From Candidatus Nealsonbacteria bacterium (GTDB lineage: Bacteria; Patescibacteriota; Minisyncoccia; Minisyncoccales; JAGMDC01): 64,000 nt of DNA. Positions 1-64,000 of this stretch are shown here, piece by piece. The notes beneath the pieces are model-generated. The model did not search any database, had not been told where the DNA came from, and saw only the letters and a program-made list of their open reading frames with translations. Every line of letters starts with the position of its first letter. Positions within the stretch are counted from its first letter, which is position 1. Both the position numbers and the translations under genes were made by a program. The DNA lies in assembly GCA_030612885.1 (NCBI GenBank), contig JAUWMZ010000005.1, forward strand, positions 19-64,018. Reading direction: 5' to 3'.

Positions 1-1
1 T

Positions 2-151
2 AGGATTAAGATTAACAATCTTATTTTTTACGTTAATGATTTTTCAACTGACGTTGATCAACCAAGAGTAACAATTTCAATGACAGTTGCTTCATCTGAT
101 GATTCAGTGAAAATGAATTTTCAAACCACAATCTCGCCAAGAATTTATTAA
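2..151 (+). CDS. 3' end of an ORF entering from the left edge (partial); hypothetical, possibly pilus-associated
   Basis: Open frame from nt 2 to TAA 149-151 (...TISMTVASSDDSVKMNFQTTISPRIY*). No family recognised. Sits next to a PilX-like gene. Confidence 0.3.
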   Translation, partial: RIKINNLIFYVNDFSTDVDQPRVTISMTVASSDDSVKMNFQTTISPRIY

Positions 152-163
152 TATAACAAAAAT

Positions 164-1453
164 ATGAACAAAAAAAACGGTCAAATTGCTTTATTAGTTA
201 CACTTGTAATTCTTGGCGCTATTTTGTCTATTGGTCTTGGATTGACGCTTGTTACTATAAAAGAAATGAAAATGGCAAGTAATATAGAAGAATCAGCTAT
301 GGCTTTGCAGGCAGCTGATGCTGGCGTGGAATATGTTTCATATAGGATTAACAATAGTCTACCAATTGAAGCCTCTAAAATTTGTCCTAGTTGGACGAAT
401 TTAGATAATGGTGCTTTCTATTGTATAAATACAGATGATCCTGATCCCAAATCTATTGGTAGATTTGGAAACATTAGGAGGGCAATTAAAATTAGGTCTT
501 TTAGCCGAATTGACATCTTAGCAGGAGCTGCAATTGGAAACATGCATTATGCTACTAATAATGGAACTGGTTATTTTACTTTCCAGTGGTCAACGGATGC
601 GTGTTTTGCTGGTTTTTGGACTCTATGCTCACTAACTTCTGCTGATTTTGATAACGATGGAGACATTGACATCTTATCAGGATGTGATAATGGAAATATG
701 TCCTATTTTACTAATGATGGAATTGCTAATTTTACTTTTCAGTGGTCAATGGATGTGAGTGCTGTTGTGGGTTCTGGTGTTGGGATCAAATCACTAACTT
801 CTGCTGATTTTGATAATGATGGAGACTTTGACATCTTAGTAGGAGATTTTGGAAGGATGTACTATTTTACTAATGATGGAACTGGTAATTTTACTTTTCA
901 GTGGTCAATGGATGTGAGTGCTGTTGTGGGTTTTGTTTTTTCTGTCAGATAACTAACTTCTGCTGATTTTGATAACGATGGAGACTTTGACATTTTAGCA
1001 GGAAGTGTGTCTGTGGCTGAAGATATATCCTATTTTACTAATGATGGAACTGGTAATTTTACTTTTCAGTGGTCAAGGGATGTCGGTGCTAATGATACCA
1101 CCTCACTAACTTCCGCTGATTTTGATAACGATGGAGACTTTGACTTAATGAGGGGTACGATTGGAATTATACACTATTTTACTAATGATGGAACTGGTAA
1201 TTTTACTTTCCAGTGGTCAACGAATGTGGGTGTTGGTCGTATCTGGGCACTAACTTCTGCTGATTTTGATAACGATGGAGACATTGACATCTTAGCAGCA
1301 GATGGGATTGGAAGAATATACTATTTTGCTAATGATGGAACTGGTAGTTTTACTTCCATGTGGCGAGTATGGCTGCCTTTTGGCAATGTTAACTCACTAA
1401 CTTCTGCTGATTTTGGTTTTCTTCATTTTATTTTTACTGAAACCAAACCATAG
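164..1453 (+). pseudogene. PilX-like N-terminal (pseudopilin-type) domain fused to FG-GAP/VCBS repeats; interrupted by in-frame TAA at 950-952
   Basis: N-terminus MNKKNGQIALLVTLVILGAIL...MALQAADAGVEY resembles PilX_N. At least 6 repeats of SLTSADFDNDGD(I/F)DIL...YFTNDGTGNFTFQWS. ORFs 164-952 and 1007-1453 share one frame and the repeat unit continues straight across the stop. Confidence 0.6.
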
Positions 1454-1456
1454 GCA

Positions 1457-1522
1457 AAAAGGAGGGAAAAAAGGTGTCAGAAAAGGAGGGAAAAAAGGTG
1501 TCAAGGGAAAAAAGGTGTCAGG
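1457..1522. repeat. Tandem 24-nt repeat aaaaggagggaaaaaaggtgtcaR x2 plus a partial third unit
   Basis: Unit 1 at 1457-1480, unit 2 at 1481-1504, partial unit at 1505-1522, followed by aaccttttc. The gaaaaaggtgtcagg motif recurs at 2207-2240. Confidence 0.8.
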
Positions 1523-1648
1523 AACCTTTTCTATTTATTAAAAAATAAAAAAACAGTTCTTTGAAAAACTTTTTTAAGGCGTTGCTTAACCAGGTTAAGC
1601 AATAGCCAAAATTTGACTTTCAAGTTTGATTAGAGTATTATTGAATAT

Positions 1649-1837
1649 ATGGACAGACTATTAACTCGAGATAAAAAATTTAATAATTTAATCAGAATGA
1701 CTATTATAGAGACAATTCAAGAGGTTCTCAGAGATACTGATTTTGGTTTAGAACTTCAAGAAAGGGTTCAAAAACGTTTAAGAAAACAGCATAGAAGCTT
1801 TATTTCTTTTGAAGATATTAAAAAAAGATATAGCTAA
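1649..1837 (+). CDS. Small protein upstream of the RelE/ParE remnant; putative antitoxin
   Basis: 62 aa ORF placed 17 nt before the toxin ORF. Preceded by TTGACT-17nt-TATTAT (1615-1643). Function inferred from position only. Confidence 0.35.
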   Translation: MDRLLTRDKKFNNLIRMTIIETIQEVLRDTDFGLELQERVQKRLRKQHRSFISFEDIKKRYS

Positions 1838-1854
1838 ATCCATAAAGGTTTTTT

Positions 1855-2134
1855 ATGTCAAAATGGTTCTTAAATTTTATACCTGAAGCTGAAAATGATT
1901 TAAAGAAATTAGATGAGAAATTACAGAAACGCATTATCGAAAAATTAGATTGGCTTCAGGTGAACTTTAATGATATTATTCCTTCTGCACTGGGAGGCAG
2001 TTGGCAAGGATATTTTAAAATTAGAGTTGGGGGATTGGCGAATTCTTTATAAGATTGAATGGACTAAGAATTTAATTATTATTTATCTTATTGATCGCAG
2101 AGATAAAGTTTACAAAAGAAAAATTAAAAAATAA
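1855..2134 (+). pseudogene. RelE/ParE-family toxin with a +1 frameshift in a G5 run (2029-2033)
   Basis: Frame 1 gives MSKWFLNFIPEAENDLKKLDEKLQKRIIEKLDWL...YFKIRVG. After removing one G the next frame reads GDWRILYKIEWTKNLIIIYLIDRRDKVYKRKIKK* (stop 2132-2134). That is the canonical RelE/ParE C-terminus (R.G.(Y/W)R..Y......I.I..I..R...Y). Confidence 0.6.
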
Positions 2135-2175
2135 AAAATGGAATCAACTCTATCTAGTTAGAAATTAAAGTTTTA

Positions 2176-2199
2176 CAGAGGTCCGACCTCTGTTTTTTT
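2176..2199 (+). terminator. Rho-independent terminator-like hairpin
   Basis: cagaggt-ccg-acctctg followed by T7. Confidence 0.55.
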
Positions 2200-2346
2200 C
2201 AAAATTTGTGAAAAAGGTGTTGTGAAAAAGGTGTCAGGAACCTTTTTTAGGTGAAAAATGGGGTCAACTCTATTTTTTTTTAATTTGACATCCAATTTTG
2301 ATGAGAGTATTATTAAAATATAGCTAATAGAATAATTAATAATCTG

Positions 2347-2748
2347 ATGTCAAAAAGTAAAATCAATATTAAAAAAGTTGGCGATTATTGGAAGAAAAGT
2401 GCTTATTATGATTTTGATACAGCGAAATTTCTTTTTAAGGGAAAAAGATATCCAGAATGTCTTTTTTTCTGCCATTTAATGATAGAAAAAAATTTAAAAG
2501 CGTTAGTTGTAAAGAAAACAAAAACTCATGCCCCATATATCCATCAATTAGTTGATTTAGCCAAAGTTGCCAAGATTGATTTAAATGAAGAACAGATAGA
2601 CCATTTAACTGAAATTACTGGATTTAACATCGCTGCTCGTTACGATGCTTACAAATTTAATTTCTATAAAAGATGTAATAGATTTTACACAGAAAAATAT
2701 TTTAAAATTTCTAAAGAGTTGTATCTATGGCTAAAAAAACAACTGTAA
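2347..2748 (+). CDS. HEPN domain protein (HEPN/MNT toxin-antitoxin pair)
   Basis: 133 aa with HEPN-like helices (AYYDFDTAKFL...CHLMIEKNLKALV...AARYD). Overlaps the downstream nucleotidyltransferase gene by 22 nt. Promoter-like TTGACA-17-TATTAT at 2285-2313. Confidence 0.65.
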   Translation: MSKSKINIKKVGDYWKKSAYYDFDTAKFLFKGKRYPECLFFCHLMIEKNLKALVVKKTKTHAPYIHQLVDLAKVAKIDLNEEQIDHLTEITGFNIAARYDAYKFNFYKRCNRFYTEKYFKISKELYLWLKKQL

Positions 2749-3074
2749 AAAAAATTAAAAGAAGTTTACCGAAAGAAGTGGAGAGAGATGTTTTAGATTA
2801 TGTTGAGTTAATAAAAAAAGATAAAATTCCTGTAAAGAAAGTGATTGTTTTCGGTTCTTATGCTAAAGGTAATGCTCGCAAAGATAGTGATATAGACATT
2901 TGTATTATTTCTCCAAAGTTTAAGGAGCCTTTTTCGGCATTACATTATTTATTAAAGAGATCTTATCGAATAAAATCCATTATTGAACCACATCCTTATC
3001 ATCCCAAAGATTTTGTAGATGAAGATCCTTTAGTCTGGGAAATCAAAAAAACAGGGATAGAAATAGGAAAGTAA
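2727..3074 (+). CDS. Minimal nucleotidyltransferase (MNT) domain protein
   Basis: Motif VFGSYAKGNARKDSDIDICII (GS...G....SD.D), typical of the Pol-beta-fold NTase partners of HEPN proteins. Confidence 0.75.
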   Translation: MAKKTTVKKIKRSLPKEVERDVLDYVELIKKDKIPVKKVIVFGSYAKGNARKDSDIDICIISPKFKEPFSALHYLLKRSYRIKSIIEPHPYHPKDFVDEDPLVWEIKKTGIEIGK

Positions 3075-3121
3075 AATGGAGTAAAATGGGGTCAACTCTA
3101 TTTTTAACAGAGAGAAATTTA

Positions 3122-3143
3122 CAGAGACAGTTCTCTGTTTTTT
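3122..3143 (+). terminator. Rho-independent terminator-like hairpin
   Basis: cagaga-cagt-tctctg followed by T6. Same ttacagag...ctctgtttttt design as 2176-2199. Confidence 0.55.
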
Positions 3144-3184
3144 CTTTTAAAATAAGGGTATTTAAGATATAGCAAATCAGAGAT

Positions 3185-3214
3185 TTGATATATCAGACTA
3201 AAGTCTGTTATAAT
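3185..3214 (+). promoter_or_regulatory. Promoter-like palindromic element TTGATATATCAGACTAAAGTCTGTTATAAT (ligA)
   Basis: TTGATA (3185-3190), 18-nt spacer holding the hairpin cagac-taaa-gtctg, then TATAAT (3209-3214). ATG 3221 lies 6 nt after the -10 box. An identical 30-mer is at 56540-56569. Confidence 0.5.
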
Positions 3215-3220
3215 TTAATT

Positions 3221-5224
3221 ATGGACAAGAAACAGACAAAAGAAAGGATTAAAAAATTAAAAAAAGTGATACAGGAAGCAAGACACAGTTATCATGTTTT
3301 AGATAAATCAATAATGTCAGATGCGGCTTTGGATTCGTTGAAGCACGAACTTTATGAATTGGAGCAGAAATATCCTGAATTTATCACTGCTGATTCTCCA
3401 AGCCAGAGGATAGGCGGAAAGCCCTTGGAGAAATTTAAAAAACTTCGCCACATTGTTTCTCAATGGTCGTTTAATGATGTTTTTGATGAAAGCGAAATAA
3501 AGAACTTTGATCAAAGAATGGCAAGAGAGATTGGCAATAAAGAAGTTGATTACACTGCTGAACTGAAAATTGACGGCATGCATATTATTTTAACCTATGA
3601 AAAAGGGGTATTCAAAACTGGAGCAACCAGAGGCGATGGAAAAATAGGCGAGGATGTTACACAGAATCTGAAAACCATTGAATCAATTCCCCTGCGCTTA
3701 AAAAAGGCTCTTGATATTGTTGTTGAAGGAGAGATTTTTATGAGAAAATCAGTTTTTAATAAGTTAAATAAAAAGAGAAAAAGATTAAATCAGCCATTAT
3801 TTGCCAATCCCAGAAATGCGGCAGCTGGCGCAATTCGCCAGCTTAATCCCATGATTGCTGCTGAACGTCAACTTGACTGCTTTATTTATGATTATTCCTG
3901 GCCGGAAAAAAACATTCCTCTTAGCCAGTTTGAAGAATTAAAAAGATTAAAAGAACTGGGTTTTAAAGTAAATAAAAAATTTCATTATTGCCAGAACATA
4001 GACAAAGTAATTGAATTCTGGAAAGATTGGCAGAAAAAAAAGGATTCAGAGGATTATTGGGTTGATGGAATTGTGGTTAAAGTAAATAAGCGGGAATATC
4101 AAAATATGCTGGGCTATACTGGTAAAGCGCCCAGATGGGCGATTGCTTTCAAATGGCCCGGAGAGCAGGCAACAACAGCCTTGGAAAAAGTAGTTTTTCA
4201 GGTTGGCAGAACTGGAAAAATAACACCAGTGGCTTGGCTCAAACCAGTTAATATCAAAGGAACAATTGTTTCCAGGGCAACCCTGCATAACGCTGATGAA
4301 ATTAAGCGACTGGGAGTGAAGATAAAAGACACTGTCATTGTTGAAAAAGCTGGTGATGTTATCCCTCATATTATTAGATTTATTCCAGAGCTAAGGCCAA
4401 AAAACGCCAAAGAAATTCAAACACCCGGTGTTTGTCCTATTTGCGGCTCAAAAGTGATAAGAATAAAAGGAGAAGTGGCTCATTATTGTTCAAATAAAAA
4501 ATGCGGAGCCAGACAAAAGAATAAGCTCTCTTGGTTCGTTTCTAAAAAGGCGTTTGACATTGAAGGCTTAGGACCAAAAATTATTAACCAGCTAATGGAC
4601 GAAGGCCTGATTTCTAAGGCCTCTGATATTTTTTCCTTAAAACAAGGCGATTTAGAATCCTTGGAAAGATTTGCTGAAAAGTCATCTTTTAATTTAATAA
4701 GCGCGATTGAAAAGAGCAAGGCAATAACATTGCCGAAATTTATTATCTCTTTGGGAATTAAATATATTGGAGAAGAAACTGCTGAACTATTGGCTGAAAA
4801 AATAACAGATATTAAAAAAATACCCCAAGAAAATTTAGAACAAATTAAAGGCATAGGTCCAAAGGCAGCAAACAGTATTAAGCATTGGTTTTCACAAAAA
4901 GAAAATATTGATTTATTAAAAGAACTGGAAAAAGCAGGCATCAGAATAAAAAAAGAAAAGCTTGCCCCGCATCGTCCAAGCGAAGCGAGGACTGGTGCAG
5001 GGTTGAAAGATAAAATATTTGTTTTCACTGGAGAAATGGAATCAATATCCAGGGAAAAAGGAAAAGAAAAAGTAAAAGCGTTAGGAGGAAAAACCCATAA
5101 TTCAATAAGCAAAAATACTGATTTTCTGGTTTTAGGCCAAAATCCTGGCTCTAAGTATGAAAAAGCAAAGAATTTAGGAATAAAAATAATTTCTGAAAAA
5201 GAATTTTTAGACATTATTAAATGA
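3221..5224 (+). CDS. ligA: NAD-dependent DNA ligase LigA
   Basis: Adenylation motif ELKIDG, OB fold, Zn finger CPICGS...C..KKC, HhH repeats and a C-terminal BRCT (KIFVFTGEM...LGGK). Start moved from TTG 3185 to ATG 3221 because 3185-3214 is a promoter-like repeat. Confidence 0.95.
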   Translation: MDKKQTKERIKKLKKVIQEARHSYHVLDKSIMSDAALDSLKHELYELEQKYPEFITADSPSQRIGGKPLEKFKKLRHIVSQWSFNDVFDESEIKNFDQRMAREIGNKEVDYTAELKIDGMHIILTYEKGVFKTGATRGDGKIGEDVTQNLKTIESIPLRLKKALDIVVEGEIFMRKSVFNKLNKKRKRLNQPLFANPRNAAAGAIRQLNPMIAAERQLDCFIYDYSWPEKNIPLSQFEELKRLKELGFKVNKKFHYCQNIDKVIEFWKDWQKKKDSEDYWVDGIVVKVNKREYQNMLGYTGKAPRWAIAFKWPGEQATTALEKVVFQVGRTGKITPVAWLKPVNIKGTIVSRATLHNADEIKRLGVKIKDTVIVEKAGDVIPHIIRFIPELRPKNAKEIQTPGVCPICGSKVIRIKGEVAHYCSNKKCGARQKNKLSWFVSKKAFDIEGLGPKIINQLMDEGLISKASDIFSLKQGDLESLERFAEKSSFNLISAIEKSKAITLPKFIISLGIKYIGEETAELLAEKITDIKKIPQENLEQIKGIGPKAANSIKHWFSQKENIDLLKELEKAGIRIKKEKLAPHRPSEARTGAGLKDKIFVFTGEMESISREKGKEKVKALGGKTHNSISKNTDFLVLGQNPGSKYEKAKNLGIKIISEKEFLDIIK

Positions 5225-6330
5225 TAAAAAATTTCATTAATCATTTAAAAAGGCTAGATTGGATTTTGATTATTTCTGCTCTTTTTCTGGTCTTTATCGG
5301 ACTTTTGTCTCTTTACAGCTCTTCATTGGGAAGAGACAGTTTTTTAAATTTTCAAAAGCAGATTATTTTTTTCAGCATAGGATTGTTTCTAATGTTCTTT
5401 TTTACTTTTTTTGATTACAGGATTATTAAGAACAGTTCTTACTTAATTTTAATTTTTTATTTTTTTTGCTGTTTAGCTTTATTAGGCTTATTTTTTTTCG
5501 CTCCAGAAATCAGAGGAAGCAGGGGCTGGTATCGGCTGGGAGGAATTTCTATTGACCCAATAGAATTTACAAAGATTGCTTTAATAGTTTTATTGGCAAA
5601 ATATTTTTCTATGAGGCATATTGAAATGTATCGCTTGAAGCATATTTTAGTTTCCAGTGTTTATGTTTTAATACCGGCTTCTTTAATTTTCTTTCAGCCA
5701 GACATGGGTTCTATCTTCATTCTAATTTCTTTATGGCTCGGAGTTTTAATTATTTCCGGCATTAAATTAAAACATTTTCTAGCCTTGGTTTTCTGCGGCA
5801 TTTTAATTTCTATTTTGAGCTGGTCTTTTTTGCTGGAAACTTATCAGCAGGCAAGAATTTTAAACTTTATTCAGCCGCAATTAGAGCCATTAGGCGTTGG
5901 CTGGAGTCAAAATCAATCAAGGATTGCTATTGGTTCCGGCGGCATTTTTGGCCAAGGTATTGGCAAAGGTTCTCAAACTCAATACGGCTTTTTACCAGAG
6001 CCCCAGACAGATTTTATTTTTGCTTCTATCGCTGAAGAAATGGGATTAGTAGGGGTGGGAGTTTTATTACTCTTATTTTTGATACTTCTTTCCCGGATTT
6101 TTAAAATTGCTTTAATGGGCCCAAGTAATTTTCCCCGGCTTTTTGCTTTAGGAGTAGCTGTTGTCTTGGTGTCCCAGATTTTTATCAATATTGGTATGTG
6201 TTTAGGACTTTTGCCCATTATCGGCATTTCTCTGCCTTTGGTAAGTTATGGCGGCAATAACTTGGTTTTAACTCTTTTAGCTTTAGGAATTCTTCAGAAT
6301 ATATATTCTCAAAGAAAAAACGGAGAATAA
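5221..6330 (+). CDS. FtsW/RodA/SpoVE (SEDS) family peptidoglycan polymerase
   Basis: 369 aa polytopic membrane protein with QPDMGS, SRIAIGSGGIFGQG...GFLPE..TDFIFA and SLPLVSYGG motifs. ATGA overlap with ligA. Confidence 0.85.
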   Translation: MIKNFINHLKRLDWILIISALFLVFIGLLSLYSSSLGRDSFLNFQKQIIFFSIGLFLMFFFTFFDYRIIKNSSYLILIFYFFCCLALLGLFFFAPEIRGSRGWYRLGGISIDPIEFTKIALIVLLAKYFSMRHIEMYRLKHILVSSVYVLIPASLIFFQPDMGSIFILISLWLGVLIISGIKLKHFLALVFCGILISILSWSFLLETYQQARILNFIQPQLEPLGVGWSQNQSRIAIGSGGIFGQGIGKGSQTQYGFLPEPQTDFIFASIAEEMGLVGVGVLLLLFLILLSRIFKIALMGPSNFPRLFALGVAVVLVSQIFINIGMCLGLLPIIGISLPLVSYGGNNLVLTLLALGILQNIYSQRKNGE

Positions 6331-6369
6331 CATCTTTAAATTTTTAAGAAAAAATGATAAGATAATAAT

Positions 6370-8886
6370 ATGAAAAACGATTCGGAAAAAGAAAAAACAA
6401 AAGAAAAAATAACTGAAATTGGTTATGTAAAGCCCAGAGAAATTACTGAAGAGATGAAAGAATCATATATTGATTATGCTATGTCAGTAATTGTTGCTCG
6501 GGCTTTGCCTGATGTCAGGGACGGCTTAAAGCCGGTTCACCGCCGAATTTTGTATGCGATGTTGGAAGATGGCCTGCGTTACGATGCCAAATTTAGAAAA
6601 TCAGCTACAGTAGTGGGCTCAGTTTTAGGCCGCTATCATCCCCATGGCGATATGGCTGTTTATGATTCCTTAGTGCGAATGGCACAGGATTTTTCTTTAA
6701 GATATCCTTTAATTAAAGGCCAAGGAAATTTTGGAAGTTTGGATTCGGACCCTCCGGCTGCGAGTCGTTATACGGAGTGCAAGCTCTCTAAAATTGGTGA
6801 AGAGACATTAAGAGATATTACTAGAGAGACAGTGGATTTTAGGGATAATTATGACGGCACTCGGAAAGAGCCGACAGTATTACCGTCGCCAATGCCTCAG
6901 CTTTTATTAAACGGCTCTTTGGGCATTGCTGTGGGAATGATGACTAATATTCCTCCTCATAATTTAACAGAAGTGACTAAAGCTGCTATTTATTTAATTG
7001 ATAATCCTAAAACAACCACTGAAGACCTTTTTAACTTCATCAAGGGTCCGGATTTCCCTACCGGCGGCATTATCTATAATAGAAAAGAAATTATTAGCGC
7101 ATATTGCCAGGGTAATGGACCAATAGTAATGAGGGGGAAAACAGAAACATCTGAAGATAAAAAAGGGAGAAACAGGATTTTAATTACCGAGATTCCCTAT
7201 CAGGTTCAGAAATCATCTTTGGTAGAACAGTTTGCCAAGCTGGTTCAAGAGAAAAAAATTACAGGGGTAAAGGATATTAGAGATGAATCAGACAGAGAGG
7301 GTATGAGAATTGTTATTGAGCTTCAGCGAGATGCTTTTCCTCAGAAAATTCTCAATCGGCTTTATAAATTTTCTGACCTTCAAAAAACCTTTCACTTGAA
7401 TATGCTTGCTTTAGTGGATGGTATCCAACCCAAGGTTTTATCCCTTTTAGAAGTTTTAAATTACTTTGTTTTACACCGTAAAGAAGTAGTAATAAGGAGA
7501 GCAAAATATGATTTGAGAAAAGCAGAAGAAAGAGCCCATATTCTGGAAGGCCTGCATAAATGCTTGTCAAAGATTGATGCGGTTATCAAAACAATTAAAG
7601 CATCGGCTAATAGGGAAGATGCGCTGAAGAATTTAATGAAGAAGTTTAAACTAACCGAGATTCAAGCCAATGCTATTTTGGAAACAAGGCTTTCTGCTTT
7701 AGCCAAATTGGAAAGAAAAAAGATTGAAGAAGAGTTGGCAGAAAAAGAAAGGCTAATCAAAGAGTTAAAGACGATTTTAAAAAGTCCTCAAAAAGTAAAA
7801 GAAGTAGTTAAAAAAGAGCTTAGAGAAGTGATAGAGAATTTTGGAGATGAAAGGAAAACCAGGGTAGTTGTTCAGAAAATTGGTGAGATTGCTGAAGAGG
7901 ACTTGATTCCCCAGGAAGAAACCATTATTACCTTAACTCGAGGCGGGTATATCAAGAGAGTAAATCCTAATGTCTATAAAATTCAGAAAAGAGGAGGCAA
8001 AGGCATCATGGGAATGAAAACCTTGGGAGAAGATATTATTGAGCATTTTCTTTTTTGCCAGACCCATGATTTTCTGCTTTTCTTTACTGATTCCGGTAAA
8101 GTTTTTAAAATTCCGGCTTATGAAATTCCTGAAGGAACGAGAGTGGCTAAAGGCAGAGGACTTTTGAATTTCTTGGAGCTTACTCCGCAAGATAAGATAT
8201 TATCTATTCTTCCTTTTGAAAAAGAAGACAATAACAATAAATCCGTCAACTTACGCAAAGAAAACAGAATGAAGTATTTAGTAATGGTGACAAAAAATGG
8301 TATGATAAAGAAAACGGCCTTAGATGAATTTGAAAATGTTAGAAGATCTGGCCTCATTGCCATCAATCTTAAGAAAGGTGACTTACTTAGAAGCGTAAAT
8401 AGAACCTCTGGCCAAGATGAAATAGCATTGGTAACCAAAAAAGGACAATCAATTAGGTTTAAGGAGGATAATGTTCGAGCTATGGGTAGGACAGCTGCTG
8501 GAGTGACTGGAATAAGATTAAAGAAAGACGATGAACTAATTGTAATGGATGTTATAAAAACCCAAAATATAAAAGAAAAAACACAAAATTATTTAATGGT
8601 GGTAAGTGAAAACGGATATGGAAAGAGGACTGATTTGAAAGAATATAGATTACAGACAAGAGGCGGCTCTGGCATAAAAACAGCTAATATTACTGATAAA
8701 ACAGGAGATTTGGTTGCTTCCAAAGTGCTTTTCGGTGAAGAAGAAGATTTAGTTGTTATTTCACAAAAGGGACAGATAATTAGAACTCCTATTAATTCTA
8801 TTTCCATAATCAGCAGGTCAACCCAAGGAGTAAGAATAATGCGTTTAGATAAAGGAGATAAAGTGGTATCTGGCGCCTGCACCTGA
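6370..8886 (+). CDS. gyrA: DNA gyrase subunit A
   Basis: [34 protein letters not shown] and the active-site region AASRYTE, plus C-terminal beta-pinwheel repeats. 838 aa. Confidence 0.95.
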
Positions 8887-8896
8887 CCACAAATTC

Positions 8897-8972
8897 TATC
8901 ACGAATTTTAATCACTAATTCTCACGAATAAACTTATTAGTGAATATTCGTGATTTAGATTAATGATTAATT
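8897..8972. repeat. Intergenic palindromic repeat, ATCACGAATA / TATTCGTGAT family (copy 1)
   Basis: tatcacgaat...aatcactaattctcacgaataaacttattagtgaatattcgtgatttagattaatgatt. Related copies at 26474-26569 and 57561-57650. Confidence 0.7.
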
Positions 8973-8980
8973 AGTAGTTT

Positions 8981-9562
8981 ATGAATGGTTTTATAAATCC
9001 GCAACAAATCATAAAAAAACTCAATCTGAAATCTAATATGACAGCAGTTGATTTTGGCTGCGGTTCTGGCAGCTGGGTCTTGCCTTTGGCTGAAACATTA
9101 GAAGACGGCAAGGTCTATGCCATAGATATATTAGAAGAACCCCTGTCTGCTTTGCAAGGTAAAGCAAAAGCCAAGACCTTAGAAAATATTGAAACAGTTT
9201 TAGCTGATATAGAAAAAAATTCTAAACTTGAAGATGGAATTGCTGATTTGGTTTTAATGACAGACCTTTTGTTTGAAGTTGATGATGTTGAGGCGGTTTT
9301 AGAAGAAGGAAAAAGAGTTCTTAAAAAAGGAGGAAGAATTTTAGTAGTAGATTGGAAAAAAGATGTTGCTTTGGGTCCTAAGGAGGGGAGGGTCTTGCCA
9401 AGCGAAATTAAAAAACTTGCCAAAGATTTAGGACTAAAATTAACAGAACCTAGCACCAGAGCAAAGCTCGGTGCTGAGCTAGTCTCACACCGAAACGAAG
9501 TTTCTGGTGCGGGGGAATTTGAGGCAGGAACTTATCACTTTGCTCTGGTGTTTGAAAAATAG
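8981..9562 (+). CDS. Class I SAM-dependent methyltransferase
   Basis: Motif I VDFGCGSGSW and post-I/II acidic residues (YAIDI, DLVLMTD). Carries a GC-rich structured insert near the C-terminus. Confidence 0.7.
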   Translation: MNGFINPQQIIKKLNLKSNMTAVDFGCGSGSWVLPLAETLEDGKVYAIDILEEPLSALQGKAKAKTLENIETVLADIEKNSKLEDGIADLVLMTDLLFEVDDVEAVLEEGKRVLKKGGRILVVDWKKDVALGPKEGRVLPSEIKKLAKDLGLKLTEPSTRAKLGAELVSHRNEVSGAGEFEAGTYHFALVFEK

Positions 9563-9584
9563 TATAATATAATAAAAGAAAAAT

Positions 9585-9923
9585 ATGAATGGTAAAAAGA
9601 TATTATATTCATTTTTAATATTAGTGATGGGATTGATTTTTCTTTTGCCAGCAAGCGCCCAAATGGTAGAAATTGACAACCCAATAGAGTGGGACAACTT
9701 TACAGATTTAGCTTATGCTATTATAAAATTCATTTTTAATATTGCTTTAGCTGTTGTGCCAATAATGTTTATTATTGCCGGCTTATTTTTTATTACTGCT
9801 GCCGGCGACCCGGAGAAAATTAAAAAAGCCAAAGATATGGTTTTATGGACAATAATAGGGTTTATGGTTATTTTGATGGCTACTGGAATAATTCAGGCAA
9901 TTCAAGAAATTTTTGAAGAATAA
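9585..9923 (+). CDS. Small membrane protein, TrbC/VirB2-like (T4SS-pilin-like) family
   Basis: Signal peptide, then two TM helices flanking ITAAGDPEKIKKAKDM. Paralogue of 10036-10398. Confidence 0.45.
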   Translation: MNGKKILYSFLILVMGLIFLLPASAQMVEIDNPIEWDNFTDLAYAIIKFIFNIALAVVPIMFIIAGLFFITAAGDPEKIKKAKDMVLWTIIGFMVILMATGIIQAIQEIFEE

Positions 9924-10035
9924 TTGTATAGTAATTTAAAATAAGGTATAATAATTTAAAATAAAGTTTGCCCTTTTATATCATAAAAAGGACAGGAAAA
10001 GGTCGAGTGAAAACAAAAGTTAATAAATTAATTTT

Positions 10036-10398
10036 ATGAAAAAAATTATTTCCAAAGGAATCAAGGTTCTTGCCAAAGGCAAGGTTCTTATTTCCGCATT
10101 AGTTCTAGCAAGTTTATTAGTTTTACCTGTAATTGGATTTGCAGCTGAAGAAACGCCGCCTGATATTCCTATATGGGACGCATTAGACACAATTACTAGT
10201 TATCTTTTTGGTCTTTTGATAGTAATAGCAGTTATGTTTTTGATTCTTGCTGCTATTCAGTATGTTACTGCTGCCGGAGATCCGGAAAAAATAAAAGCAG
10301 CTCATCAGAAAGTTTTATATTCTTTAATAGGCATAATAGTTGGAGTATTAGCTGTGGGATTAGTAAAATTTATACGAATGATGGTAGGAGACGTTTAA
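10036..10398 (+). CDS. Small membrane protein, TrbC/VirB2-like (T4SS-pilin-like) family
   Basis: Same architecture as 9585-9923, with VTAAGDPEKIKAAHQK between two TM helices. Confidence 0.45.
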   Translation: MKKIISKGIKVLAKGKVLISALVLASLLVLPVIGFAAEETPPDIPIWDALDTITSYLFGLLIVIAVMFLILAAIQYVTAAGDPEKIKAAHQKVLYSLIGIIVGVLAVGLVKFIRMMVGDV

Positions 10399-10422
10399 GA
10401 TTTTATTTTGAAATTATTAAAA

Positions 10423-10464
10423 ATCAACTCAGGCTGCTTTTCAAAGCAGCTGGGTTGATTTTTT
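10423..10464 (+). terminator. Terminator-like hairpin after the pilin-like gene
   Basis: atcaactcaggctgc...gcagctgggttgat followed by T6. Confidence 0.5.
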
Positions 10465-10493
10465 GTTTAAAAGCGATAGGATATAATAAAAAG

Positions 10494-10575
10494 GCCGCGG
10501 TGGCGGAATTGGCAGACGCGCTGGGTTTAGGACCCAGTGGGGAAACCCATGAGAGTTCAAATCTCTCCTGCGGCA
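10494..10575 (+). tRNA. tRNA-Leu (UAG)
   Basis: Hand-folded cloverleaf: acceptor GCCGCGG/CTGCGGC, anticodon arm CTGGG-TTTAGGA-CCCAG, long variable arm, T arm GAGAG-TTCAAAT-CTCTC, A73. No encoded CCA. Confidence 0.9.
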
Positions 10576-10594
10576 CTAAAAAACGGACTTAACA

Positions 10595-10619
10595 AAAAAC
10601 GGAGCTTAGCTCCGTTTTT
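10595..10619. terminator. Bidirectional terminator-like hairpin between tRNA-Leu (+) and hsp20 (-)
   Basis: aaaaacggagc-tta-gctccgttttt, with A/T runs on both sides. Confidence 0.55.
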
Positions 10620-10625
10620 AAGCAT

Positions 10626-11171
10626 TTAAGTTTTTATAGTGACTTTTCTTTTCTTTTTTCTTTGAATTTTTGGAATTCTGATAGTCAAAATCCCATCTTT
10701 CATTATTGCTTCAACTCGAGAATTGTCTACTTCTTCCTGAAGTATCATCCTTTTATAAAAAGGTCCCCAATAGCACTCTTGATAAAAGTAATTTTTTTCC
10801 TCGTCTTCATTTGGTTTTTTTCTATTTCCTTCTATAGTTAGAACGTCATTTTCAATAACAATATCCAAGTTTTCCGGCCTAACTCCAGCCACGGCTGACT
10901 GAATCACTAAATCAGTTTTAGTTTGATAAACGTCAATTGCCAATTCTCCTTTTTGCTCAAACCATTTTTTTTCACCCTCCGTAGCCTTGGCGAAGGAGGG
11001 CCTTTTTTTATCTTCTATTATCGTTTCTTCAATTTCCTCTTTAATTTTTACCTTTTTCTTTTTTGCTTTTTGCTTTTTTTCTGATTTTTCTGTTTTATCC
11101 TCATTTGCTAAAATTTCAGACGATTCTTCTTCAACCCCAATATTTTTTTTTAATTTTTCTAAAAAAGACAC
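10626..11171 (-). CDS. Hsp20/alpha-crystallin family small heat-shock protein with K/E-rich N-terminal extension
   Basis: ACD signature: AIDVYQTKTDLVIQSAVAGVRPENLDIVIENDVLTIEGNRK...ILTIRIPK. Confidence 0.85.
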   Translation of the reverse strand: MSFLEKLKKNIGVEEESSEILANEDKTEKSEKKQKAKKKKVKIKEEIEETIIEDKKRPSFAKATEGEKKWFEQKGELAIDVYQTKTDLVIQSAVAGVRPENLDIVIENDVLTIEGNRKKPNEDEEKNYFYQECYWGPFYKRMILQEEVDNSRVEAIMKDGILTIRIPKIQRKKKRKVTIKT

Positions 11172-11279
11172 AGTTTATAAATTTCTAATTTCTATTAAAT
11201 TTCTAATGATTCAATTTCTAATTTTTATTTAATTGAAAATTTAGTCATTGAGAATTTAATGAAAATTGAAAATTGAAAA

Positions 11280-12074
11280 TTAGTTAATCTTGCATACGCT
11301 TTTCATTTTTTTGAGCTTTTTAAAAGCCAAAGAAACAAAAAGAGCAAGTGATATTAAGATAAGAGCTGGTATTAAAATCTTTAGACCTCCTTCAAATACT
11401 ATTATAGAATAATTAAATAATCCATGCAAGAAAGTAGCTATTATCAAACCAACAAAAAGCAAGTTAAATCGTTTTTTTACTTCAAAAATAGATAAAGCCA
11501 AAAAATAACCTATTGTTGCTGAACAGAGAGCATGCAAAAAGACTGCTCCCAAAAATCTTATGGCGGTTATTTGAAAAGTTTCGGAAAATTTAATGACAGG
11601 GAATAAATGAGGAAAGAGATATAAGATATTTTCCAAAGCGGCAAAGCCCAATCCGGCAATAATCATATAAATCATAGCATCTACTGGTTCGTCAAATTCA
11701 GGGTCATTTAGAACTTTACATCTTACTACTAAGTATTTGAAGGTTTCCTCTACAAAAGCTATTCCGATAATACTGTACAAGAAAAACATCAAAAGAGAAG
11801 AAGAACTTAAATTAGATATCTGGAGAAATCCTTGTCTTAAAAGCTGGGAGATTTCGCTGGGAGAAGGGGAAACAGAAAACAAAAGTGACAGAACATCAAA
11901 ACCTTTTGAAAAACACATTTCTAAGAAAAGAGCAGGTATAGTGATAATTGCCCCGCAGAAAAATATCTTTAAAACCATTCTTTTTGGCTCCGGATGGACA
12001 TCTTTCTGCAGATAATATGAAAGCCAGATTATGCTTGGAGCCAGACCAAAAACTATAAGGAGAATATAATTCAT
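11280..12074 (-). CDS. PrsW-family intramembrane metalloprotease
   Basis: Polytopic protein with FVEETFKY and HALCSATIGY motifs, typical of PrsW (EExxK/R ... H). Confidence 0.7.
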   Translation of the reverse strand: MNYILLIVFGLAPSIIWLSYYLQKDVHPEPKRMVLKIFFCGAIITIPALFLEMCFSKGFDVLSLLFSVSPSPSEISQLLRQGFLQISNLSSSSLLMFFLYSIIGIAFVEETFKYLVVRCKVLNDPEFDEPVDAMIYMIIAGLGFAALENILYLFPHLFPVIKFSETFQITAIRFLGAVFLHALCSATIGYFLALSIFEVKKRFNLLFVGLIIATFLHGLFNYSIIVFEGGLKILIPALILISLALFVSLAFKKLKKMKSVCKIN

Positions 12075-12075
12075 A

Positions 12076-13221
12076 TTAATTTGTCCTTAAGTTAGCGTTA
12101 ACTTTAATATTTTTCCAATCTTTAGCTTCTTTTTTATGGAAATAAGCTGTTATTGCTATCATAGCGGCATTGTCAGTACAAAATTGGATATTAGGTTTTA
12201 GATACTGGATATTAGATAATTCTTTTTTGATTTTTTCTTCAAATTGTTTTCTTAATTCCTGATTAGCGGTTACACCGCCGCCGAGGATAATTGTTTTCAC
12301 TTTATAATCCTTTGCTGATTTAATGGTTTTTTTGATTAAAACATCAATTACTGATTGTTGAATTTCTCTGCACATTGCTTGGATATATATCTTTGATTTT
12401 TTAACTTTAGAGTTTTGTTTTTTAAAATTATAAAGGACAGCTGTTTTTAATCCTGAAAAACTGAAGTCGTAATCCTTTGAGTAAATCATTGGCCTGGGTA
12501 GTTTCACCCTGTTAAATAAAATCTCTGATTTTCTTTTGCTGGAAGCAAAAGATTTAACAGGGTTAATTTTAGCTGCTTCAGCAGCAATAGCTGGGCCGCC
12601 TGGGTAACCTAACCCTAAAATTCTGGCTGTTTTGTCAAAACACTCTCCAGCAGCATCATCTCTTGTTTCACCCAAAATTTTGTATTTTCCGAAATCTCGC
12701 ATCAATATCAATTGTGTGTGCCCACCAGACACAACTAAACAAACTGCAGGAAAAAGTTTTTCGCGTGGTTTCGTGTAATGTTTTGCGTTGTTTCGCGTCT
12801 CGCCAACGAAGTTGGCGAGGATATGCGCTTCAATATGGTTCACTGGTATAATTTTTATATTCCATAAATGAGCTAATGCCTTGGCAAAATTTACTCCTGT
12901 CCATAAGCATGGTTCCAATCCAGGTCCTATTGTTACGGCAATAAAATCAATTTTCGGTTTGATGAAGTTTTTTATTCCTGCCTTTTTAAAAGCTTTTTTT
13001 AAAACAGGCAAAAGATTTTTCTGGTGTTCTCTTTTTGCCATTGTCGGATACACTCCTCCATATTTCTTATGAATTTCTGCCTGCGACGAGACAATATTAG
13101 AAAGGATTTCTATTTTTTGCTTTTTGATATTTAATATACTTACGCAGGTATCATCGCAAGATGTTTCAATAGCTAAGATAATCATTGCTGTTATCTTATC
13201 ATTCAGCTTGATTTTTTTCAA
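12076..13221 (-). CDS. tsaD: tRNA N6-adenosine threonylcarbamoyltransferase TsaD
   Basis: ILAIETSCDDT, HIEAH, VSGGHTQL, GGVTAN. The start could instead be the internal Met at 13185. Contains a GC-rich in-frame insert. Confidence 0.9.
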   Translation of the reverse strand: MKKIKLNDKITAMIILAIETSCDDTCVSILNIKKQKIEILSNIVSSQAEIHKKYGGVYPTMAKREHQKNLLPVLKKAFKKAGIKNFIKPKIDFIAVTIGPGLEPCLWTGVNFAKALAHLWNIKIIPVNHIEAHILANFVGETRNNAKHYTKPREKLFPAVCLVVSGGHTQLILMRDFGKYKILGETRDDAAGECFDKTARILGLGYPGGPAIAAEAAKINPVKSFASSKRKSEILFNRVKLPRPMIYSKDYDFSFSGLKTAVLYNFKKQNSKVKKSKIYIQAMCREIQQSVIDVLIKKTIKSAKDYKVKTIILGGGVTANQELRKQFEEKIKKELSNIQYLKPNIQFCTDNAAMIAITAYFHKKEAKDWKNIKVNANLRTN

Positions 13222-13247
13222 ATTTTAAGTTAAAATAATAGTAATTT

Positions 13248-13319
13248 GGCGCTATCGTCTAACGGTTAGGACACTGCCCTTTCACGGCAAAAATCGGAGT
13301 TCGATTCTCCGTAGCGCTA
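13248..13319 (+). tRNA. tRNA-Glu (UUC)
   Basis: GGCGCTA-TC-GTCT-AACGGTTA-GGAC...anticodon loop CTTTCAC...CGGAG-TTCGATT-CTCCG-TAGCGCT-A. G1:U72 pair. No encoded CCA. Confidence 0.85.
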
Positions 13320-13325
13320 CTATGT

Positions 13326-14012
13326 ATGCATCCTAAATATAAAAAGGCAATTGAATTACGTTTAGCCGGTAAAAGTTATGGTGAGGTAGCAAAAATTTTA
13401 GATGTTTCTAAGGGTTCACTTAGTTTATGGTTTAAAAATCTAAAACTTCCGAGGGCTACTCAAAAACTTCTTGAAGAAAAAATGAGAATTGCCAGAGAGC
13501 ATAATTTATTTGAAAATAATCGGCGACGCACGCGCGCTATTAGAATCGAAAACCAACAAATAAGAAAAAATGCTTCTAATGAAATTCACTCATTATCTAA
13601 ATATGAATTATTATTGATTGGAACCGCGCTTTACTGGGGTGAAGGGTGGAAAAGACAAGATAAAAATCCAAGCCCTTATATTTGTTTTGCAAATTCTGAT
13701 CCAGATATGATAAAAGTATTTATCCGTTTTTTGCGAGAAGTTATTGGAGCACCCAAAGAGAAATTACGAGGCAATATTCATATTTATCCGAATATTGATG
13801 CAAAATCAGCTATTAATTTTTGGAGTAAGATAACAGCTATTCCAAAGGAGCGGTTTCATATTACAACCCAAGTAAGTAAAGCGAGTAAGGGAAAACGTCC
13901 TCGAAATTCACTTCCTTATGGTACGCTTAGATTAGATGTTAGTGGTCGCCCAAAATTTTTCCAAATTAAGGGTTGGATTAACGGTTTAATAAAACAAAAT
14001 AAGTTATTATAA
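13326..14012 (+). CDS. HTH domain + LAGLIDADG-like homing-endonuclease-related protein
   Basis: N-terminal HTH (LAGKSYGEVAKILDVSKGSLSLW). Later LLIGTALYWGEGWK and FANSDPDMIKVFIRFL resemble LAGLIDADG-type cores. Family call made by eye only. Confidence 0.4.
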   Translation: MHPKYKKAIELRLAGKSYGEVAKILDVSKGSLSLWFKNLKLPRATQKLLEEKMRIAREHNLFENNRRRTRAIRIENQQIRKNASNEIHSLSKYELLLIGTALYWGEGWKRQDKNPSPYICFANSDPDMIKVFIRFLREVIGAPKEKLRGNIHIYPNIDAKSAINFWSKITAIPKERFHITTQVSKASKGKRPRNSLPYGTLRLDVSGRPKFFQIKGWINGLIKQNKLL

Positions 14013-14013
14013 T

Positions 14014-16182
14014 CTATTCCAGATGGATTCTTTCTCTAAATTCCTTTAATCGCTCTTCTAAAAAAGAGTGATTTTTTAATTCCGGGTCTTGTTCTAATAA
14101 TTCTTTAGCTGCTTGTCTTGTTTTTTCTATTAAAAACACATCTTTTAGCGAATCCATTATCATATCCGGAATACCCCATTGTCTGGCGCCGGAAAAATCG
14201 CCCGGTCCTCTGATTTTTAAGTCCTTTTCAGCTAATTCAAAACCATTTTCAGAAGAAATAAGGGCTTTTAACCGTTGATGAGTTCTCTTGGCCGGTGAAT
14301 CAGTAAATAAAAAACACCAGGACTGAAATTTTGACCTGCCGACTCTTCCGCGAAATTGATGAAGCTGGGCCAATCCAAATCTTTCTGCTCCCTCTATAAC
14401 CATTACTGTTGCATTAGGGACATCAATACCAACTTCAATTACTGATGTGGAAACCAAAATATCTATTTTTCTGTTTTTAAAGCCAATCATTATCTTTTCT
14501 TTTTCTTTTGGCCTCATTTTTCCGTGGAGCATTTCAAGTTTTAATTTTGGAAAAACTTCTTTTGATAATCTTTCATATTCTTCTTTTACTGATTTTACTT
14601 CGGTCCAACTAGAAATTTTATTTTTTGTGATTTCAGATTTTCCAGATTCAATTCTGGGATAAATTACAAAAATCTGTCTTCCTTTTTTAACCTCTTTTTT
14701 TATAAATCCATAGGCCTTTTTTCTATTCGCTGGCGCAATAACTTTAGTAATTATTTTTTTTCTTCCTTTCGGCAGTTCATCAATTAAAGATAAATCCAGG
14801 TCGCCGTAAATAGTTAAAGCCAAACTTCGGGGGATAGGCGTGGCAGTCATAGAAAGCAAATGGGGAATGAGGGACAGTCCCTCCCCTGTCCCTCCCCTGT
14901 CCCTCATTAGATGAGCTCGTTGCTCTACTCCAAATCTATGCTGTTCATCTAAAATTACCAAAGCTAAATTTCCAAATTTTACTTTGTCCTGAATCAGAGC
15001 GTGAGTGCCGATTAAAATATTAATATCACCCTTAATTGTTTTTTCCAGTAATTTAGCTCGGGAGATTTCTATTGTTTCACCTTTTAATTTCTTTGAGATA
15101 AATTTATCTTCTTTTCCGGTTAAAAATCCTATATTGATATTAAAATCTTTGAATCGGGAACTTACTTCTTTAAAATGCTGTTTGGCTAAAATTTCAGTTG
15201 GAGCCATAAAAGCAACTTGATAACCAGCTTTTATAGTTTCCAGGGCAGCCATCAAAGCAACTACAGTTTTTCCAGAGCCAACATCTCCTTCTAAAAGCCG
15301 GTTCATTGGCCGGGGTTTCTCTAAATCTTTTAAAATCTGCCAGCTTGATTTTCTTTGGGCGTCAGTTAATTTAAAAGAGAGAGTTTTTAGAAATTTTTTA
15401 ACTAATTCAATATCCATAGGAATAACTCTTGCTTTTTCTTTATTCAATGCCATTCTTGCTCGTAAGACTGCCAATTCAATCAAAAACAGTTCTTCAAAAG
15501 AAAATCGTTTTTGCGCTCTTTCAGCTAAATTTATTGAATCAGGAAAATGAATCTGCCAAATGGCTTTTTCTATAGTTAAAAGTTTGTTTTCTTTGATGAT
15601 TTTTTGAGGCAGAATTTCTGGTATTTTATTTCTGAAGTTTATTAAAAGCGGCTTAATAATATATCGCAGCCATCGCGAAGATAATCGTTCGGTTTCAGGA
15701 TAAACTGGCACAATTCTGCCGGTATGAGTAAAGTTAATCATTGATAATTTATCATTTATCATTGGAAGTTTCTCATAAACTGGATTGGACAGATACAGTC
15801 CATCATCTCCCGTAACTGCTTTTCCAGCTAAACAAACATTATCTTTTATTTTTAAAGTTTTTGTTAAATAGGGTTGGTTGAACCAAACAACTTTTATAGC
15901 GCCAGTTTTATCCTGAACTATTGCCTTAGTTAAAAACATTCTTCTTTTCCATGTTCTGCTGTTTTTAATTTCTAATATTTTTCCCAAGATGCAATAGTTT
16001 TCGTTTATTTTTACTTTTGAGATAGGAACAATATTAGAAAAATCCTCATAACGATGAGGAAAATGATATAAAATGTCCCGGATTGTTTTAATTCCTAATT
16101 TCTTTAGTTTTTTCTGAAAAACCGGCCCAATTCTGGGTATTTGTTCAATCGGAGTTGATAAGTTCATTGCCATTGTCTTCAT
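14014..16182 (-). CDS. recG: ATP-dependent DNA helicase RecG
   Basis: Wedge/OB N-terminus, then helicase motifs GDVGSGKT, DEQHRFGV, MTATPIPRS and QLHQFRGRVGR. Confidence 0.9.
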   Translation of the reverse strand: MKTMAMNLSTPIEQIPRIGPVFQKKLKKLGIKTIRDILYHFPHRYEDFSNIVPISKVKINENYCILGKILEIKNSRTWKRRMFLTKAIVQDKTGAIKVVWFNQPYLTKTLKIKDNVCLAGKAVTGDDGLYLSNPVYEKLPMINDKLSMINFTHTGRIVPVYPETERLSSRWLRYIIKPLLINFRNKIPEILPQKIIKENKLLTIEKAIWQIHFPDSINLAERAQKRFSFEELFLIELAVLRARMALNKEKARVIPMDIELVKKFLKTLSFKLTDAQRKSSWQILKDLEKPRPMNRLLEGDVGSGKTVVALMAALETIKAGYQVAFMAPTEILAKQHFKEVSSRFKDFNINIGFLTGKEDKFISKKLKGETIEISRAKLLEKTIKGDINILIGTHALIQDKVKFGNLALVILDEQHRFGVEQRAHLMRDRGGTGEGLSLIPHLLSMTATPIPRSLALTIYGDLDLSLIDELPKGRKKIITKVIAPANRKKAYGFIKKEVKKGRQIFVIYPRIESGKSEITKNKISSWTEVKSVKEEYERLSKEVFPKLKLEMLHGKMRPKEKEKIMIGFKNRKIDILVSTSVIEVGIDVPNATVMVIEGAERFGLAQLHQFRGRVGRSKFQSWCFLFTDSPAKRTHQRLKALISSENGFELAEKDLKIRGPGDFSGARQWGIPDMIMDSLKDVFLIEKTRQAAKELLEQDPELKNHSFLEERLKEFRERIHLE

Positions 16183-16242
16183 TTTATATTATTATAAGAT
16201 AATTAACAATAAAACCGCAAAAACACCATTTACAAACACCGG

Positions 16243-17022
16243 GTGTTTATGAAAGAGCACAAAAAAATGAGGAACAATAAATTTTATGTGATTTTCACTG
16301 ATTTGGACGGAACTCTGCTTGATGATAATTATTCCTATAAAGATGCCTTGCCGGTTTTGAGGGTTTTAAATAAAAGAAAAATACCTCTGGTTTTCTGCTC
16401 TGCTAAAACAAAAGCAGAACAGGAATTTTTTCAAAAAAAGATGGAGATAAACCATCCTTTTATTGTTGAAAACGGTTCAGCCATCTATATTCCCAATAAA
16501 TATTTTAAAAGAGAAAAAGGAAAGAAAAAAAGTAATTATAGAATAATTGTTTTAGATAATAAATCTGATAAAATAAGAAAAGAAATTAAAAGGCTTCAAA
16601 AAAAATATAAGATAAAAGCCTTTTATGATATATCTGAAAAAGAGATTTCCAAAATAACAGGGCTTGATTTCAAAAAATCAGGATTGGCGAAACTGGCAAA
16701 GGATAGGGAATTTGGAGAAACAATAGTAGAGGCAGACAAGGAAGCATTAAAAGAATTAAAAAAGAAATTCAATGTTGTTAGCGGAGGCAGATTTATTCAG
16801 GTTTTTGGCAAAAAAGCAGATAAAGGAAAAGCAGTCAGGATATTAACTGAAATGTATAAAAAAGAGTTTAGAAAAGTAATAACCATAGGAATAGGAAATT
16901 CTGAAAACGATAAGCCAATGTTAAAAAATGTAGATGTGCCTGTTCTTCTTAAGGATGGTCCCAGAGAATGGGCGGAATTTATCCAGCACCTTTTCGAATA
17001 TCCACCGTTTGGAGTGAAGTAA
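16243..17022 (+). CDS. HAD-IIB phosphatase, mannosyl-3-phosphoglycerate phosphatase family
   Basis: FTDLDGTLLD, CSAKT and GIGNSENDKPML motifs. Neighbours a GH38 mannosidase gene. Confidence 0.6.
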   Translation: MFMKEHKKMRNNKFYVIFTDLDGTLLDDNYSYKDALPVLRVLNKRKIPLVFCSAKTKAEQEFFQKKMEINHPFIVENGSAIYIPNKYFKREKGKKKSNYRIIVLDNKSDKIRKEIKRLQKKYKIKAFYDISEKEISKITGLDFKKSGLAKLAKDREFGETIVEADKEALKELKKKFNVVSGGRFIQVFGKKADKGKAVRILTEMYKKEFRKVITIGIGNSENDKPMLKNVDVPVLLKDGPREWAEFIQHLFEYPPFGVK

Positions 17023-17075
17023 AAAAATACCCTTCCGAAAAGGTGCTGGATTTATTAAGAGTTTTGTTTTAAAAT

Positions 17076-19622
17076 ATGACAGATAAAATTTATTTAGTTC
17101 CTCATACCCATTATGATGCGGTCTGGGTTTTTACCAGAGAGGACTATTTTCATATCAATATAGATATTATTTTGGAAAAGGTTGTTAATTTGATTGAGAG
17201 AAAGAAGGATTATAGGTTTTTGATAGAACAAACATATCTTTTAGAAGAAGTGGAAAAGAAATATCCAGAGCTTTTTAGAAAAATAAGAAAGTATATTAAA
17301 GAAGGAAAAATTGAAATCGCTGACGGAGAATATTTAATGGCCGATACAATGCTTCCTCAAGGAGAAACATTAATTAGGGAGATAATGTTTGGTAAGGAAT
17401 TTGTAAGGGAAAAATTCGACAAAGAGGTAAAAGTAATGTGGCAGGCAGATAGTTTTGGCTTAAACGCCCAGCTTCCTCAGATATATAAAAAATCCGGCTA
17501 TAAATATTTAGCTTTCAGACGCGGCTCTTTTGAAAGACAACCATCAGAATTTATCTGGCAAAGCCTAGATGGGACAGAAATTTTATCACATTTTATGCCT
17601 TTGGGTTACAGGGCTGGTTTGAATTTAGAAAAACTTGATGAGAATTATAAAAAACTTAGAAAGCTATCTGCTACCAATAATATACTAATGCCCTCTGGCA
17701 GTGGGGTAACTATACCCCAGGAAGAGACCACAAAAGCAGTTAAGAATTGGAATAAAAACCATAAGTCCAGGATGAAAGTTTCTACTCCGTTAGAATTTTT
17801 CAAGAGCTTAGAAAAAGAGAAAAAGAAGCTGTTGGTTAGAAAAGGAGAGATGTATTCAGGAAAATATTCTCGGATATTTTCCAGTACCTCATCAACCAGA
17901 ATATGGCTTAAAAAATCTCTAAGAAATTGTGAGAATAAACTGCTTAGCTTTGAAAAATTTAATTTAATCAATTCTCTTTTTAAAAACAGTTATTTTGAAG
18001 AAATAAAAACTTGCTGGAAAAAAGTTTTATTTTTAGCTTTTCATGATATTGTTCCGGGAACAGGTATTGACGCTGGATATAAAGAAGCCAGAGATAATAT
18101 AAGCTTTTTAAACAAGGAACTTCCATCTTTAACATCCTATGTTTTAGATTCAATTATTGACAATGATGCTAATAATGAAGATTACGGTAATATTGTAGTA
18201 TTTAATTCATTATCCTGGCCTGTTTCTAATTGGACAGAGATTGTTTTAAATTTTAAAGAAGGAGAAATTTTTGAAATAGGAGGACTGAAAAACAATGATG
18301 GAGAAAAGGAAGTTGAAATTATAGAATCATCAAAACACAAAGATAAATCTTTAAAAAAAGTAAGAATAGGTTTTGTGGCTGATGTTCCGGCAACTGGATA
18401 CAGGATTTACAGTATTATCAAAGAAAAACCAAAAAGTCAGAAAAATTCTTTTTTAAAGATAACAAATAATTCAATTGAAAATAAATTTTTTAAAGTTAAT
18501 TTTTCCAAAGACAATGGATTGATAGAAATTTTAAAAGAAGGCAAAAAAATATGCCAAGGAAATGAAATAGTCATTGATGATGAAGAAGGCGATCTTTACT
18601 ATCATAAAGAAAGTTTTGATTTTCCATTAAAAACAGAAAAAGGAGAAGGATTAAAATACGGCACTTTTAAGGTTAAAAAACTTTGGCTGGAAGGTTCTTC
18701 TTTAAGAAAAATAATCAACATAGAAACCGATTATTATTCTTTGAGATGGCCCTATAGATTAGTAGACAAACTAAAGCCGATAATTTGGAGATATCCTTTT
18801 ATAAAATTTAAGAAGAAGATAATTATTTATAGAGATATTCCAAGAATTGATTTTCTCACCATTGTTGAAAACAATCATCCCAGAATAAGATTAAGAGTGA
18901 AGTTTGAGACAGATATAAACAAACCAGAATATACTTGCGATACTCAATTCGGCGTTATAAAAAGGAAAACCAATCAATATCACTTAGAAGGCAAGGGATG
19001 GATAGAAAAACCATCTGGCTTGTTTCCTTGCTTAAGATGGATTGACTATAGCGATAGAGAAAAAGGAATAACCCTTATAAACAAAGGAAATCCTGAAAAT
19101 GAAGTAAGGGATAAGAATATGTATTTAACTTTGTTAAGGTCAGTAGATATGCTTTCTTCTGACGGTAAGGCAGGCCCTATAATTCCGGTTTCTGACGCCA
19201 AAGAGTTTAAAAAATATGTTTTTGAATATTCTCTATATCCTCACAAAGGAGATTGGAAAAAGGCAAAATCATGGAAACAGGGTTATGAGTTCAATAATGA
19301 TTTAATGGCATTGCCATTGGCAAAAAAGAAAAGATATAGAATGAAAAGGTCATTTTTAAAAGCCGAGCCAGACAATATTATAATCAGCGCCTTGAAAAAA
19401 GCAGAAGACGGAAAAAGTATTATAATTAGGCTTTACGAGGCCTCTGGAAAAAAGACAGAAGCGACAATAACTTTATTCAAGAAAATCAAAGATGTAAAGT
19501 CAGTTAATTTTTTAGAAGAAGAGAAAAAAGAATTTGACAAGAAGGTTATTTTGGATGAAAATAATATCAAAGTTGATGTTAAACCGTTTGAAATTATTAC
19601 TTTAAAAATAACATTGCTTTAA
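17076..19622 (+). CDS. Glycoside hydrolase family 38 (alpha-mannosidase / MngB-like)
   Basis: N-terminal LVPHTHYDAVW and DSFG motifs. 848 aa, a size typical of GH38. Confidence 0.8.
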   Translation: MTDKIYLVPHTHYDAVWVFTREDYFHINIDIILEKVVNLIERKKDYRFLIEQTYLLEEVEKKYPELFRKIRKYIKEGKIEIADGEYLMADTMLPQGETLIREIMFGKEFVREKFDKEVKVMWQADSFGLNAQLPQIYKKSGYKYLAFRRGSFERQPSEFIWQSLDGTEILSHFMPLGYRAGLNLEKLDENYKKLRKLSATNNILMPSGSGVTIPQEETTKAVKNWNKNHKSRMKVSTPLEFFKSLEKEKKKLLVRKGEMYSGKYSRIFSSTSSTRIWLKKSLRNCENKLLSFEKFNLINSLFKNSYFEEIKTCWKKVLFLAFHDIVPGTGIDAGYKEARDNISFLNKELPSLTSYVLDSIIDNDANNEDYGNIVVFNSLSWPVSNWTEIVLNFKEGEIFEIGGLKNNDGEKEVEIIESSKHKDKSLKKVRIGFVADVPATGYRIYSIIKEKPKSQKNSFLKITNNSIENKFFKVNFSKDNGLIEILKEGKKICQGNEIVIDDEEGDLYYHKESFDFPLKTEKGEGLKYGTFKVKKLWLEGSSLRKIINIETDYYSLRWPYRLVDKLKPIIWRYPFIKFKKKIIIYRDIPRIDFLTIVENNHPRIRLRVKFETDINKPEYTCDTQFGVIKRKTNQYHLEGKGWIEKPSGLFPCLRWIDYSDREKGITLINKGNPENEVRDKNMYLTLLRSVDMLSSDGKAGPIIPVSDAKEFKKYVFEYSLYPHKGDWKKAKSWKQGYEFNNDLMALPLAKKKRYRMKRSFLKAEPDNIIISALKKAEDGKSIIIRLYEASGKKTEATITLFKKIKDVKSVNFLEEEKKEFDKKVILDENNIKVDVKPFEIITLKITLL

Positions 19623-19630
19623 AGAAAATT

Positions 19631-19978
19631 ATGGAAGACAATAAAATCAAAAAACCTTGGGGCTATTTTGAGATAATAAAAGAAGAGAAATATTATAAAA
19701 TTAAGAAACTGATTGTTTTGTCTGGGAAAAGATTGAGTTTGCAAAAGCATAAGCAGAGAAAGGAACATTGGATAGTTATTAAGGGAACAGCTAAGGTTGT
19801 TTTAGGAGATAAAGAATTTATATTGCAAGAAGGCGAGTATACATTTATAGATATAGAACAAAAACATCGTCTGGAAAATCCTGAAAAATCAGTGCTTGAA
19901 GTTATTGAAATTCAAATCGGAGATTATTTAGAAGAAGACGACATAGAACGGATAGAAGATGATTTTAACAGAGTATAG
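19631..19978 (+). CDS. Cupin-domain protein, mannose-6-phosphate isomerase type II C-terminal-like
   Basis: KPWGYFE...LSLQKH..R.EHW.V..G.A...LG......EGE...I....KHRLEN. Confidence 0.55.
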   Translation: MEDNKIKKPWGYFEIIKEEKYYKIKKLIVLSGKRLSLQKHKQRKEHWIVIKGTAKVVLGDKEFILQEGEYTFIDIEQKHRLENPEKSVLEVIEIQIGDYLEEDDIERIEDDFNRV

Positions 19979-20043
19979 ATAAAAAGGACTAAAGTTGGGC
20001 TTTATTACTTATTAAAAAAACGCTTTTTATAGCGTTTTTTTTG

Positions 20044-20128
20044 TGCCCAAGGCGGGACTTGAACCCGCATGCCCAAAAATGAGCCATGGCCCTCAACCAT
20101 GTGTGTATACCAATTCCACCACCTGGGC
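20044..20128 (-). tRNA. tRNA-Leu (GAG)
   Basis: GCCCAGG...CATGG-TTGAGGG-CCATG, long variable arm, GCGGG-TTCAAGT-CCCGC-CTTGGGC-A. Its 5' end abuts the rplS stop codon. Confidence 0.9.
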
Positions 20129-20632
20129 TTATTTAGTTTCCTCTTTTGGTTTTTCTTCTACTTTAGGTGTCGGTTTTTCTTCAACAGGTTTTTCTTCAGC
20201 AACTGGTTCTTCTTTTTCTATCTTTTCTTCTGGTGTGGTTTTTACATCAGGCAGGCCTCTTCTTTTTAGGCGTGCTTTTCTTCCCTTGGCCTCTCTTAAA
20301 TAAAAGAGTTTTGCCCTTCTTACTTTTCCTCTTTTTATTATTTCTATTTTTTGGATAAGAGGGGAATGAATAGGCAGAATTTTTTCTACCCCAATTCCAG
20401 AAATTACTTTTCTTACAGTAATAGTAGCGTTTATTCCTTTTCCATGTCTTCGGGCTAAAACTAAACCTTCAGATACTTGAATTTTCTCTTTTTCTTTCTC
20501 TTTTGTCTTTTTACTTTTAATACCGGATATTGCTGGAATTATTTGATGAATTCGAACAGTATCACCAGGCCTAATGTCAGGCAGGTCTTTTTTTAATTGT
20601 GATTGATTAAATTTTTTTACTATATTTGACAT
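20129..20632 (-). CDS. rplS: 50S ribosomal protein L19 with K/E/P-rich C-terminal extension
   Basis: RPGDTVRIH...VRKVISGIGVEKILPIHSPLIQKIEIIKRGKVRRAKLFYLR, followed by a tail of about 45 aa (EEKPVEEKPTPKVEEKPKEETK). Confidence 0.9.
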   Translation of the reverse strand: MSNIVKKFNQSQLKKDLPDIRPGDTVRIHQIIPAISGIKSKKTKEKEKEKIQVSEGLVLARRHGKGINATITVRKVISGIGVEKILPIHSPLIQKIEIIKRGKVRRAKLFYLREAKGRKARLKRRGLPDVKTTPEEKIEKEEPVAEEKPVEEKPTPKVEEKPKEETK

Positions 20633-21234
20633 AATATTTCTTTTAAATCTTTTGGCAATTCAGATTTAAATTCTTTTGTTTTAGTGTCAGGCATTTTTAT
20701 TTTTAGATAGCTAGCGTGTAAGAATTGTCTTTTTAGGCCTTTGGGCATTGGTTGATTTTTAAACCCGTAAATTTTATCTCCGGCAATAGGGTATCCTAAA
20801 TAAGCAAGATGGCATCTAATCTGGTGCTTTCTGCCAGTTTTCGGCTCTGCTTCAATTAGAGTATAGTCCTCGAATTTTTCTATTACTTTATAATTTGTAA
20901 TTGCTTTTCTTAATCCTTTTCTTTGGGCATCTGGCTCATTAAGCAGATACACTTTTTGCTTTTTTCTATCTTTTAAAGACCGTCCCATTAAAGTTTCGAT
21001 TTTACCCTTGTCTGTTTTAATATCTCCTACTACTAAAGCAAGATATTTTTTTATTACTGTTCTATCTTTAAACTGTTTTTGAAAAAAATCAAGAGCTTTG
21101 TTGTTCTTAGCTACTAATAGGATACCTGAAGTGTCTTTATCCAAACGATGAACCCTCTTTTCAAAATCATCAGAATTTATTCCAGCCGGCTTATCAATTA
21201 CTAAAAGATTTTCATCTTCATAAATAACTTTCAT
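20620..21234 (-). CDS. RluA-family pseudouridine synthase (no S4 domain)
   Basis: LLVIDKPAG...HRLDKDTSGILLVAKN...Y.ALV.G...G.I....HQIR.H. Confidence 0.85.
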   Translation of the reverse strand: MKVIYEDENLLVIDKPAGINSDDFEKRVHRLDKDTSGILLVAKNNKALDFFQKQFKDRTVIKKYLALVVGDIKTDKGKIETLMGRSLKDRKKQKVYLLNEPDAQRKGLRKAITNYKVIEKFEDYTLIEAEPKTGRKHQIRCHLAYLGYPIAGDKIYGFKNQPMPKGLKRQFLHASYLKIKMPDTKTKEFKSELPKDLKEILCQI

Positions 21235-21274
21235 TTTTCAAGTTTACACTGAAGAAATTAAAATTTCTGAAGTG

Positions 21275-21347
21275 TGGGCACTACAGGATTTGAACCTGTG
21301 ACCTTCTGCGTGTCGTGCAGACGCGCTAACCACTGCGCCAAGTGCCC
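21275..21347 (-). tRNA. tRNA-Val (GAC) with non-canonical C33
   Basis: GGGCACT-TG-GCGC-AGTGGTTA-GCGC-G-TCTGC-ACGACAC-GCAGA-AGGTC-ACAGG-TTCAAAT-CCTGT-AGTGCCC-A. Confidence 0.8.
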
Positions 21348-21436
21348 AATTTTGAGTTTTTTGTGGGCGTGGCAGGACTCGAACCTGCGAACCTAACGCT
21401 TATATTCGGCTTTACCGATATATATGCCAAAATGGG

Positions 21437-21630
21437 TGGGCGTACCTGGATTCGAACCAGGAACCTCGGCCTTATATTCGGCTTCGCCGATATATATGCC
21501 AGAATGGGTGGGCACGCTGGGGGTCGAACCCAGAACCTTAGCCTTATAAGGACTCTGCTCCGCCGTTGAGCTACGTGCCCACCTATTCTGACAATATAAG
21601 GACCTTGCTCCGCCATTGAGCTATACGCCC
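21437..21630 (-). tRNA. tRNA-Ile (UAU)-like gene B, split at 37/38 by a 122-nt insert that contains tRNA C
   Basis: 5' part at 21630-21595, 3' part at 21472-21437. Acceptor GGGCGTA/TACGCCC, T arm CCTGG-TTCGAAT-CCAGG, anticodon stem AGGTC/GGCCG. Joining the two parts gives a 72-nt cloverleaf. Confidence 0.65.
21509..21580 (-). tRNA. tRNA-Ile (UAU)-like, uninterrupted (innermost gene C of the nested array)
   Basis: GGGCACG-TA-GCTC-AACGGCG-GAGC-A-GAGTC-CTTATAA-GGCTA-AGGTT-CTGGG-TTCGACC-CCCAG-CGTGCCC-A. 72 nt. Confidence 0.75.
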
Positions 21631-21681
21631 ACCTATTCTGACAATATAAGGACCTTGCTCTACCACTGAGCCACACGCCCA

Positions 21682-23595
21682 CTATTTTTTCTTTTTGGTT
21701 TTAACTTTCTTAATTTTCTTTGCTGGTTTAATTTTAACTGGCTTAATTGATTTTAACGGTTTGACTAGCATTTCAAATTCTTGTCTTTCTATGGTTTCTT
21801 TTTTAATTAAGGTTTTAGCAATTTTTTCTAAAAGTTTTTTGTTTTTAGACAAAAGTTTTTGGGCCGTGGATTCGGCATTTTTAATGAATTTTGCTATTTC
21901 TTTGTCAATTTGAGTAGCTACTTTTTCAGAATAATTTCTTTGTTCAGAAATTTCTCTTCCCAAAAAAACCAATTCCTCTTTTTCGCCGAAAGAGATTGGC
22001 CCCAAGGCTGACATTCCGTACTCTTTTACCAGTTTTCGAGCTAATTCTGATGCTCTTTCTAAATCATTTGACGCTCCAGTAGAAATTTCTTTGAATTTTA
22101 ATTTTTCGGCAATATAACCGCCTAATAAAACCGCCATTTCAGCCAAGAATTCTGATTTGGTTTTGAGCCGTTTTTCTTCAGTAGGCATTTTTAGAGTATA
22201 ACCAGCTGCCATTCCCCGAGCGACAATGGAAACCTTTCTTACCGGTTCAGTGCCAGGAATAAGCGCGGAAACCAAAGCGTGCCCGGCTTCGTGATAAGCA
22301 GCCATTTTCTTTTCTTTTTCTGACAAAATATGTGATTTTCTTTCCGGCCCTAATAAAACTTTTTCAATTGAGTCCAAAAATTCTTCTTGGAAAACCTGAT
22401 GCTTGTTTTTCCGAGCCGCTAAAATAGCCGCTTCATTAGCAACATTAGCCAAATCAGCTCCAGAAAAGCCAGGTGTTCTCTCTGCCACCTCTCGCATGTT
22501 TACATTCAAGGATAAAGGTTTACCTCGACAATGAATTTTTAAGATTTGTTCCCGGTCACCAATATCAGGTAAATCTAAAACTACTCTTCGATCAAATCTT
22601 CCCGGTCTAAGCAGGGCAGGGTCAAGGACATCCGGGCGATTCGTTGCCGCAAATACTAAAGTGGTAGCTTCCTTTTCAAAGCCATCCATCTCAACTAATA
22701 TCTGATTCAAGGTTTGTTCCCTTTCATCATGGCCGCCGCCAATTCCCGCTCCTCTTACTCTGCCAATGGCATCTAATTCATCTATGAATATGATGCTTGG
22801 CTGTTGCTTTTTAGCAGTAGAAAATAAATCTCTTACTCGGGAACTTCCAACTCCGACAAACATCTCAATAAATTCTGAACCAGAAATCGAGAAAAAAGGT
22901 ACACCTGCTTCAGAAGCCACTGCTCTTGCTAAAAGCGTTTTTCCTGTTCCCGGCGGTCCCATTAATAAAACTCCTCTGGGAATTTTTGCGCCCATTTTTA
23001 AATATTTTTTTGGATTTTTTAAAAAATCAACTATCTCTTCTAATTCCTGCTTGGCTTCTTTTAAGCCAGCCACGTCTTTAAAAGTTATTTTTTCTTTGGG
23101 TTGGCCTTCAGCGCCAAAAAGCCGGGCTTTGGCTTTGCCGAAATTAAAGGCCTGCATAGCTCCGGTTTTTGCCTGGCGGAAAATCAACCAGAAAAACAAC
23201 AGGAAAAAGAGCAAAGGCAGGATGATAATAGATAGGGGTCCAAGCCAAAACAATAGTCCCCCTTCTTCTTCTATTCCAATATTGGCTTTATTTATTTTTT
23301 CTTCACTAAGTCCGTAGTTCAGTAAAGTATCAGAAAGAGCTATTTCGGTTTCTTTTCTTGTTTTTGCTTTTGCTTTTGTTTCGTCAAGATAGGTTATAGA
23401 AATCTCATTTCCAGCAACAATTATTTTCTCAATTTTTTCTTCTTCAATATCTTTTACCAACTGACTGAGAGAAATCTCTTTTTCCTGCTCAAATGGCTGG
23501 GAAAATAAAGCAAAAATAGCAGAAATAGTTAGAAAAATAAGAAATATAAACAATAAATTTTTAGAAATATTTTTTATGTCTTTTCTTTTTGGCAT
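21682..23595 (-). CDS. ftsH: ATP-dependent zinc metalloprotease FtsH
   Basis: Two N-terminal TM helices, AAA+ Walker A GPPGTGKT, Walker [12 protein letters not shown], and the Zn site HEAGHAL. Confidence 0.95.
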
Positions 23596-23597
23596 AT

Positions 23598-24704
23598 TTA
23601 ATTAATAAAACTTAGAGTCATTCTATGCTCTTTTGGGTCAAGAGATAAAATCTTAAAGTTATACTCTTTTCCTGTTTGTATTTTTTGCTCCATTTTTTCC
23701 TTAGTGCCGAATTCAGAAATATGACACAGTCCCTGAATTTTCGCTTTTTCCAGCTGGACAAAAGCGCCAAAATTATTTAACTTGGCTACTTTACCTTTAA
23801 TCAAATCACCTTTTTTATGTTCTTTTTCAATATCCTGCCAAGGGTCTTTTTTCAGGGCTTTCAAAGATAGAAAAATTCTACTATCAGTGATATCAACAAT
23901 CTTGACTTTTACTTTTTCTTCTACTTTTACTATTTCTATTGGATTTTTTACCATTTGCCAATCAAGCTCAGAGATATGAATAAGGCCTTCTAAATATTTT
24001 TTTGGTTTGTCTACGGAACTATCTTTTTCCTCTGATTCAGCAACTGGAAATTTCATAAAAGCTCCAAAATCAGTAATCTTGGTAATTTCTCCTTCAATGA
24101 TGTCTCCCTTTTTATAATTTTTTAAGGCTTCTTTAATACTTTCCAACTCACCAGCTTTTTCAGAGAGGACTAATCTTCCTTCTTCTAAGTCAAGATTAAT
24201 TATTTTTGTTTCCATTTCCTGACCAATAAATTTTTGAAGTTCTCTTACTATTTGGGATTTATCTGAACCCTCTATACGGGGATAGTGCTGGAAAGAAAGC
24301 TGAGAAACAGGCAAAAAAGCAGAAATTCCATATAGTTCCGCTAATAGTCCTCCTTTGTTGGCGCCAGTAATTTTTACTTTGATGATTTCTTCTTTTTCTT
24401 TGATGTCTTTGAGCTTTTTCCAGTTAATTTCTTTGCTTGCTTCAGAAACAGAAAGTTCAATATAACCCTTTTCATTCTCTAAGCCGATTATTTTAGCCGA
24501 AATCTCATCTCCTTTTTTTACATCTTTAAGAATGTTTTTGGCTTCTTGAAATTCTTTTCCAAAAATTATTCCCGTACCCACTGAACCTAAATCTATAAAA
24601 ACACTGGAGCGTTCAATTCCCACTACTTTTCCTTCAACAATTTCTCCTGTTCTTGGAGGTATTATTAAATCATTTTTTATTTGGAGAAAATCAGTGTTTT
24701 TCAT
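23598..24704 (-). CDS. S1 RNA-binding domain protein (ribosomal protein S1-like, about 4 S1 repeats)
   Basis: Repeated G.(I/V).EG.V..I...G.F(V/I).L motifs across 368 aa. Confidence 0.8.
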   Translation of the reverse strand: MKNTDFLQIKNDLIIPPRTGEIVEGKVVGIERSSVFIDLGSVGTGIIFGKEFQEAKNILKDVKKGDEISAKIIGLENEKGYIELSVSEASKEINWKKLKDIKEKEEIIKVKITGANKGGLLAELYGISAFLPVSQLSFQHYPRIEGSDKSQIVRELQKFIGQEMETKIINLDLEEGRLVLSEKAGELESIKEALKNYKKGDIIEGEITKITDFGAFMKFPVAESEEKDSSVDKPKKYLEGLIHISELDWQMVKNPIEIVKVEEKVKVKIVDITDSRIFLSLKALKKDPWQDIEKEHKKGDLIKGKVAKLNNFGAFVQLEKAKIQGLCHISEFGTKEKMEQKIQTGKEYNFKILSLDPKEHRMTLSFIN

Positions 24705-24855
24705 ACTTTTTTTACATTATCCTTTTTAATATACATTATTTTTTTCTTTTTTACAAGGGTCTGTTGCCATTAATATTATTGAGTTTGGAATTGGTTTATG
24801 TTAGAGTAAAATAATTAAAGGTCTAAAGTTCAATATTAGTCTCTAAATATTATCT

Positions 24856-25128
24856 ATGACTAAGAAGGAGTTAATTCAAACAATAAGCAAAAAAGTTGGA
24901 TTGTCAAAAGGAGATGCTGGAGAGTGTTTGACAGTGCTTTTGGAAGAAATTACCAAGGTCTTATCCAAAGGGGAAGAGGTTGTTTTGACTGGCTTTGGAA
25001 AATTCGGCGTTAGCAAGAGAAAAGAAAGGATGGGTATTAATCCAAAAACAAAAAAGAAGATTAAAATTCCAGCGATGAAAATTCCTAAATTCAAAGCAGG
25101 CAGGATTTTAAAGGAAGCAGTGAAGTAG
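24856..25128 (+). CDS. hup: HU family DNA-binding protein
   Basis: MTKKELI..IS.K.GLSK.DA......L.E.I...L..GE.V.L.GFG.F....R..R.G.NP.T...I.IPA...P.FKAG..LK. 90 aa. Confidence 0.9.
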   Translation: MTKKELIQTISKKVGLSKGDAGECLTVLLEEITKVLSKGEEVVLTGFGKFGVSKRKERMGINPKTKKKIKIPAMKIPKFKAGRILKEAVK

Positions 25129-25182
25129 ATTCATTTATCACTAATCATTTATCATTTATCAATGATTACTGATTACTAAAAC

Positions 25183-25209
25183 AAAAAAAATCCGCTGTAG
25201 TGGATTTTT
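25183..25209. terminator. Bidirectional terminator-like hairpin between hup (+) and the tRNA pair (-)
   Basis: A8-tccgc-tgta-gtgga-T5. Confidence 0.5.
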
Positions 25210-25260
25210 GCTTAGATAAGCGGGCCGCCTCGTAGAGGCGAGCCTCGCTCAGCTTTGCTG

Positions 25261-25331
25261 AGCGGGTGAAGGGGATCGAACCCTCGTTATCAGATTGGAA
25301 ATCTGAGGCTTTACCACTAAGCTACACCCGC
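25261..25331 (-). tRNA. tRNA-Gly (UCC)
   Basis: GCGGGTG-TA-GCTT-AGTGGTA-AAGC-C-TCAGA-TTTCCAA-TCTGA-TAAC-GAGGG-TTCGATC-CCCTT-CACCCGC-T. Confidence 0.9.
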
Positions 25332-25333
25332 CT

Positions 25334-25404
25334 TCGGGGCGCCGAGATTTGAACTCGAACTAAATCCTCCCAAAGGACTCGTGCTACCGTTACACTACGC
25401 CCCG
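25334..25404 (-). tRNA. tRNA-Pro (UGG)
   Basis: CGGGGCG-TA-GTGT-AACGGTA-GCAC-G-AGTCC-TTTGGGA-GGATT...TCGAG-TTCAAAT-CTCGG-CGCCCCG-A. C1:G72 and A73 as in bacterial tRNA-Pro. Lies 2 nt upstream of tRNA-Gly. Confidence 0.9.
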
Positions 25405-25412
25405 TAATACTT

Positions 25413-25441
25413 ATTTTAGTAAAATTTTTCCTTTTAGTCAA
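25413..25441 (-). promoter_or_regulatory. Sigma70-like promoter for the tRNA-Pro/tRNA-Gly pair
   Basis: On the minus strand: TTGACT (25441-25436), 17-nt spacer, TAAAAT (25418-25413), 8 nt before the tRNA-Pro 5' end. Confidence 0.45.
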
Positions 25442-25522
25442 TTTTTTTACACATTTTCTATTGTATTTTGCATCAATACTTAATATAGTGTATAATTATG
25501 GGTGAAGTGATATAATGAAATT

Positions 25523-26473
25523 ATGAAAGCAAAAAATTTTCTTCAGCAATTCAATATCTTCAAACAATGTAAAAAATACGGACTACCTCTTTGGGAATGC
25601 CCCCAGTTTCTTTTTGTTATAATGGGTATTGTTATTATTATTACTGCTATCAGTACTTATTTAATCGGCACCCGTTATTTAGATAATCCAGAAACAGTGG
25701 CTTTAATCACCCTTGGATTAGCAATGGTTTTATTTATTATTTCTTTCATCATCAACAAAAGCTTGGAGATGTTAGCTGAAGCCAGCCGAATGAAGTCAGA
25801 ATTCGTAAGAATAGTTTCCCATCAATTAAGAGCGCCTTTGACTAATTTAAAATGGAGTATTGAAATGATGATATCCGAGGGTTTAGAAAATGTCCGGGAG
25901 AAGCAGTTATTGGATTTTATTAGAACGTTAAAAGAAAACAGCAACAGGATGGAAGAATTAGTAAATAATCTATTAATTGTTTCCAGGATGGAAAAAGATG
26001 GAATCCATGAAAAAAAAGAAAATACTGATTTAGAAAAAATAGTAAATCAGTTTGTTTCTGAATCTAAGGCCTTTGCTGATTCCTCAAACATTCAGTTAAA
26101 GCTTGACTGCCAGAAAAATCTGCCAACAGTTTTTATTGACCCGAGCAAGATTAAATTAGTTATAGAGAATTTTATAGATAATGCTATCCGTTATACTAAA
26201 AAAAGAGGGATAGTGGAGATAAAATTGAGAAAATACAAGAATAATATCTGTTTTGAAGTTAAAGACGAAGGCGTAGGTATTCCTAAAGAAGATCAAAAAT
26301 ATATTTTCCAGAAATTTTTTCGGGCAAGAAATGTTTTAAAATACCAAACCCATGGAAGCGGTTTGGGATTATTTATTGCTAAATCAGTTATAGATAAAAT
26401 GGGTGGCAAAATAGGATTTGAATCTAAAGAAGAAAAAGGTTCAACTTTTTGGTTTAAAATACCCATCCGCTAA
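25523..26473 (+). CDS. Sensor histidine kinase (2 TM, HisKA, HATPase_c)
   Basis: H-box SEFVRIVSHQLRAPLT, N-box IDNAIRYT, G-boxes DEGVGI and GSGLGL. Confidence 0.85.
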   Translation: MKAKNFLQQFNIFKQCKKYGLPLWECPQFLFVIMGIVIIITAISTYLIGTRYLDNPETVALITLGLAMVLFIISFIINKSLEMLAEASRMKSEFVRIVSHQLRAPLTNLKWSIEMMISEGLENVREKQLLDFIRTLKENSNRMEELVNNLLIVSRMEKDGIHEKKENTDLEKIVNQFVSESKAFADSSNIQLKLDCQKNLPTVFIDPSKIKLVIENFIDNAIRYTKKRGIVEIKLRKYKNNICFEVKDEGVGIPKEDQKYIFQKFFRARNVLKYQTHGSGLGLFIAKSVIDKMGGKIGFESKEEKGSTFWFKIPIR

Positions 26474-26569
26474 TAATTACTAATTTAAATCACTAATCAT
26501 CACGAATAAGTTAATTACGAATAGACCATTAGTGAATATTCGTGATTCTAATTCGTGATATTATTCGTG
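26474..26569. repeat. Intergenic palindromic repeat, ATCACGAATA / TATTCGTGAT family (copy 2, expanded)
   Basis: aatcactaatcatcacgaataagttaattacgaatagaccattagtgaatattcgtgattctaattcgtgatattattcgtgg. The attcgtgR unit occurs 3 times. Confidence 0.7.
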
Positions 26570-26571
26570 GT

Positions 26572-26952
26572 ATGAAAACTATTCTCTTTATTGAAGACGA
26601 GGCTACTCTTCAAAAAACTTTTGGGAAAACCTTAGAAGAAGAGGGGTTTAAAGTTATCCCAGCTTTAGACGGAGATATTGGTTTGAAATTAGCCAATCCG
26701 CCAGCCGGCGGAAAAAAACCTGATTTAATTTTGCTGGACCTTATTCTGCCCAGACGTAATGGTTTTGAGGTCTTGAAGGAAATCAAAGGAGACGAAGAAA
26801 CAAAAGATATTCCTATTATTGTTTTAACCAATTTGGAGACAATGGATAATGTGGACAGAGCCATTGAACTTGGCGCCACTACCTATTTAGTAAAAGCAAA
26901 TTATAGTTTGAGAGAAGTTATTACAAAAGTGAAACAAGTACTCGGAGAATAA
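26572..26952 (+). CDS. Response regulator receiver protein (stand-alone REC)
   Basis: MKTILFIEDE...DLILLDLILP...PIIVLTN...YLVK. Start placed at ATG 26572 because GTG 26542 lies inside the repeat element. Confidence 0.85.
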   Translation: MKTILFIEDEATLQKTFGKTLEEEGFKVIPALDGDIGLKLANPPAGGKKPDLILLDLILPRRNGFEVLKEIKGDEETKDIPIIVLTNLETMDNVDRAIELGATTYLVKANYSLREVITKVKQVLGE

Positions 26953-26953
26953 T

Positions 26954-28732
26954 ATGAAAGTGGAACCCAGACAACTAAAATCTTTTCTGCTTGATACCAA
27001 TATTATTAATGAATCCCAGTTCAAAGAAATTAAAAAAAGAGCGGAAAAGACAGGCCAAAAAATTAGTGATATTTTAGTTGCTGAAAAATTTATCAATGAG
27101 AGTAATTTTATTAAACTAGAGGCATATGTTTTAGGAATTCCCTTTGTTGATTTAGAAGAAGAAAGTGTTCCTTCGGATATTTTAAAGATTATCCCTGAAC
27201 CAATTGCCAGGACCCATAACATTATTGCTTTTAGAAAGACAGGAAAAGACCTGGAAGTAGCCATGCTTGATCCCGAGGATTTGCAGACAATTGATTTTAT
27301 CAAAAAGAAAGCCGGTTTAAAAATTTTACCGCGGCTGACCACTCCTAAAAGTATAAAAAACGTTTTACAGCAGTATCAAAAAACTTTAAGAGCTGAATTC
27401 GGTGATATTATAACAACTCAAGCCAAAATTGTTGGAAGAAAAGAAGAGAAAATCGGAGTTATAAAATCAATTAAAGAAAAAAAAGAACTCGGGGAAAAAG
27501 AAAACCTTAAAAAAACAGCTGAAGAACTGCCGGTGATAAGAATTGTAGATACTTTGCTTAAGCATGCCATTTTGCAAAGGTCTTCTGATATTCATATTGA
27601 GCCGACAGAGAAAGAAGTTATCGTTCGTTATAGAATTGACGGTATTCTTCATGATGCTATGACTCTTCCCAAGCAAGCGGCTTCTGGCATCGTTGCTCGA
27701 ATTAAAGTTTTGTCAAATTTAAAGCTAGATGAACACCGTCTGCCTCAAGACGGTCGTTTTAAGATTGAGAGCGAGGACTACAAATATTCTATTAGGGTTT
27801 CTATTCTGCCGATTTTTGGCGGAGAGAAAATTGTTATGCGGCTCTTGTCAGAAACATCAAAAAGTTTTAGTTTAGAAGAATTAGGTTTAAGAGGAAATAC
27901 TTTAGAAGACATTCAGCTCAATATAAGAAGGCCGGTTGGTATGACTTTAGTAACTGGTCCTACTGGCTCTGGAAAAACAACTACTCTTTATGCTATTCTG
28001 GAAATATTGAATACTCCAGAAGTTAATATCTCTACTATTGAAGACCCGATTGAATATCAAATCCCCAGAATTAATCAAACCCAGGTGAAAGCTAAAATTG
28101 GATTGACTTTTGCCAATGGCTTGCGTTCTTTGGTCAGGCAGGACCCGGATATAATTATGGTTGGTGAAATCAGAGATAATGAGACGGCTAGCTTGGCTAT
28201 TAACGCTGCTCTGACCGGCCATTTGGTCTTGTCTACCTTACACACTACTAATGCGGCTGGCGCTATTCCCCGTCTTCTTGATATGAAAGCAGAGCCATTT
28301 TTAATATCTTCTACCTTGAATATCATTATAGCTCAAAGATTGATCAGACAGTTTTGTACTGACAAGAAGCCGTATAAATTAAAAGCATCAGAAATAAAAA
28401 ATTTAGAGGAATACTGCGATTTAAAAAAGATTTTAGAAATCTTAAAAAAAGAAAAAATAGCGAAGAATAGCCAGAGCTTTAAAGATATTGAATTTTACAA
28501 ATCCAAGGCCTCAAAAGAATGTCCGGATGGCTATAAGGGGAGAATAGGAATTTATGAAGTTCTCTCTATTACTGAAAGCATAAAAGAATTGATTATGAAA
28601 GGAGCAACTTCTGACCAAATTCAGGAACAGGCGCAAAGAGAAGGAATGAGAACAATGATTGAAGACGGCTTTGTTAAGGCCGCTCAAGGACTTACCAGTA
28701 TTGAGGAAGTCCTGCGGGTAATTAAAGAGTAA
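26954..28732 (+). CDS. pilB: GspE/PilB-family type IV pilus / type II secretion ATPase
   Basis: N-terminal GSPII_E_N-like domain, Walker A GPTGSGKTTT, Asp box, Walker B DPDIIMVGEIRD, His box, and a tetra-Cys-like CPDGYKGR region. Confidence 0.85.
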   Translation: MKVEPRQLKSFLLDTNIINESQFKEIKKRAEKTGQKISDILVAEKFINESNFIKLEAYVLGIPFVDLEEESVPSDILKIIPEPIARTHNIIAFRKTGKDLEVAMLDPEDLQTIDFIKKKAGLKILPRLTTPKSIKNVLQQYQKTLRAEFGDIITTQAKIVGRKEEKIGVIKSIKEKKELGEKENLKKTAEELPVIRIVDTLLKHAILQRSSDIHIEPTEKEVIVRYRIDGILHDAMTLPKQAASGIVARIKVLSNLKLDEHRLPQDGRFKIESEDYKYSIRVSILPIFGGEKIVMRLLSETSKSFSLEELGLRGNTLEDIQLNIRRPVGMTLVTGPTGSGKTTTLYAILEILNTPEVNISTIEDPIEYQIPRINQTQVKAKIGLTFANGLRSLVRQDPDIIMVGEIRDNETASLAINAALTGHLVLSTLHTTNAAGAIPRLLDMKAEPFLISSTLNIIIAQRLIRQFCTDKKPYKLKASEIKNLEEYCDLKKILEILKKEKIAKNSQSFKDIEFYKSKASKECPDGYKGRIGIYEVLSITESIKELIMKGATSDQIQEQAQREGMRTMIEDGFVKAAQGLTSIEEVLRVIKE

Positions 28733-28736
28733 AAAA

Positions 28737-29744
28737 ATGCCAAAAACAAAAACAAAAAAAAGGATTTTAACAGGTGACCGGCCCACCGGTCCCTTACATC
28801 TCGGACACTATGTCGGCTCCCTGGAAAACCGAGTAAAGCTTCAAGATAAATATGAATGCTTTTTTATTATTTCTGATTATGAATTCCTCACCGACCATTT
28901 ATCCAGAACAGAAGAACTTAGAAAAAACGTTAAAAATCTCGTCCTTGATTATTTATCTTTAGGAATAGACCCTAAAAAAAGCACGGTTTTTGTTGAATCA
29001 GAAATTCCTCAAATATCTGAATTAACCCTGCTTTTTTCAATGCTCGTAGGTTTGTCCAGAGTAAAAAGAAATCCAACCATAAAAGAGGAAATAAAAACCA
29101 GAGGTATTTCCAAAGCAAGTTACGGTTTTATCGGCTGGCCTATTGCCCAGGCAGCTGATATTCTCTGCGTCAGGGCAGAGCTTGTTCCAGTAGGGGAAGA
29201 CCAGCTTTCCCATATTGAACAAACTAGAGAGATAGCCAGGGATTTTAACCGCTTGTTCGGTTTTGTCTTTCCTGTGCCAGAAGCATTAACAGGCAAAGTG
29301 GCCCGTTTGCCCGGCATTGATGGAAGAAAAATGTCAAAAAGTTTTGATAATGCCATTTATTTTTCTGATTCTCCAAAACAAGTAAAAGAAAAAATTAACA
29401 GAGCCATAACTGATCCCAAAAGAATACATCCAAGCGACAAGGGCCATCCGGAAATTTGTAATATATTCCAGTATTACAAAGCATTTAACAAAGAAGAGCT
29501 AAATGAAATTAAAGAGCAATGTCAAAAAGGCAAGATTGGCTGTGTTGCTTGTAAAGAAAAAATGGCTAAAGCCATAAATGAATTTTTAGAGCCCATTCGG
29601 GAAAAGAGAAACTATTATAGCAAGCAAAAAAACATTATTAAAGATGTCTTAAATGCCGGAAATAAAAAAACAGAAAGAGAGGCAGCCAAGACATTGGCAT
29701 TAGTAAAAGAAAAAATGCATCTTGATTATAAATTAATTTTATGA
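28737..29744 (+). CDS. trpS: Tryptophan--tRNA ligase
   Basis: TGDRPTGPLHLGHYVG (HIGH-type), GEDQ, KMSKS. 335 aa. Confidence 0.9.
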   Translation: MPKTKTKKRILTGDRPTGPLHLGHYVGSLENRVKLQDKYECFFIISDYEFLTDHLSRTEELRKNVKNLVLDYLSLGIDPKKSTVFVESEIPQISELTLLFSMLVGLSRVKRNPTIKEEIKTRGISKASYGFIGWPIAQAADILCVRAELVPVGEDQLSHIEQTREIARDFNRLFGFVFPVPEALTGKVARLPGIDGRKMSKSFDNAIYFSDSPKQVKEKINRAITDPKRIHPSDKGHPEICNIFQYYKAFNKEELNEIKEQCQKGKIGCVACKEKMAKAINEFLEPIREKRNYYSKQKNIIKDVLNAGNKKTEREAAKTLALVKEKMHLDYKLIL

Positions 29745-29748
29745 CCCA

Positions 29749-29777
29749 AATTAACGAGAACATTTCTCGTTAATTTT
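29749..29777 (+). terminator. Terminator-like hairpin after trpS
   Basis: ttaacgagaa-cat-ttctcgttaa (10-bp perfect stem) followed by T4. Confidence 0.55.
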
Positions 29778-29779
29778 AA

Positions 29780-30115
29780 TTAGTTATTTCTCCTGATGGT
29801 AAGATAGGAATTTGTCCAGATTTTATTAAATCTCGTCGATTTTTTAACAATTCGGTGTTCGATAAATCTTTTGATCCATACCAAAATAAGGACTTTCAAG
29901 AATGGTTAAGACGTTCTCCTTTGAATATGCCACAATGTTTAGATTGCGAAGCAATCGCTATCTGTGGCGGAGGTTGCCCAGCAAGTGCAGAAGCTCGCTA
30001 TGGAAGTATGTGGGATGTTGATCAAAGAATCTGTCCTCATTCCAAGAAAGCACTAGAATGGCTCATTTGGGATACTTACCAACGAGTGAAACTACCTTTA
30101 CAAAACACTACCTAA
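29780..30115 (+). pseudogene. 3' fragment of a radical SAM / SPASM-domain gene
   Basis: The frame is open from 29780 with no credible start (LVISPDGKIGICPDF...). The C-terminal CLDCEAIAICGGGCPASA...RICPH matches the SPASM Cys pattern. The radical SAM core is absent. Confidence 0.5.
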
Positions 30116-30153
30116 TGGCTAGAATAAAATAATATTCCAGCCGTTTTTTTATT

Positions 30154-30903
30154 ATGAAGAAAATTAAGTATCCTAATGTAAAATTTCTTATTGAGCCAGA
30201 AGAAGATATTTCTGTTTATTTTGTTTTTGAAAGAGAAGCTGAAATATTTGATAGATGGTCTATTATGGAGGACTATTTTTTTAAAAAACATCCCAAAATT
30301 AAATCATTGAAGAGAATAAAAGATAAGAGAGCAAAAAAGAAATTTCTAAAAAATTATACGATAGATTACTATAAATTTCGTAATGTATTAATTAAAAAAA
30401 GAGTAAAAGAAGCCAAAACGAGATGGAAAAAAGTTGAACAGAAATTCTTTTGTCTCGCTGATGAATTATTTCAAAAATATCTTTGGCCTAAGGCTGATTA
30501 TAGAGCATTTGTGACAATTTGGAATATTTTTCCAAGAGATATCTCTAAGAAAACATTTCAATTTCCTTACAAAGGTAGAATTTTCAAAAAAGTTGAGGCA
30601 ATTATTGCTCACGAGATGCTCCATTTTTTATTCTATGATTATCTTTTTAGGTATTTTCCAGAATATAAAAAATCTCAATATTCTTATTCTGTTTGGGTTC
30701 TTTCCGAGGCTTTCAACGAAGCTATAATGATAGAGCCAGAATGGAGAAAGATTTTCCCCTTACAACCACAACCTTATCCAGAAACCGTAATTGTAAGAAA
30801 AAAGATTAGAGAATTAAGAAAGAATAAAAAAACTGTAAAAGAAATTTTAGAAGAATTACTTCCATTTGTAATTCAAAAATATACAAGACCACCTTCACAG
30901 TAA
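30154..30903 (+). CDS. Hypothetical protein with HExxH motif (possible metallopeptidase)
   Basis: 249 aa containing IIAHEMLHFLF. No further family assignment possible by eye. Confidence 0.35.
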   Translation: MKKIKYPNVKFLIEPEEDISVYFVFEREAEIFDRWSIMEDYFFKKHPKIKSLKRIKDKRAKKKFLKNYTIDYYKFRNVLIKKRVKEAKTRWKKVEQKFFCLADELFQKYLWPKADYRAFVTIWNIFPRDISKKTFQFPYKGRIFKKVEAIIAHEMLHFLFYDYLFRYFPEYKKSQYSYSVWVLSEAFNEAIMIEPEWRKIFPLQPQPYPETVIVRKKIRELRKNKKTVKEILEELLPFVIQKYTRPPSQ

Positions 30904-31132
30904 TTATTTTAGATTTTGTAATACTTTATAAATTTCATTGATAAATCCCTAATAATCTAAAAAGAGAAAAAACCAATCCTGCGGTAAATCGTAGGATTTT
31001 TTGTTGTTATTTTAGGTAAAATTTAGTAGACCCCAGTTAGAAAAATCAGTGAAGATTATAAATTATTAAAATGATTTGAATATTTTTTTCTAACGGGGTA
31101 AAATTAAGGAATGAAAACAAAACTCAAAAATT

Positions 31133-31273
31133 ATGGCAATTGAGAAAATCCTAAAATTTATCTGGAATGAATTCATTTACGGCGGACATTTATTTTCATT
31201 AGGGGGCGCCGCTATAATTCTTGTTTCAGATTTGTTATTTAAAATTAAAGTGATTAAGTTGTCTGTTTTGTAG
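31133..31273 (+). pseudogene. N-terminal 46-aa fragment of a UbiA-family prenyltransferase paralogue
   Basis: MAIEKILKFIWNEFIYGGHLFSLGGAAIILVS aligns with the N-terminus of 32489-33355 (KKVLKLILNEFIYGGHLQSLGAASIVFVS). It then stops just before the agagttgacacc motif. Confidence 0.45.
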
Positions 31274-31319
31274 AAAATAGAGTTGACACCGTTTTTCTTT
31301 CTCATTATTAGTTAGTCTT

Positions 31320-32351
31320 ATGGATAAAAAATCTCTGAAAAATGAATATGATATAATTATAGTTGGAGCTGGACCTGCTGGGTGTAGTGTTGCAAAATTT
31401 CTTTCGGATAAATATAATATCTTAATAATAGACTGGTCAAGATTTTCGAGAGATAAACCATGTGGGGGTCTTCTGGTAGAAGAGACCCAGGATTTTATTA
31501 AGGACTGGAGATTACCAAGAAGTGTTTTTTCTTATCCAAAATATGTTAATTTAAAAATGATTGACTGGAATAATGATTTAGAGATAGATATCAAGAGAAA
31601 ATTGTGGAATGTTTCCAGAAGAAATTTTGATTATTGGTTATTAAAAGCATTACAAAATGGTATTCAGGTTTTTTCTGGAACAAAGTTTTTACAATTTGAG
31701 AAAAAGAGAAAAAATATAGAAGTTCTTTTAGAGATAAACAATAAAAAAAGAATTGTTAAAACAAAATATCTTATTGGTGCTAATGGGTCGTTTTCCAATA
31801 TAAGAAAAATTTTGGTTAAAAAACCTATAAGATATTATATTGCAACACAATATTGGATAAGACATTGCAACATAGGTGACAGCGCTTATTTTATATACGA
31901 TAACGAGATAACTGATTTTTATTCATGGATAATACCAAAAGGAGGAAATTTAATTCTGGGTTCTGCGTTAGAAAGGGATAGTAATATAAGAGATAAAATG
32001 AAAATTCTGAAAAATAAATTAAAAGAAAAACTTGGTATAGTTGGTAACGTTTTTAAAGAGGAGTCTACTATTTTATCAAGACCTGAAAATAAAAAGGACG
32101 TTTTTCTAGGAAATGATAAAATATTTCTTATAGGAGAATCGGCTGGCTTTGTAAGCTCTAGTACTGGGGAAGGCATTAGCTTTGCTTTGAGAAGTGGTTA
32201 TAACTGTGCTAGAGCTTTGAATGAAGATTTCAAAAATGCTTTTTCTTTGTATAAGAAATTTTCTGAAAATTTGATAAATGAAATTAAAGAAAAAATAGAT
32301 AAATCTGACACGCTTTCTGACCCTGAAAAAAGGAAAAAAATGTTTGAGTAG
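31320..32351 (+). CDS. Geranylgeranyl reductase family FAD-dependent oxidoreductase
   Basis: YDIIIVGAGPAGCSVA, DKPCGGLL and GESAGFVSSSTGEGISFALRSG, the GGR-family (TIGR02032-like) motif series. Confidence 0.75.
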   Translation: MDKKSLKNEYDIIIVGAGPAGCSVAKFLSDKYNILIIDWSRFSRDKPCGGLLVEETQDFIKDWRLPRSVFSYPKYVNLKMIDWNNDLEIDIKRKLWNVSRRNFDYWLLKALQNGIQVFSGTKFLQFEKKRKNIEVLLEINNKKRIVKTKYLIGANGSFSNIRKILVKKPIRYYIATQYWIRHCNIGDSAYFIYDNEITDFYSWIIPKGGNLILGSALERDSNIRDKMKILKNKLKEKLGIVGNVFKEESTILSRPENKKDVFLGNDKIFLIGESAGFVSSSTGEGISFALRSGYNCARALNEDFKNAFSLYKKFSENLINEIKEKIDKSDTLSDPEKRKKMFE

Positions 32352-32488
32352 AAGAGATTAAAAAAGAAAACCAATAGATTATTTCGTAAAAAAAGTTAGT
32401 TTCTCCAATTTCCCTCTATAAAAACAAATAACATAAGCACTGAAGACAATAAATCTTTAGATTTTTAAGAATAGAAAATAAAAATTAA

Positions 32489-33355
32489 ATGTCTAGTTTT
32501 AAAAAAGTTTTAAAATTAATTCTTAATGAATTTATTTATGGAGGACATCTTCAGTCGTTAGGTGCGGCGAGTATTGTTTTTGTTTCTGGTATTTTATTAA
32601 ATATTCAAATAACTTGGGATGTTTTGTTTATTACATACTTACTTTTTTATGCTCCTTATTTATATAATCGCTTTAAAGAAATAAAAATAGATTATTTAAC
32701 TAATCCAGAAAGAACCCAGTATTTAAAAAAACACCTAAAATTTATACCAAAAATTTTTTATCTCGTAATTTTTATTTTAGTTATTAATTTAATTTATTTT
32801 AGTAATTTTTTGGCATTAATTTTTGGCTTGCTTTTGCTCATTTTTGGAATCCTTTACACTACTGTTTTTAAAAAAGCTACTAAAAAAATATTTTTTTTTA
32901 AGGATATATATGTTTCTATATTTTTCGCTTCGTTACCGTTTTTTTTAGTGGTTTATTATTTTTTTCCTTTGACAAATTATTTAATACTTAGTGCCTTGGT
33001 ATTATCTTTATTTATATTTTCAAAAGCATTTTTAATACAGATTTTTCTTGATATAAAAGATATAAAAAGTGATAGAAAAGAAAGATTGCGTACTTTTCCA
33101 ATTATGGTAGGAAAAGAAAAAAGCTTTATGCTTTTATCTATTTTTAACTTCATAATTACTATAACTGTACCAATAATTCTTTCTCTTTATTCTAATATTT
33201 TTCCAAAATCAATACTAATGCTTATCTTAACTCTTCCTTTTGATTTTTATTGCTATAGTTTAGCAAAGAAAGAAAAATATTTTGGATACATTCTTCAAAG
33301 CGGAGAGTTTCTTTTATGGCCATTTTTAATTCTTATAGGTAAAATAATATTATGA
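32489..33355 (+). CDS. UbiA-superfamily prenyltransferase (DGGGP-synthase-like)
   Basis: Polytopic protein with NRFKEIKIDYLTNPERT (N...E/D...D..N.P.R) and DIKDIKSDRKERLRTFPIMVG (D..D...D). Confidence 0.7.
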   Translation: MSSFKKVLKLILNEFIYGGHLQSLGAASIVFVSGILLNIQITWDVLFITYLLFYAPYLYNRFKEIKIDYLTNPERTQYLKKHLKFIPKIFYLVIFILVINLIYFSNFLALIFGLLLLIFGILYTTVFKKATKKIFFFKDIYVSIFFASLPFFLVVYYFFPLTNYLILSALVLSLFIFSKAFLIQIFLDIKDIKSDRKERLRTFPIMVGKEKSFMLLSIFNFIITITVPIILSLYSNIFPKSILMLILTLPFDFYCYSLAKKEKYFGYILQSGEFLLWPFLILIGKIIL

Positions 33356-34932
33356 TAACAGAATTACCTCTTTACAATAAAATATTAATTCTTTTTATTG
33401 ATCTCATTGCTATTTGGCTGGCTATTATAGTTTATAACAGTAATCGTAAAGGCAAGCTGAATAAAATATTTCTTGAAATGATAGTTTTAATGTTTTTTTG
33501 GGTTAATTTTGCCTATCTTGCTAGATTAATAGGACAACAAAGTCCTGATTTAGGATTAATATTTTTGAAAATTGCTTGGTCTGCCTCTCCTTTTTTATTT
33601 GTTTTACTTTATTTCTTGGTAGTTTTTTATTTGAATAAAGAAAAATCATATTCAATTTTAAGTAAAATTATATTTTTAAGCGGTTTAATTGTGTCTTTGA
33701 TAACAATATTTACGAGTTTGGTAGTTAAGGAAATGGAATTTGTTGGTATTAATTTAACCATAATTTACGGTGAAGGAATGTTTCCTTTTTTAGGAATTGT
33801 ATTTTTCTTTATGTGTGCTCCTTTATATCTTTTATTTAAAGAGTATATAAAATGCCAACCGAAAGAGAGGATAAAGATAGAGTATTTACTGATTGGGATT
33901 TTTATATTCTATTTAGCCAACATTATTTTTGGCATGGTCTTCCCAATATTTTTGAAAGTTGTTCATCTTTATTGGATAGGCGACTATTCTGTTATTTTTC
34001 TCCTTGGTTTTACAGCTTACGCAATTGTGAAGCACGAACTTTTTGATATTAAGGTTGTTTTGACGTCTATTTTTGTGTCTTTGATTGCTATTTTGTTGGC
34101 TTTGGATGCCTTGTTGTTTACCGAGGTATTTTCTATTCAGATTTTGAAGGGAGTAGCCCTGTTAATTTTCTTAATATTTGGTCATATGCTTATTGAAAGT
34201 GTTTTTGGAGAGGTAAAAAGGAGAAAAGAGTTAGAAAAGTTGAGCAGGGCAAAAACAGAATTTATTTCTATGGCTTCTCATCAGTTAAGAACACCTTTGA
34301 CAGCTATTAAAGGGTATAGCTCTTTGATATTGGAAGGAACTTATGGGAAGACAGAAGTAAAACAGAAAAGAGTTTTTAAAAATATTTTTGTTTCTACAGA
34401 GAGATTGCTTAAAATCGTTAATGATTTATTAAATATTTCTAAAATTGAGTTAGGGAAAGTAGAGTTAGAAAAAGAGCCGGTCAGAATTGAGAATCTAATT
34501 GACAGTGTATATCAAGAAATGAAACCCCAGGCTCAAGAAAAAGGACTTAAACTCATTTGGCAAAAGCCAAAGCAAGATTTACAGGAAATCAACATAGATT
34601 CTTTGAAAATAAGACAGGCGATTTTTAATATTATTGATAATGCTATCAAATACACTGAAAAAGGAAGTATAACTATTAAAATCCAAAATTTAACATCTAA
34701 AATCCAAATTGTAATTTCTGATACAGGAATAGGATTTACAGAAGATGAAAAACATAGGTTGTTTGAATTGTTTGTTAGAGGTAGAGCAGGTATAGATACT
34801 TTTGTTGAGGGGACAGGAATTGGTCTTAATGTCGCCAGAAAATTTGTTGAACTTCACGGTGGCAAAATCCGAGCCGAATCCCAGGGCAAAGACAAAGGCG
34901 CCATTTTCTATATTGAACTGCCGGTAAGATAA
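33352..34932 (+). CDS. Sensor histidine kinase with multi-TM N-terminal sensor domain
   Basis: About 7 TM helices, then H-box TEFISMASHQLRTPLT, N-box IDNAIKYT, DTGIGF and GTGIGL. ATGA overlap with the UbiA gene. Confidence 0.85.
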   Translation: MITELPLYNKILILFIDLIAIWLAIIVYNSNRKGKLNKIFLEMIVLMFFWVNFAYLARLIGQQSPDLGLIFLKIAWSASPFLFVLLYFLVVFYLNKEKSYSILSKIIFLSGLIVSLITIFTSLVVKEMEFVGINLTIIYGEGMFPFLGIVFFFMCAPLYLLFKEYIKCQPKERIKIEYLLIGIFIFYLANIIFGMVFPIFLKVVHLYWIGDYSVIFLLGFTAYAIVKHELFDIKVVLTSIFVSLIAILLALDALLFTEVFSIQILKGVALLIFLIFGHMLIESVFGEVKRRKELEKLSRAKTEFISMASHQLRTPLTAIKGYSSLILEGTYGKTEVKQKRVFKNIFVSTERLLKIVNDLLNISKIELGKVELEKEPVRIENLIDSVYQEMKPQAQEKGLKLIWQKPKQDLQEINIDSLKIRQAIFNIIDNAIKYTEKGSITIKIQNLTSKIQIVISDTGIGFTEDEKHRLFELFVRGRAGIDTFVEGTGIGLNVARKFVELHGGKIRAESQGKDKGAIFYIELPVR

Positions 34933-34946
34933 AGATTTAGAAAAAT

Positions 34947-35351
34947 ATGAAAATATTTATTTCGCATAAATTTCGAGGAGTAGACAAAAAAGATTTAAGA
35001 GAAAAATTAGAGAAAATTTCTTTTATACTTAAAAAATTAGGACATAAAACATTTATTTTTTTTCGAGATAAAAAAAACTGGCAAGAAAAAGAGTTTCCAT
35101 CTGGACAAGTAATTCTTAAGGCATTTCCACAAATTAAAAAATGTGATATTCTTTTTGGTTTTATTGACAACCAGAAGATGAGCGAAGGCATGCTTTTAGA
35201 AATCGGTTTTGCCAAGGCGTTAAATAAAAAGATAGTTCTGTTGATTTGTAAAAAAAGCTCTTTTCCGACCTTAGAAACTATTTCTGACCAAGTGATTAAA
35301 TTTAATGATATAAAACAAATTGATAAAGAATTACTTAAAATTGAAATTTAG
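34947..35351 (+). CDS. Nucleoside 2-deoxyribosyltransferase-like protein
   Basis: MKIFISHKF...CDILFGFID....SEGMLLEIGFAKALNKKIVLL resembles the Nuc_deoxyrib_tr fold motif (D/S.G...E.G.A.A.GK.V). Confidence 0.45.
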   Translation: MKIFISHKFRGVDKKDLREKLEKISFILKKLGHKTFIFFRDKKNWQEKEFPSGQVILKAFPQIKKCDILFGFIDNQKMSEGMLLEIGFAKALNKKIVLLICKKSSFPTLETISDQVIKFNDIKQIDKELLKIEI

Positions 35352-35476
35352 GTTTGAGTTAAGAGAAGTTTTTAATTCAAAATAAGGAGTAGTGGTTTTA
35401 TAGCCACTTTTTTAATATAAAATTTATTTTAGCTTGTTTTTCGAGTGAAAAAATGATACTTTTAAATTAGTGAATT

Positions 35477-35923
35477 ATGGAAAATAAAGAAATTGAAGTT
35501 TGTATCAGGGTTGTAATTCAACATAAGGGAAAGATTTTAGTTTGTAAAAGCAAACAAAAAAATTATTATTTTTTTCCTGGCGGGCATATTGATTTTGAAG
35601 AAACTGCAAAAGAAACACTTTTGCGTGAGATGAAAGAAGAATTAGATTTGTCAGTTGATAAATCGACATTTATCGGCGCAGTGGAAAATATTTTTGTTGA
35701 AAATAATGAAAAACATCATGAAATTAATTTAGTTTTTAATATTGATGTTGATAAAATAGTTTTTAAAAGCCAGGAGGATCATATAGATTTTGTTTTAATG
35801 GATAAAGATAAATTTACTAAAGAAACTGTTCTTCCTGTCGTTTTAAAGAAAGCAGTTTTGAAATGGTTAGATGATAAAAAAATATTCTGGGCAAGCCAGA
35901 TTTATAACAGATCTATTTTATAA
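35477..35923 (+). CDS. NUDIX hydrolase
   Basis: Nudix box GGHIDFEETAKETLLREMKEELDL. Confidence 0.8.
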   Translation: MENKEIEVCIRVVIQHKGKILVCKSKQKNYYFFPGGHIDFEETAKETLLREMKEELDLSVDKSTFIGAVENIFVENNEKHHEINLVFNIDVDKIVFKSQEDHIDFVLMDKDKFTKETVLPVVLKKAVLKWLDDKKIFWASQIYNRSIL

Positions 35924-35927
35924 AAAT

Positions 35928-38000
35928 ATGGAAAAGCAATATGAGCCGAAGAAAATTGAAGAAAAAATTTATCTTTTTTGGGAAAAAAGCGGTTTTTTTA
36001 ATCCGGATAAATTACCCGGCAAAAGAAAAAAAATTTATACTATTGTTATTCCGCCGCCAAATGTTACTGGTGAGCTTCATATGGGACATGCGCTTCAAGA
36101 TGTTGTTCACGACATTTTAGTGCGGCAGAAAAGGATGCAGGGCTATCAAGCCCTTTGGCTTCCTGGTACTGACCATGCTGGTATAGCTACTCAAAATAAA
36201 GTAGAAAAAGAGCTGAAGAAAAAAGGTAAAACAAGATTTGACTTGGGCAGAGAAAAATTCATAAAACGAGTTTGGCAGTGGAAAGAAGAATACGGAAATA
36301 TTATTTTAGATCAGCTAAAAAAATTGGGTTGTTCTTGTGATTGGTCAAGGAATAGATTCACTATGGATAAAGATTATATTCAGGCAGTGGAGAAAGCATT
36401 TCTATATTATTATAAAAAAGGTTGGATTTACAGAGGTAAAAGGGTAGTTAATTGGTGTCCAAGATGCCAGACAAGTTTATCTGATTTAGAACTCGAGCAT
36501 AAAGAAAAAAAAGGAAATTTATGGTTTATAAAATACAGATTGTCTGAAAAGAAGAACAGATATATTGTTGTGGCGACTACTCGTCCGGAAACAATGCTTG
36601 GAGATATAGCAGTAGCCGTTAATCCAAAAGATAAGAGATATAAAAATTTAATTGGTAAAAAAATTATTTTACCAATAGTTAGCAGAGAAATTCCAATTAT
36701 TGCCGATAGAATTATTGATACAAAATTTGGAACCGGTGCTGTAAAGGTTACTCCTGCTCACGATTCAACCGATTATGAAATTGGTCTTAGGCATAACCTA
36801 AAAAGTATTCAAGTCATTGATGAGAATGGAAAAATTACTGAAAATGCCCCTCGTTTATATCAGGGCTTAACGGTTTTGGAAGCTCGTGAGAAAATACTCG
36901 CAGAGTTAGAGAATCTTGGTTTATTGGAAAAAGTTAAAGATTATACTCATCAAATTCCAAAGTGCTACAGGTGCGGTGCTACGATAGAACTGATTCCTTC
37001 TTGGCAGTGGTTTCTAAAAATGAACGATTTGGCGAAATTGTCAATTCAAGCGGTTAAAAGCGGCAAGGTAAAATTTCAATCAAAAAGATGGGAAAAACCC
37101 TATCTTGAATGGCTGAGAAATATTAAGGATTGGTGCATATCAAGGCAGATTTGGTGGGGGCATAAAATTCCCTTAAAAGGGGAAACAGATGTTTTAGACA
37201 CCTGGTTTTCTTCTGCTCTTTGGCCTTTTGCTGCTTTGGGATGGCCTAAAAAAACAAAAGACCTTAAAAGATTTTATCCAACCGATGTTTTAATTACAGA
37301 CAGAGGAATTATAAATTTGTGGGTAACTAGAATGATTTTTTCAGGAATGGAATTTATGAAAAAACCACCCTTTAGAAAAGTTTATATCCATGCTACTGTG
37401 CTTACCAAAACAGGGGTAAGAATGTCAAAATCTTTAGGTACTGGAATAGATCCAATAAATCTTATTGAAAAATATGGAGCTGATGCTACCCGATTTGGAA
37501 TTGCCTGGCAAATTACAGACCTGCAGGATATACGATTTGGAGAAGAAAGTATAATAATGGGAAGAAAATTTTGCAACAAGCTCTGGAACGCCAGCAGATT
37601 TGTTTTGCAGCAAATCTCAAAACCAAAAGACAAAGCTCAATCCTATTGGTATCTTGCTAAGCTTGGGCGATTTAGAACTCAAAACTTAACCGAGGCAGAT
37701 AAAAAGATATTAAAACAGCTAAACAAAACAATAAAATCAGTAAATAAAGATTTGGACAATTTTCAGTTCGGCCAGGCCGCTCATAAATTTTATGATTTTT
37801 TCTGGCACGATTTCTGCGATAAATATATTGAAACATCAAAAAGACAAACCACTTCTGAAACTCAACAAGTTTTAGTTTATGTCTTAGTTAGTTCTCTTAA
37901 ATTACTTCATCCTTTTATGCCTTTTATCACTGAAGAAATTTATCAAACTTTTCCTTTAAAAGAGAAAAAGGCCCTGATCATTGAAAAATGGCCAGAGTAA
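35928..38000 (+). CDS. valS: Valine--tRNA ligase (short form, no C-terminal coiled coil)
   Basis: PPPNVTGELHMGHAL, editing-domain TTRPETMLGD...GTGAVKVTPAHD, KMSKSLG. Start set at MEKQYEPKKIE (ATG 35928). Ends at ...HPFMPFITEEIYQTFPL...EKWPE*. Confidence 0.9.
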   Translation: MEKQYEPKKIEEKIYLFWEKSGFFNPDKLPGKRKKIYTIVIPPPNVTGELHMGHALQDVVHDILVRQKRMQGYQALWLPGTDHAGIATQNKVEKELKKKGKTRFDLGREKFIKRVWQWKEEYGNIILDQLKKLGCSCDWSRNRFTMDKDYIQAVEKAFLYYYKKGWIYRGKRVVNWCPRCQTSLSDLELEHKEKKGNLWFIKYRLSEKKNRYIVVATTRPETMLGDIAVAVNPKDKRYKNLIGKKIILPIVSREIPIIADRIIDTKFGTGAVKVTPAHDSTDYEIGLRHNLKSIQVIDENGKITENAPRLYQGLTVLEAREKILAELENLGLLEKVKDYTHQIPKCYRCGATIELIPSWQWFLKMNDLAKLSIQAVKSGKVKFQSKRWEKPYLEWLRNIKDWCISRQIWWGHKIPLKGETDVLDTWFSSALWPFAALGWPKKTKDLKRFYPTDVLITDRGIINLWVTRMIFSGMEFMKKPPFRKVYIHATVLTKTGVRMSKSLGTGIDPINLIEKYGADATRFGIAWQITDLQDIRFGEESIIMGRKFCNKLWNASRFVLQQISKPKDKAQSYWYLAKLGRFRTQNLTEADKKILKQLNKTIKSVNKDLDNFQFGQAAHKFYDFFWHDFCDKYIETSKRQTTSETQQVLVYVLVSSLKLLHPFMPFITEEIYQTFPLKEKKALIIEKWPE

Positions 38001-38023
38001 TGTTATGTTAAAACAATAAGCTT

Positions 38024-38392
38024 ATGCCTAAGATATTTTTAATTGAAGACGAGCAAATTTTATCTGATATGTATATGGATAAATTCTCTGAAGCAAAGTT
38101 TGAAGTGATTTCAGCTTTTAACGCTGAAAGCGGTTTAAAAATAGCTCAGAAAGAAAAGCCAGATTTAATTGTTTTAGATATTATTTTGCCCAAAAGTGAT
38201 GGTATTTCTTTTTTAGAGGATCTAAGAAAAAACAAAGAAACATCTTCAATGTTAGTTGTTGTTTTATCTAATTATGACGACCCTAAAGCAAGGAAAGAGG
38301 CGCGAAGATTAGGAGCTATGGATTATTTAATCAAAACCGATTTTACGCCAACTGAATTGACTAAAAAAATAAAAGAATACTTACCCCGTTAG
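38024..38392 (+). CDS. Response regulator receiver protein (stand-alone REC)
   Basis: IFLIEDE...DLIVLDIILP...VVVLSN...YLIK. Confidence 0.85.
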   Translation: MPKIFLIEDEQILSDMYMDKFSEAKFEVISAFNAESGLKIAQKEKPDLIVLDIILPKSDGISFLEDLRKNKETSSMLVVVLSNYDDPKARKEARRLGAMDYLIKTDFTPTELTKKIKEYLPR

Positions 38393-38477
38393 ATTTTATC
38401 TATTAGTTGGCGAAGAAGCATTTTTAAGGCAAAAAATTTGTCTTTTTTTATTATAAATTTTAAGTTAGTATAAGGAT

Positions 38478-39683
38478 ATGATTAAAGAAATAATCAAAAA
38501 ATTTATCCCTATTTTTTTGCTTGATTTTTATCACTTTTCTTTAGCTGGTTTAGGCGCTTTTTTGTATCGGTTTCCTTCTAAAAAAATAAAAGTTATTGGA
38601 GTTACCGGCACTAATGGAAAAACAACAGTAGTTCATTTCGTGTCTAAAATTTTAGAACAAGCTGATTATAAAGTTGCTTCTATTTCTTCCATTAAATTCA
38701 AAATAGCTGATAAAGAATGGAAAAACACCTTAAAAATGACAATGCCCGGCCGCTTGAAATTACAAAAGTTTTTGAGACAGGCCGTAAATACTAAATGCCA
38801 GTATGTTGTCTTAGAAGTGACCTCTGAAGGAATAAAACAATATCGCCATCGTTTTATTGATTTTGATACGGCTGTCTTTACTAATTTAACGCCAGAACAT
38901 ATAGAGAGCCATGGGTCCTTTGAAAAGTATAAAGAAGCTAAGGGAAAGCTTTTCCAGAATACCAAAGGCACTCATATCATTAATTTAGATGATGAGAATA
39001 CTGAATACTTTTTAAAGTTTCCGGCTAACAAAAAATATACTTTTGGATTTAATAAAGGAGACGTCAATCTTAATAATACTTCTATCAAACTCGGTTTAAC
39101 AGGAGAGTTTAATAAATACAATGCTTTGGCGGCAATTTCCGTAGGATTAAGTCAAGGGATTGATTTAGAAATTTGCCAACAAGCAATAGAAAAAATTAAA
39201 GGAATTCCTGGCAGAATGGAAATAGTAATAAAAGAGCCATTTAGGGTTATAGTTGATTATGCTTTTACGCCAGCTGCTTTACAAAAAGTCTACCAAACTT
39301 TAAAAGCGGAAAACAAAAAAATGATATGTGTTTTGGGTGCTTGTGGCGGAGGTAGAGATAAATGGAAGAGGCCAGTTTTAGGGGAATTGTCTGGGAGATA
39401 TTGTCAGGAAATAATTATGACGAATGAAGACCCTTACGAAGAAGACCCGATGGAGATTATAAATCAAGTGGCTAACAGAGTTAAAAAGAAAGTTAAAAAA
39501 ATTTTAGACAGAAGACAGGCAATTAGAAAAGCATTGATTTTAGCAAGGCCAGGTGATATAGTAATTATCACTGGCAAGGGCTGTGAGCCCTGGATGTGTA
39601 TTGCTGGAGGCAAGAAAATTCCTTGGGACGACCGCGAAATAGTTAAACAAGAATTCAAAAAAATTGTGGACAAAAAGCAATAG
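38478..39683 (+). CDS. Mur ligase family protein (MurE-like, short N-terminus)
   Basis: GVTGTNGKTT P-loop, TSEG, NLTPEH, and a C-terminal Mur_ligase_C-like region. 401 aa. Confidence 0.75.
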   Translation: MIKEIIKKFIPIFLLDFYHFSLAGLGAFLYRFPSKKIKVIGVTGTNGKTTVVHFVSKILEQADYKVASISSIKFKIADKEWKNTLKMTMPGRLKLQKFLRQAVNTKCQYVVLEVTSEGIKQYRHRFIDFDTAVFTNLTPEHIESHGSFEKYKEAKGKLFQNTKGTHIINLDDENTEYFLKFPANKKYTFGFNKGDVNLNNTSIKLGLTGEFNKYNALAAISVGLSQGIDLEICQQAIEKIKGIPGRMEIVIKEPFRVIVDYAFTPAALQKVYQTLKAENKKMICVLGACGGGRDKWKRPVLGELSGRYCQEIIMTNEDPYEEDPMEIINQVANRVKKKVKKILDRRQAIRKALILARPGDIVIITGKGCEPWMCIAGGKKIPWDDREIVKQEFKKIVDKKQ

Positions 39684-39708
39684 ATAGGTTAAAATTAAAA
39701 ATTACTTG

Positions 39709-39834
39709 ATGAAGAAAAAAATGCCAAAATCAATACGAAAACATATTCGTAAAGAAAAAGCCCGGATCCGCCGGGAAGTTTTAAATTTTAAAGAACAAGA
39801 AAAATCAATAAAAAAACTCTATAACAAGCTTTAG
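39709..39834 (+). CDS. Possible small basic protein (41 aa), absent from the ORF track
   Basis: ATG 39709 to TAG 39832-39834: MKKKMPKSIRKHIRKEKARIRREVLNFKEQEKSIKKLYNKL. No homology recognised. Confidence 0.25.
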   Translation: MKKKMPKSIRKHIRKEKARIRREVLNFKEQEKSIKKLYNKL

Positions 39835-39920
39835 CTTGATATATCAAAGCTTTGTTTTGCTATAACAGACTTTAGCTTGATATATCAAATTGAAATAGTT
39901 ATTTATAATAATTTAAAGAT

Positions 39921-40529
39921 ATGGAAGAAAAAGAAAAAATCAAAAAAATTGTTAATTTCTTCTTTGAACTGCTTCATTTAAAAAGAGTATCTAGAAGCGG
40001 CTTAACAATAATTGGAATTAAAGATATTGATTCAGTAGCTGAACATGTTTTTGTCGCTGCTCAAATCGCTTATATTCTTGGAAAAATGGAAGGAGTGAAT
40101 GCTGAAAAAGCTGCTTTAATGTGTCTTTTTCATGATAATGGCGAAGCACGAATTTTCGATATAAACTTATTGCAGAGCATTTATTTTAATGAAAAAGATA
40201 AAGCTGAAAGCAAGGCATTTTCAAATCAGATTAAAGATTTGCCAGGCAAAGAAGGAATAGAAGAACTTCATAAAGAATTTGAAGAAAAAAAGACGCCAGA
40301 GGCGTTAATAGCTCGAGATGCTGATAAATTAGAGTTAGCAGTTCAAGCAAAGCATTATCTTGAAAGAGGAGAAAAGGATGCTAAAATTTGGATTGATAAA
40401 GTTCGTCCTTCGCTTAAAACCGAATCAAGTAAAAAACTTCTTAATGTAATTGAAAATTCTAACCCAAATGATTGGTGGAAAGAAATTCCAGAGATTAAAC
40501 AAAAATTAGAAAAAAATTGGAAAGATTAA
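39921..40529 (+). CDS. HD-domain phosphohydrolase (YfbR-like 5'-deoxynucleotidase family)
   Basis: SVAEHVF...LFHDNGEARIFD...DADKLE, the H...HD...D metal-ligand series. Confidence 0.7.
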   Translation: MEEKEKIKKIVNFFFELLHLKRVSRSGLTIIGIKDIDSVAEHVFVAAQIAYILGKMEGVNAEKAALMCLFHDNGEARIFDINLLQSIYFNEKDKAESKAFSNQIKDLPGKEGIEELHKEFEEKKTPEALIARDADKLELAVQAKHYLERGEKDAKIWIDKVRPSLKTESSKKLLNVIENSNPNDWWKEIPEIKQKLEKNWKD

Positions 40530-40551
40530 ATAATGGAACAAGAAAATTTGA

Positions 40552-42105
40552 TTATTTTAAGCTTTTAACCATATAGGTATTTTTTAATCGGTAGCCCAGT
40601 TTGCGAAAGTATTCCCTAGTTCCTACACCTGAGATTACAGCGACTTTAGGCAAAGCAAATTCTCTTTTAGTGATTTTTTCTGCTTCTTTGATAAGTTTTT
40701 TGCCTAATCCTTTATGCTGGGCGCCTAAAGTTTTTTGGGAGATTGGTATCATCTGGCCAAAAGTGTGAAGTTCCCTGATAATAGTCGCATTTTTTAAAGC
40801 TCGTAAACGGAGCAAGCTGTATAATTTTGTTCTGTTTTTATTTTCAAAACTTAAAAATATTTCTTTAGCACTAGACGCATTATAATCTTCACGAAATAAG
40901 ACTATTTTTTCTTTTGGATCGTATTTTTCTTTTACTTCTCTACATCTGACACAATGGCAAGCCATTCCTCTTTTCTTCATTTCTTTTTGAACTACCTGTC
41001 TTAAATTAGAAATTTTACTGCCAGATTCAATATGATAAGCTGGTATGTCCCTGAATAATCGGGCTACCCTAACCCAATACGGTAAAATCTCTTTTATTTT
41101 TACTAAAAGATTGATTAATTTTTTATCTGAATATGACTTATATTTTCCTTGTTTCCAAAGACGATAAAGTTTTGTGTTTTTACAAACAACACAGGGATAA
41201 ATTTTTAACCAGTCCGGCTTGAAATCCGGATTCTTAAAAATTTCTTTGAGACATTGAAAATCCTTTCTTAGATTAGAGCCGGGCAAATTCGGCATTACTT
41301 GATACATTATTTTAAACCCAGCCTCTTTTAAAAGTTTTGTTGTTTCTATTGTTTCTTTCACAAAATGCCCTCTCTGGCATTTTTTTAAAATGTCATCGTA
41401 TATGGTCTGCACTCCTAATTCAACCATTGTTATTCCTAATTCTCTCAAGTTTATAATTTCCTTCTTATCAATCAAATCAGGCCTGGTTTCAATAGAAATT
41501 CCCACGATTCTATGCTTAGCTCTTTCATTTTTCTTTTGCTCTTTTTCTAAAGATTTAATTTTTCGCGTTGTTTTGCGTTGTTCTGCATTACACGCTGCGA
41601 AGCAGCATGTAATAAACCATTCTTGGTATTTCTCTGGATAGGCAGTCCAGCTTCCACCGATTATCCTCAATTCAATTTTATCTGTGGGATGGCCTTGAAT
41701 TTCTAAACTTTTAATTCTATCTATGGTTTGAAGATATGGATCAAATTTAGCTCTTTTTGCTCTTTCCACTGCCGGTTCTCCAGAAAGATAGCTTTTGGGC
41801 AGGCCTTTTTCAGTTGGACAGTAAATGCATTTTCCCGGACAGGGATAGGGCTTGGTTAAAACCGAGACCACTACTACTCCGGATAGGCTCCTAATTTTTC
41901 TTTTTCTTAAAATCTCTTCTAAGATTTTGTTTCTTTTGAGTCCTTTATCTTTTACTAAATTATGGTATGATTTTAGTAAATCAATATTAGAAGGGCAGGA
42001 AATTTTATATTTTTTTGCTGTTTTTCTTTTTATCATTGCCAAATCTTCCAAAGTTTCAGATTTGTTTTTTAATAGTTCTTTGATTATTAGTTCATTGATA
42101 TTCAT
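40552..42105 (-). CDS. Elp3-family radical SAM + GNAT enzyme (tRNA U34 modification type)
   Basis: Radical SAM Cys cluster PCPGKCIYCP, ELGVQT, C-terminal GNAT HKGLGKKLI. Start set at MNINELII (42105) because the longer ORF runs through tRNA-Arg. Confidence 0.8.
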   Translation of the reverse strand: MNINELIIKELLKNKSETLEDLAMIKRKTAKKYKISCPSNIDLLKSYHNLVKDKGLKRNKILEEILRKRKIRSLSGVVVVSVLTKPYPCPGKCIYCPTEKGLPKSYLSGEPAVERAKRAKFDPYLQTIDRIKSLEIQGHPTDKIELRIIGGSWTAYPEKYQEWFITCCFAACNAEQRKTTRKIKSLEKEQKKNERAKHRIVGISIETRPDLIDKKEIINLRELGITMVELGVQTIYDDILKKCQRGHFVKETIETTKLLKEAGFKIMYQVMPNLPGSNLRKDFQCLKEIFKNPDFKPDWLKIYPCVVCKNTKLYRLWKQGKYKSYSDKKLINLLVKIKEILPYWVRVARLFRDIPAYHIESGSKISNLRQVVQKEMKKRGMACHCVRCREVKEKYDPKEKIVLFREDYNASSAKEIFLSFENKNRTKLYSLLRLRALKNATIIRELHTFGQMIPISQKTLGAQHKGLGKKLIKEAEKITKREFALPKVAVISGVGTREYFRKLGYRLKNTYMVKSLK

Positions 42106-42125
42106 ATCATAATCATAGCTCAATT

Positions 42126-42199
42126 GTCCCTGTGGTTCAATTGGATAGAACGTCTCCCTCCGGAGGAGAAGATTGGCTGTTCGAATCAGCCCAGGGACA
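42126..42199 (+). tRNA. tRNA-Arg (CCG)
   Basis: GTCCCTG-TG-GTTC-AATTGGATA-GAAC-G-TCTCC-CTCCGGA-GGAGA-AGATT-GGCTG-TTCGAAT-CAGCC-CAGGGAC-A. Confidence 0.9.
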
Positions 42200-42318
42200 C
42201 AAGAAAACTTTACGAAGTCTGACATCGTAAGATTTGATTTGACAAGTTTTTTAGAACGTGTAAGCTGAAATTGGTACAAAAATAGTACCTAAAATTAAAA
42301 AAAAGAGGTGATAAAAAA

Positions 42319-42816
42319 ATGGCAGGAATATTAGTAGAAGAAGAAAAAGGAATGGGAACAGAAACAGGAATAGAAGAAGCAATAGAAGGAATAGAAAGAG
42401 AGGATACTGGATTGGCTCGAACAGGAGTATCTTTGCCTTCAAATTTGTTGAATAAGTTTGACGGAATAATACGAGGGAGAGGTTACTCATCGAGGTCAGA
42501 AGGGATAAGAGACGCAATCAGAGCGTATATTACGGAATACGAATGGATGGAGCGTGAAAAAGGGGAAGAAATAGGAACCATAACCTATGTTTATGAAATC
42601 GGTCAGATAGGATTGCGTGCTGAACTGGAGAAGATAGAGTGTGCTTTCAGAGAGACAATAAAAACCTCGTATAGTGTTCATTTAGATGATAACAATTGTT
42701 TTGCGCTAACAGTGATAGAGGACAGGGCCGAGCGGATAAAAAAACTGGCGGAAGCGATAATGAGTCGAAAAGGAGTCAAGCATGTGAAATTGACAACAAC
42801 TCATGAGGGGATATAA
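42319..42816 (+). CDS. NikR/CopG-family ribbon-helix-helix regulator with degenerate metal-binding domain
   Basis: RHH core GVSLPSNLLNKFDGIIRGRGYSSRSEGIRDAIRAYI followed by an ACT-like domain. The usual His/Cys nickel ligands are mostly replaced (YVYEIG, IECAFRE, one H in SVHLDD). Confidence 0.6.
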   Translation: MAGILVEEEKGMGTETGIEEAIEGIEREDTGLARTGVSLPSNLLNKFDGIIRGRGYSSRSEGIRDAIRAYITEYEWMEREKGEEIGTITYVYEIGQIGLRAELEKIECAFRETIKTSYSVHLDDNNCFALTVIEDRAERIKKLAEAIMSRKGVKHVKLTTTHEGI

Positions 42817-42895
42817 AAATGGAAAAAATTAAAGGGAGATTTCTCCCTATTTTTTTATCCTTGAAAAAAATGGATTTTATGGTAAGATTAAAAAA

Positions 42896-43498
42896 ATGAA
42901 AGTATCTATTTTATTCAGCGGAGGAAAGGATTGTTGTCTAACTGCGATTATGTTGTCAAAGTTTTTTGAAGTAGAGCTGATAACCTGTACTTTTGAAACT
43001 CTTTCAAACTGGAAAAAAGCAGAAGAAGTTGCTAAGAAATTAGGTTTTCCTTTTAAAGTATTAAAGTTAGATAAAAAAATTTTGGAAGAAGCGGCAGAAA
43101 AAATAATTCAAGATGGCTTCCCGGCGAATGGGATAAAATACATTCATCAAAATTCCTTAGAAATATTGGCTGGACAGACAGAGTTTATTGCCGACGGTGT
43201 TAGAAGAGATGATAGAGTGCCGGTTCTTTCTAAGTCAGAAATTAGACAGCTGGAAGATAAATTCAATATTCATTATATCCAGCCCTTAATGGGTTATAGC
43301 CGAAAAACTATTAACATTTTAGTAAATAAATTTTTTGAGGTTAAAGAATACAAAAGCTTTGATTTTATAGGTGCAGAATACGAGTTTGAATTAAGAGAAT
43401 ACATTAAAAACAAATATGGGACTGGGAAAATTAAAGAAATTTTTCCTCAAGACCATACCCAATCAATAATAGTAGATATTAAAGAAAAAATTTGTTAG
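42896..43498 (+). CDS. PP-loop ATP pyrophosphatase family protein (MJ0570/Dph6-like)
   Basis: N-terminal SILFSGGKDCCL (SGGKD PP-loop). 200 aa. Confidence 0.5.
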   Translation: MKVSILFSGGKDCCLTAIMLSKFFEVELITCTFETLSNWKKAEEVAKKLGFPFKVLKLDKKILEEAAEKIIQDGFPANGIKYIHQNSLEILAGQTEFIADGVRRDDRVPVLSKSEIRQLEDKFNIHYIQPLMGYSRKTINILVNKFFEVKEYKSFDFIGAEYEFELREYIKNKYGTGKIKEIFPQDHTQSIIVDIKEKIC

Positions 43499-43509
43499 AA
43501 TAAAAATAT

Positions 43510-44058
43510 ATGAAGTATAAAATTGCAGTATCAGGCGCAGCTCAAACTGGTATTTGCTCAAAAAACGCTGAAAAGTTGGCAAAAGAAATAGGCAAAGAAA
43601 TTGCTAAACAAGGATGTATTTTAGTAACAGGAGCCACTACTGGCATACCTTATTTTTCTGTGCAAGGATTAGAAGAAGCAGGAGGGGTTAGCGTTGGTTT
43701 TTCACCTGCTGCTTCTGAAACAGCGCATAGAAAGAAATATCGCCTTCCAAGGGTTTCTGATATTATTGTCCATACTGGCTTTGGCTATGCTGGCAGGAAT
43801 CTTTTAATGACTAGAGCCGCAGACGCGGTAATTATAATTTGCGGCAGAATGGGAACTTTAAATGAGTTTACCATTGCTTTTGAAGACCAAAAACCAATAG
43901 GGGTTTTAGAGGGCACTGGTGGGACAGCAGATATTATAAAAGATTTAATTAAGTTTCCTCATAGAGGAAAAACAAGAATTGTTTTCGAAAAAGATCCTAA
44001 GAAATTAGTGGAAAAATTAATTAGATTAATAAAAGATTCAAAAAGGTCGAAGAGATAA
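43510..44058 (+). CDS. TIGR00725 / LOG-like (SLOG) family protein
   Basis: IAVSGAA...LVTGATTG...GGVSVGFSP...RN......DAVIIICGRMGTLNEF. Confidence 0.55.
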   Translation: MKYKIAVSGAAQTGICSKNAEKLAKEIGKEIAKQGCILVTGATTGIPYFSVQGLEEAGGVSVGFSPAASETAHRKKYRLPRVSDIIVHTGFGYAGRNLLMTRAADAVIIICGRMGTLNEFTIAFEDQKPIGVLEGTGGTADIIKDLIKFPHRGKTRIVFEKDPKKLVEKLIRLIKDSKRSKR

Positions 44059-44077
44059 TACAATTAAGCATAAATTT

Positions 44078-44350
44078 ATGCCAGAAAATAATCCCCCAGA
44101 AGAAGGAAAATTAATAGGAGAAATTAGTCATTATTTTGGAAATATTGGCGTAGCGGTAATTGAATTATCCGGCTCTCTTAAAAAAGGAGATGAAATTAGG
44201 ATTGTCGGTGGAGAGGAAACTGACTTCAATCAGACCGTTGATTCAATGGAATTTGAGCATAAAAAAATTGATAAAGCAAAGAAAGGAGATAGCGTTGGAA
44301 TGAAAGTGAAAGAGAAAGTAAGGGAGGGCTATAAAGTATATAAAGTTTAA
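44078..44350 (+). CDS. Small beta-barrel protein, EF-Tu domain-2-like
   Basis: GEISHYFGNIGVAVIEL...LKKGDEIRIVG...KKGDSVGMKV...GYKVYKV. Confidence 0.4.
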   Translation: MPENNPPEEGKLIGEISHYFGNIGVAVIELSGSLKKGDEIRIVGGEETDFNQTVDSMEFEHKKIDKAKKGDSVGMKVKEKVREGYKVYKV

Positions 44351-44409
44351 AACTTAATTAGTTGTGTTTAATCTGTTTAAACACAACTAAACGCAAAAGG
44401 GAGGAAAAA

Positions 44410-44691
44410 ATGAACAAGAAAATTAGAGTTCATCTTTTTATCAGTGGTAGAGTGCAAGGGGTATTTTTTCGAGAAAACACCAGAAAAAAAGCTGAAAAAT
44501 TGGAAATAAATGGCTGGGTGAAAAATTTAGACGATGGCAGAGTGGATATCATTTTAGAAGGCGATGAAGAAAAAGTTAAAAAGATGATTGAATGGACAAG
44601 GCAAGGTCCTATTTTTGCTAAAGTTGATAAAGTTGAAGTTGAAAAGGAGGAATATAAAAACGAATTTAAAGATTTTAAGATAAAATATTAA
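44410..44691 (+). CDS. acyP: Acylphosphatase
   Basis: ISGRVQGVFFR..T...A..L.I.GWVKNL.DGRV.I..EG. Start at ATG 44410 after GGGAGG. A 14-bp perfect hairpin lies upstream (44356-44391). Confidence 0.85.
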   Translation: MNKKIRVHLFISGRVQGVFFRENTRKKAEKLEINGWVKNLDDGRVDIILEGDEEKVKKMIEWTRQGPIFAKVDKVEVEKEEYKNEFKDFKIKY

Positions 44692-44692
44692 T

Positions 44693-44974
44693 ATGACTTT
44701 TTCTACTATTATTTTAATATATTTGTTTTTATTATTATTGTGCTTTGTTTTTACATTAAGGTATAAAGCCCGCATATCTAAACATGACGGTGATTTTCCT
44801 GAGACCTTAATGAAAACTTTTGTTATTTTTGTTTATTTAGGATTAGTAGCAGGAGTTTTTCTTTCCTTGCCATTTTTAATCTCTCAAGGCCAGCAAATTA
44901 CTCAATCGCTGGATTTATCATCCAATATCGCTTCTTTAATGGATAGTTTCACAAATTTGTTAGAGTTTAAATAA
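44693..44974 (+). CDS. Small membrane protein, hypothetical
   Basis: 93 aa with two predicted TM helices. Tightly spaced between acyP and the permease gene. Confidence 0.3.
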   Translation: MTFSTIILIYLFLLLLCFVFTLRYKARISKHDGDFPETLMKTFVIFVYLGLVAGVFLSLPFLISQGQQITQSLDLSSNIASLMDSFTNLLEFK

Positions 44975-44975
44975 A

Positions 44976-46097
44976 ATGCGAAATTTTCTAAAAGCTTTAG
45001 CTGTCTTTGTGGGAACTATAATCGGAGTAGGAATTTTTGGCTTGCCTTATGTTGCTTCAAAGGCAGGTTTTTTTGTGATTGTCTTATATTTTTTGTTTAT
45101 TACTGGAATTGCTATTGCCATTCATCTTATTTATGGAAAAATTTGTTTAGAAACAAAAGGAGTCCACCGCCTTCCCGGATATGTAGAACAATATCTCGGA
45201 AATGGTTGGAAAAAAATTGCAATCTTACTTACTGGATTTGCCATTACTGGCGCTTCTCTGGCTTATTTAATTGTTGGCGGAGAATTTTTAAAGTTTCTTT
45301 TTGCTCCAGCTTTTGGAGGAAGTGCCTTAATTTATACTTTGCTCTTTTTTTGTCTCGGCGCTTATCTGATTTTTAGAGGGATTAAAAGTATATCTCAAGT
45401 TGAAATTTCTTTTTTATTTGTCTTTTTTACTATTTTAATTATATTTTTCCTGAAAGCCTTTTCTTCTTTTAATATGGCATATTTAACTATGATGGACTGG
45501 AAATTTTTTGCTTTTCCTTATGGAGTTATTCTTTTTTCTCTATGCGGTTCAGCAATAGTGCCTGAACTTAAGGAAATACTTGGTAATGATAAGAAAAAAT
45601 TAAAAAAAGTCATAATTTCAGGGATTTTAATTGCTGCTGTTTGTTATCTATTTTTTGTGTTTATTATTCTTGGGACTTGCGGGCAAAATACCTCAAAAGA
45701 AGCAATGTCTGGTTTTTCATTAAGTTTGGGCAATAGTATTATTGGATTGGGTTTTATATTCGGAATAATTGCTTGCTTTACTTCTTTTCTTACTTTAGGT
45801 TTAACCTTGAAAAAGTCATTATGGTATGATTTCGGTTTATCTAAAAATTTTTCTTGGTTTATTGCTTGTTTTTTACCTCTACTTTTGTTTTTAGCAGGTA
45901 TGCGTGAATTTATTGATATTATTGGTATTACTGGCGCTTTAGCTATTGGGGGTGAAGGAGTAATTATTATTTTTCTTTATAGAGCTTTTTTGAAAAAGAA
46001 ATTTTCTCAAAAAATGAATCCTTTATTATACTTTTTGCCAATATTTTTTATTATAGGAATCGGACTTCAGATTTTTTACTTTGTATTTACAAAATGA
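44976..46097 (+). CDS. Amino-acid permease-like transporter (about 11 TM)
   Basis: 373 aa polytopic protein with a GVGIFGLPY motif, typical of aromatic/neutral amino-acid transporter families. Confidence 0.5.
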   Translation: MRNFLKALAVFVGTIIGVGIFGLPYVASKAGFFVIVLYFLFITGIAIAIHLIYGKICLETKGVHRLPGYVEQYLGNGWKKIAILLTGFAITGASLAYLIVGGEFLKFLFAPAFGGSALIYTLLFFCLGAYLIFRGIKSISQVEISFLFVFFTILIIFFLKAFSSFNMAYLTMMDWKFFAFPYGVILFSLCGSAIVPELKEILGNDKKKLKKVIISGILIAAVCYLFFVFIILGTCGQNTSKEAMSGFSLSLGNSIIGLGFIFGIIACFTSFLTLGLTLKKSLWYDFGLSKNFSWFIACFLPLLLFLAGMREFIDIIGITGALAIGGEGVIIIFLYRAFLKKKFSQKMNPLLYFLPIFFIIGIGLQIFYFVFTK

Positions 46098-46152
46098 ACT
46101 ACCACGCCCGCCAGCTGGCGGAGCGGGGTATTCCCGCCGCCGAAATAATCTT

Positions 46153-47460
46153 ATGAAATTTATTACTGATTTTCACATTCATTCCAAATATTCGAGAGCG
46201 ACCAGTCCTAAGACGGATTTGGAAAATTTAGACAAATGGGCGAAAATTAAAGGAATTCAAGTTTTAGGCACTGGAGATTTCACCCACCCGGAATGGTTTA
46301 AAGAACTAAAAGAAAAATTGGAACCAGTGGAAGATGGACTTTTTAAATTAAAATCAACGAGAACGGTTCTCGTTGAAACTACAAGATTTGTTTTAACAAG
46401 TGAAATTAGTTGTATTTATTCAAAAGGAGGCAGGGTTAGAAAAGTTCATATTATAGTTTTTGCTCCTTCTTTTGAGGTTGTTGAGAAAATCAATACTCAA
46501 TTAGGCTGGATTGGCAACCTAAAATCAGACGGACGGCCAATTTTAGGCTTAGATTCAAAAGAATTAGCCAAGATTGTTTTGAATATTTCAAAAGATTGCT
46601 TGATTGTGCCTGCACATTGTATGACTCCTTGGTTTGGCATTTTCGGTTCAAAATCAGGGTTTGATTCTATTGAAGAATGCTTTGAGAATTATTCTAAATA
46701 TATTTATGCAATAGAAAGTGGTTTAAGCGCAGACCCTGCAATGCTTTGGCGAATACCTGATGGCCGAAATCTTACCATAATCTCAAATAGCGATGCCCAT
46801 AGTCCAGCCAAGCTTGGCAGAGAAGCAAATGTTTTTGAGGGAGATGAATTGAGCTATAATTCAATAATTAATGCAATTAAGAATGAGCGAGGACGGATTT
46901 CGCCCATTATTGGGCGAAGTCCGTCCTCGCCTGGCTCTCTGAGTTTGATTTACACAATTGAATTTCATCCTGAAGAAGGTAAATACCATTATGACGGCCA
47001 TAGAAATTGCGGAATCAGTTTATCGCCATTAGAGTCAAAAAAATATAATAATATTTGTCCTCATTGCGGCAAGCCCCTGACTATTGGAGTTTTAAATCGA
47101 GTAGAAGAGTTAGCAGATAAGCCAGAGGGATTTAGACCAGAAGGAGCTATTCCTTTTAAAAGTTTAGTTCCCTTAGAAGAAATAATTGCTGAAAGTTTAG
47201 GCTGCAACACAGGAACAAAACGGGTAGAGGCGGAGTATAAAAATCTAATTGAAAAATTTGGTCAGGAGTTTAAAATTCTATTGGATATTTCCAAAACAGA
47301 TTTAGAATCAGCAACTTTGTCAGAAATCGCTGAAGGAATTATGCGAGTAAGAGAAGGAAAAGTTTATGTTGAGCCGGGCTTTGACGGCGTTTTTGGCAAA
47401 GTAAGAATTTTTTCAAAAGCAGAACAAAGAAAATTACCAAACCAAAAAACCCTATTTTAA
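46153..47460 (+). CDS. PHP-domain protein of the endonuclease Q (TIGR00375) type
   Basis: MKFITDFHIHSKYSRA, GTGDFTHPEW, C-terminal Zn ribbon CPHCGKPLTIGVLNRVEELAD. Start set at ATG 46153 because the upstream 24 codons are a GC-rich palindromic spacer. Confidence 0.6.
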   Translation: MKFITDFHIHSKYSRATSPKTDLENLDKWAKIKGIQVLGTGDFTHPEWFKELKEKLEPVEDGLFKLKSTRTVLVETTRFVLTSEISCIYSKGGRVRKVHIIVFAPSFEVVEKINTQLGWIGNLKSDGRPILGLDSKELAKIVLNISKDCLIVPAHCMTPWFGIFGSKSGFDSIEECFENYSKYIYAIESGLSADPAMLWRIPDGRNLTIISNSDAHSPAKLGREANVFEGDELSYNSIINAIKNERGRISPIIGRSPSSPGSLSLIYTIEFHPEEGKYHYDGHRNCGISLSPLESKKYNNICPHCGKPLTIGVLNRVEELADKPEGFRPEGAIPFKSLVPLEEIIAESLGCNTGTKRVEAEYKNLIEKFGQEFKILLDISKTDLESATLSEIAEGIMRVREGKVYVEPGFDGVFGKVRIFSKAEQRKLPNQKTLF

Positions 47461-47490
47461 AATAATAAAAATGTGTTATATTAAAATAAT

Positions 47491-49125
47491 ATGAAAAACA
47501 AAATAATTTTTCTAATAATTTTAGTTGCTTTTGTTTTAATAATCCCAAATTATATTTTCGCTGACGGAGGAATGATAGTTTGGCCGCCAAAAGTTCATTT
47601 AGACCAAACAGCTCAGAATGCTATTGTGGCTTGGAACGGTGAGGAAGAAATAATAATTCTTTCTAATGACATAGAAAGTGATGCCGAAGTCATTGCTTTA
47701 AGAATGGTGCCTCTGCCTTCAAATCCGACTGAAATAAAAGAAGGCAGTTTTGAATCCTTTGAGAAAATCACAGAGATTATAAATGAGAAAATAGAAAAAA
47801 TTCAGACCCCTGGTTTTGGGAGAGAGGGCGATAATAAAACAGCAGGCATCGGAGTAGAAATTACCTTTCATGAGCAAATCGGAGCCCATGATGTTATAGT
47901 AGTTAAAGTAAATGATTTGGATTATTTTCTAAATTGGATTAAGGATTTTGCTAATGGTAAAGGATTAGAAGTAAAAGAAATTTCTTCAGAGTTTGAACAA
48001 GGCATTTCTAACTATCTAAAAAGAGATATAAAACATTTTGTTTTTGATGTAATAAACACTAAAGAAACAAAAGAAAGCATACAACCCTTAATTTATAAAT
48101 TTGAGACAAATTATTTGTATTATCCCTTGAAAGTAACTGCTATTTCTGAAATCAAAGAAAGTTATGGAAAGATTCAAGTTTTTTTTATTGCTAAAGATTT
48201 TATTGGAGAAAAGTTTCAATATGAATTTCCTGTTGAATTCAGCCAGGAGGAAATTAAAGAAGTGAGCGAGGAAATAGCTGATTTGTTTGAATCAAGTGTA
48301 CAAGTATTATCAGTTGATTTTTATGGCAGATTGGATCAATTTAATGAGGACCTTATTTTATTTCCTTCTGGTTTATGGAAAAGGGATTTGAGTGTTGGTA
48401 GTTCTGGCGAAGATGTAAAAATGCTGCAAAAATTTTTAATAAATATGGAATTTTGGGATTCTGAAGCAGAAGCAACTGGATTTTTTGGACCAATTACAAA
48501 AAATGCCTTAGCTGAATTTCAGGAAAATGAAAAATATAAAATTTTAACACCTCTTGGTCTGGAAAATGGAACTGGTTATTTTGGAGAAAAAACCAGAATT
48601 TGTTTTGATGAGCTTTCTATTAAAAAAGAAACAGAAAAAGAAGAAGTAATGATTAAATGGATCCGTAATTTATCTTTAGGCGTGAGCGGTAATGATGTCA
48701 AGTCCCTGCAAGAGATTTTAATCAAAGAAGGAGTATGGCAAAGGCCAGATGTTGAAGCTACTGGCTATTTTGGGACAATTACTAAAGATGCAGTAATTAG
48801 ATTCCAGGAAAAGCATAGTTCAGATATTCTTGAACCAGTTGGATTATTTAAAGGCACTGGTTTTGTTGGTCATTCTACGAGGAATTTTTTAGAGAAACAA
48901 ATAGAACAAAACACTAAAGAAAAGGAAGAATATTATGGTTTTTCAACCAATGGTTTCTGCCAAACAGATACTGATTGCTTTATTTCTGGTTGTAATTCAG
49001 AAATTTGCCAAAGTAGAAACGAAGAACCCTTAGATTCAATATGTATTGTTCCAGACAAGTCAACCCCAAAACAACTTGGCTATCAATGTAAGTGTTCAGA
49101 AAATAAATGTCACTGGTCAAAATAA
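47491..49125 (+). CDS. Secreted protein: DUF2330-like N-terminal region, two PG_binding_1 domains, Cys-rich C-terminus
   Basis: Signal peptide. DGGMIVWPP...AQNAIVAWNGEEEIIIL. Two copies of GSSG.DVK.LQ..L.......ATG.FG.IT..A...FQ. C-terminal CQTDTDCFISGCNSEICQS...CKCSENKCHW. Confidence 0.5.
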   Translation: MKNKIIFLIILVAFVLIIPNYIFADGGMIVWPPKVHLDQTAQNAIVAWNGEEEIIILSNDIESDAEVIALRMVPLPSNPTEIKEGSFESFEKITEIINEKIEKIQTPGFGREGDNKTAGIGVEITFHEQIGAHDVIVVKVNDLDYFLNWIKDFANGKGLEVKEISSEFEQGISNYLKRDIKHFVFDVINTKETKESIQPLIYKFETNYLYYPLKVTAISEIKESYGKIQVFFIAKDFIGEKFQYEFPVEFSQEEIKEVSEEIADLFESSVQVLSVDFYGRLDQFNEDLILFPSGLWKRDLSVGSSGEDVKMLQKFLINMEFWDSEAEATGFFGPITKNALAEFQENEKYKILTPLGLENGTGYFGEKTRICFDELSIKKETEKEEVMIKWIRNLSLGVSGNDVKSLQEILIKEGVWQRPDVEATGYFGTITKDAVIRFQEKHSSDILEPVGLFKGTGFVGHSTRNFLEKQIEQNTKEKEEYYGFSTNGFCQTDTDCFISGCNSEICQSRNEEPLDSICIVPDKSTPKQLGYQCKCSENKCHWSK

Positions 49126-49135
49126 AATTTTTACT

Positions 49136-49432
49136 ATGCCTTCTCTTTTTGAAGAAAAAGAAAAAATCAATAGCAGCGAACTTAGGGATACATTAAGAGA
49201 TCCCTCGCATAATCTGCCTACAGACAGTAAGATATTTAGTAAATATGAAAGAGAAAAGATAATGAATGAATTATTTGACAGCTGCGGCGATGATATTAAT
49301 AAAGAGGAATTTAAAGGAGTTCTCCGTAAAGTAAGAGCTAAAGAGTTTGAATCAATTAAAGATTTTGACCAGTCGGAAATAGATAGAATTATTAGATATC
49401 TAAAAGAAATAAGCGGCATAACAGATTTTTAG
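49136..49432 (+). CDS. Hypothetical protein (98 aa)
   Basis: ORF retained from Met 49136. The longer form overlaps the preceding gene. No family recognised. Confidence 0.3.
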   Translation: MPSLFEEKEKINSSELRDTLRDPSHNLPTDSKIFSKYEREKIMNELFDSCGDDINKEEFKGVLRKVRAKEFESIKDFDQSEIDRIIRYLKEISGITDF

Positions 49433-49433
49433 T

Positions 49434-50462
49434 ATGATAACTTATTCAAAAGCCGGGGTTAATAGAAAAATAAGAGATAAGGCAAAAAAATCTTTAAAGA
49501 GTTTTGAGTTAACTTACAAATTAAGTAAATATGGAAAGATAATCAAGACTTCTTTTAATGTTCTTTATCCAATTGGAAATAATAGATATCAAGTGAAGAC
49601 CTGTGACGGAGTGGGAACAAAAGTTCTTTTAGCTGAATGGATTAATAAACATGATACTATTGGCCAAGATGCTGTGGCTATGGTGGCAAATGATTGTATA
49701 AGATGCGGAGCAGAACCAATAGCTATCACAGATGTGATTGATATTAAAAAGTCAGAGCCGAAAATATTAAGAGAGATTCAGAAAGGATTGATTATCGGGT
49801 CTAAAGAAGCAAATTGTCCTTTAATAGGAGGAGAGACAGCCGATGTGTCAGAACTTTTAAATACTTTTTACCATATCAATTGTGATTGCGTTGGAGAAGT
49901 AGAGAAAAAAGATATAATCATTGGAGAGAGAATAAAACCCGGCAATATTATAATTGGCTTTCAAAGTTCCGGGATTCATTCTAACGGCTTAACTTTATTA
50001 AGAAAGGTTCTTTTTAAAAGATGGGGCGGTAAATTTAATGCTTTTGACAAGCCGAAAGGTTTTAAAAGAGAATTAATTTTTGAGTGCCTTGAACCAACAA
50101 AAATTTATGTTAAACCATTTTTAGAGATTGCCAAAAGATTTGAGATTCTTGGTGCTGTTCATATCACTGGCGATGCTTATTTAAAATTTAAAAAATTAAA
50201 TAAGAAAGTTGGCTTTGAGTTTAATAATTTTAAACCTCAGCCGATTTTTAATTTAATCCAAGAAACAGGAAAAATTAGTTCAAAAGAGATGTTTAGAACC
50301 TTTAATATGGGCTGGGGGTTTGCTATCTTTGTTAAAGATAAAGACAAAAATAAAATTTTGGATTTATTAAAAAGAAAAAAACAGAGAGCCGAGGTAATTG
50401 GAAAAGTAATCAAAGAAAAACAAATTATAATTAGATATAAAAACAGAAAGATAATTTTATAA
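49434..50462 (+). CDS. purM: Phosphoribosylformylglycinamidine cyclo-ligase (AIR synthase, PurM-like)
   Basis: YSKAGVN, DGVGTKVLLA, IGQDAVAMVANDCIRCGAEP, IGGETAD, SSGIHSNGLTLLRK. Confidence 0.7.
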   Translation: MITYSKAGVNRKIRDKAKKSLKSFELTYKLSKYGKIIKTSFNVLYPIGNNRYQVKTCDGVGTKVLLAEWINKHDTIGQDAVAMVANDCIRCGAEPIAITDVIDIKKSEPKILREIQKGLIIGSKEANCPLIGGETADVSELLNTFYHINCDCVGEVEKKDIIIGERIKPGNIIIGFQSSGIHSNGLTLLRKVLFKRWGGKFNAFDKPKGFKRELIFECLEPTKIYVKPFLEIAKRFEILGAVHITGDAYLKFKKLNKKVGFEFNNFKPQPIFNLIQETGKISSKEMFRTFNMGWGFAIFVKDKDKNKILDLLKRKKQRAEVIGKVIKEKQIIIRYKNRKIIL

Positions 50463-50612
50463 ATAGATTGACAGATTTGTAAAAATAATTAAGGTGAGAT
50501 TAAAGGACAATGAAGTCCGAAAGACCAAGTCCTTTAACAAAAAAACAAAAAGGCGGATTTTTTTTGATTAGAGATTTCTATTTTTTATCATTTGTGATAA
50601 AATTAAAATAAT

Positions 50613-51395
50613 ATGAAAGAAGGAAAGTTCTATATCGGAACAAGCGGGTGGGTATACTCTCATTGGGAAGGTATTTTTTATCCTGAAGATTTATCAGGGA
50701 AGGATAAATTAAAATATTTTTCAGAGCATTTTAAGACCGCGGAAGTAAATTATTCTTTTTACCATTTGCCAAAACCAATCACTTATCAAAATTGGTATAA
50801 ACAGACCCACAAAGATTTTATATTCAGTGTCAAAGCCAGTCGTTTTATTACTCATATTAAACGACTAAAGGAAGTAAAAGACCCCTGGAAAACTTTTTTA
50901 GAAAATGCTCTAAATCTTAAAGAAAAACTTGGTCCTATTTTATTCCAATTTCCCCCAAACTTTTCTGCTACCGAAGAAAATATAAAAAGATTACAAGATT
51001 TTTTGATATTAGCAGAAACCCGAGACCCGACCTCGGGATTGCAATCCCGAGGTCGGGTCTCGGTCAGATTCGCTTTTGAATTTCGGCATCAATCTTGGTG
51101 CGACTCCAAAATTTATGGATTGCTAAAAAAATACAAAGTTGCTTGGGTAATTGCTGATTCACCTTCCTTTCCAAAAGCCGAAGAAATTACTGCTGACTTT
51201 ATCTATATCAGAATGCATGGCTCAAAATTTTTGTTTTTTTCAAAATATACAGACGAAGAATTAAAAGGTTTAGCTCAAAAAATCAAAAAATGGCGAAAAG
51301 AAAACAAAGATGTTTATATTTATTTCAATAATGATGCAATGGGTAATGCTATTGAAAATGCCAAAACATTAATAAAATTTTGTGCAAGAGGTTGA
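50613..51395 (+). CDS. DUF72 family protein
   Basis: IGTSGWVYSHWEG.FYP, YF...F.T.EVN.SFY, QFPP.F, EFRH.SW, Y.Y(F)NND. Contains a perfect 19-bp hairpin in frame. Confidence 0.8.
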   Translation: MKEGKFYIGTSGWVYSHWEGIFYPEDLSGKDKLKYFSEHFKTAEVNYSFYHLPKPITYQNWYKQTHKDFIFSVKASRFITHIKRLKEVKDPWKTFLENALNLKEKLGPILFQFPPNFSATEENIKRLQDFLILAETRDPTSGLQSRGRVSVRFAFEFRHQSWCDSKIYGLLKKYKVAWVIADSPSFPKAEEITADFIYIRMHGSKFLFFSKYTDEELKGLAQKIKKWRKENKDVYIYFNNDAMGNAIENAKTLIKFCARG

Positions 51396-51593
51396 CCCCG
51401 CACCTTTTCATGACTGACTTCGTCAAATTGTGCAAAGCACAGTCATAAAAAGGTGCGGGGTTGACAAAGATTCTTGATGTATTAGTATCTAAAACAGAGG
51501 TGAGGATGGAGGACCTCTACCATTCCCAATTAAATAGGGGAATAAGGAAAAGAAAGATATGTTGGAAAAAAATAGGAGGTGAAAAGAAAAAAA

Positions 51594-52184
51594 ATGGAAA
51601 AAAAGATTGGAATTCTTTTGATTAGTGCAATTGTTGCAATATTGTTAGTCGCAAGCGGAAGCGCTTTGATGGGGTTCTGGGATTCAGCAAGAATTGAGGA
51701 TAACGAAGTAACGTTTGGAGAAGTGGATATAAACGAAACTGTTACAGTCCCATTCTACGTAGATGGATTAGTCCCTGGAGAAAATAAAACAGGCAATATG
51801 TCATTCTCTGTAGACGCTGATACTGAATTTAATGTATCAGTTGACATTTCAGCGATTACTGACCCAGAAAACGGGGAGAACAGCGGTGAACTCCTGGCGG
51901 GCGATTTGAAAGATACTGATATTTTCGGTGATGCTTATGATGGATACGGAGAAGCTGATAACATCGCAGAAGTGGTATTCAAAGTTAACGGAGAAATCGT
52001 CTATTCAGGAACAGGCGTAACAGCTGGCCATTTATTTGATGCTGGTCCATATAGTCCAGGGGAGAGCGTAGAGATAGAGACAATTTTGACTTGCCCATAT
52101 AACGAAATAGCTAATGTTGGCCAAACAGATTCTTTCAAGTGGGACTTTGAGATACTTGTTTATCAACCGCCACCGGAGGAGTAG
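51594..52184 (+). CDS. TasA/camelysin-like secreted protein with SipW-type signal peptide
   Basis: Signal anchor then GFWDSARIEDNEVTFGEVDI (compare the FSD.E.S.GN.F.AG.LD class). PGENKTGNMSF and the C-terminal NVGQTDSFKWDFEILVYQ resemble TasA-family strands. ATG 51594 follows AGGAGGTG. Confidence 0.5.
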   Translation: MEKKIGILLISAIVAILLVASGSALMGFWDSARIEDNEVTFGEVDINETVTVPFYVDGLVPGENKTGNMSFSVDADTEFNVSVDISAITDPENGENSGELLAGDLKDTDIFGDAYDGYGEADNIAEVVFKVNGEIVYSGTGVTAGHLFDAGPYSPGESVEIETILTCPYNEIANVGQTDSFKWDFEILVYQPPPEE

Positions 52185-52307
52185 AGTAATAGCAAATATA
52201 TCTAAAAAAATAAAAGTAAGATGGGAATTTTTTCCCTTCTTTTTTTTGGTATTGACAATATTTTATCAATAATGTAATCTCTAAAATAGAGAGAAAGGAG
52301 GTAAAAA

Positions 52308-52766
52308 ATGAAAAGAAAAGGAATTTTGCTGGCAGTGATGATAGCAACAATGATAGGATTGTCATTTTCGGGCATGGCATTGGAAGGACTTTGGGACTCA
52401 ATGACTATTGAAGACAACGAGGTAATATGCGGTGAGTGGGACAATATCAAAGGAGGAGCTATAGGCAATCAGACAATCGATAAGAATAGTGAGATAAATG
52501 AGACCTGCGATAATGTAAACAATTCAGTAGATAATAATAGTATAGCTGGACAGATAAACCAGACAGAAATGAATGAGACCATAAGCAAAGAGAACATTAA
52601 CAACGAAACACATAATATCATAGACAATCAGACAATAAGTAATGCAACAGTAGATTCTATAGAAGATGAAATTGAAAAGATTGATAACGAGACAAGCGAG
52701 GTATTGATAAATAAAATAGGAGGTGAAAGGAATGACAGCAACCAAAAACCAGAAAATTGTGATTGA
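52308..52766 (+). CDS. Secreted Asn-rich protein with the same SipW-type N-terminus
   Basis: GLWDSMTIEDNEVICGEWD after a signal anchor. The remainder is N/E/T-rich with at least 8 N-x-S/T sequons. Confidence 0.4.
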   Translation: MKRKGILLAVMIATMIGLSFSGMALEGLWDSMTIEDNEVICGEWDNIKGGAIGNQTIDKNSEINETCDNVNNSVDNNSIAGQINQTEMNETISKENINNETHNIIDNQTISNATVDSIEDEIEKIDNETSEVLINKIGGERNDSNQKPENCD

Positions 52767-53448
52767 AACAGCATCAGTTATAGCAGGAATTACAATATTT
52801 ATAGCCGTTTTATCTCTGATGATTTTTCCGTCAGAGGTATCAGAAGTGCCGCCGTCAGAAGAATTAGTGATAACACCGATAATAGATTCGTTAACACCGA
52901 CACCCACACCTACACCATCGCCGACACCTGCAGTTTCAGTATCACCGACTCCAACTCCAATTCCAATTCCAATACCAAGCCCAGCTTTATTTTACTGGGG
53001 AACTGGAGGAGGTGGAGGAGGTTATCGAGCACCGCGAATACCACCAGAGGAATTGACAGGATTGCAAATTTGCGATGCTAATGGTGAGAACTGTACAGAG
53101 AAAAGTTTTGATTCATTGATTAAAGCAAAAAACATATGCCCTGGTTATGAAGAAGAAGCAGTTTTTCAGTTAAAAAACGATAATAACAAAGATGGTACGA
53201 TTTATGTATATATCGATGAAGGTCTAAACAATTCAGAATGCGGCAAGTATATATATCTTGAATTTTTCTTTGATAACAAGAGCGTGGTAACGAATATAGC
53301 TGATTTGACAGAACCAGTAAAGATGCAAGAAATAAGAAAAGGGGAATTGTTGCTAATAAAGACGAAGTGGAATGTAAGTTGGGATTCAGGAAATGAGCTG
53401 CAAGGGGCAGGTATTGGTAAATTTCCGATTTGTTTCGGACTGTTATAA
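52732..53448 (+). CDS. Membrane-anchored protein with Pro/Thr linker, G6 run and TasA-like C-terminal domain
   Basis: ATG 52732 after AGGAGGTG. One TM helix, PTPTPTPSPTPAVSVSPTPTPIPIPIPSP, GGGGGG, then PGYEEEAVFQLKN...GNELQGAGIGKFPICF. Confidence 0.4.
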   Translation: MTATKNQKIVIETASVIAGITIFIAVLSLMIFPSEVSEVPPSEELVITPIIDSLTPTPTPTPSPTPAVSVSPTPTPIPIPIPSPALFYWGTGGGGGGYRAPRIPPEELTGLQICDANGENCTEKSFDSLIKAKNICPGYEEEAVFQLKNDNNKDGTIYVYIDEGLNNSECGKYIYLEFFFDNKSVVTNIADLTEPVKMQEIRKGELLLIKTKWNVSWDSGNELQGAGIGKFPICFGLL

Positions 53449-53466
53449 AAATAAATAAACAAAAAT

Positions 53467-53491
53467 AGAGGATTTTAATCCTCTCTTTTTT
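53467..53491 (+). terminator. Rho-independent terminator-like hairpin
   Basis: agaggatt-tt-aatcctct followed by cT6. Confidence 0.55.
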
Positions 53492-53562
53492 ATTTATTTT
53501 TTAGTAGAGATGGGATATAATAACATATAACACATAATAACATTTTATTTAAAGATTGCTCT

Positions 53563-54204
53563 ATGTTTCAATCCATTAACAAAGTCATCAAAATTTTAAT
53601 TTTCTCTGATGTCTTACTTTTAACTGGTTTTGGTTTTTTCCAACCAATTTTTGCTATTTTTATTGTTGACAGGGTCCAAGGAGGAAACATTGAGATAGCT
53701 GGCTTTGCTATGGCTGTTTATTGGCTCACAAAATCCATTGTTCAAATTCCTTTTGGCAGATATTTAGATAAAAATCACGGAGAGAAAGATGACTTACTTT
53801 TTATAATACTTGGTTTTGGATTAGTGAGTATTGCGGCTTTTTCTTTTATTTTCGTTTCTCTCCCTTGGCATATTTATTTTCTTGAAGCGCTCTACGGCAT
53901 AGGCATAGCTATGAATGTGGCTGGTTGGGGAGCTACTTTTACCCGACATATTGACAAAGGCATGGAAGCATTTGAATGGAGCACTCGAAGTACTTTGGTG
54001 GGTATAGGAGCTGGTATAGCTGGCGCTTTAGGCGGAGTCATTGCTCATCAGTTTGGATTTACAGTATTATTTATTGGGGTAGGAACTTTCGCTTTAGCTG
54101 GGGCGCTTTTGCCGATTTTAATTTGGAAAGATGTCTTTCCAAAGAAGAAAATAGCTTTTAAAGTTCCGAAAATAAAGGCCGTTACTTATTCATCGAAAGA
54201 TTAG
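53563..54204 (+). CDS. Half-size MFS-like membrane protein (6 TM)
   Basis: 213 aa. The loop GRYLDKNHGEKD resembles the MFS motif A (G...D+.G.+). Only one six-helix bundle is present. Confidence 0.45.
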   Translation: MFQSINKVIKILIFSDVLLLTGFGFFQPIFAIFIVDRVQGGNIEIAGFAMAVYWLTKSIVQIPFGRYLDKNHGEKDDLLFIILGFGLVSIAAFSFIFVSLPWHIYFLEALYGIGIAMNVAGWGATFTRHIDKGMEAFEWSTRSTLVGIGAGIAGALGGVIAHQFGFTVLFIGVGTFALAGALLPILIWKDVFPKKKIAFKVPKIKAVTYSSKD

Positions 54205-54250
54205 TATTATAAGAACCTGACTTTGTCAGAACCTTGATTACTACGTAATT

Positions 54251-56053
54251 ATGAAGAATCAGGAATTAGCTCAAATATTTTATGAAATTGCTGATTTCTT
54301 AGAAATGGAAGGAATAGCATTTAAACCCTACGCTTATCAGAAAGCAGCTATTAGCTTAGACACTCTAGAAGAAGATGTAGCTGAAATTTATAAAAGAGGG
54401 GGATTAAAGGCATTGGAGAAAATTCCGGGAGTGGGCAAAAGCATTGCTGAAAAGATTAAGGAATACCTAAAGACCGGAAAAATTAGATATTACCAGGATT
54501 TGAAAAAGAAAATGCCAGTCCAGATAGAAGAGCTAATTGCTATTGAAGCTGTTGGACCAAAAACAGTAAAATCCCTTTATGAATCTCTGAAAATAAAAAA
54601 TATAGAAGATTTGGAAAAAGCAGCTCGGTCTCACAAAATTAGGGGACTGCCCGGATTTCAAGAAAAAACAGAAAAAAACATCCTACAAGGGATTGCTTTT
54701 TTAAAAAGAAGTAAGGGTAGGTTTTTGTTAGGAGAAATTTTACCCCAGGTTAAAGAAATTTTGGGACAATTAAAGACCTTAAAAGAAGTGGAGCAAATTA
54801 ATGTGGCTGGTTCGGTCAGGCGAATGAAAGAAACTATTGGTGATGTTGATATTTTGGTGGTTTCCAAAAAACCGGAAAAAGTAATGGATTTCTTTGTCTC
54901 AATGCCGGGAATAATTAAAGTTTGGGCTAAGGGGCCAACTCGTTCTTCAATTAGAATTTACCCTCACAGCAAAAATTTTGGCGTAGGGATAAGACAGGGT
55001 TTTGATATTGATTTACGAGTAGTGGCTAAAAAAAGTTATGGCTCTGCTTTACAATATTTTACTGGTTCCAAAGAACACAATATTGCTACTCGCAGACTTG
55101 CTATAGAAAAGGGCTTAAAACTTAATGAATACGGGGTTTTTAGAGATAAGAAAATGATTGCTGGCTGGCGAGAACCTGGAGTCTATCGGGCAATTGGCCT
55201 TTCTTGGATACCTCCGGAGCTCAGAGAAAATCAAGGAGAGATTGAGGCAGTTCTTCGTCAGGTTCAAGGAAGACCAAATGGCCTGCCAAAAATCATTAGT
55301 TATCAGGATATTAAAGGCGATATTCATTGTCACTCTGATTGGGATGGAGGAAATAATTCTATTGAAGAGATGGCAGAAGCAGCCATAACAATGGGTTATG
55401 AATATTTAGGTATTACCGACCATACTAAGTTTTTAAGAATTGAGCAGGGGTTAGATGAAAAAAGATTAACCCAGCAGAAAAAAGAGATAGATAAATTAAA
55501 TTACAAACTCCCTGGACGCGAAGCGGACTCCCCGGAGGGTTGCATTCCAAACAAATTTAGAATTTTACAAGGCGCAGAAACAAATATTCTAAATGATGGC
55601 TCTATTGATATAAAGGACGAGGCCTTAAAAAAACTGGATTATGCTATTGCCGGCATTCATTCCAGTTTTAAGATGCCTAAAGCGAAAATGACCGAGCGAA
55701 TAATTAGGGCAATGAAAAACCCTTATATTAAAATTATTTCTCATCCAACAGGAAGAATTTTAAAAAAAAGAGATGAATATCAATGCGACTTTGAAAAGAT
55801 TTTAAGAGCGGCCAAGGCATTTGGAATAGTTTTAGAAATCAATTCCCAGCCCGGAAGATTAGACCTTAATGACCAGAATATCAGAAGAGCAAAAGAAATG
55901 GGCATAAAAATGGTTATCAATACAGACGCTCATCATATAAGTCATTTAAAGTTTATGGAACTGGGTATTGCCCAGGCTCGTCGGGGCTGGGCAGAAAAAA
56001 ACGATATTATCAATACTCAGCCATTAGATAAATTATTAAAAATTCTTAAGTAA
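54251..56053 (+). CDS. polX: DNA polymerase X family protein with C-terminal PHP domain
   Basis: N-terminal HhH (NQELAQIFYEIADFLEMEG...AYQKAA), GSVRR..ET.GDVDILV, then PHP DIHCHSDWDGG...GITDH...NTDAH. Confidence 0.85.
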   Translation: MKNQELAQIFYEIADFLEMEGIAFKPYAYQKAAISLDTLEEDVAEIYKRGGLKALEKIPGVGKSIAEKIKEYLKTGKIRYYQDLKKKMPVQIEELIAIEAVGPKTVKSLYESLKIKNIEDLEKAARSHKIRGLPGFQEKTEKNILQGIAFLKRSKGRFLLGEILPQVKEILGQLKTLKEVEQINVAGSVRRMKETIGDVDILVVSKKPEKVMDFFVSMPGIIKVWAKGPTRSSIRIYPHSKNFGVGIRQGFDIDLRVVAKKSYGSALQYFTGSKEHNIATRRLAIEKGLKLNEYGVFRDKKMIAGWREPGVYRAIGLSWIPPELRENQGEIEAVLRQVQGRPNGLPKIISYQDIKGDIHCHSDWDGGNNSIEEMAEAAITMGYEYLGITDHTKFLRIEQGLDEKRLTQQKKEIDKLNYKLPGREADSPEGCIPNKFRILQGAETNILNDGSIDIKDEALKKLDYAIAGIHSSFKMPKAKMTERIIRAMKNPYIKIISHPTGRILKKRDEYQCDFEKILRAAKAFGIVLEINSQPGRLDLNDQNIRRAKEMGIKMVINTDAHHISHLKFMELGIAQARRGWAEKNDIINTQPLDKLLKILK

Positions 56054-56088
56054 TCATTGATTATTAATCATTAATATCATTAATCACT

Positions 56089-56538
56089 ATGGCATTTGAA
56101 AAATCTGCCGGAGCAGTAATTTTTAGAAAAGAAAAAGATAAAATTTATTATCTTCTTTTACATTATCCTTCTGGCTCAAGATCCCAGAAAGATTATTGGG
56201 ATTTTTCCAAAGGTCATATTGAAAAAGGAGAAAAACCAGAAGAGACAGCAAGAAGAGAAGCAAAAGAAGAAACAGGAATTAAAGATTTAAAATTTGTTGA
56301 AGGATTTAAAGAATGGATAAAATATTTTTTTAAATTTAAAGGAGAAAGTGTTTTTAAAATAGTCACTTTCTATTTAGCTGAAACAAAAACAAAAAAAGTG
56401 AAGATTTCTTCTGAACATATTGGCTTTCAGTGGCTGATATACGAGCAGGCGGCAGAGCGGTTTAAATTTAAAAATGCCAAAGAGATTCTTAAAAAAGCCA
56501 ATAGTTTTATTGAAAAAAGTTCTGCAGTAAATTACTGA
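56089..56538 (+). CDS. NUDIX hydrolase
   Basis: Nudix box GHIEKGEKPEETARREAKEETGI. Confidence 0.8.
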   Translation: MAFEKSAGAVIFRKEKDKIYYLLLHYPSGSRSQKDYWDFSKGHIEKGEKPEETARREAKEETGIKDLKFVEGFKEWIKYFFKFKGESVFKIVTFYLAETKTKKVKISSEHIGFQWLIYEQAAERFKFKNAKEILKKANSFIEKSSAVNY

Positions 56539-56539
56539 C

Positions 56540-56569
56540 TTGATATATCAGACTAAAGTCTGTTATAAT
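56540..56569 (+). promoter_or_regulatory. Second exact copy of the 30-nt promoter-like palindromic element
   Basis: TTGATATATCAGACTAAAGTCTGTTATAAT, identical to 3185-3214. A degenerate copy, cttggtatatcaaaccaaagtttgaaataat, follows at about 56581-56611. Confidence 0.5.
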
Positions 56570-56658
56570 AAATTAAATACTTGGTATATCAAACCAAAGT
56601 TTGAAATAATAAAGAAAAGAAAATTGTAACTTAAAAAAAGAAAAAGGAGAGAAAAAAA

Positions 56659-56883
56659 ATGGCGAAAACTGAAATAGAGGTAAAAGATTTATTTCTGCGA
56701 TATAAAGACCATACCAGAGGGACTAAAGAGCTATCTTCAAAAAGAGCAATAATTATTTTTGATGAGCATGGAATAGAGCGAGAAATTAGTGTCCCAAAAA
56801 ATGAGAACTGCAATATATCAGCGCCATACGTAAAAGTGCTATCTATGTTATACATAGATGTAGTCAAAATAAAAAGCGATTAG
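56659..56883 (+). CDS. Hypothetical protein (74 aa)
   Basis: ORF preceded by AAGGAGAG and by the promoter-like element. No family recognised. Confidence 0.3.
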   Translation: MAKTEIEVKDLFLRYKDHTRGTKELSSKRAIIIFDEHGIEREISVPKNENCNISAPYVKVLSMLYIDVVKIKSD

Positions 56884-56911
56884 ATTTTTTATTTTCTAAT
56901 CGCTCTTTTTT
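56871..56911. terminator. Bidirectional terminator-like hairpin between the 74-aa ORF (+) and rplT (-)
   Basis: agcgattag...ctaatcgct (9-bp stem) flanked by A and T runs. Confidence 0.5.
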
Positions 56912-56931
56912 TATAATTCGTAATTCCTAAT

Positions 56932-57285
56932 TCATAATTCTGTTTTCACTTTTTCAACAATTTTTTTGAAAACTTCAGGATTTTTTTTAGCAAATTCTGA
57001 CAAGATTTTTCTATCCAGTTCAATCTTGTTTTTTTTCAAACCGTTAATGAATTTGCTGTAAGAAATTCCTTGTTCCCGGCAGGCAGCATTAATTTGAATC
57101 TGCCAAAGCCGCCTAAAATTTCTTTTTTTAGTTCTTCTATCCCTATAAGCATAAGACCAGGCATGAGCCAATGCCTCTTTAGCCGCTTTATACTTTGATT
57201 TTCTTCCCCATTTAAAACCTTTAGCATGCTTTAATATATTTTTTCTGCGCTTATGCGCAGTTGTTCCTCTTTTTACTCGAACCAC
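56932..57285 (-). CDS. rplT: 50S ribosomal protein L20
   Basis: MVRVKRGTTAHKRRKNILKHAKGF.G......K.A.EAL.HA..YAYRDRR..KR.FR.LWI.RINAA. Confidence 0.95.
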   Translation of the reverse strand: MVRVKRGTTAHKRRKNILKHAKGFKWGRKSKYKAAKEALAHAWSYAYRDRRTKKRNFRRLWQIQINAACREQGISYSKFINGLKKNKIELDRKILSEFAKKNPEVFKKIVEKVKTEL

Positions 57286-57376
57286 AAATCATATAATCAT
57301 ATAAACATTTTAACATTTAAACATTTTCAATAATTTGTTTGAGTGTTTGAACGTTAAGATGCTTAAATGAGTTATC

Positions 57377-57559
57377 TTAGGGCAATAGCTTTCTTATTTT
57401 TTTTGCTTCTGGTTTCGAAACCTTAACCCATTTCCGGGATTGCCTTTTTTGATTTCCTGTTTTTTTTGCCCGGTGATGGTCCTGGCCAGACGGCCTCCGC
57501 ATAATTTTTCCGGTTTTGGTAATTTTAAACCTTTTTGTTATAGATTTTCTTGTCTTCAT
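57377..57559 (-). CDS. rpmI: 50S ribosomal protein L35
   Basis: MKTRKSITKRFKITKTGKIMRR.SGQ.H...KK. 60 aa. Confidence 0.9.
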   Translation of the reverse strand: MKTRKSITKRFKITKTGKIMRRPSGQDHHRAKKTGNQKRQSRKWVKVSKPEAKKIRKLLP

Positions 57560-57560
57560 A

Positions 57561-57650
57561 CCACGGATAATATCACAAATAAGAATCGCTAATTATCACA
57601 AATAAAATATTAGCGAGTATTCGTGATTTAAATTAGTGATTTATTAGTGG
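57561..57650. repeat. Intergenic palindromic repeat, ATCACGAATA / TATTCGTGAT family (copy 3)
   Basis: tatcacaaataagaatcgctaattatcacaaataaaatattagcgagtattcgtgatttaaattagtgatttattagtgg. Overlaps the infC stop. Confidence 0.65.
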
Positions 57651-58162
57651 TCAGCTTTTGTAATTATCATTGTCAATCCTCTTGGTTCTTTTTTTAATTC
57701 CCTTTCTATTTTATAGGGTATGAAATTTCCTAAAATTTCTGTAAATTTATTTATTTTTTCTCTGGCAAAACCTTGAAGAGCTTTCTCTCTTCCTCTTAAT
57801 CGCATTTCTATTCTTACTTTATTTCCTTGTTTTAAAAATTTTTCTGCCTGCTTGGCTCTTGTTTCTAAATCATGAGGGGAGATGTTAAATCCTAACTTTA
57901 TTCCTTTCATCTCTCCAGTTTTTTGTTTTTGAATTAATTTTCTTTCCTGCTTTTTTTCCGAATACTGGTATTTTCCATAATCCATTATTTTACAAACCGG
58001 TATTTCTAATTTCTCTGTAATCTGTATTAAATCTAAATTGCGCTCACGAGCTGTTCGGAGCGCTTTTTCCAATTTAAAAACCCCTAAATTTTTTCCAGTT
58101 TCATCAACTACTCTTACTTCCCTTGCTCGTATTCTATTGTTGAACAAAGCTCTTTTAAACAA
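57644..58162 (-). CDS. infC: Translation initiation factor IF-3
   Basis: NNRIRAREVRVVDETG...LDLIQI....PVCKIMDYGKY.Y...K...K....Q.......K.I.....I..HD...K. Non-ATG (TTG) start, as is common for infC. Confidence 0.9.
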   Translation of the reverse strand: MFKRALFNNRIRAREVRVVDETGKNLGVFKLEKALRTARERNLDLIQITEKLEIPVCKIMDYGKYQYSEKKQERKLIQKQKTGEMKGIKLGFNISPHDLETRAKQAEKFLKQGNKVRIEMRLRGREKALQGFAREKINKFTEILGNFIPYKIERELKKEPRGLTMIITKADH

Positions 58163-58181
58163 ATTATTTTATATATAATAG

Positions 58182-58585
58182 TGGAAGTGAGGGCATCGAA
58201 GCCCTGTCCAGAAATTTTGCCAAAATATTTCTACAAGTTTAGTCCATTTTATTTTTTCGGAATACTGAATAAAGAACGAACAAAATTTCAATATTCTTAG
58301 CCTCTATGTTTTTCCCAGTCCTTTAAGACAAGAGGAATGGGTATCTCGCTGAATATAACACCTGAATTTCGCTTAGCGAGAATTAGCAAATCAGATGGCA
58401 TTACGATTAAACGTAAGCAGGAGCTAAATTTGAGCAGTGTGGCCATTCGCTTAACGCGTTGCCAAGTGCCATTTTAGCTTTAGAAAATAAGTTGACACTT
58501 ATTTTTTTTCTCAAAGTTTTGCGAGATTTGAGAAAACTCGACTTGCATACTTTGACTCAAATTTCTGTCGAGACCTGACACTCCC
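58182..58585 (-). ncRNA. ssrA: tmRNA (SsrA)
   Basis: 5' GGGAGTGTCAGGTCTCGACAG... pairs with 3' ...CACTTCC-A, giving a 7-bp acceptor with the G3:U70 alanine identity pair. T arm AGGGC-TTCGATG-GCCCT. Lies 4 nt downstream of smpB. About 404 nt. Confidence 0.75.
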
Positions 58586-58588
58586 GTC

Positions 58589-59038
58589 TTAGATTTTCTC
58601 TTTAATAATTCTTTCTTTTTCTATTTCAAATTCTCTTTTTTTTATTTTTTCTCTTTTATCAATTTTCTTTTTGCCTTTTACTAATCCAAATAATAATTTT
58701 ATTTTTCCTCTCTTAGTATACATCTTTAAGGGTATTAAAGTCAAGCCCTTTTGCCTTGATTTCCCGATTAAAGATTTAATTTCTGTTTTTCTCAAAAGCA
58801 GTTTTCGGGAGCGTTCTGGACTGTAATCAGATGGAGCGTTTTTTGGCTGATAAGGAGGGATATTAGCGCCAATTAAAAACATTTCTTGATTTTTTATCAC
58901 AACATAGGAACCTTTTAAACTAATATGGCCGGTTTTAATCGCTTTTACTTCTTGGCCAATCAAAACTATACCTGCTTCATAGGTTTCTAAAATTTCATAA
59001 TCGAAATACGCTTTTTTATTTTGAGCTAAGATTTTCAT
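58589..59038 (-). CDS. smpB: SsrA-binding protein SmpB
   Basis: MKILAQNKKAYFDYEILETYEAGIVL.G.EVK....G..SL..SYV......E..L....I.PY. Start set at 59038. Confidence 0.9.
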   Translation of the reverse strand: MKILAQNKKAYFDYEILETYEAGIVLIGQEVKAIKTGHISLKGSYVVIKNQEMFLIGANIPPYQPKNAPSDYSPERSRKLLLRKTEIKSLIGKSRQKGLTLIPLKMYTKRGKIKLLFGLVKGKKKIDKREKIKKREFEIEKERIIKEKI

Positions 59039-59121
59039 CAATTTTATTGTATCAATTCCACACCTGCTTGACAAATTTGAGTTTAGGGAATATCCTAAAA
59101 ATAGGAGGTTGAGAATAAAAA

Positions 59122-59295
59122 ATGATAGTAAAATCTTTGTTTTGGGTAATAGTATTCTGTATGATTTTGTTGCTTTGGATCTACATAGGCGATTGGACAT
59201 GGGTTATTGTAGTAGCGACAGGGGGAATTATTGTAGTGGCAAGTTACATTTATAGAGCTGTTAAGTTAAGGGATACCAAAACTATAGAACATTAA
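59122..59295 (+). CDS. Possible small membrane protein (57 aa), absent from the ORF track
   Basis: AGGAGG at 59103-59108, 13 nt upstream of ATG 59122. Sequence MIVKSLFWVIVFCMILLLWIYIGDWTWVIVVATGGIIVVASYIYRAVKLRDTKTIEH*. Two hydrophobic helices. Confidence 0.35.
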   Translation: MIVKSLFWVIVFCMILLLWIYIGDWTWVIVVATGGIIVVASYIYRAVKLRDTKTIEH

Positions 59296-59383
59296 CACAT
59301 TAAAACCGAATATCAAAGGAATTATAGGGCGTTTCATTTTTCGCCCTCTTTTTTTTTGAGTAAAAATGAGGTAAGGTTAAATA

Positions 59384-61018
59384 ATGAATATGATTAGAGA
59401 AGATATAAGAAATTTAATTGAAAAAGCTATTAAAGAAGCGCAGAAAGAGAAAAAACTGCCGAAGTTTAAAATTAATAAGGTTTTAATTGAGCATCCGGAA
59501 AATAAAAAATTTGGTGATTATTCTACAAATACTGCTATGCAGATTAGCAAAACCCTTAAGAAAGATCCAATGGAAATATCAAAAATAATCAATAATCGAT
59601 TATCAATTATTAATCCAAAGTTTTTAGAAAAGATTGAGATTGCCAAGCCAGGGTTTATTAATTTTTTTATTTCTAAAGAATTCTTGCAAAACCAAGTTTT
59701 AGATATTTTAAAAAAAGAAGAGAAATTTAGTGATTTAGCTCTCGGCAGAAAGAAAAAAATTCAGATAGAATTTATTTCAGCCAATCCTACCGGTCCTTTA
59801 ACTATTGGTAATGCCAGAGGAGGACCGTTTGGCGATGTTCTTGGCAATGTTTTTAAAAAAGCAGGATTTAAAATAGAGAAAGCGTATTATATAAATGATT
59901 TTGGAAAACAGATTTTAGCTCTTGGCCATTCTGTTTTAAAAGATAAAGAAGCGGTTTATAAAGGGGAATACATTAATGAACTTAATAAAAAAATACTTGC
60001 CCGCAGTAATGCACGAAGTGTTTTAGGCGGGAAAGAAAAAGATTCCCTCAAAGTCGGGCAAAAAGCAGCAAAGATTATTATAGATGAAATGATTAAAAAA
60101 ACAGTCAGGAAAATGGGAATTAAATATGATAAATGGTTTTTTGAAAGCCAGCTTCATAAAACTGGAAAAGTTGATGAAATAATAGAGTTTTTAAAAAAGA
60201 AAAAGCTGGTTTATAAAAAAGATGGAGCTTTATGGTTTAAGTCCTCAAAGTATAACGACAATAGAGACAGGGTGTTAGTTAAACAAGATGGTTCTAAAAC
60301 ATATTTAGCTGGAGATATTGCCTATCATAGACATAAGTTTGAAAAAGAAAAATTTACTAAAGTGATAGATGTTTGGGGAGCGGACCATTATGGAGATATT
60401 TCAGGACTAAAGGCTGGAACAGAAGCTTTAGGATATAAAGATAAACTGGAAATTATTCTCCATCAGTTTGTAACTATTCTAAGAAAAGGGGAGAAGCAAA
60501 GAATGTCAAAAAGAAAAGGAGTTTATTATACTATGGATGAGCTGCTTGATGAAGTTGGTTCTGATGTAATGAGGTTCTTTTTTCTGCAAAAATCTATAAA
60601 TACACATTTGAATTTCGACATAGCATTAGCCAAAGAACAGTCAGAGAAAAACCCGGTTTATTATATTCAATATGCATACGCCAGAATACACAGCATTTTG
60701 CGCAAAGCGCAAAATAATTATCAATTATCAATTATCAATTTTCAATTATTAAAACATCCGAGTGAATTGAATTTAATAAAACAGCTTATTAGATTTCCGG
60801 AAGTTGTTGAAGACACTGCTAAAGATTATCAGGTTCAGAGAATTCCTCAATACGCTTTTGGTTTAGCTTCAGCTTTTCACCAGTTCTATCGTGACTGCAA
60901 AGTTATTACAGAAGACAAAGCGCTTTTTCAAAGCCGTTTAGTTTTAATTGAGGCGACTAAAGTTGTTTTAAAAAATACCCTTGATTTAATGGGTATTTCA
61001 GCGCCAAAAAAAATGTAG
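59384..61018 (+). CDS. argS: Arginine--tRNA ligase
   Basis: EFISANPTGPLTIGNARG (HIGH-type region), DHYGD, the MSKRKG variant of KMSKS, and a C-terminal DALR anticodon-binding domain. Confidence 0.9.
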   Translation: MNMIREDIRNLIEKAIKEAQKEKKLPKFKINKVLIEHPENKKFGDYSTNTAMQISKTLKKDPMEISKIINNRLSIINPKFLEKIEIAKPGFINFFISKEFLQNQVLDILKKEEKFSDLALGRKKKIQIEFISANPTGPLTIGNARGGPFGDVLGNVFKKAGFKIEKAYYINDFGKQILALGHSVLKDKEAVYKGEYINELNKKILARSNARSVLGGKEKDSLKVGQKAAKIIIDEMIKKTVRKMGIKYDKWFFESQLHKTGKVDEIIEFLKKKKLVYKKDGALWFKSSKYNDNRDRVLVKQDGSKTYLAGDIAYHRHKFEKEKFTKVIDVWGADHYGDISGLKAGTEALGYKDKLEIILHQFVTILRKGEKQRMSKRKGVYYTMDELLDEVGSDVMRFFFLQKSINTHLNFDIALAKEQSEKNPVYYIQYAYARIHSILRKAQNNYQLSIINFQLLKHPSELNLIKQLIRFPEVVEDTAKDYQVQRIPQYAFGLASAFHQFYRDCKVITEDKALFQSRLVLIEATKVVLKNTLDLMGISAPKKM

Positions 61019-61020
61019 AT

Positions 61021-64000
61021 ATGTTAGTTGATTTCCATAACTTAGAAAAAAAGATTATAAAATTCTGGAAAGAGAACAGAATTTTTGAAAAATCAATTGA
61101 GAGACGCAAAAAAGCGCCTGATTTTGTTTTTTACGAGGGACCGCCTACGGCTAACGGCAGGCCTGGTATACACCATCTTGAAGCAAGAGCGTTTAAAGAT
61201 ATAATTTGCCGTTATAAGACAATGAATGGTTTTAAGGTAATGAGAAAATCTGGCTGGGATACGCATGGTTTGCCAGTTGAGTTAGAGATTGAAAAAAAAT
61301 TAGGATTTAAAGACAAGAAAGATATTGAAAAATTCGGCGTAGCAAAGTTTAATCAAGAGTGTAAAAACTCTGTCTGGCAGTATAAAAAAGATTGGGAAGA
61401 TTTAACAGAAAAAATTGGGTATTGGCTGGATATGAATAATCCTTATATTACTTACGAAACCAATTATATTGAGACAGTTTGGTGGCTTTTAAAACAGGCT
61501 TGGCAGAAAAAACTTTTATATCAAGATTATAAAGTAGTTCCTTATTGTCCGAGATGTGGAACATCATTGTCCTCTCACGAAGTAGCCCAAGGATACAAAA
61601 AAGTCAAAGAAAATTCAATTTATGTAAAGTTTCCTATTAAAGAACAGGAAAATACTTATTTCTTGGTATGGACAACTACGCCTTGGACTTTGCCAGGTAA
61701 TGTGGCCATCGCAGTAAATTTGAAATTTACTTATGTCAAACTAAAAATTGATAATGAATATCTGATTTTAGCCAAACAGAGAATCAAGGATTGTGGGATA
61801 GAAGGAAAAATTGTGAAAGAGTTTAATGGAAAAGATTTGGTTGGGTTGGAGTATAAGCAGTTATATAAAACTAAAGTTAAGGAAGCCAGATTTCCCGATG
61901 CTTATAAAATAATTCCAGGTGATTTTGTTTCCTTAGAAGAAGGAACAGGATTAGTGCATATTGCTCCAGCTTTTGGTGAGGATGATATGAATGTTGGCAA
62001 GGAGAACAATCTTCCTGTTTTAATAGCGGTAGATAAACAAGGCAAAATGAAAACGCCAGGATATAAGTGGAATAATTTGTTTGTGAAAAAAGCTGACACA
62101 CTAATTATTGAAGATTTAAAAAAAAGAAAGCTGTTTTTCAAAGAAGAACTATATGAACATGACTATCCTTTTTGCTGGAGATGTAAAACACCTCTAATTT
62201 ACTATTCTAAGAAAAGTTGGTTTATTAAAATGACAGAAGTTAAAAAAGATTTGATTAAAAATAACGAAAAAATAAACTGGGTTCCCAAACATTTGAAACA
62301 AGGCAGGTTTGGCGAGTGGCTAAGGGAGTTAAGAGATTGGACTATATCTCGAGAAAGATATTGGGGCACACCATTGCCTATCTGGAGATGTAAAAAATGC
62401 GGTCATCAAGAATGTATTGGTTCAAAAGAAGATATATTGAAGCAAAAATTTACTACTAATAAATATTTTATTTTAAGACATGGAGAATCAGAATGTTTTA
62501 AAAAGCATATTCTTTCTTATAAAAATAAAGGAGCTGGCTGCCCTTTAACTGAAAAAGGCAGGGAGCAGATTAAAAAAGCAGCGCAAGAATTAAAAAAAGA
62601 AAAAATAGATTTAATTTTCTCTTCTGATTTTTTAAGAACTAAGCAAACAGCAGAAATTGTTTCAAAAGAAATAGGAAAGAAAGTAAAATATGATAAACGT
62701 TTGATAGAAGTAAACATTGGTGTTTTTGATGGTGAAAATATTAAAGAGTACCGTAGATTATTTGAAGGGAAAATAGATAAATTTAACAAAAGGCCGCCTA
62801 AAGGAGAAAGTTACACAGATGTTAAAAAGCGAATTTACGATTTTCTGAAAGAAGTAGATAAAGAATACAAGAATAAGAATATTTTAATTGTGAGTCATGG
62901 CGGTCCGATTTTAATGGCGGAAAGCATTGTTAGAGGATTTTCTCGAGAAGAAATTGTAGAGCACTGGAAAGATAAAAGAATAAATGTTGGAGAATTAAGG
63001 AGATTGGAATTTAAGCTTTTTCCTTACAATAGAGAAAATCAAGAATTGGATTTTCATAAACCATATATTGATGAAATAAAATTTAAATGTTCCAAGTGTA
63101 ATAATTTAATGGAGCGAGTTCCAGAAGTGATTGATTGTTGGTTTGATTCTGGAGCAATGCCGTTTGCCCAGTATCATTATCCTTTTGAGCAAGAAAAATT
63201 TAAAAATCAATTTCCAGCTGATTATATTTGCGAAGCAATTGATCAAACAAGAGGCTGGTTCTATACTTTATTGGCAATCTCAACTTTATTAGATTTTGGC
63301 GTTCCTTACAAAAATGTTATTTCTTTGGGCCATGTTTTAGATGAAAAAGGAGAAAAAATGTCTAAATCAAAAGGAAATGTAGTTGATCCCTGGTATATTA
63401 TTGAAAAATACAGTTCAGATGCTGCTCGCTGGTATTTTTACACCATAAATCAACCTGGTGATTCAAAACTTTTTACAGAAAAAGATGTAGATAATGCATT
63501 AAAGAAATTTATTCTTACTTATTATAATATATATACCTTTTTTGAAACATATGTTCCAAAAGAAAACTCAAAGCTCAAAGCGCAAAATGCAAAGCCGCAA
63601 CGCAAAGCTCAAAACTTGTTAGATAGATGGATAATTTCCAGATTAAATGAATTGATTTCAGGGGTTTCTGAAAAGATAGATAAATATGATATTGTTTCAG
63701 CTGCCAGAGATATAGAGGATTTTGTTATTAATGATTTATCTCTATGGTATGTGAGAAGATCCAGAAAAAGATTTCAGAACCCTAAAACAAAAAAAGATTT
63801 TCAAGAGGCATCACAAACCTTGAGGTTTGTTCTTCTTAGCTTAGCTAAGTTGACAGCTCCGTTTGTTCCATTTATTTCCGAGGAAATATACCAAAATCTT
63901 TCGAAAAATAAATCTGTTCATTTAGAGGATTGGCCCAAACCAGATAAAAAATTCACAGATAAAAAATTAGAAGAAAAAATGAAATTGGTGCGCGAGATTG
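61021..64000 (+). CDS. ileS: Isoleucine--tRNA ligase (type 2), 3'-partial, with an inserted histidine-phosphatase domain
   Basis: Frame 1 is open from ATG 61021 to the window edge. PPTANGRPGIHH (HIGH), FCWRCKTPL, DWTISRERYWGTPLPIWRCKKCGH, DFHKPYIDEIKFKCSKC, DCWFDSG, KMSKS (aa 779-783). Not in the ORF track because there is no stop inside the window. Confidence 0.9.
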   Translation, partial: MLVDFHNLEKKIIKFWKENRIFEKSIERRKKAPDFVFYEGPPTANGRPGIHHLEARAFKDIICRYKTMNGFKVMRKSGWDTHGLPVELEIEKKLGFKDKKDIEKFGVAKFNQECKNSVWQYKKDWEDLTEKIGYWLDMNNPYITYETNYIETVWWLLKQAWQKKLLYQDYKVVPYCPRCGTSLSSHEVAQGYKKVKENSIYVKFPIKEQENTYFLVWTTTPWTLPGNVAIAVNLKFTYVKLKIDNEYLILAKQRIKDCGIEGKIVKEFNGKDLVGLEYKQLYKTKVKEARFPDAYKIIPGDFVSLEEGTGLVHIAPAFGEDDMNVGKENNLPVLIAVDKQGKMKTPGYKWNNLFVKKADTLIIEDLKKRKLFFKEELYEHDYPFCWRCKTPLIYYSKKSWFIKMTEVKKDLIKNNEKINWVPKHLKQGRFGEWLRELRDWTISRERYWGTPLPIWRCKKCGHQECIGSKEDILKQKFTTNKYFILRHGESECFKKHILSYKNKGAGCPLTEKGREQIKKAAQELKKEKIDLIFSSDFLRTKQTAEIVSKEIGKKVKYDKRLIEVNIGVFDGENIKEYRRLFEGKIDKFNKRPPKGESYTDVKKRIYDFLKEVDKEYKNKNILIVSHGGPILMAESIVRGFSREEIVEHWKDKRINVGELRRLEFKLFPYNRENQELDFHKPYIDEIKFKCSKCNNLMERVPEVIDCWFDSGAMPFAQYHYPFEQEKFKNQFPADYICEAIDQTRGWFYTLLAISTLLDFGVPYKNVISLGHVLDEKGEKMSKSKGNVVDPWYIIEKYSSDAARWYFYTINQPGDSKLFTEKDVDNALKKFILTYYNIYTFFETYVPKENSKLKAQNAKPQRKAQNLLDRWIISRLNELISGVSEKIDKYDIVSAARDIEDFVINDLSLWYVRRSRKRFQNPKTKKDFQEASQTLRFVLLSLAKLTAPFVPFISEEIYQNLSKNKSVHLEDWPKPDKKFTDKKLEEKMKLVREI

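Follow-up and report, generated by a model that had tools for sequence, protein, structure and literature searches.

In a 64,000-nucleotide stretch of a Parcubacteria (Patescibacteria/CPR) contig with 33% GC (hereafter the window), housekeeping genes carry short, mostly GC-rich palindromes that are polymorphic insertions, recur at hot spots, act at the DNA level, are in a few cases dispersed among unrelated sites and, in several cases, have arms derived from the host gene itself. With moderate confidence, we propose that these palindromes arise and persist at the DNA level, being neither mRNA structures nor selected peptides, through template-switch growth combined with seeding. Template switching, the seeding route and neutrality are what we infer from the patterns described below. 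The feature is best filed as RPE-like in-frame palindromic repeats enlarged by template switching. It would be a bacterial counterpart of Rickettsia's selfish palindromes, here in a tiny CPR bacterium whose housekeeping genes encode extra translated loop residues.

All patch sequences of the original prediction were recovered at their given coordinates, in frame within the named genes. Pfam supported the assignments of LigA, SAM methyltransferase, TsaD, RecG, REC, Elp3-like radical SAM, DUF72, PolX and ArgRS, and a PDB search identified the EndoQ-like gene as EndoQ. For each patch, a z-score was calculated against composition-matched shuffles of that patch, negative values denoting stronger folding (Table 1). 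Nine of the ten gene patches that had been called palindromic fold beyond their shuffles, the exception being PolX. Further sites beyond that list are located in tsaD (12506-12566), in EndoQ (46354-46376) and in spacers (2175-2193 and 29748-29776).

Table 1. Palindromes and associated inserts of the window, with strand and folding z-score.
Feature	Position	Strand	Description	z
Intergenic core palindrome	2175..2193	none	exact core ACAGAGGTC-C-GACCTCTGT, then T7
ligA insert	4961..5002	+	HhH-BRCT linker, LAPHRPSEARTGAG; imperfect hairpin	-3.0
SAM methyltransferase element	9449..9514	+	66-nt double hairpin, encodes PSTRAKLGAELVSHRNEVSGAG	-3.6
hsp20 hairpin	10975..11001	-	N-terminal region, CCCTCC..GGAGGG; marginal candidate	-2.2
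tsaD site 2	12506..12566	-	nested hairpin, 27-aa insert, AT-richer than other patches	-6.2
tsaD site 1	12757..12819	-	9-bp hairpin (12799-12819) plus tail	-4.6
recG insert	14866..14908	-	12-bp outer stem AATGAGGGACAG/CTGTCCCTCATT enclosing tandem GGGACAGGGGA repeat	-6.1
Spacer inverted repeat	16976..17056	none	81 nt, ends CCAGCACC..GGTGCTGG	-6.2
Hairpins adjoining tRNA-Gly	25216..25266	none	double, GC-rich	-4.8
REC-domain palindrome	26698..26711	+	14 nt, CCGCCAGCCGGCGG (PPAGG)	-4.7
Spacer hairpin	29748..29776	none	AAATTAACGAGAA-CAT-TTCTCGTTAATTT	-7.5
Elp3 hairpin	41553..41613	-	12 bp, ATTACATGCTGC-TTC-GCAGCGTGTAAT, plus tandem-repeat tail	-4.5
Pre-EndoQ spacer	46098..46152	none	two GC-rich hairpins, CCGCCAGCTGGCGG and GCGGGGTATTCCCGC; marginal	-2.0
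EndoQ small hairpin	46354..46376	+	TCAACGAGAA-CGG-TTCTCGTTGA	-5.4
EndoQ large hairpin	46887..46930	+	20 bp, inside 15-aa insert; -42.7 kcal/mol	-10.6
DUF72 palindrome	51020..51063	+	perfect, 44 nt, inside 15-aa insert; -44.3 kcal/mol	-10.4
Spacer inverted repeat	51395..51461	none	67 nt, ends CCCCGCACC..GGTGCGGGG	-8.6
PolX insert	55508..55549	+	GC-rich, in frame, hypervariable site; no significant hairpin	+0.6
argS insert	59996..60031	+	36-nt hairpin (LARSNARSVLGG)	-2.9

With local GC preserved, 15 GC-rich hairpins with a stem of at least 8 were counted in the window against 4-5 expected, and the longest stem was 20 against at most 12 expected. It is exceedingly improbable that the palindromes arose by chance or from base composition, or that assembly or amplification produced them. 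Chimeric inverted repeats can form in single-cell or amplified DNA, and some 14-15-nt 'families' may be coincidental, since the information of a palindrome is half its length; but the palindromes outnumber those in shuffles of the same local composition, and relatives from other projects share elements, with substitutions. Moreover, a second, independent assembly of the same strain matches across 14 kb at 99.95% identity with no indels, and thus the palindromes are not assembly artefacts. The proposed GAA-triloop theme did not hold: 7 GCGAAGC motifs were counted where 3.2 are expected, a number reached in 8 of 100 shuffles; GAA triloops on stems of at least 5 occur three times, the same as AAA; and 94 related-genome hairpins include five TTC, four AAA and two GAA loops. 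No preferred loop sequence was seen in hairpins of the window and related genomes. Nor do the hairpins form the single family that had been suggested, as only 79 of 214 fall into clusters, chiefly with orthologous copies, and the majority are unique in sequence.

Comparison with orthologues from related genomes, sampled at 10-20 kb each (labelled L001, L002, L003, L005 and so on), revealed lineage-specific in-frame insertions in ligA, the methyltransferase gene, tsaD, recG, EndoQ, DUF72, PolX and argS, confirming the predicted presence/absence polymorphism. At the identical codon, close relatives have other palindromes, tandem repeats or nothing, as seen in orthologue DNA for DUF72, EndoQ, PolX, recG and three tsaD sites. 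The recG site has a base state of LCQK-KEFIPHLL in three orthologues and holds another hairpin, a perfect one of 15 bp, in a 76% relative. The PolX site has a base state of KFK-GFKVL in four orthologues and is filled by a heptamer repeat in L001, a TTAGGG-like repeat in L011 and the 66-nt element in L005. The ligA insert, with hairpin arms CCCCGCATCGTCC..GGACTGGTGCAGGG and a GCGAAGC tip, is common to only one relative (85%), in which the hairpin is kept, and is replaced by 'PPAGGA' in an 84% relative; it adds about 7 residues compared with most Parcubacteria LigA and only 4 aa compared with E. coli LigA. The argS insert is present in the window and L001 and precisely absent from L148 and L013. 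In EndoQ, the small hairpin takes the place of 12 nt in a relative and adds 4 aa, and the large insert is missing from P. furiosus EndoQ in a structure alignment. Sites 1 and 2 of tsaD add 11 and 15 aa, respectively, compared with T. maritima TsaD, and at the position of site 2 many Patescibacteria carry multi-hairpin inserts of 27-52 aa. DUF72 has a single dominant variable site, with an insert in 99 of 121 homologues and 84 distinct sequences; in other phyla this site is a short loop. The REC palindrome adds about 4 residues ahead of the DLILLD strand, as judged from a PhoB alignment gap only. The Elp3 hairpin leaves the protein length unchanged, and orthologues hold 9 ordinary codons at its position.

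Alignment to solved structures, together with an AlphaFold model, placed the inserts in loops or linkers, in agreement with the predicted surface-loop placement, and the positions recur between secondary-structure elements. Among 352 ortholog indels, 9.7% are strongly folding compared with 1.8% of controls. We regard it as quite improbable that protein-level selection favoured the inserts as ordinary loop extensions of single lineages, with incidental palindromy. The host loops and linkers show some variation in other phyla as well, and the mean GC of the ortholog indels equals that of the genes (0.360 vs 0.352), both of which would suit such extensions; however, 20-bp stems at z about -10 are not incidental, the same sequences are found in spacers, and one DNA repeat read in several frames gives unrelated peptides.

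Sequence comparison further shows that the arms at tsaD, Elp3 and recG, and the left arms at EndoQ and DUF72, are inverted copies of neighbouring host sequence. At tsaD site 1, the conserved LANF codons form the 5' arm and their inverted copy forms the 3' arm. Across four lineages this copied arm changes together with the local codons (LANF, FANF or VANW), as L102, L125 and L097 show. The tail of this site is an A-rich tandem repeat of about 10 nt (ACGCGAAAC/AACGCAAAAC). At tsaD site 3, the flanks are converted to complementarity and the core shows a mirrored A/T change. The tails of the Elp3 hairpin and of tsaD site 1 both contain ACAACGCAAAACA, in different reading frames, and the Elp3 tail has one more repeat unit in L001. 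The 3' arm of the recG hairpin overlaps the conserved IPH codons. Relatives have a shorter EndoQ insert, to which the right arm of the large hairpin is homologous; the left arm is an inverted copy of the right. The DUF72 orthologues can be ordered from no insert, via a 15-nt palindrome and then one arm alone, to the complete hairpin, a series compatible with either gain or loss of arms. Furthermore, an IleRS-like gene of L001 contains 18 nt followed by their 18-nt inverted copy. Since these arms are inverted copies of host sequence, template switching during replication is indicated. The patches had been described as inserted elements; at tsaD, Elp3 and recG, and for the left arms at EndoQ and DUF72, this description gives way to inverted neighbouring sequence, and at tsaD and Elp3 the supposed GC-rich foreign DNA has arms of host coding sequence.

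A few sequences are shared among unrelated sites. The exact 13-nt core GARGTC-S-GACYTC occurs 14 times (11 contexts) in the 0.93 Mb sampled and never in shuffles; at no more than 2 mismatches, the window has 8 matches against 1.1 expected. Each arm of the large EndoQ hairpin holds a degenerate core (matches at 46889 and 46916), and the DUF72 arms are degenerate core copies as well (GAGACCCGACCTC/GAGGTCGGGTCTC). The DUF72 arm sequence is also found in L001 Elp3, and the window's own Elp3 is without it. The 66-nt element in the methyltransferase gene is missing from seven of seven orthologues, and a near-identical copy lies in PolX of a different species (L005); with further copies in a PIMT gene, a spacer ORF and a second L005 site, it occupies 5 contexts in all. 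Its ends read CC(C/A)GCACC...GGTGC(G/T)GG, and the outer stem of ligA is similar to these ends (CCCGCACC/GGTGCGGG). The spacer repeat at 16976 straddles the stop codon of a HAD-hydrolase gene, and the one at 51395 lies immediately 3' of the DUF72 stop codon. Palindromes similar to that of REC lie at 46104-46117 and at three places in L022; they are weak evidence for one family, because the information of a palindrome is half its length.

Such sharing raises the possibility of classical non-autonomous mobile elements (MITE/REP/RPE-like) moved by a transposase from another part of the genome, such as a Y1 HUH RAYT or an IS200/IS605 TnpA recognising DNA hairpins, with the variety at hot spots arising from repeated independent insertion and decay. 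We consider this rather unlikely. Identical or near-identical elements in unrelated genes of different species, the conserved termini and variable interiors of the 66-nt element and of the 16976 and 51395 repeats, the TTGA on either side of the latter, and the clean boundaries of the methyltransferase and argS inserts all speak for it. However, arms made of conserved host codons and a length-neutral hairpin cannot come from insertion, and most of the hairpins have a sequence of their own. Related copies are very few, numbering 2-5 in 64 kb, and the peptide of the 66-nt element occurs in only 3 of 5.8 billion proteins. No consistent target-site duplication or target motif was seen at element copies. 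Pfam revealed no transposase or integrase among the window ORFs, and the Y1/RAYT-type enzyme raised in the original prediction did not appear in a crude HUH-Y1 motif scan of 916 ORFs of related loci. A transposase could be located beyond the sampled DNA.

The core is translated as RKSDF, EVGLP or GSPTS, depending on the frame, and sense-strand mismatches comprise 26 G·U and 27 A·C, i.e., equal numbers. Because the repeats are read in several frames and the two mismatch types are equal, the feature acts at the DNA level. Selected nucleic-acid structures, that is, mRNA hairpins or protein-bound DNA sites whose palindromy selection keeps via compensatory changes, are improbable in our view; G·U mismatches show no excess over A·C. 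Such mRNA hairpins might make transcripts more stable or cause ribosomes to pause while the nascent protein folds. Between the window, L003 and L002, the arms at DUF72 have diverged in sequence with palindromy retained, and this, like the mirrored change at tsaD site 3, could alternatively reflect selection on structure; the recurrence of insert positions between secondary-structure elements and the terminator-like core plus T-run in spacers point the same way. Against this, close relatives have the same genes without the hairpins, the same site in relatives is filled by non-palindromic tandem repeats, the hairpins have no Rfam match, and loop preference is lacking.

Taken as DNA-level growth and seeding, the data lead us to the following putative model. 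Surface-loop and linker stretches of housekeeping genes would be indel hot spots, in this genome and across Patescibacteria, at which short, mostly GC-rich palindromes appear, enlarge and turn over. Seeding would copy a few short palindromic repeats, namely the 13-nt core, the 66-nt double hairpin and the DUF72-type arm, among unrelated sites and genomes. This extra copying step was added because local template switching alone cannot give identical 13-66-nt sequences at unrelated loci; candidate routes are ectopic template switching or a trans-acting enzyme absent from the data sampled. Growth in place would occur when, at quasi-palindromes, the replicating polymerase switches for a moment to the nascent or opposite strand as its template, writing an inverted copy of adjoining sequence, conserved host codons included, creating or perfecting hairpins and carrying a change from one arm over to its partner; slippage may add short tandem repeats. 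Selection would act as a filter, sparing inserts whose length is divisible by three and which are stop-free and lie in tolerant loops, so that survivors appear as translated inserts of 4-27 residues. GC-rich palindromes seldom hold stops in any frame, and GC-richness may be an indirect result of survival without stops and of stable fold-back.

In E. coli, template switching turns quasi-palindromes into perfect ones (PMC7202029); it can also give rise to hairpins and maintain them (PMC8794818), and it mutates quasi-palindromes in yeast coding genes (PMC8604942). Inverted copying that perfects repeats, stems made in one event and arm-to-arm mirroring fit tsaD, Elp3, recG, EndoQ, DUF72 and the IleRS-like gene. 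The known process, however, yields small clustered changes and is not reported to generate 20-bp in-frame palindromes in housekeeping genes throughout a genome.

Rickettsia palindromic elements (RPEs), with which the patches had been aptly compared by analogy, are about 100-150 bp long and form ten multi-copy families, each with a conserved peptide (Ogata et al. 2000, summarised in PMC10969869). Both are in-frame palindromic repeats in housekeeping genes that are unrelated to one another, in genomes that are small, AT-rich and dense with genes; both are translated as extra segments at fold-compatible positions and also present in spacers. In contrast, the units here are 13-75 nt, mostly unique, low-copy and read in any frame; many are made of sequence from the host gene itself, and they cluster at hot spots and turn over there. 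The GC clusters of yeast mitochondria are organellar, mostly intergenic, multi-copy families (e.g., GC42) with AG target nucleotides (PMC4478555). They are likewise short GC-rich hairpin elements scattered through a compact, very AT-rich genome, with presence/absence polymorphism, palindromic modules that merge and are shuffled, an unsettled mobility mechanism and no transposase encoded by the elements, whereas the present elements are bacterial, mostly in coding regions and without a consistent target motif. Double-hairpin elements of fungi were reportedly described by Paquin et al. in 2000. REPs are extragenic and high-copy, are marked by a conserved GTAG or CGTC tag and are found together with a RAYT gene (PMC3733652), none of which was seen here; the likeness to REPs/BIMEs lies in imperfect palindromes of 20-40 nt, frequently paired.

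Among the spacer palindromes, the one at 2175-2193 with its T7 looks like an intrinsic terminator in form, a likeness to terminator-like repeats such as SPRITE; the in-gene palindromes differ in being translated and without T-runs. The stem AACGAGAA/TTCTCGTT is common to the spacer hairpin at 29748 and the EndoQ hairpin at 46354. Units of GGCGAGCCTCGCC, resembling the hairpins beside tRNA-Gly, occur in L003 and L011, one of them within L011 PolX.

The GC-rich palindromes within genes of the window are real, and the phenomenon is wider than first described. The window itself has a GC content of 33% and carries tRNAs, a tmRNA and housekeeping genes, and the nearest relatives of the DUF72 and LigA proteins encoded on it come from metagenome-assembled genomes of Candidatus Parcubacteria and Patescibacteria. 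The ten quoted patches, in ligA, a SAM methyltransferase gene, tsaD, recG, a REC-domain gene, Elp3, EndoQ, DUF72, PolX and argS, all lie where the original prediction had placed them, and all are in frame. Pfam and PDB searches bore out the identities assigned to the host genes, including a genuine EndoQ homologue. For a strain-level check, the sole near-identical assembly found was an independent one from ENA, belonging to the same strain; over 14 kb it differs from the window by seven SNPs and no indels (99.95% identity); thus, the palindromic features are not assembly artefacts. Folding of 50-nt windows revealed two extreme outliers, the hairpins of EndoQ (-42.7 kcal/mol) and DUF72 (-44.3 kcal/mol), the latter being a perfect 44-nt palindrome. 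We then shuffled each patch separately, so that its own GC content stayed constant: nine of the ten fold better than chance, with z-scores from -2.9 to -10.6, and the PolX patch shows no folding beyond chance (z +0.6). The window contains 15 GC-rich hairpins with a stem of at least 8, compared with 4–5 in shuffles that preserve local composition. The proposed theme of GAA triloops did not hold up: GCGAAGC occurs seven times in the window against 3.2 expected, which is not significant, GAA triloops do not outnumber AAA ones in the window, and GAA loops are outnumbered by TTC and AAA in 94 hairpins from related genomes. Among the 5-mers of hairpin arms, enrichment is mild (about threefold) and confined to CCGCC, CCCGA and CCCGC.

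The patches had been read as insertions, and this reading proved largely right when orthologous DNA was compared: the DUF72 neighbourhood from 80 genome loci, the tsaD neighbourhood from 56 metagenome loci, and several contigs retrieved by exact protein look-up. In-frame inserts are present in some orthologues and absent from others at ligA, the methyltransferase, tsaD, recG, EndoQ, DUF72, PolX and argS; the reading fails at Elp3, where the hairpin alters no length. The 66-nt insert of the methyltransferase is missing, with clean boundaries, in seven of seven orthologues, and the 36-nt hairpin of argS is common to the window and its closest relative (L001) and precisely missing in two others. 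Most Parcubacteria orthologues of LigA lack seven residues of the patch; one relative of 85% identity keeps it and another of 84% has a different insert, 'PPAGGA'. Compared with E. coli LigA, the window protein has a linker only four residues longer. The base state is devoid of an insert in EndoQ (seven orthologues and the P. furiosus structure), recG (three orthologues) and PolX (four orthologues). A short loop is likewise seen in the shortest Parcubacteria homologues of DUF72, in other phyla and in the TM1631 structure, and the REC palindrome adds about four residues relative to PhoB. In the AlphaFold model of DUF72 (pLDDT 85), confidence is low locally at the insert, which is predicted to form the loop between helix 121–135 and strand 153–156; an example of the predicted spanning peptide is ETRDPTSGLQSRGRVSV.

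A large share of the phenomenon is palindrome growth in place, not insertion. In tsaD, the conserved HI(L/F)ANF codons make up the 5' arm, of which the 3' arm is an inverted copy; in three other lineages, the copied arm tracks the local codon differences (TTCGCCAAC/GTTGGCGAA and GTTGCCAACTGG/CCAGTTGGCAAC). The 12-bp hairpin of Elp3 stands in place of nine ordinary codons, with its 3' arm near the orthologues and its 5' arm the complement of the 3' arm, and in recG the conserved Ile codon of IPH falls within one arm. The right arm of the EndoQ hairpin aligns to a shorter insert in three relatives, the additional 27 nt being an inverted copy. Relatives of DUF72 form a series from no insert through a 15-nt core palindrome and a single arm, CGAAGTCGGGTCTCGG, to a full hairpin whose right arm is CGAAGTCGGGTCTCGG. 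Furthermore, an IleRS-like gene of L001 contains an 18-nt inverted copy of the 18 nt just before it. At a third tsaD site, seen in a single DNA alignment, a 12-nt core is surrounded by flanks converted to complementarity, and one lineage bears a mirrored A/T change at symmetric positions. In all of these cases (tsaD and its third site, Elp3, recG, EndoQ, DUF72 and the IleRS-like gene), the new bases reverse-complement older sequence next to them, as expected of a template switch. Taken with the tandem repeats described below, these inverted copies are signatures of replication template switching at quasi-palindromes, plus slippage. Quasi-palindrome template switching is an established mechanism in E. 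coli (PMC7202029); its ability to create and maintain stems has been demonstrated (PMC8794818), and it changes coding genes of yeast (PMC8604942).

The affected sites are hot spots with turnover. Of 121 DUF72 homologues (65–82% identity), 99 have an insert at one and the same site; these inserts are 1–24 residues long and comprise 84 distinct sequences, and the remaining sites vary in only one or two sequences each. At the DNA level, species differ at this same codon position, having distinct GC-rich hairpins, tandem repeats or nothing. In a homologue from outside the CPR (L021, Bacillota, 57% GC), the same loop holds 14 inserted residues that include a repeated GPGR motif, and the site may be insertion-prone outside Patescibacteria too. 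In EndoQ, a relative of 84% identity carries GGGGGAGGCC-CGG-CCTCCCCC where the window has its own hairpin; same-site turnover was also found in PolX, recG, three tsaD sites and a gene tentatively assigned as a Mur-type ligase. When the window is compared with its closest relative (about 80–85% protein identity, 20 kb of synteny), indels of at least four residues are mostly hairpin-forming or tandem-repeat DNA. Strong folding, defined as an MFE per nt of -0.3 or lower, is displayed by 9.7% of 352 unique ortholog indels versus 1.8% of matched control segments. The mean GC content of the ortholog indels is not raised, so the hairpin inserts represent a distinct subclass, about one in ten. Tandem repeats of 6–14 nt share sites with the hairpins. 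In-frame microsatellites with 6–7-nt units were observed at the same loop hot spots in PolX of L011, tsaD of four related loci (L097, L104, L125 and L091), and PolX and argS of L001; the L011 case includes a telomere-like TTTAGGG/TTAGGG run, and other units are (CTCAAAA)4, (AAACTAC)n and (AATCCAA)n.

Some palindromic sequences are dispersed. The 66-nt element inserted in the methyltransferase, CCYAGCACC-AGAGC-RAA-GCTC-GGTGCTG-..CTAGT..-CRCACC-GAAAC-GAA-GTTTC-TGGTGCGGGG, recurs nearly unchanged in PolX of another species, in a PIMT gene and in a short ORF between two genes of a groundwater organism, and a module-shuffled variant occupies a second site in the related locus L005. Its termini reappear on the ligA patch and on the 81-nt and 67-nt spacer repeats of the window. 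The motif CCGCACC occurs five times in the window against 0.86 expected; two of these occurrences, considered as hairpins, were rejected since neither forms one. A doubled 47-aa query of the encoded peptide retrieved only three proteins out of 5.8 billion, and a full HMMER scan gave two matches in 1.84 billion representatives; the element is rare in that frame and not a high-copy repeat. The DUF72 arm CCGAGACCCGACCTCGG is also part of a 75-nt insertion that Elp3 carries in the closest relative and lacks in the window. A further dispersed sequence is a 13-nt core palindrome, GARGTC-S-GACYTC in its generalised form. Across 0.93 Mb of Patescibacteria DNA, GAAGTC[CG]GACTTC has 14 copies (11 contexts), compared with none in shuffles, and with at most two mismatches the generalised core is found eight times in the window versus 1.1 expected, the matches including both arms of the DUF72 hairpin and both of the EndoQ hairpin. 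They also include an exact copy, located in a spacer hairpin that resembles a terminator. Two tandem copies already make a long hairpin, as in the related locus L122, since each copy is a palindrome. By the same property, the information content of a palindrome is half its length, so the 14-nt CCGCCAGCYGGCGG 'family' is weak evidence. In the related locus L022, a spacer repeat of about 50 nt containing CCGCCAGCTGGCGG occurs three times within 5 kb, flanking the DUF72 gene.

A phage link was considered and rejected on scans of viral contigs. The 66-nt junction gave no match, and the DUF72 arm gave three, all in GC-rich contigs and none palindromic. The 15-nt core matched 97 stretches, mostly in higher-GC contigs and with extension to a longer palindrome in one case, a number close to the chance expectation for a 15-mer by a rough estimate of the collection size.

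The palindromes are a property of the DNA rather than of its products. Frame and strand decide whether the core is read as RKSDF, EVGLP or GSPTS, and the ACAACGCAAAACA tail adjoining the tsaD and Elp3 hairpins is common to both in different frames. Stem mismatches on the sense strand comprise 26 G·U and 27 A·C pairs, near-equal counts as expected of a DNA palindrome and not of a selected mRNA stem; an RNA-level wobble signature was thus rejected. In an Rfam scan of the window, only tRNAs and the tmRNA reached the gathering score, with no structured-RNA family matched. A hairpin of L001 with an in-frame stop, examined as a bypass or intron-like case, was ruled out, the stop being upstream of the true smpB start.

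The resemblance to Rickettsia palindromic elements (RPEs) that had been pointed out stands as to location and fails as to size, copy number, peptide conservation and origin. RPEs live in frame within housekeeping genes (PMC10969869), and here, too, palindromic repeats are inserted in frame into unrelated protein-coding genes, the RPE being the closest functional counterpart. However, RPEs are about 100–150 bp long and the units here 13–75 nt; judged by this size difference alone, homology to an RPE consensus is unlikely. Each RPE family has a conserved peptide, whereas here one repeat is read in several frames as different peptides. RPEs also form multi-copy families; in the 64-kb window only 2–5 related copies were seen, and 135 of the 214 hairpins from the window and related loci are singletons. 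The idea of a single family is not supported here. Imperfect palindromes of 20–40 nt recall the REP/RAYT system, but REPs are extragenic and high-copy, in contrast to the low-copy hairpins here, which lie mostly in long ORFs (155 of 214), and the GTAG/CGTC end tag of REPs is not shared by the flanks of the window hairpins or of the 66-nt copies (PMC3733652). Yeast mitochondrial GC clusters are likewise GC-rich, polymorphic hairpins of unexplained mobility in an AT-rich genome; unlike the hairpins here, which have no common target motif, they are mostly intergenic and fall into defined families with a consensus and an AG/TAG target (PMC4478555). Literature searches turned up neither a description of such elements from CPR bacteria nor one of the core motif.

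The main rival explanation is that the palindromes are classical mobile elements, and this is possible, since the transposase moving them may sit outside the sampled DNA. MITEs combine terminal inverted repeats and target-site duplications. Here the CC(C/A)GCACC group has conserved inverted termini and TTGA flanks one copy, but no consistent duplication shows at five copies of the 66-nt element, whose left flanks end in RAA or AAG, whose right flanks end variably and which share no target motif. In addition, Pfam identified no transposase or integrase among the window ORFs, and 916 ORFs of related loci gave no match in a crude HUH...Y motif scan for a Y1/RAYT-like enzyme.

The mechanism that we propose, with moderate confidence, starts from short palindromic seeds that would occasionally be copied to new places. 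Fold-back template switching would then enlarge the seeds at tolerant sites and keep their symmetry, and selection would purge frame shifts, stops and hits in structured parts of proteins. GC-rich palindromes have next to no stop codons in any of the six frames, from which we infer why the in-gene survivors are GC-rich in a genome so poor in GC. A bolder and somewhat doubtful extension is that Patescibacteria may actively make and spread DNA palindromes without a transposase, in a manner distinct from the MITE, REP and RPE modes. Ultra-short seeds of 13–15 bp, with the core GARGTC-S-GACYTC, would be copied and then enlarged by repeated rounds of such switching, a process that the putative loss of hairpin-processing nucleases might aid. 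If the transposase-free model is true, the process would drive in-frame loop variation throughout the lineage by continuously rewriting surface loops of essential proteins.

The usual picture of CPR/Patescibacteria genomes is one of streamlining and little mobile DNA. Translated, fast-evolving DNA palindromes in essential CPR genes (tsaD, ligA, recG, argS, PolX and EndoQ) provide a second bacterial case, after Rickettsia, of palindromic DNA within proteins. They also offer natural material for watching template switching build long hairpins stepwise, which has been proposed as a way for new RNA stems and protein segments to arise. In practice, the inserts lengthen proteins, disturb marker-gene alignments and phylogenies, and can be taken for functional loops specific to a lineage. 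As markers, the hot spots could distinguish strains at a fine scale.

Positions of palindromic features and of other elements observed in the window and related loci
Feature	Sequence	Position	Strand
66-nt double hairpin in SAM methyltransferase	window	9449-9514	+
EndoQ hairpin	window	46887-46930	
DUF72 palindrome	window	51020-51063	
Inverted spacer repeat, 81 nt	window	16976-17056	
Inverted spacer repeat, 67 nt	window	51395-51461	
Core palindrome in spacer hairpin	window	2175-2193	
CCGCACC forming no hairpin	window	32561; 36970	
Spacer repeat, about 50 nt	L022	6456-6507; 9080-9140; 11022-11073	
Microsatellite in PolX	L011	about 14000-14100	
tRNA nest	window	21274-21700	-
tRNA-like repeats, 3 x 50 nt	window	21545-21694	
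tRNA-like repeats, 2 x 72 nt	window	21389-21532	
IleRS-like gene	window	61021-63999	+
IleRS-like gene	L148	16475-19903	
LeuRS-like gene	window	35871-38000	
Promoter-like unit	window	3171-3214; 39843-39886; 56526-56569; 56567-56610	
AT-rich intergenic repeats	window	8935-8978; 25130-25180; 26514-26559; 57595-57651	
AT-rich inverted repeat, 49 nt	window	11175-11279	
HEPN and nucleotidyltransferase genes	window	2347-3074	
FG-GAP repeat ORFs	window	164-1453	
tmRNA and smpB	window	58179-59200	
Inverted repeat, 70 nt	L001	16203-16277	

Several further features were observed in the window and its relatives. In the tRNA nest, tRNA-Val and tRNA-Ile(tat) lie amid tandem partial tRNA-like repeats, apparently fragments of tRNA genes that were duplicated or have decayed. 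A repeated promoter-like unit, TTGATATATCAGACTAAAGTCTGTTATAAT, has a small hairpin, CAGACTAAAGTCTG, between its -35 and -10 hexamers and may be a shared promoter or operator. AT-rich intergenic repeats of ATTAGTG/CACTAAT plus ATTCGTGAT units are located upstream of several genes (methyltransferase, REC and infC). Between hsp20 and the PrsW protease gene lies an AT-rich inverted repeat made up of AATTTCTAAT-like units, possibly a heat-shock operator. The tmRNA adjoins smpB directly; just upstream of smpB, L001 has an inverted repeat with ends CCCCCACACC..GGTGTGGGGG that is missing from the window. A HEPN gene adjoining a minimal nucleotidyltransferase gene looks like a toxin-antitoxin module. 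The FG-GAP repeat ORFs consist of tandem repeats of about 150 nt and are split between two reading frames, and between near-identical strains this region is only 87% identical in L145 versus 99.95% elsewhere. The IleRS-like gene encodes a class I aminoacyl-tRNA synthetase with a histidine-phosphatase (His_Phos_1) domain inserted in its catalytic domain (residues 483–637), an architecture shared by its counterpart in L148. The LeuRS-like gene encodes only 709 residues and matches the editing-domain profile in part, which together suggest a reduced editing domain.

Follow-up and report, generated by a model that had tools for sequence, protein, structure and literature searches.

A perfect palindrome translated within a DUF72 gene of Candidatus Nealsonbacteria is probably a REPIN-like repeat doublet of a family tied to RAYT-like transposases

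Why does a perfect, GC-rich palindrome stand in frame within a protein-coding gene? The question was raised by a 64,000-nucleotide stretch of a Candidatus Nealsonbacteria contig (hereafter, the window), in which an initial annotation placed a long hairpin inside a DUF72 gene. The annotation named no mechanism. We interpret the hairpin as a doublet of REP units. REPINs are inverted REP doublets that form hairpins and are better conserved than singlets (PMC3116915). The features of the DUF72 gene are as follows (L numbers denote loci fetched for comparison):

50613-51395, + strand: intact DUF72 (YecE-like) ORF of 260 aa (Pfam PF01904, E = 1.5e-72)
51020-51063, no strand assigned: perfect 44-bp palindrome translated in frame; proposed REPIN-like REP doublet
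51020-51036, + strand: left REP unit, CCGAG-A-CCCGA-C-CTCGG, with a CCCGA-type loop; the same 17-mer occurs in the L136 array
51037-51046, no strand assigned: self-complementary 10-nt spacer, GATTGCAATC, the part that varies between orthologues
51047-51063, + strand: right REP unit, CCGAG-G-TCGGG-T-CTCGG, with a TCGGG-type loop; the unit kept by singlet orthologues

The sequence at 51020-51063 is CCGAGACCCGACCTCGGGATTGCAATCCCGAGGTCGGGTCTCGG or, written by its arms, ccgagacccgacctcggga-ttgcaa-tcccgaggtcgggtctcgg. The palindrome was recovered exactly where the initial annotation had placed it and proved slightly stronger than described: since the central TTGCAA is itself self-complementary, the 44-mer equals its own reverse complement over its full length (22+22 nt, spacer-free), and it folds into a 20-bp stem with a 4-nt loop. 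Its GC content, given earlier as about 70 percent, was measured as 68%, compared with 33% for the window. The fold energy of the 44-mer was -43.3 kcal/mol as RNA and -28.1 kcal/mol as DNA (z = -9.0 against 200 shuffles). About 4e-8 perfect 22+22 palindromes are expected by chance in 64 kb of the same composition, and the arm was present in 0 of 100 shuffled windows. The 44-mer contains no stop codon in any of the six frames. Each arm by itself (positions 1-17 of the window arm, CCGAGACCCGACCTCGG) forms a small hairpin unit, CCGAG-ACCCGAC-CTCGG, that is, a short GC-rich stem-loop of the REP kind, REPs being palindromic units of ~20-40 nt; related units have 8-12-bp stems and a 5-nt loop. As in a REPIN, two inverted units together form one hairpin, here the perfect 22+22 palindrome. 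The doublet most likely consists of two inverted GC-rich hairpin repeats of ~17 nt (CCGAG-A-CCCGA-C-CTCGG and its complement) separated by a 10-nt spacer.

The position of the hairpin, in frame within a DUF72 gene and ahead of the motif FEFRHQSW, was borne out by translation of the ORF together with the PF01904 match. The palindrome is translated as RDPTSGLQSRGRVS (DUF72 residues 137-150); T-RDPTSGLQSRGRVS-V, which corresponds to residues 136-151, lies four residues before FEFRHQSW. The closest protein matches of this DUF72 protein came from Candidatus Parcubacteria and the Patescibacteria group, which places the source of the window in the candidate phyla radiation (CPR), and an exact-sequence look-up returned no record. 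In an AlphaFold2 model of the protein (mean pLDDT 81, pTM 0.83), helix 121-136 is followed by the insert, modelled as coil, and then by strand 153-157. The pLDDT of residues 139-148 fell below 50, suggesting that the insert is most likely a disordered surface loop that is permissive for extra residues. An alignment of 40 close orthologues showed ~0 to ~30 extra residues between FLKLI and LRYAFEFRH; the shortest form of the loop, ITKNKL, was found in 245-aa proteins, and distant DUF72 proteins were likewise short. The element adds ~12 residues to the loop, and its net length was +36 nt relative to L214 and +33 nt relative to L209, both multiples of three. Among 116 close orthologues, at least 18 carried peptide signatures of the unit at this site (RGPTS, RGRAS, GGRAS, RGRTS...GGSTS). 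A profile search of genome contigs with the DUF72 alignment reached mainly distant phyla and few close relatives, and the useful loci from it were L001 and L002 only.

The state of the DUF72 site in the window and in its orthologues was as follows:

Window: doublet, the perfect 44-mer
L081 (P0001, 84% nt identity): doublet, differing from that of the window by one mismatch in an arm and one change at the centre; spacer GATTACAATC
L084 (P0006, 75% nt identity): doublet, 17-nt arms identical, with another 8-nt spacer, ACAACTGC
L213 (P0014): doublet, canonical, AGAGG-CCCGA-CCTC ... GGAGG-TCGGG-CCTCC
L002 (P0009): doublet, GGAGG-CTCGA-CCTCC-AAG-GGAGG-TCGAG-CCTC
L207, L208 and L209: singlet consisting of the right-hand unit, CGAAG-TCGGG-TCTCG or a decayed version
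L214 (P0034): empty, without the element

The alignment of DUF72 orthologues, proposed earlier as a check, showed that the codons are an insertion, as the segment was absent from short-loop orthologues (FLKLITKNKLRYAFEFRH), including L214. Wherever orthologues had a homologous peptide at this position, the hairpin unit was also present, intact or decayed, and none was found that had the peptide with no trace of the palindrome. The arms of the window and L084 were identical at 34/34 positions, compared with 75.1% for the remaining gene and 56% for third codon positions; identity at all 34 positions has a p of ~6e-5 at the gene-wide rate. The conservation therefore acts at the nucleotide level. 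The singlets of L207-L209 showed at least two changes at a gene nucleotide identity of 80-84%, and the doublet arms of the window and L084 were thus better conserved than singlets, as is the case for REPINs. The initial annotation had held that the palindrome is very unlikely to be maintained by protein-level selection alone, a view supported both by this arm identity and by a copy in an unrelated gene of L081. That several lineages carry doublets at the same DUF72 site need not mean repeated transposition: a single old insertion, or a singlet duplicated locally, could also explain it.

A search for copies elsewhere, which had also been proposed, identified the same palindrome in the ELP3-like radical SAM gene of the sister genome L081, the one most closely related to the window. 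The corresponding site in the window is as follows:

40788-40812, - strand: empty site, junction 40801/40802, in the ELP3-like radical SAM gene (40567-42105, - strand); filled in L081

The L081 radical SAM gene carried a 75-nt in-frame insertion with the palindrome, whereas its window orthologue, 79% identical, was empty, so this site is a presence/absence polymorphism of the same palindrome in a second gene. The insertion comprised the doublet plus 20 + 12 nt of extra flanking insert, and no target-site duplication was found at it. A likeness between the sequences downstream of the two insertions (ATTCGCTTTTG and ATTCTATTTTG) was judged coincidental, because the DUF72 sequence encodes the conserved AFEF motif, which is also present in element-free orthologues.

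One unambiguous copy was found in the 64 kb of the window, and two doublets and one singlet in 20.8 kb of L081; REP/REPIN families reach tens to hundreds of copies per genome, and the copy number in the 64 kb covered was low. The window also contains the following intergenic element:

2176-2199, + strand: intergenic REP-like singlet, CAGAGG-TCCGA-CCTCTG, followed by T7; terminator-like

The arm motif CCGAGNCCCGACCTCGG was then scanned over metagenome contigs. Most of the matches to the arm, at least 120 in all, were isolated ones in GC-rich DNA that probably arose by chance; of the 126 loci among the matches listed, 109 were GC-rich contigs of this kind, and the informative part of the scan was confined to the AT-rich loci. 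In these, the arm motif recurred as isolated singlets (L150, L127, L122, and L106), as tandem arrays with a 26-nt period (L136 and L158), and as inverted doublets, which lay in frame in other genes, namely QueA (L100), LigA (L179), and the ELP3-like radical SAM gene (L081). All doublets seen had the CCCGA unit first and the TCGGG unit second. A conserved GT(A/G)G or CGTC tag was absent from the aligned flanks of 20 units. A single GTAG occurred near the radical SAM copy of L081 and was not recurrent.

The arm core, GAG[G/A]-CCCGA-[C/T]CTC with its partner GAGG-TCGGG-CCTC, adjoined Y1/HUH transposase genes in all six Parcubacteria/Patescibacteria loci examined. Three of these loci (L136, L162, and L193) were picked via the DNA motif. 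The other three, from groundwater (L210), Candidatus Staskawiczbacteria (L211), and the Parcubacteria group (L212), were picked by protein similarity alone and are therefore unbiased as to the DNA motif. L136, L162, and L193 contained homologous transposase genes of 245-260 aa (mutual identity 57-68%) flanked by hairpins, and the array beside the transposase gene of L136 held the exact 17-mer of the window (L136 3109-3125). In L210-L212, hairpins with the same core lay ~25-45 nt upstream of the gene and also inside it, at nt ~193-213; the downstream hairpin was at the stop codon in L210 and L211 and ~580 nt away in L212. The three loci had 3-5 core hairpins per 20 kb, compared with 0.12-0.16 expected from shuffles. 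Examples of these hairpins are GAGA-CCCGA-TCTC and GTGTGAGA-TCGGG-TCTCACAC in L210, ATAGAGG-CCCGA-CCTCTAT and ATAGAGG-TCGGG-CCTCTAT in L211, and ATCCGTGGAGG-ACGGG-CCTCCACGGAT in L212. The flanking REPs were inverted in three of the six loci (L210, L211, and L193), in the same orientation in L162, as in IS200, and mixed in L212 and L136. In L210, L211, and L193, the upstream hairpin was of the CCCGA type and the downstream hairpin of the TCGGG type. This is the order of every doublet, as expected if the doublet represents the two ends of a transposase unit minus the gene. Inverted REPs also flank RAYT genes (PMC2817692), and a derivation of REPINs from the REPs on either side of an ancestral element has been proposed (PMC3116915).

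The transposases of L162 and L193 matched PF01797 (Y1_Tnp) with 32-40 bits against a cutoff of 23, and that of L136 was matched to them by tblastn. The only NCBIfam match of the three was REP_Tyr_transpos (NF047646), at 42-47 bits, which is below its cutoff of 80 bits. A single-sequence PDB search with the transposase gave no match. With a profile of 35 homologues, the best PDB match was E. coli TnpA-REP (4ER8), a weak one at E = 0.021, in an alignment that spanned the HUH motif to the Y-x-x-x-NP motif; the next match, ISDra2 TnpA, covered the HUH segment only. H93 and H95 (HUH), Y153, and N157-P158 were invariant in the 35 homologues. The HUH, tyrosine, and NP elements of RAYTs were thus all present, in the motifs MPNH(I/V)HLL and Y-I-(H/F)-T-NP, and the (R/K)xG part of NP(L/V)(R/K)xG was absent from the family. 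More than 2600 homologues were found at E <= 1e-10, and the named ones were all from Patescibacteria (Patescibacteria, Parcubacteria, Staskawiczbacteria). To judge from these sequence matches, the family appears to be a divergent Y1 (HUH) transposase family whose closest curated relatives are RAYTs.

From these observations, the palindrome is probably a REPIN-like REP doublet, of a family tied to RAYT-like transposases, that lies in frame in a tolerant loop. Its hairpins would form in single-stranded DNA, by analogy with E. coli TnpA-REP and IS200/IS605 TnpA, and a RAYT-like Y1 transposase would recognise, cut, and rejoin them, by which singlets or doublets would be copied to new sites. In gene-dense, AT-rich genomes, many landing sites would be intragenic, and the copies that survive would be those of a net length that is a multiple of three, free of stop codons, and with their extra residues in a permissive loop. 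The element was probably retained in DUF72 because it is stop-free in all frames, has a multiple-of-three net length, and falls in a permissive loop. Since tblastn found no RAYT-like gene in the 64 kb of the window, nor in the 20-kb loci of L081-L086, its nearest relatives, we infer the mobilisation of the palindrome by analogy, presumably by a RAYT-like enzyme of the source genome. The palindrome itself would have no host function.

The same repeat family could also account for the doublet with no transposition of a doublet at all, if an older DUF72 singlet had been copied locally in inverted orientation by snap-back or template-switch replication. The right-hand unit stands alone at the same place in L207-L209 (80-84% nt identity), the palindrome is perfect through its centre, spacer included, as inverted copying predicts, and the spacers vary among lineages while the arms stay the same. 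However, L084, the most distant orthologue compared (75%), already has a doublet with identical arms, so the doublet is more simply taken as ancestral and the singlets as deletions. Moreover, the radical SAM gene of L081 holds a doublet with 20 + 12 nt of flanking insert at a site that is cleanly empty in the window, which requires copying to a new site. We therefore regard local copying as unlikely. Another explanation is that the hairpins are the ends of an autonomous IS200/IS605-type insertion sequence and the short elements its MITE/PATE-like derivatives, as opposed to a domesticated single-copy RAYT accompanied by REPs. This would agree with the Pfam match (Y1_Tnp, 'Transposase IS200 like'), with the IS200-like layout of L162, where both flanking hairpins point the same way and neither is more than 30 nt from a gene end, with the many homologues on short contigs, as is often the case for repeated genes, and with scores that fall short of the NCBIfam RAYT cutoff. 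In contrast, the RAYT model was the sole NCBIfam match, with no IS200 model at E <= 0.01, and the top PDB match was TnpA-REP rather than IS608 or ISDra2 TnpA. In addition, the flanks of L210, L211, and L193 are inverted, as with RAYTs (PMC2817692), the proteins have ~240 aa compared with <150 aa for IS200 TnpA (PMC2817692), and the transposase genes of L210-L212 lie between housekeeping genes. An insertion sequence of this type thus seems quite unlikely.

A role for the hairpin in the host, be it as an mRNA-stabilising or RNase III hairpin, a ribosome pause, an internal terminator, or a protein-binding cruciform, would fit the conservation of the arms at the nucleotide level far above that of the gene remainder and the high stability of the fold. 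Extragenic REPs have been reported in termination and mRNA stabilisation (PMC3733652), and the REP-like singlet at 2176-2199 resembles an intrinsic terminator. However, the hairpin is wholly absent from many DUF72 orthologues, and the same sequence lies in the radical SAM gene, with related doublets in QueA, LigA, and the transposase gene itself. An intrinsic terminator was rejected, as the 20-bp hairpin is not followed by a T-run on the + strand: the sole + strand match in a terminator search was a weak 7-pair stem at 51054-51072, and the full hairpin was flagged on the - strand only, with the tail GTTTCTGCTA. No Rfam 15 family reached its gathering score (the best was sRNA41, at 34.1 bits against 45; the others were generic hairpin (miRNA) models far below). 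Because the element is absent from many orthologues, occurs in unrelated genes, and has neither an Rfam match nor a terminator tail on the sense strand, a host function is very improbable. That the palindrome arose by chance, or is an artefact of assembly (a chimeric inverted read, for example), is hardly credible. It is favoured solely by the general fact that library artefacts can yield palindromes; against it stand the chance expectation of ~4e-8 and the recovery of the homologous doublet in assemblies made independently, from several samples and by several pipelines (L081, L082, and L083; L084, L085, and L086).

The preferred reading, a REPIN-like doublet, can be compared with known systems. 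To our knowledge, work on REP/RAYT systems has been confined almost entirely to Proteobacteria and to extragenic DNA, and no report of such a system in Patescibacteria/CPR was found in the literature, coverage of which was incomplete. Like REP/REPIN systems, the present one has two short GC-rich inverted units that make one long hairpin, doublets that are better conserved, the same units flanking a Y1/HUH gene, and tandem clusters beside a transposase gene (L136). Unlike those systems, the element here is intragenic and translated rather than extragenic, although intragenic exceptions are documented (PMC3733652). The doublet is 44 nt long with a 10-nt spacer, compared with roughly 70-110 nt for REPIN doublets, and its units are without the GT(A/G)G or CGTC tag of the two large REP superfamilies (PMC3733652, PMC2817692). 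The proteins, at ~240 aa, do not reach the curated RAYT threshold, and the hosts are Patescibacteria, compared with Proteobacteria for the classical REP/RAYT.

REP singlets and dimers are known to occur in frame inside genes of several phyla, where they add 20-30 residues (dimers, some 10-30), often in replication or repair genes (PMC3733652). Like these intragenic REPs (PMC3733652) and the Rickettsia palindromic elements (RPE), the palindromes described here are in frame in apparently functional genes, with DUF72, a PHP/MJ0043_C protein, LigA, an ELP3-like radical SAM protein, and QueA as hosts. They differ from both in sequence family, with no GTAG/CGTC tag, in lineage, and in that the transposase gene bears an in-frame copy at a fixed position; RPE-1 elements are also longer, ~100-150 bp compared with 44 nt. 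Intragenic REP dimers or REPINs are thus already known, and the CPR system stands apart through its missing tag, its compactness, its protein subfamily, and its occurrence within genes. With IS200/IS605 elements, it shares a Y1 HUH transposase (PF01797), hairpins at the gene ends, and short non-autonomous derivatives; in contrast to these elements, it encodes a longer protein that matches RAYTs best in both curated and structural searches, its hairpins are inverted in half of the loci, and no tnpB gene is nearby. Rho-independent terminators likewise have a GC-rich stem-loop, and T-runs follow the 2176-2199 singlet and the L211 flanks; unlike a terminator, the DUF72 hairpin is mid-ORF, is without a T-tract on the sense strand, and has a 20-bp stem far beyond the typical length.

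If this reading is right, ultra-small CPR genomes host their own REP/RAYT-like system, the repeats of which persist as translated loops. It would also account for a class of GC-rich spikes and of unusual peptides in CPR proteins, such as RGPTS, RGRAS, and EARPR, caution those who annotate genomes or predict structures against reading functional motifs into what is selfish DNA, and supply markers of strain-level variation. The 17-nt hairpin with its defined 5-nt loop is a compact natural substrate for the biochemistry of divergent HUH transposases. A broader proposal, possible but doubtful, is that Parcubacteria hold a distinct RAYT-like clade (~240 aa, >2600 homologues) with its own REP family (CCCGA/TCGGG, no GTAG) and an in-frame REP at a fixed position in its own gene, which routinely seeds REP singlets and doublets into the loops of housekeeping proteins in these gene-dense genomes. 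Were this true, the REP within the transposase gene could let the enzyme act on its own gene or transcript, the system would be a main source of length-variable loops among CPR orthologues, and the repeats would form a long-lived, vertically inherited population largely inside coding sequence.

The window contains six other palindromes, at 4955-5007, 14855-14920, 16976-17056, 46097-46146, 46887-46930, and 51395-51461. Short-query BLASTN detected no copies of any of them among the fetched loci, and they were not assignable to the arm family by sequence. One of them is also translated:

46887-46930, no strand assigned: GC-rich palindrome of 44 nt (20+4+20, 95% complementary, each arm having one mismatched position), lying in the reading frame of the PHP/MJ0043_C gene

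At this site, the L081 orthologue carried a singlet, GGGGGAGG-CCCGG-CCTCCCCC, and the palindrome at 46887-46930 is possibly a diverged relative of the DUF72 element.

A second GC-rich palindrome of the window lies in a gene for a PHP/MJ0043_C-type protein, with a further palindromic segment beside that gene:
46887-46930, GC-rich palindrome of 44 nt (20+4+20) in the PHP/MJ0043_C-type ORF 46081-47460, plus strand.
46097-46146, 50-nt segment of 68% GC with the palindrome CCGCCAGCTGGCGG, with the Trp/Tyr permease gene on one side and the PHP/MJ0043_C gene on the other.
The arms of the 46887-46930 palindrome were 95% complementary, corresponding to one mismatched position per arm, and the element was in frame, giving the window protein approximately nine extra residues (NERGRISPII) compared with the relatives L081 and L084. 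At this same site, L081 carried the singlet GGGGGAGG-CCCGG-CCTCCCCC and L084 a decayed version. Singlet/doublet turnover like that at the DUF72 site is thus seen in the PHP/MJ0043_C gene too. The 50-nt segment was absent from L081.

Hairpin-forming stretches were also detected within other genes, including one in Candidatus Staskawiczbacteria (L211):
Window 14855-14920, GC-rich hairpin-forming stretch AATGAGGGACAG...CTGTCCCTCATT in a minus-strand ORF for a RecG-like helicase with the helicase motif DEQHRFGV.
Window 4955-5007, GC-rich imperfect hairpin in the LigA-like ORF 3173-5221, in frame and encoding APHRPSEARTGAG.
L211:4721-4754, perfect 34-nt palindrome TTTCCGCCAAAGGCGGATCCGCCTTTGGCGGAAA within the isoleucyl-tRNA synthetase gene.
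The 14855-14920 stretch was in frame and contained an internal tandem duplication. Both window stretches reside in DNA-repair or replication genes. The L211 palindrome is a doublet of TCCGCC-AAA-GGCGGA units; it shares its design, a "palindrome of hairpins", with the DUF72 palindrome, but the two come from different sequence families.

Every RAYT-like gene examined contained an in-frame REP unit within its own coding sequence, at the same position (approximately nt 193-213):
L210:10204-10218, L211:10193-10213, L212:10193-10213, and L193:2755-2779, intragenic REP units.
L136:3846-3887, intragenic REP doublet.
The peptides read from these units were RGRAS, RGPTS, or RGGPSS, and the units could serve as self-targeting or autoregulatory sites. 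Outside genes, one window hairpin has a REP-like core and a terminator-like form:
2176-2199, CAGAGG-TCCGA-CCTCTG followed by T7, intergenic, downstream of two small ORFs.
In L211, the REPs on either side of the transposase gene likewise lie within A-run/T-run contexts.

Many DUF72 orthologues (P0005, P0007, P0010, P0011, P0017, P0060, P0062, and P0073) carried AT-type inserts in the same loop before AFEFRH, whose translations are peptides with internal repeats (TKYKILNTKYKI, TTHQLINSSTHQL, RADSFAIRVDSRL, and SVNQRLDQRKSAE). Decayed REP doublets, or palindromes of another kind, are possible origins of these inserts.

The surroundings of the DUF72 gene also varied. An inverted repeat begins at its stop codon:
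51395-51461, inverted repeat ACCCCGCACCTTTTCATGACTG with 22-nt arms separated by 23 nt.
A 2.1-kb segment (51396-53560) has this repeat at its left edge and contains three ORFs; with their signal-peptide-like N-termini, the encoded proteins look secreted. The segment was missing from L081, L207, L209, L213, and L214, in which DUF72 is followed by a YjbQ gene, an MFS_1 gene, or both; MFS_1 resumes at 53563 in the window. Upstream, in the relatives L081 (8227-10001) and L207 (7519-10001), DUF72 is separated from the AIRS-domain gene by purC (SAICAR synthase), and in L207 also by adenylosuccinate lyase. Neither gene was present at this position in the window (50462-50613), and a tblastn search of the whole 64 kb window did not find purC.

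A second type of small palindromic element, whose ends resemble CCCC[N]CACC...TTTT, was represented in L081 by two elements, both absent from the window:
L081:3393-3688, 296-nt insertion with 16-nt terminal inverted repeats CCCCCCACCACTTTTT, carrying a GIY-YIG mini-ORF.
L081:16202-16276, 75-nt MITE-like hairpin after smpB.
The sequence GCACCTTTTC was common to the window palindromes 51395-51461 and 16976-17056.
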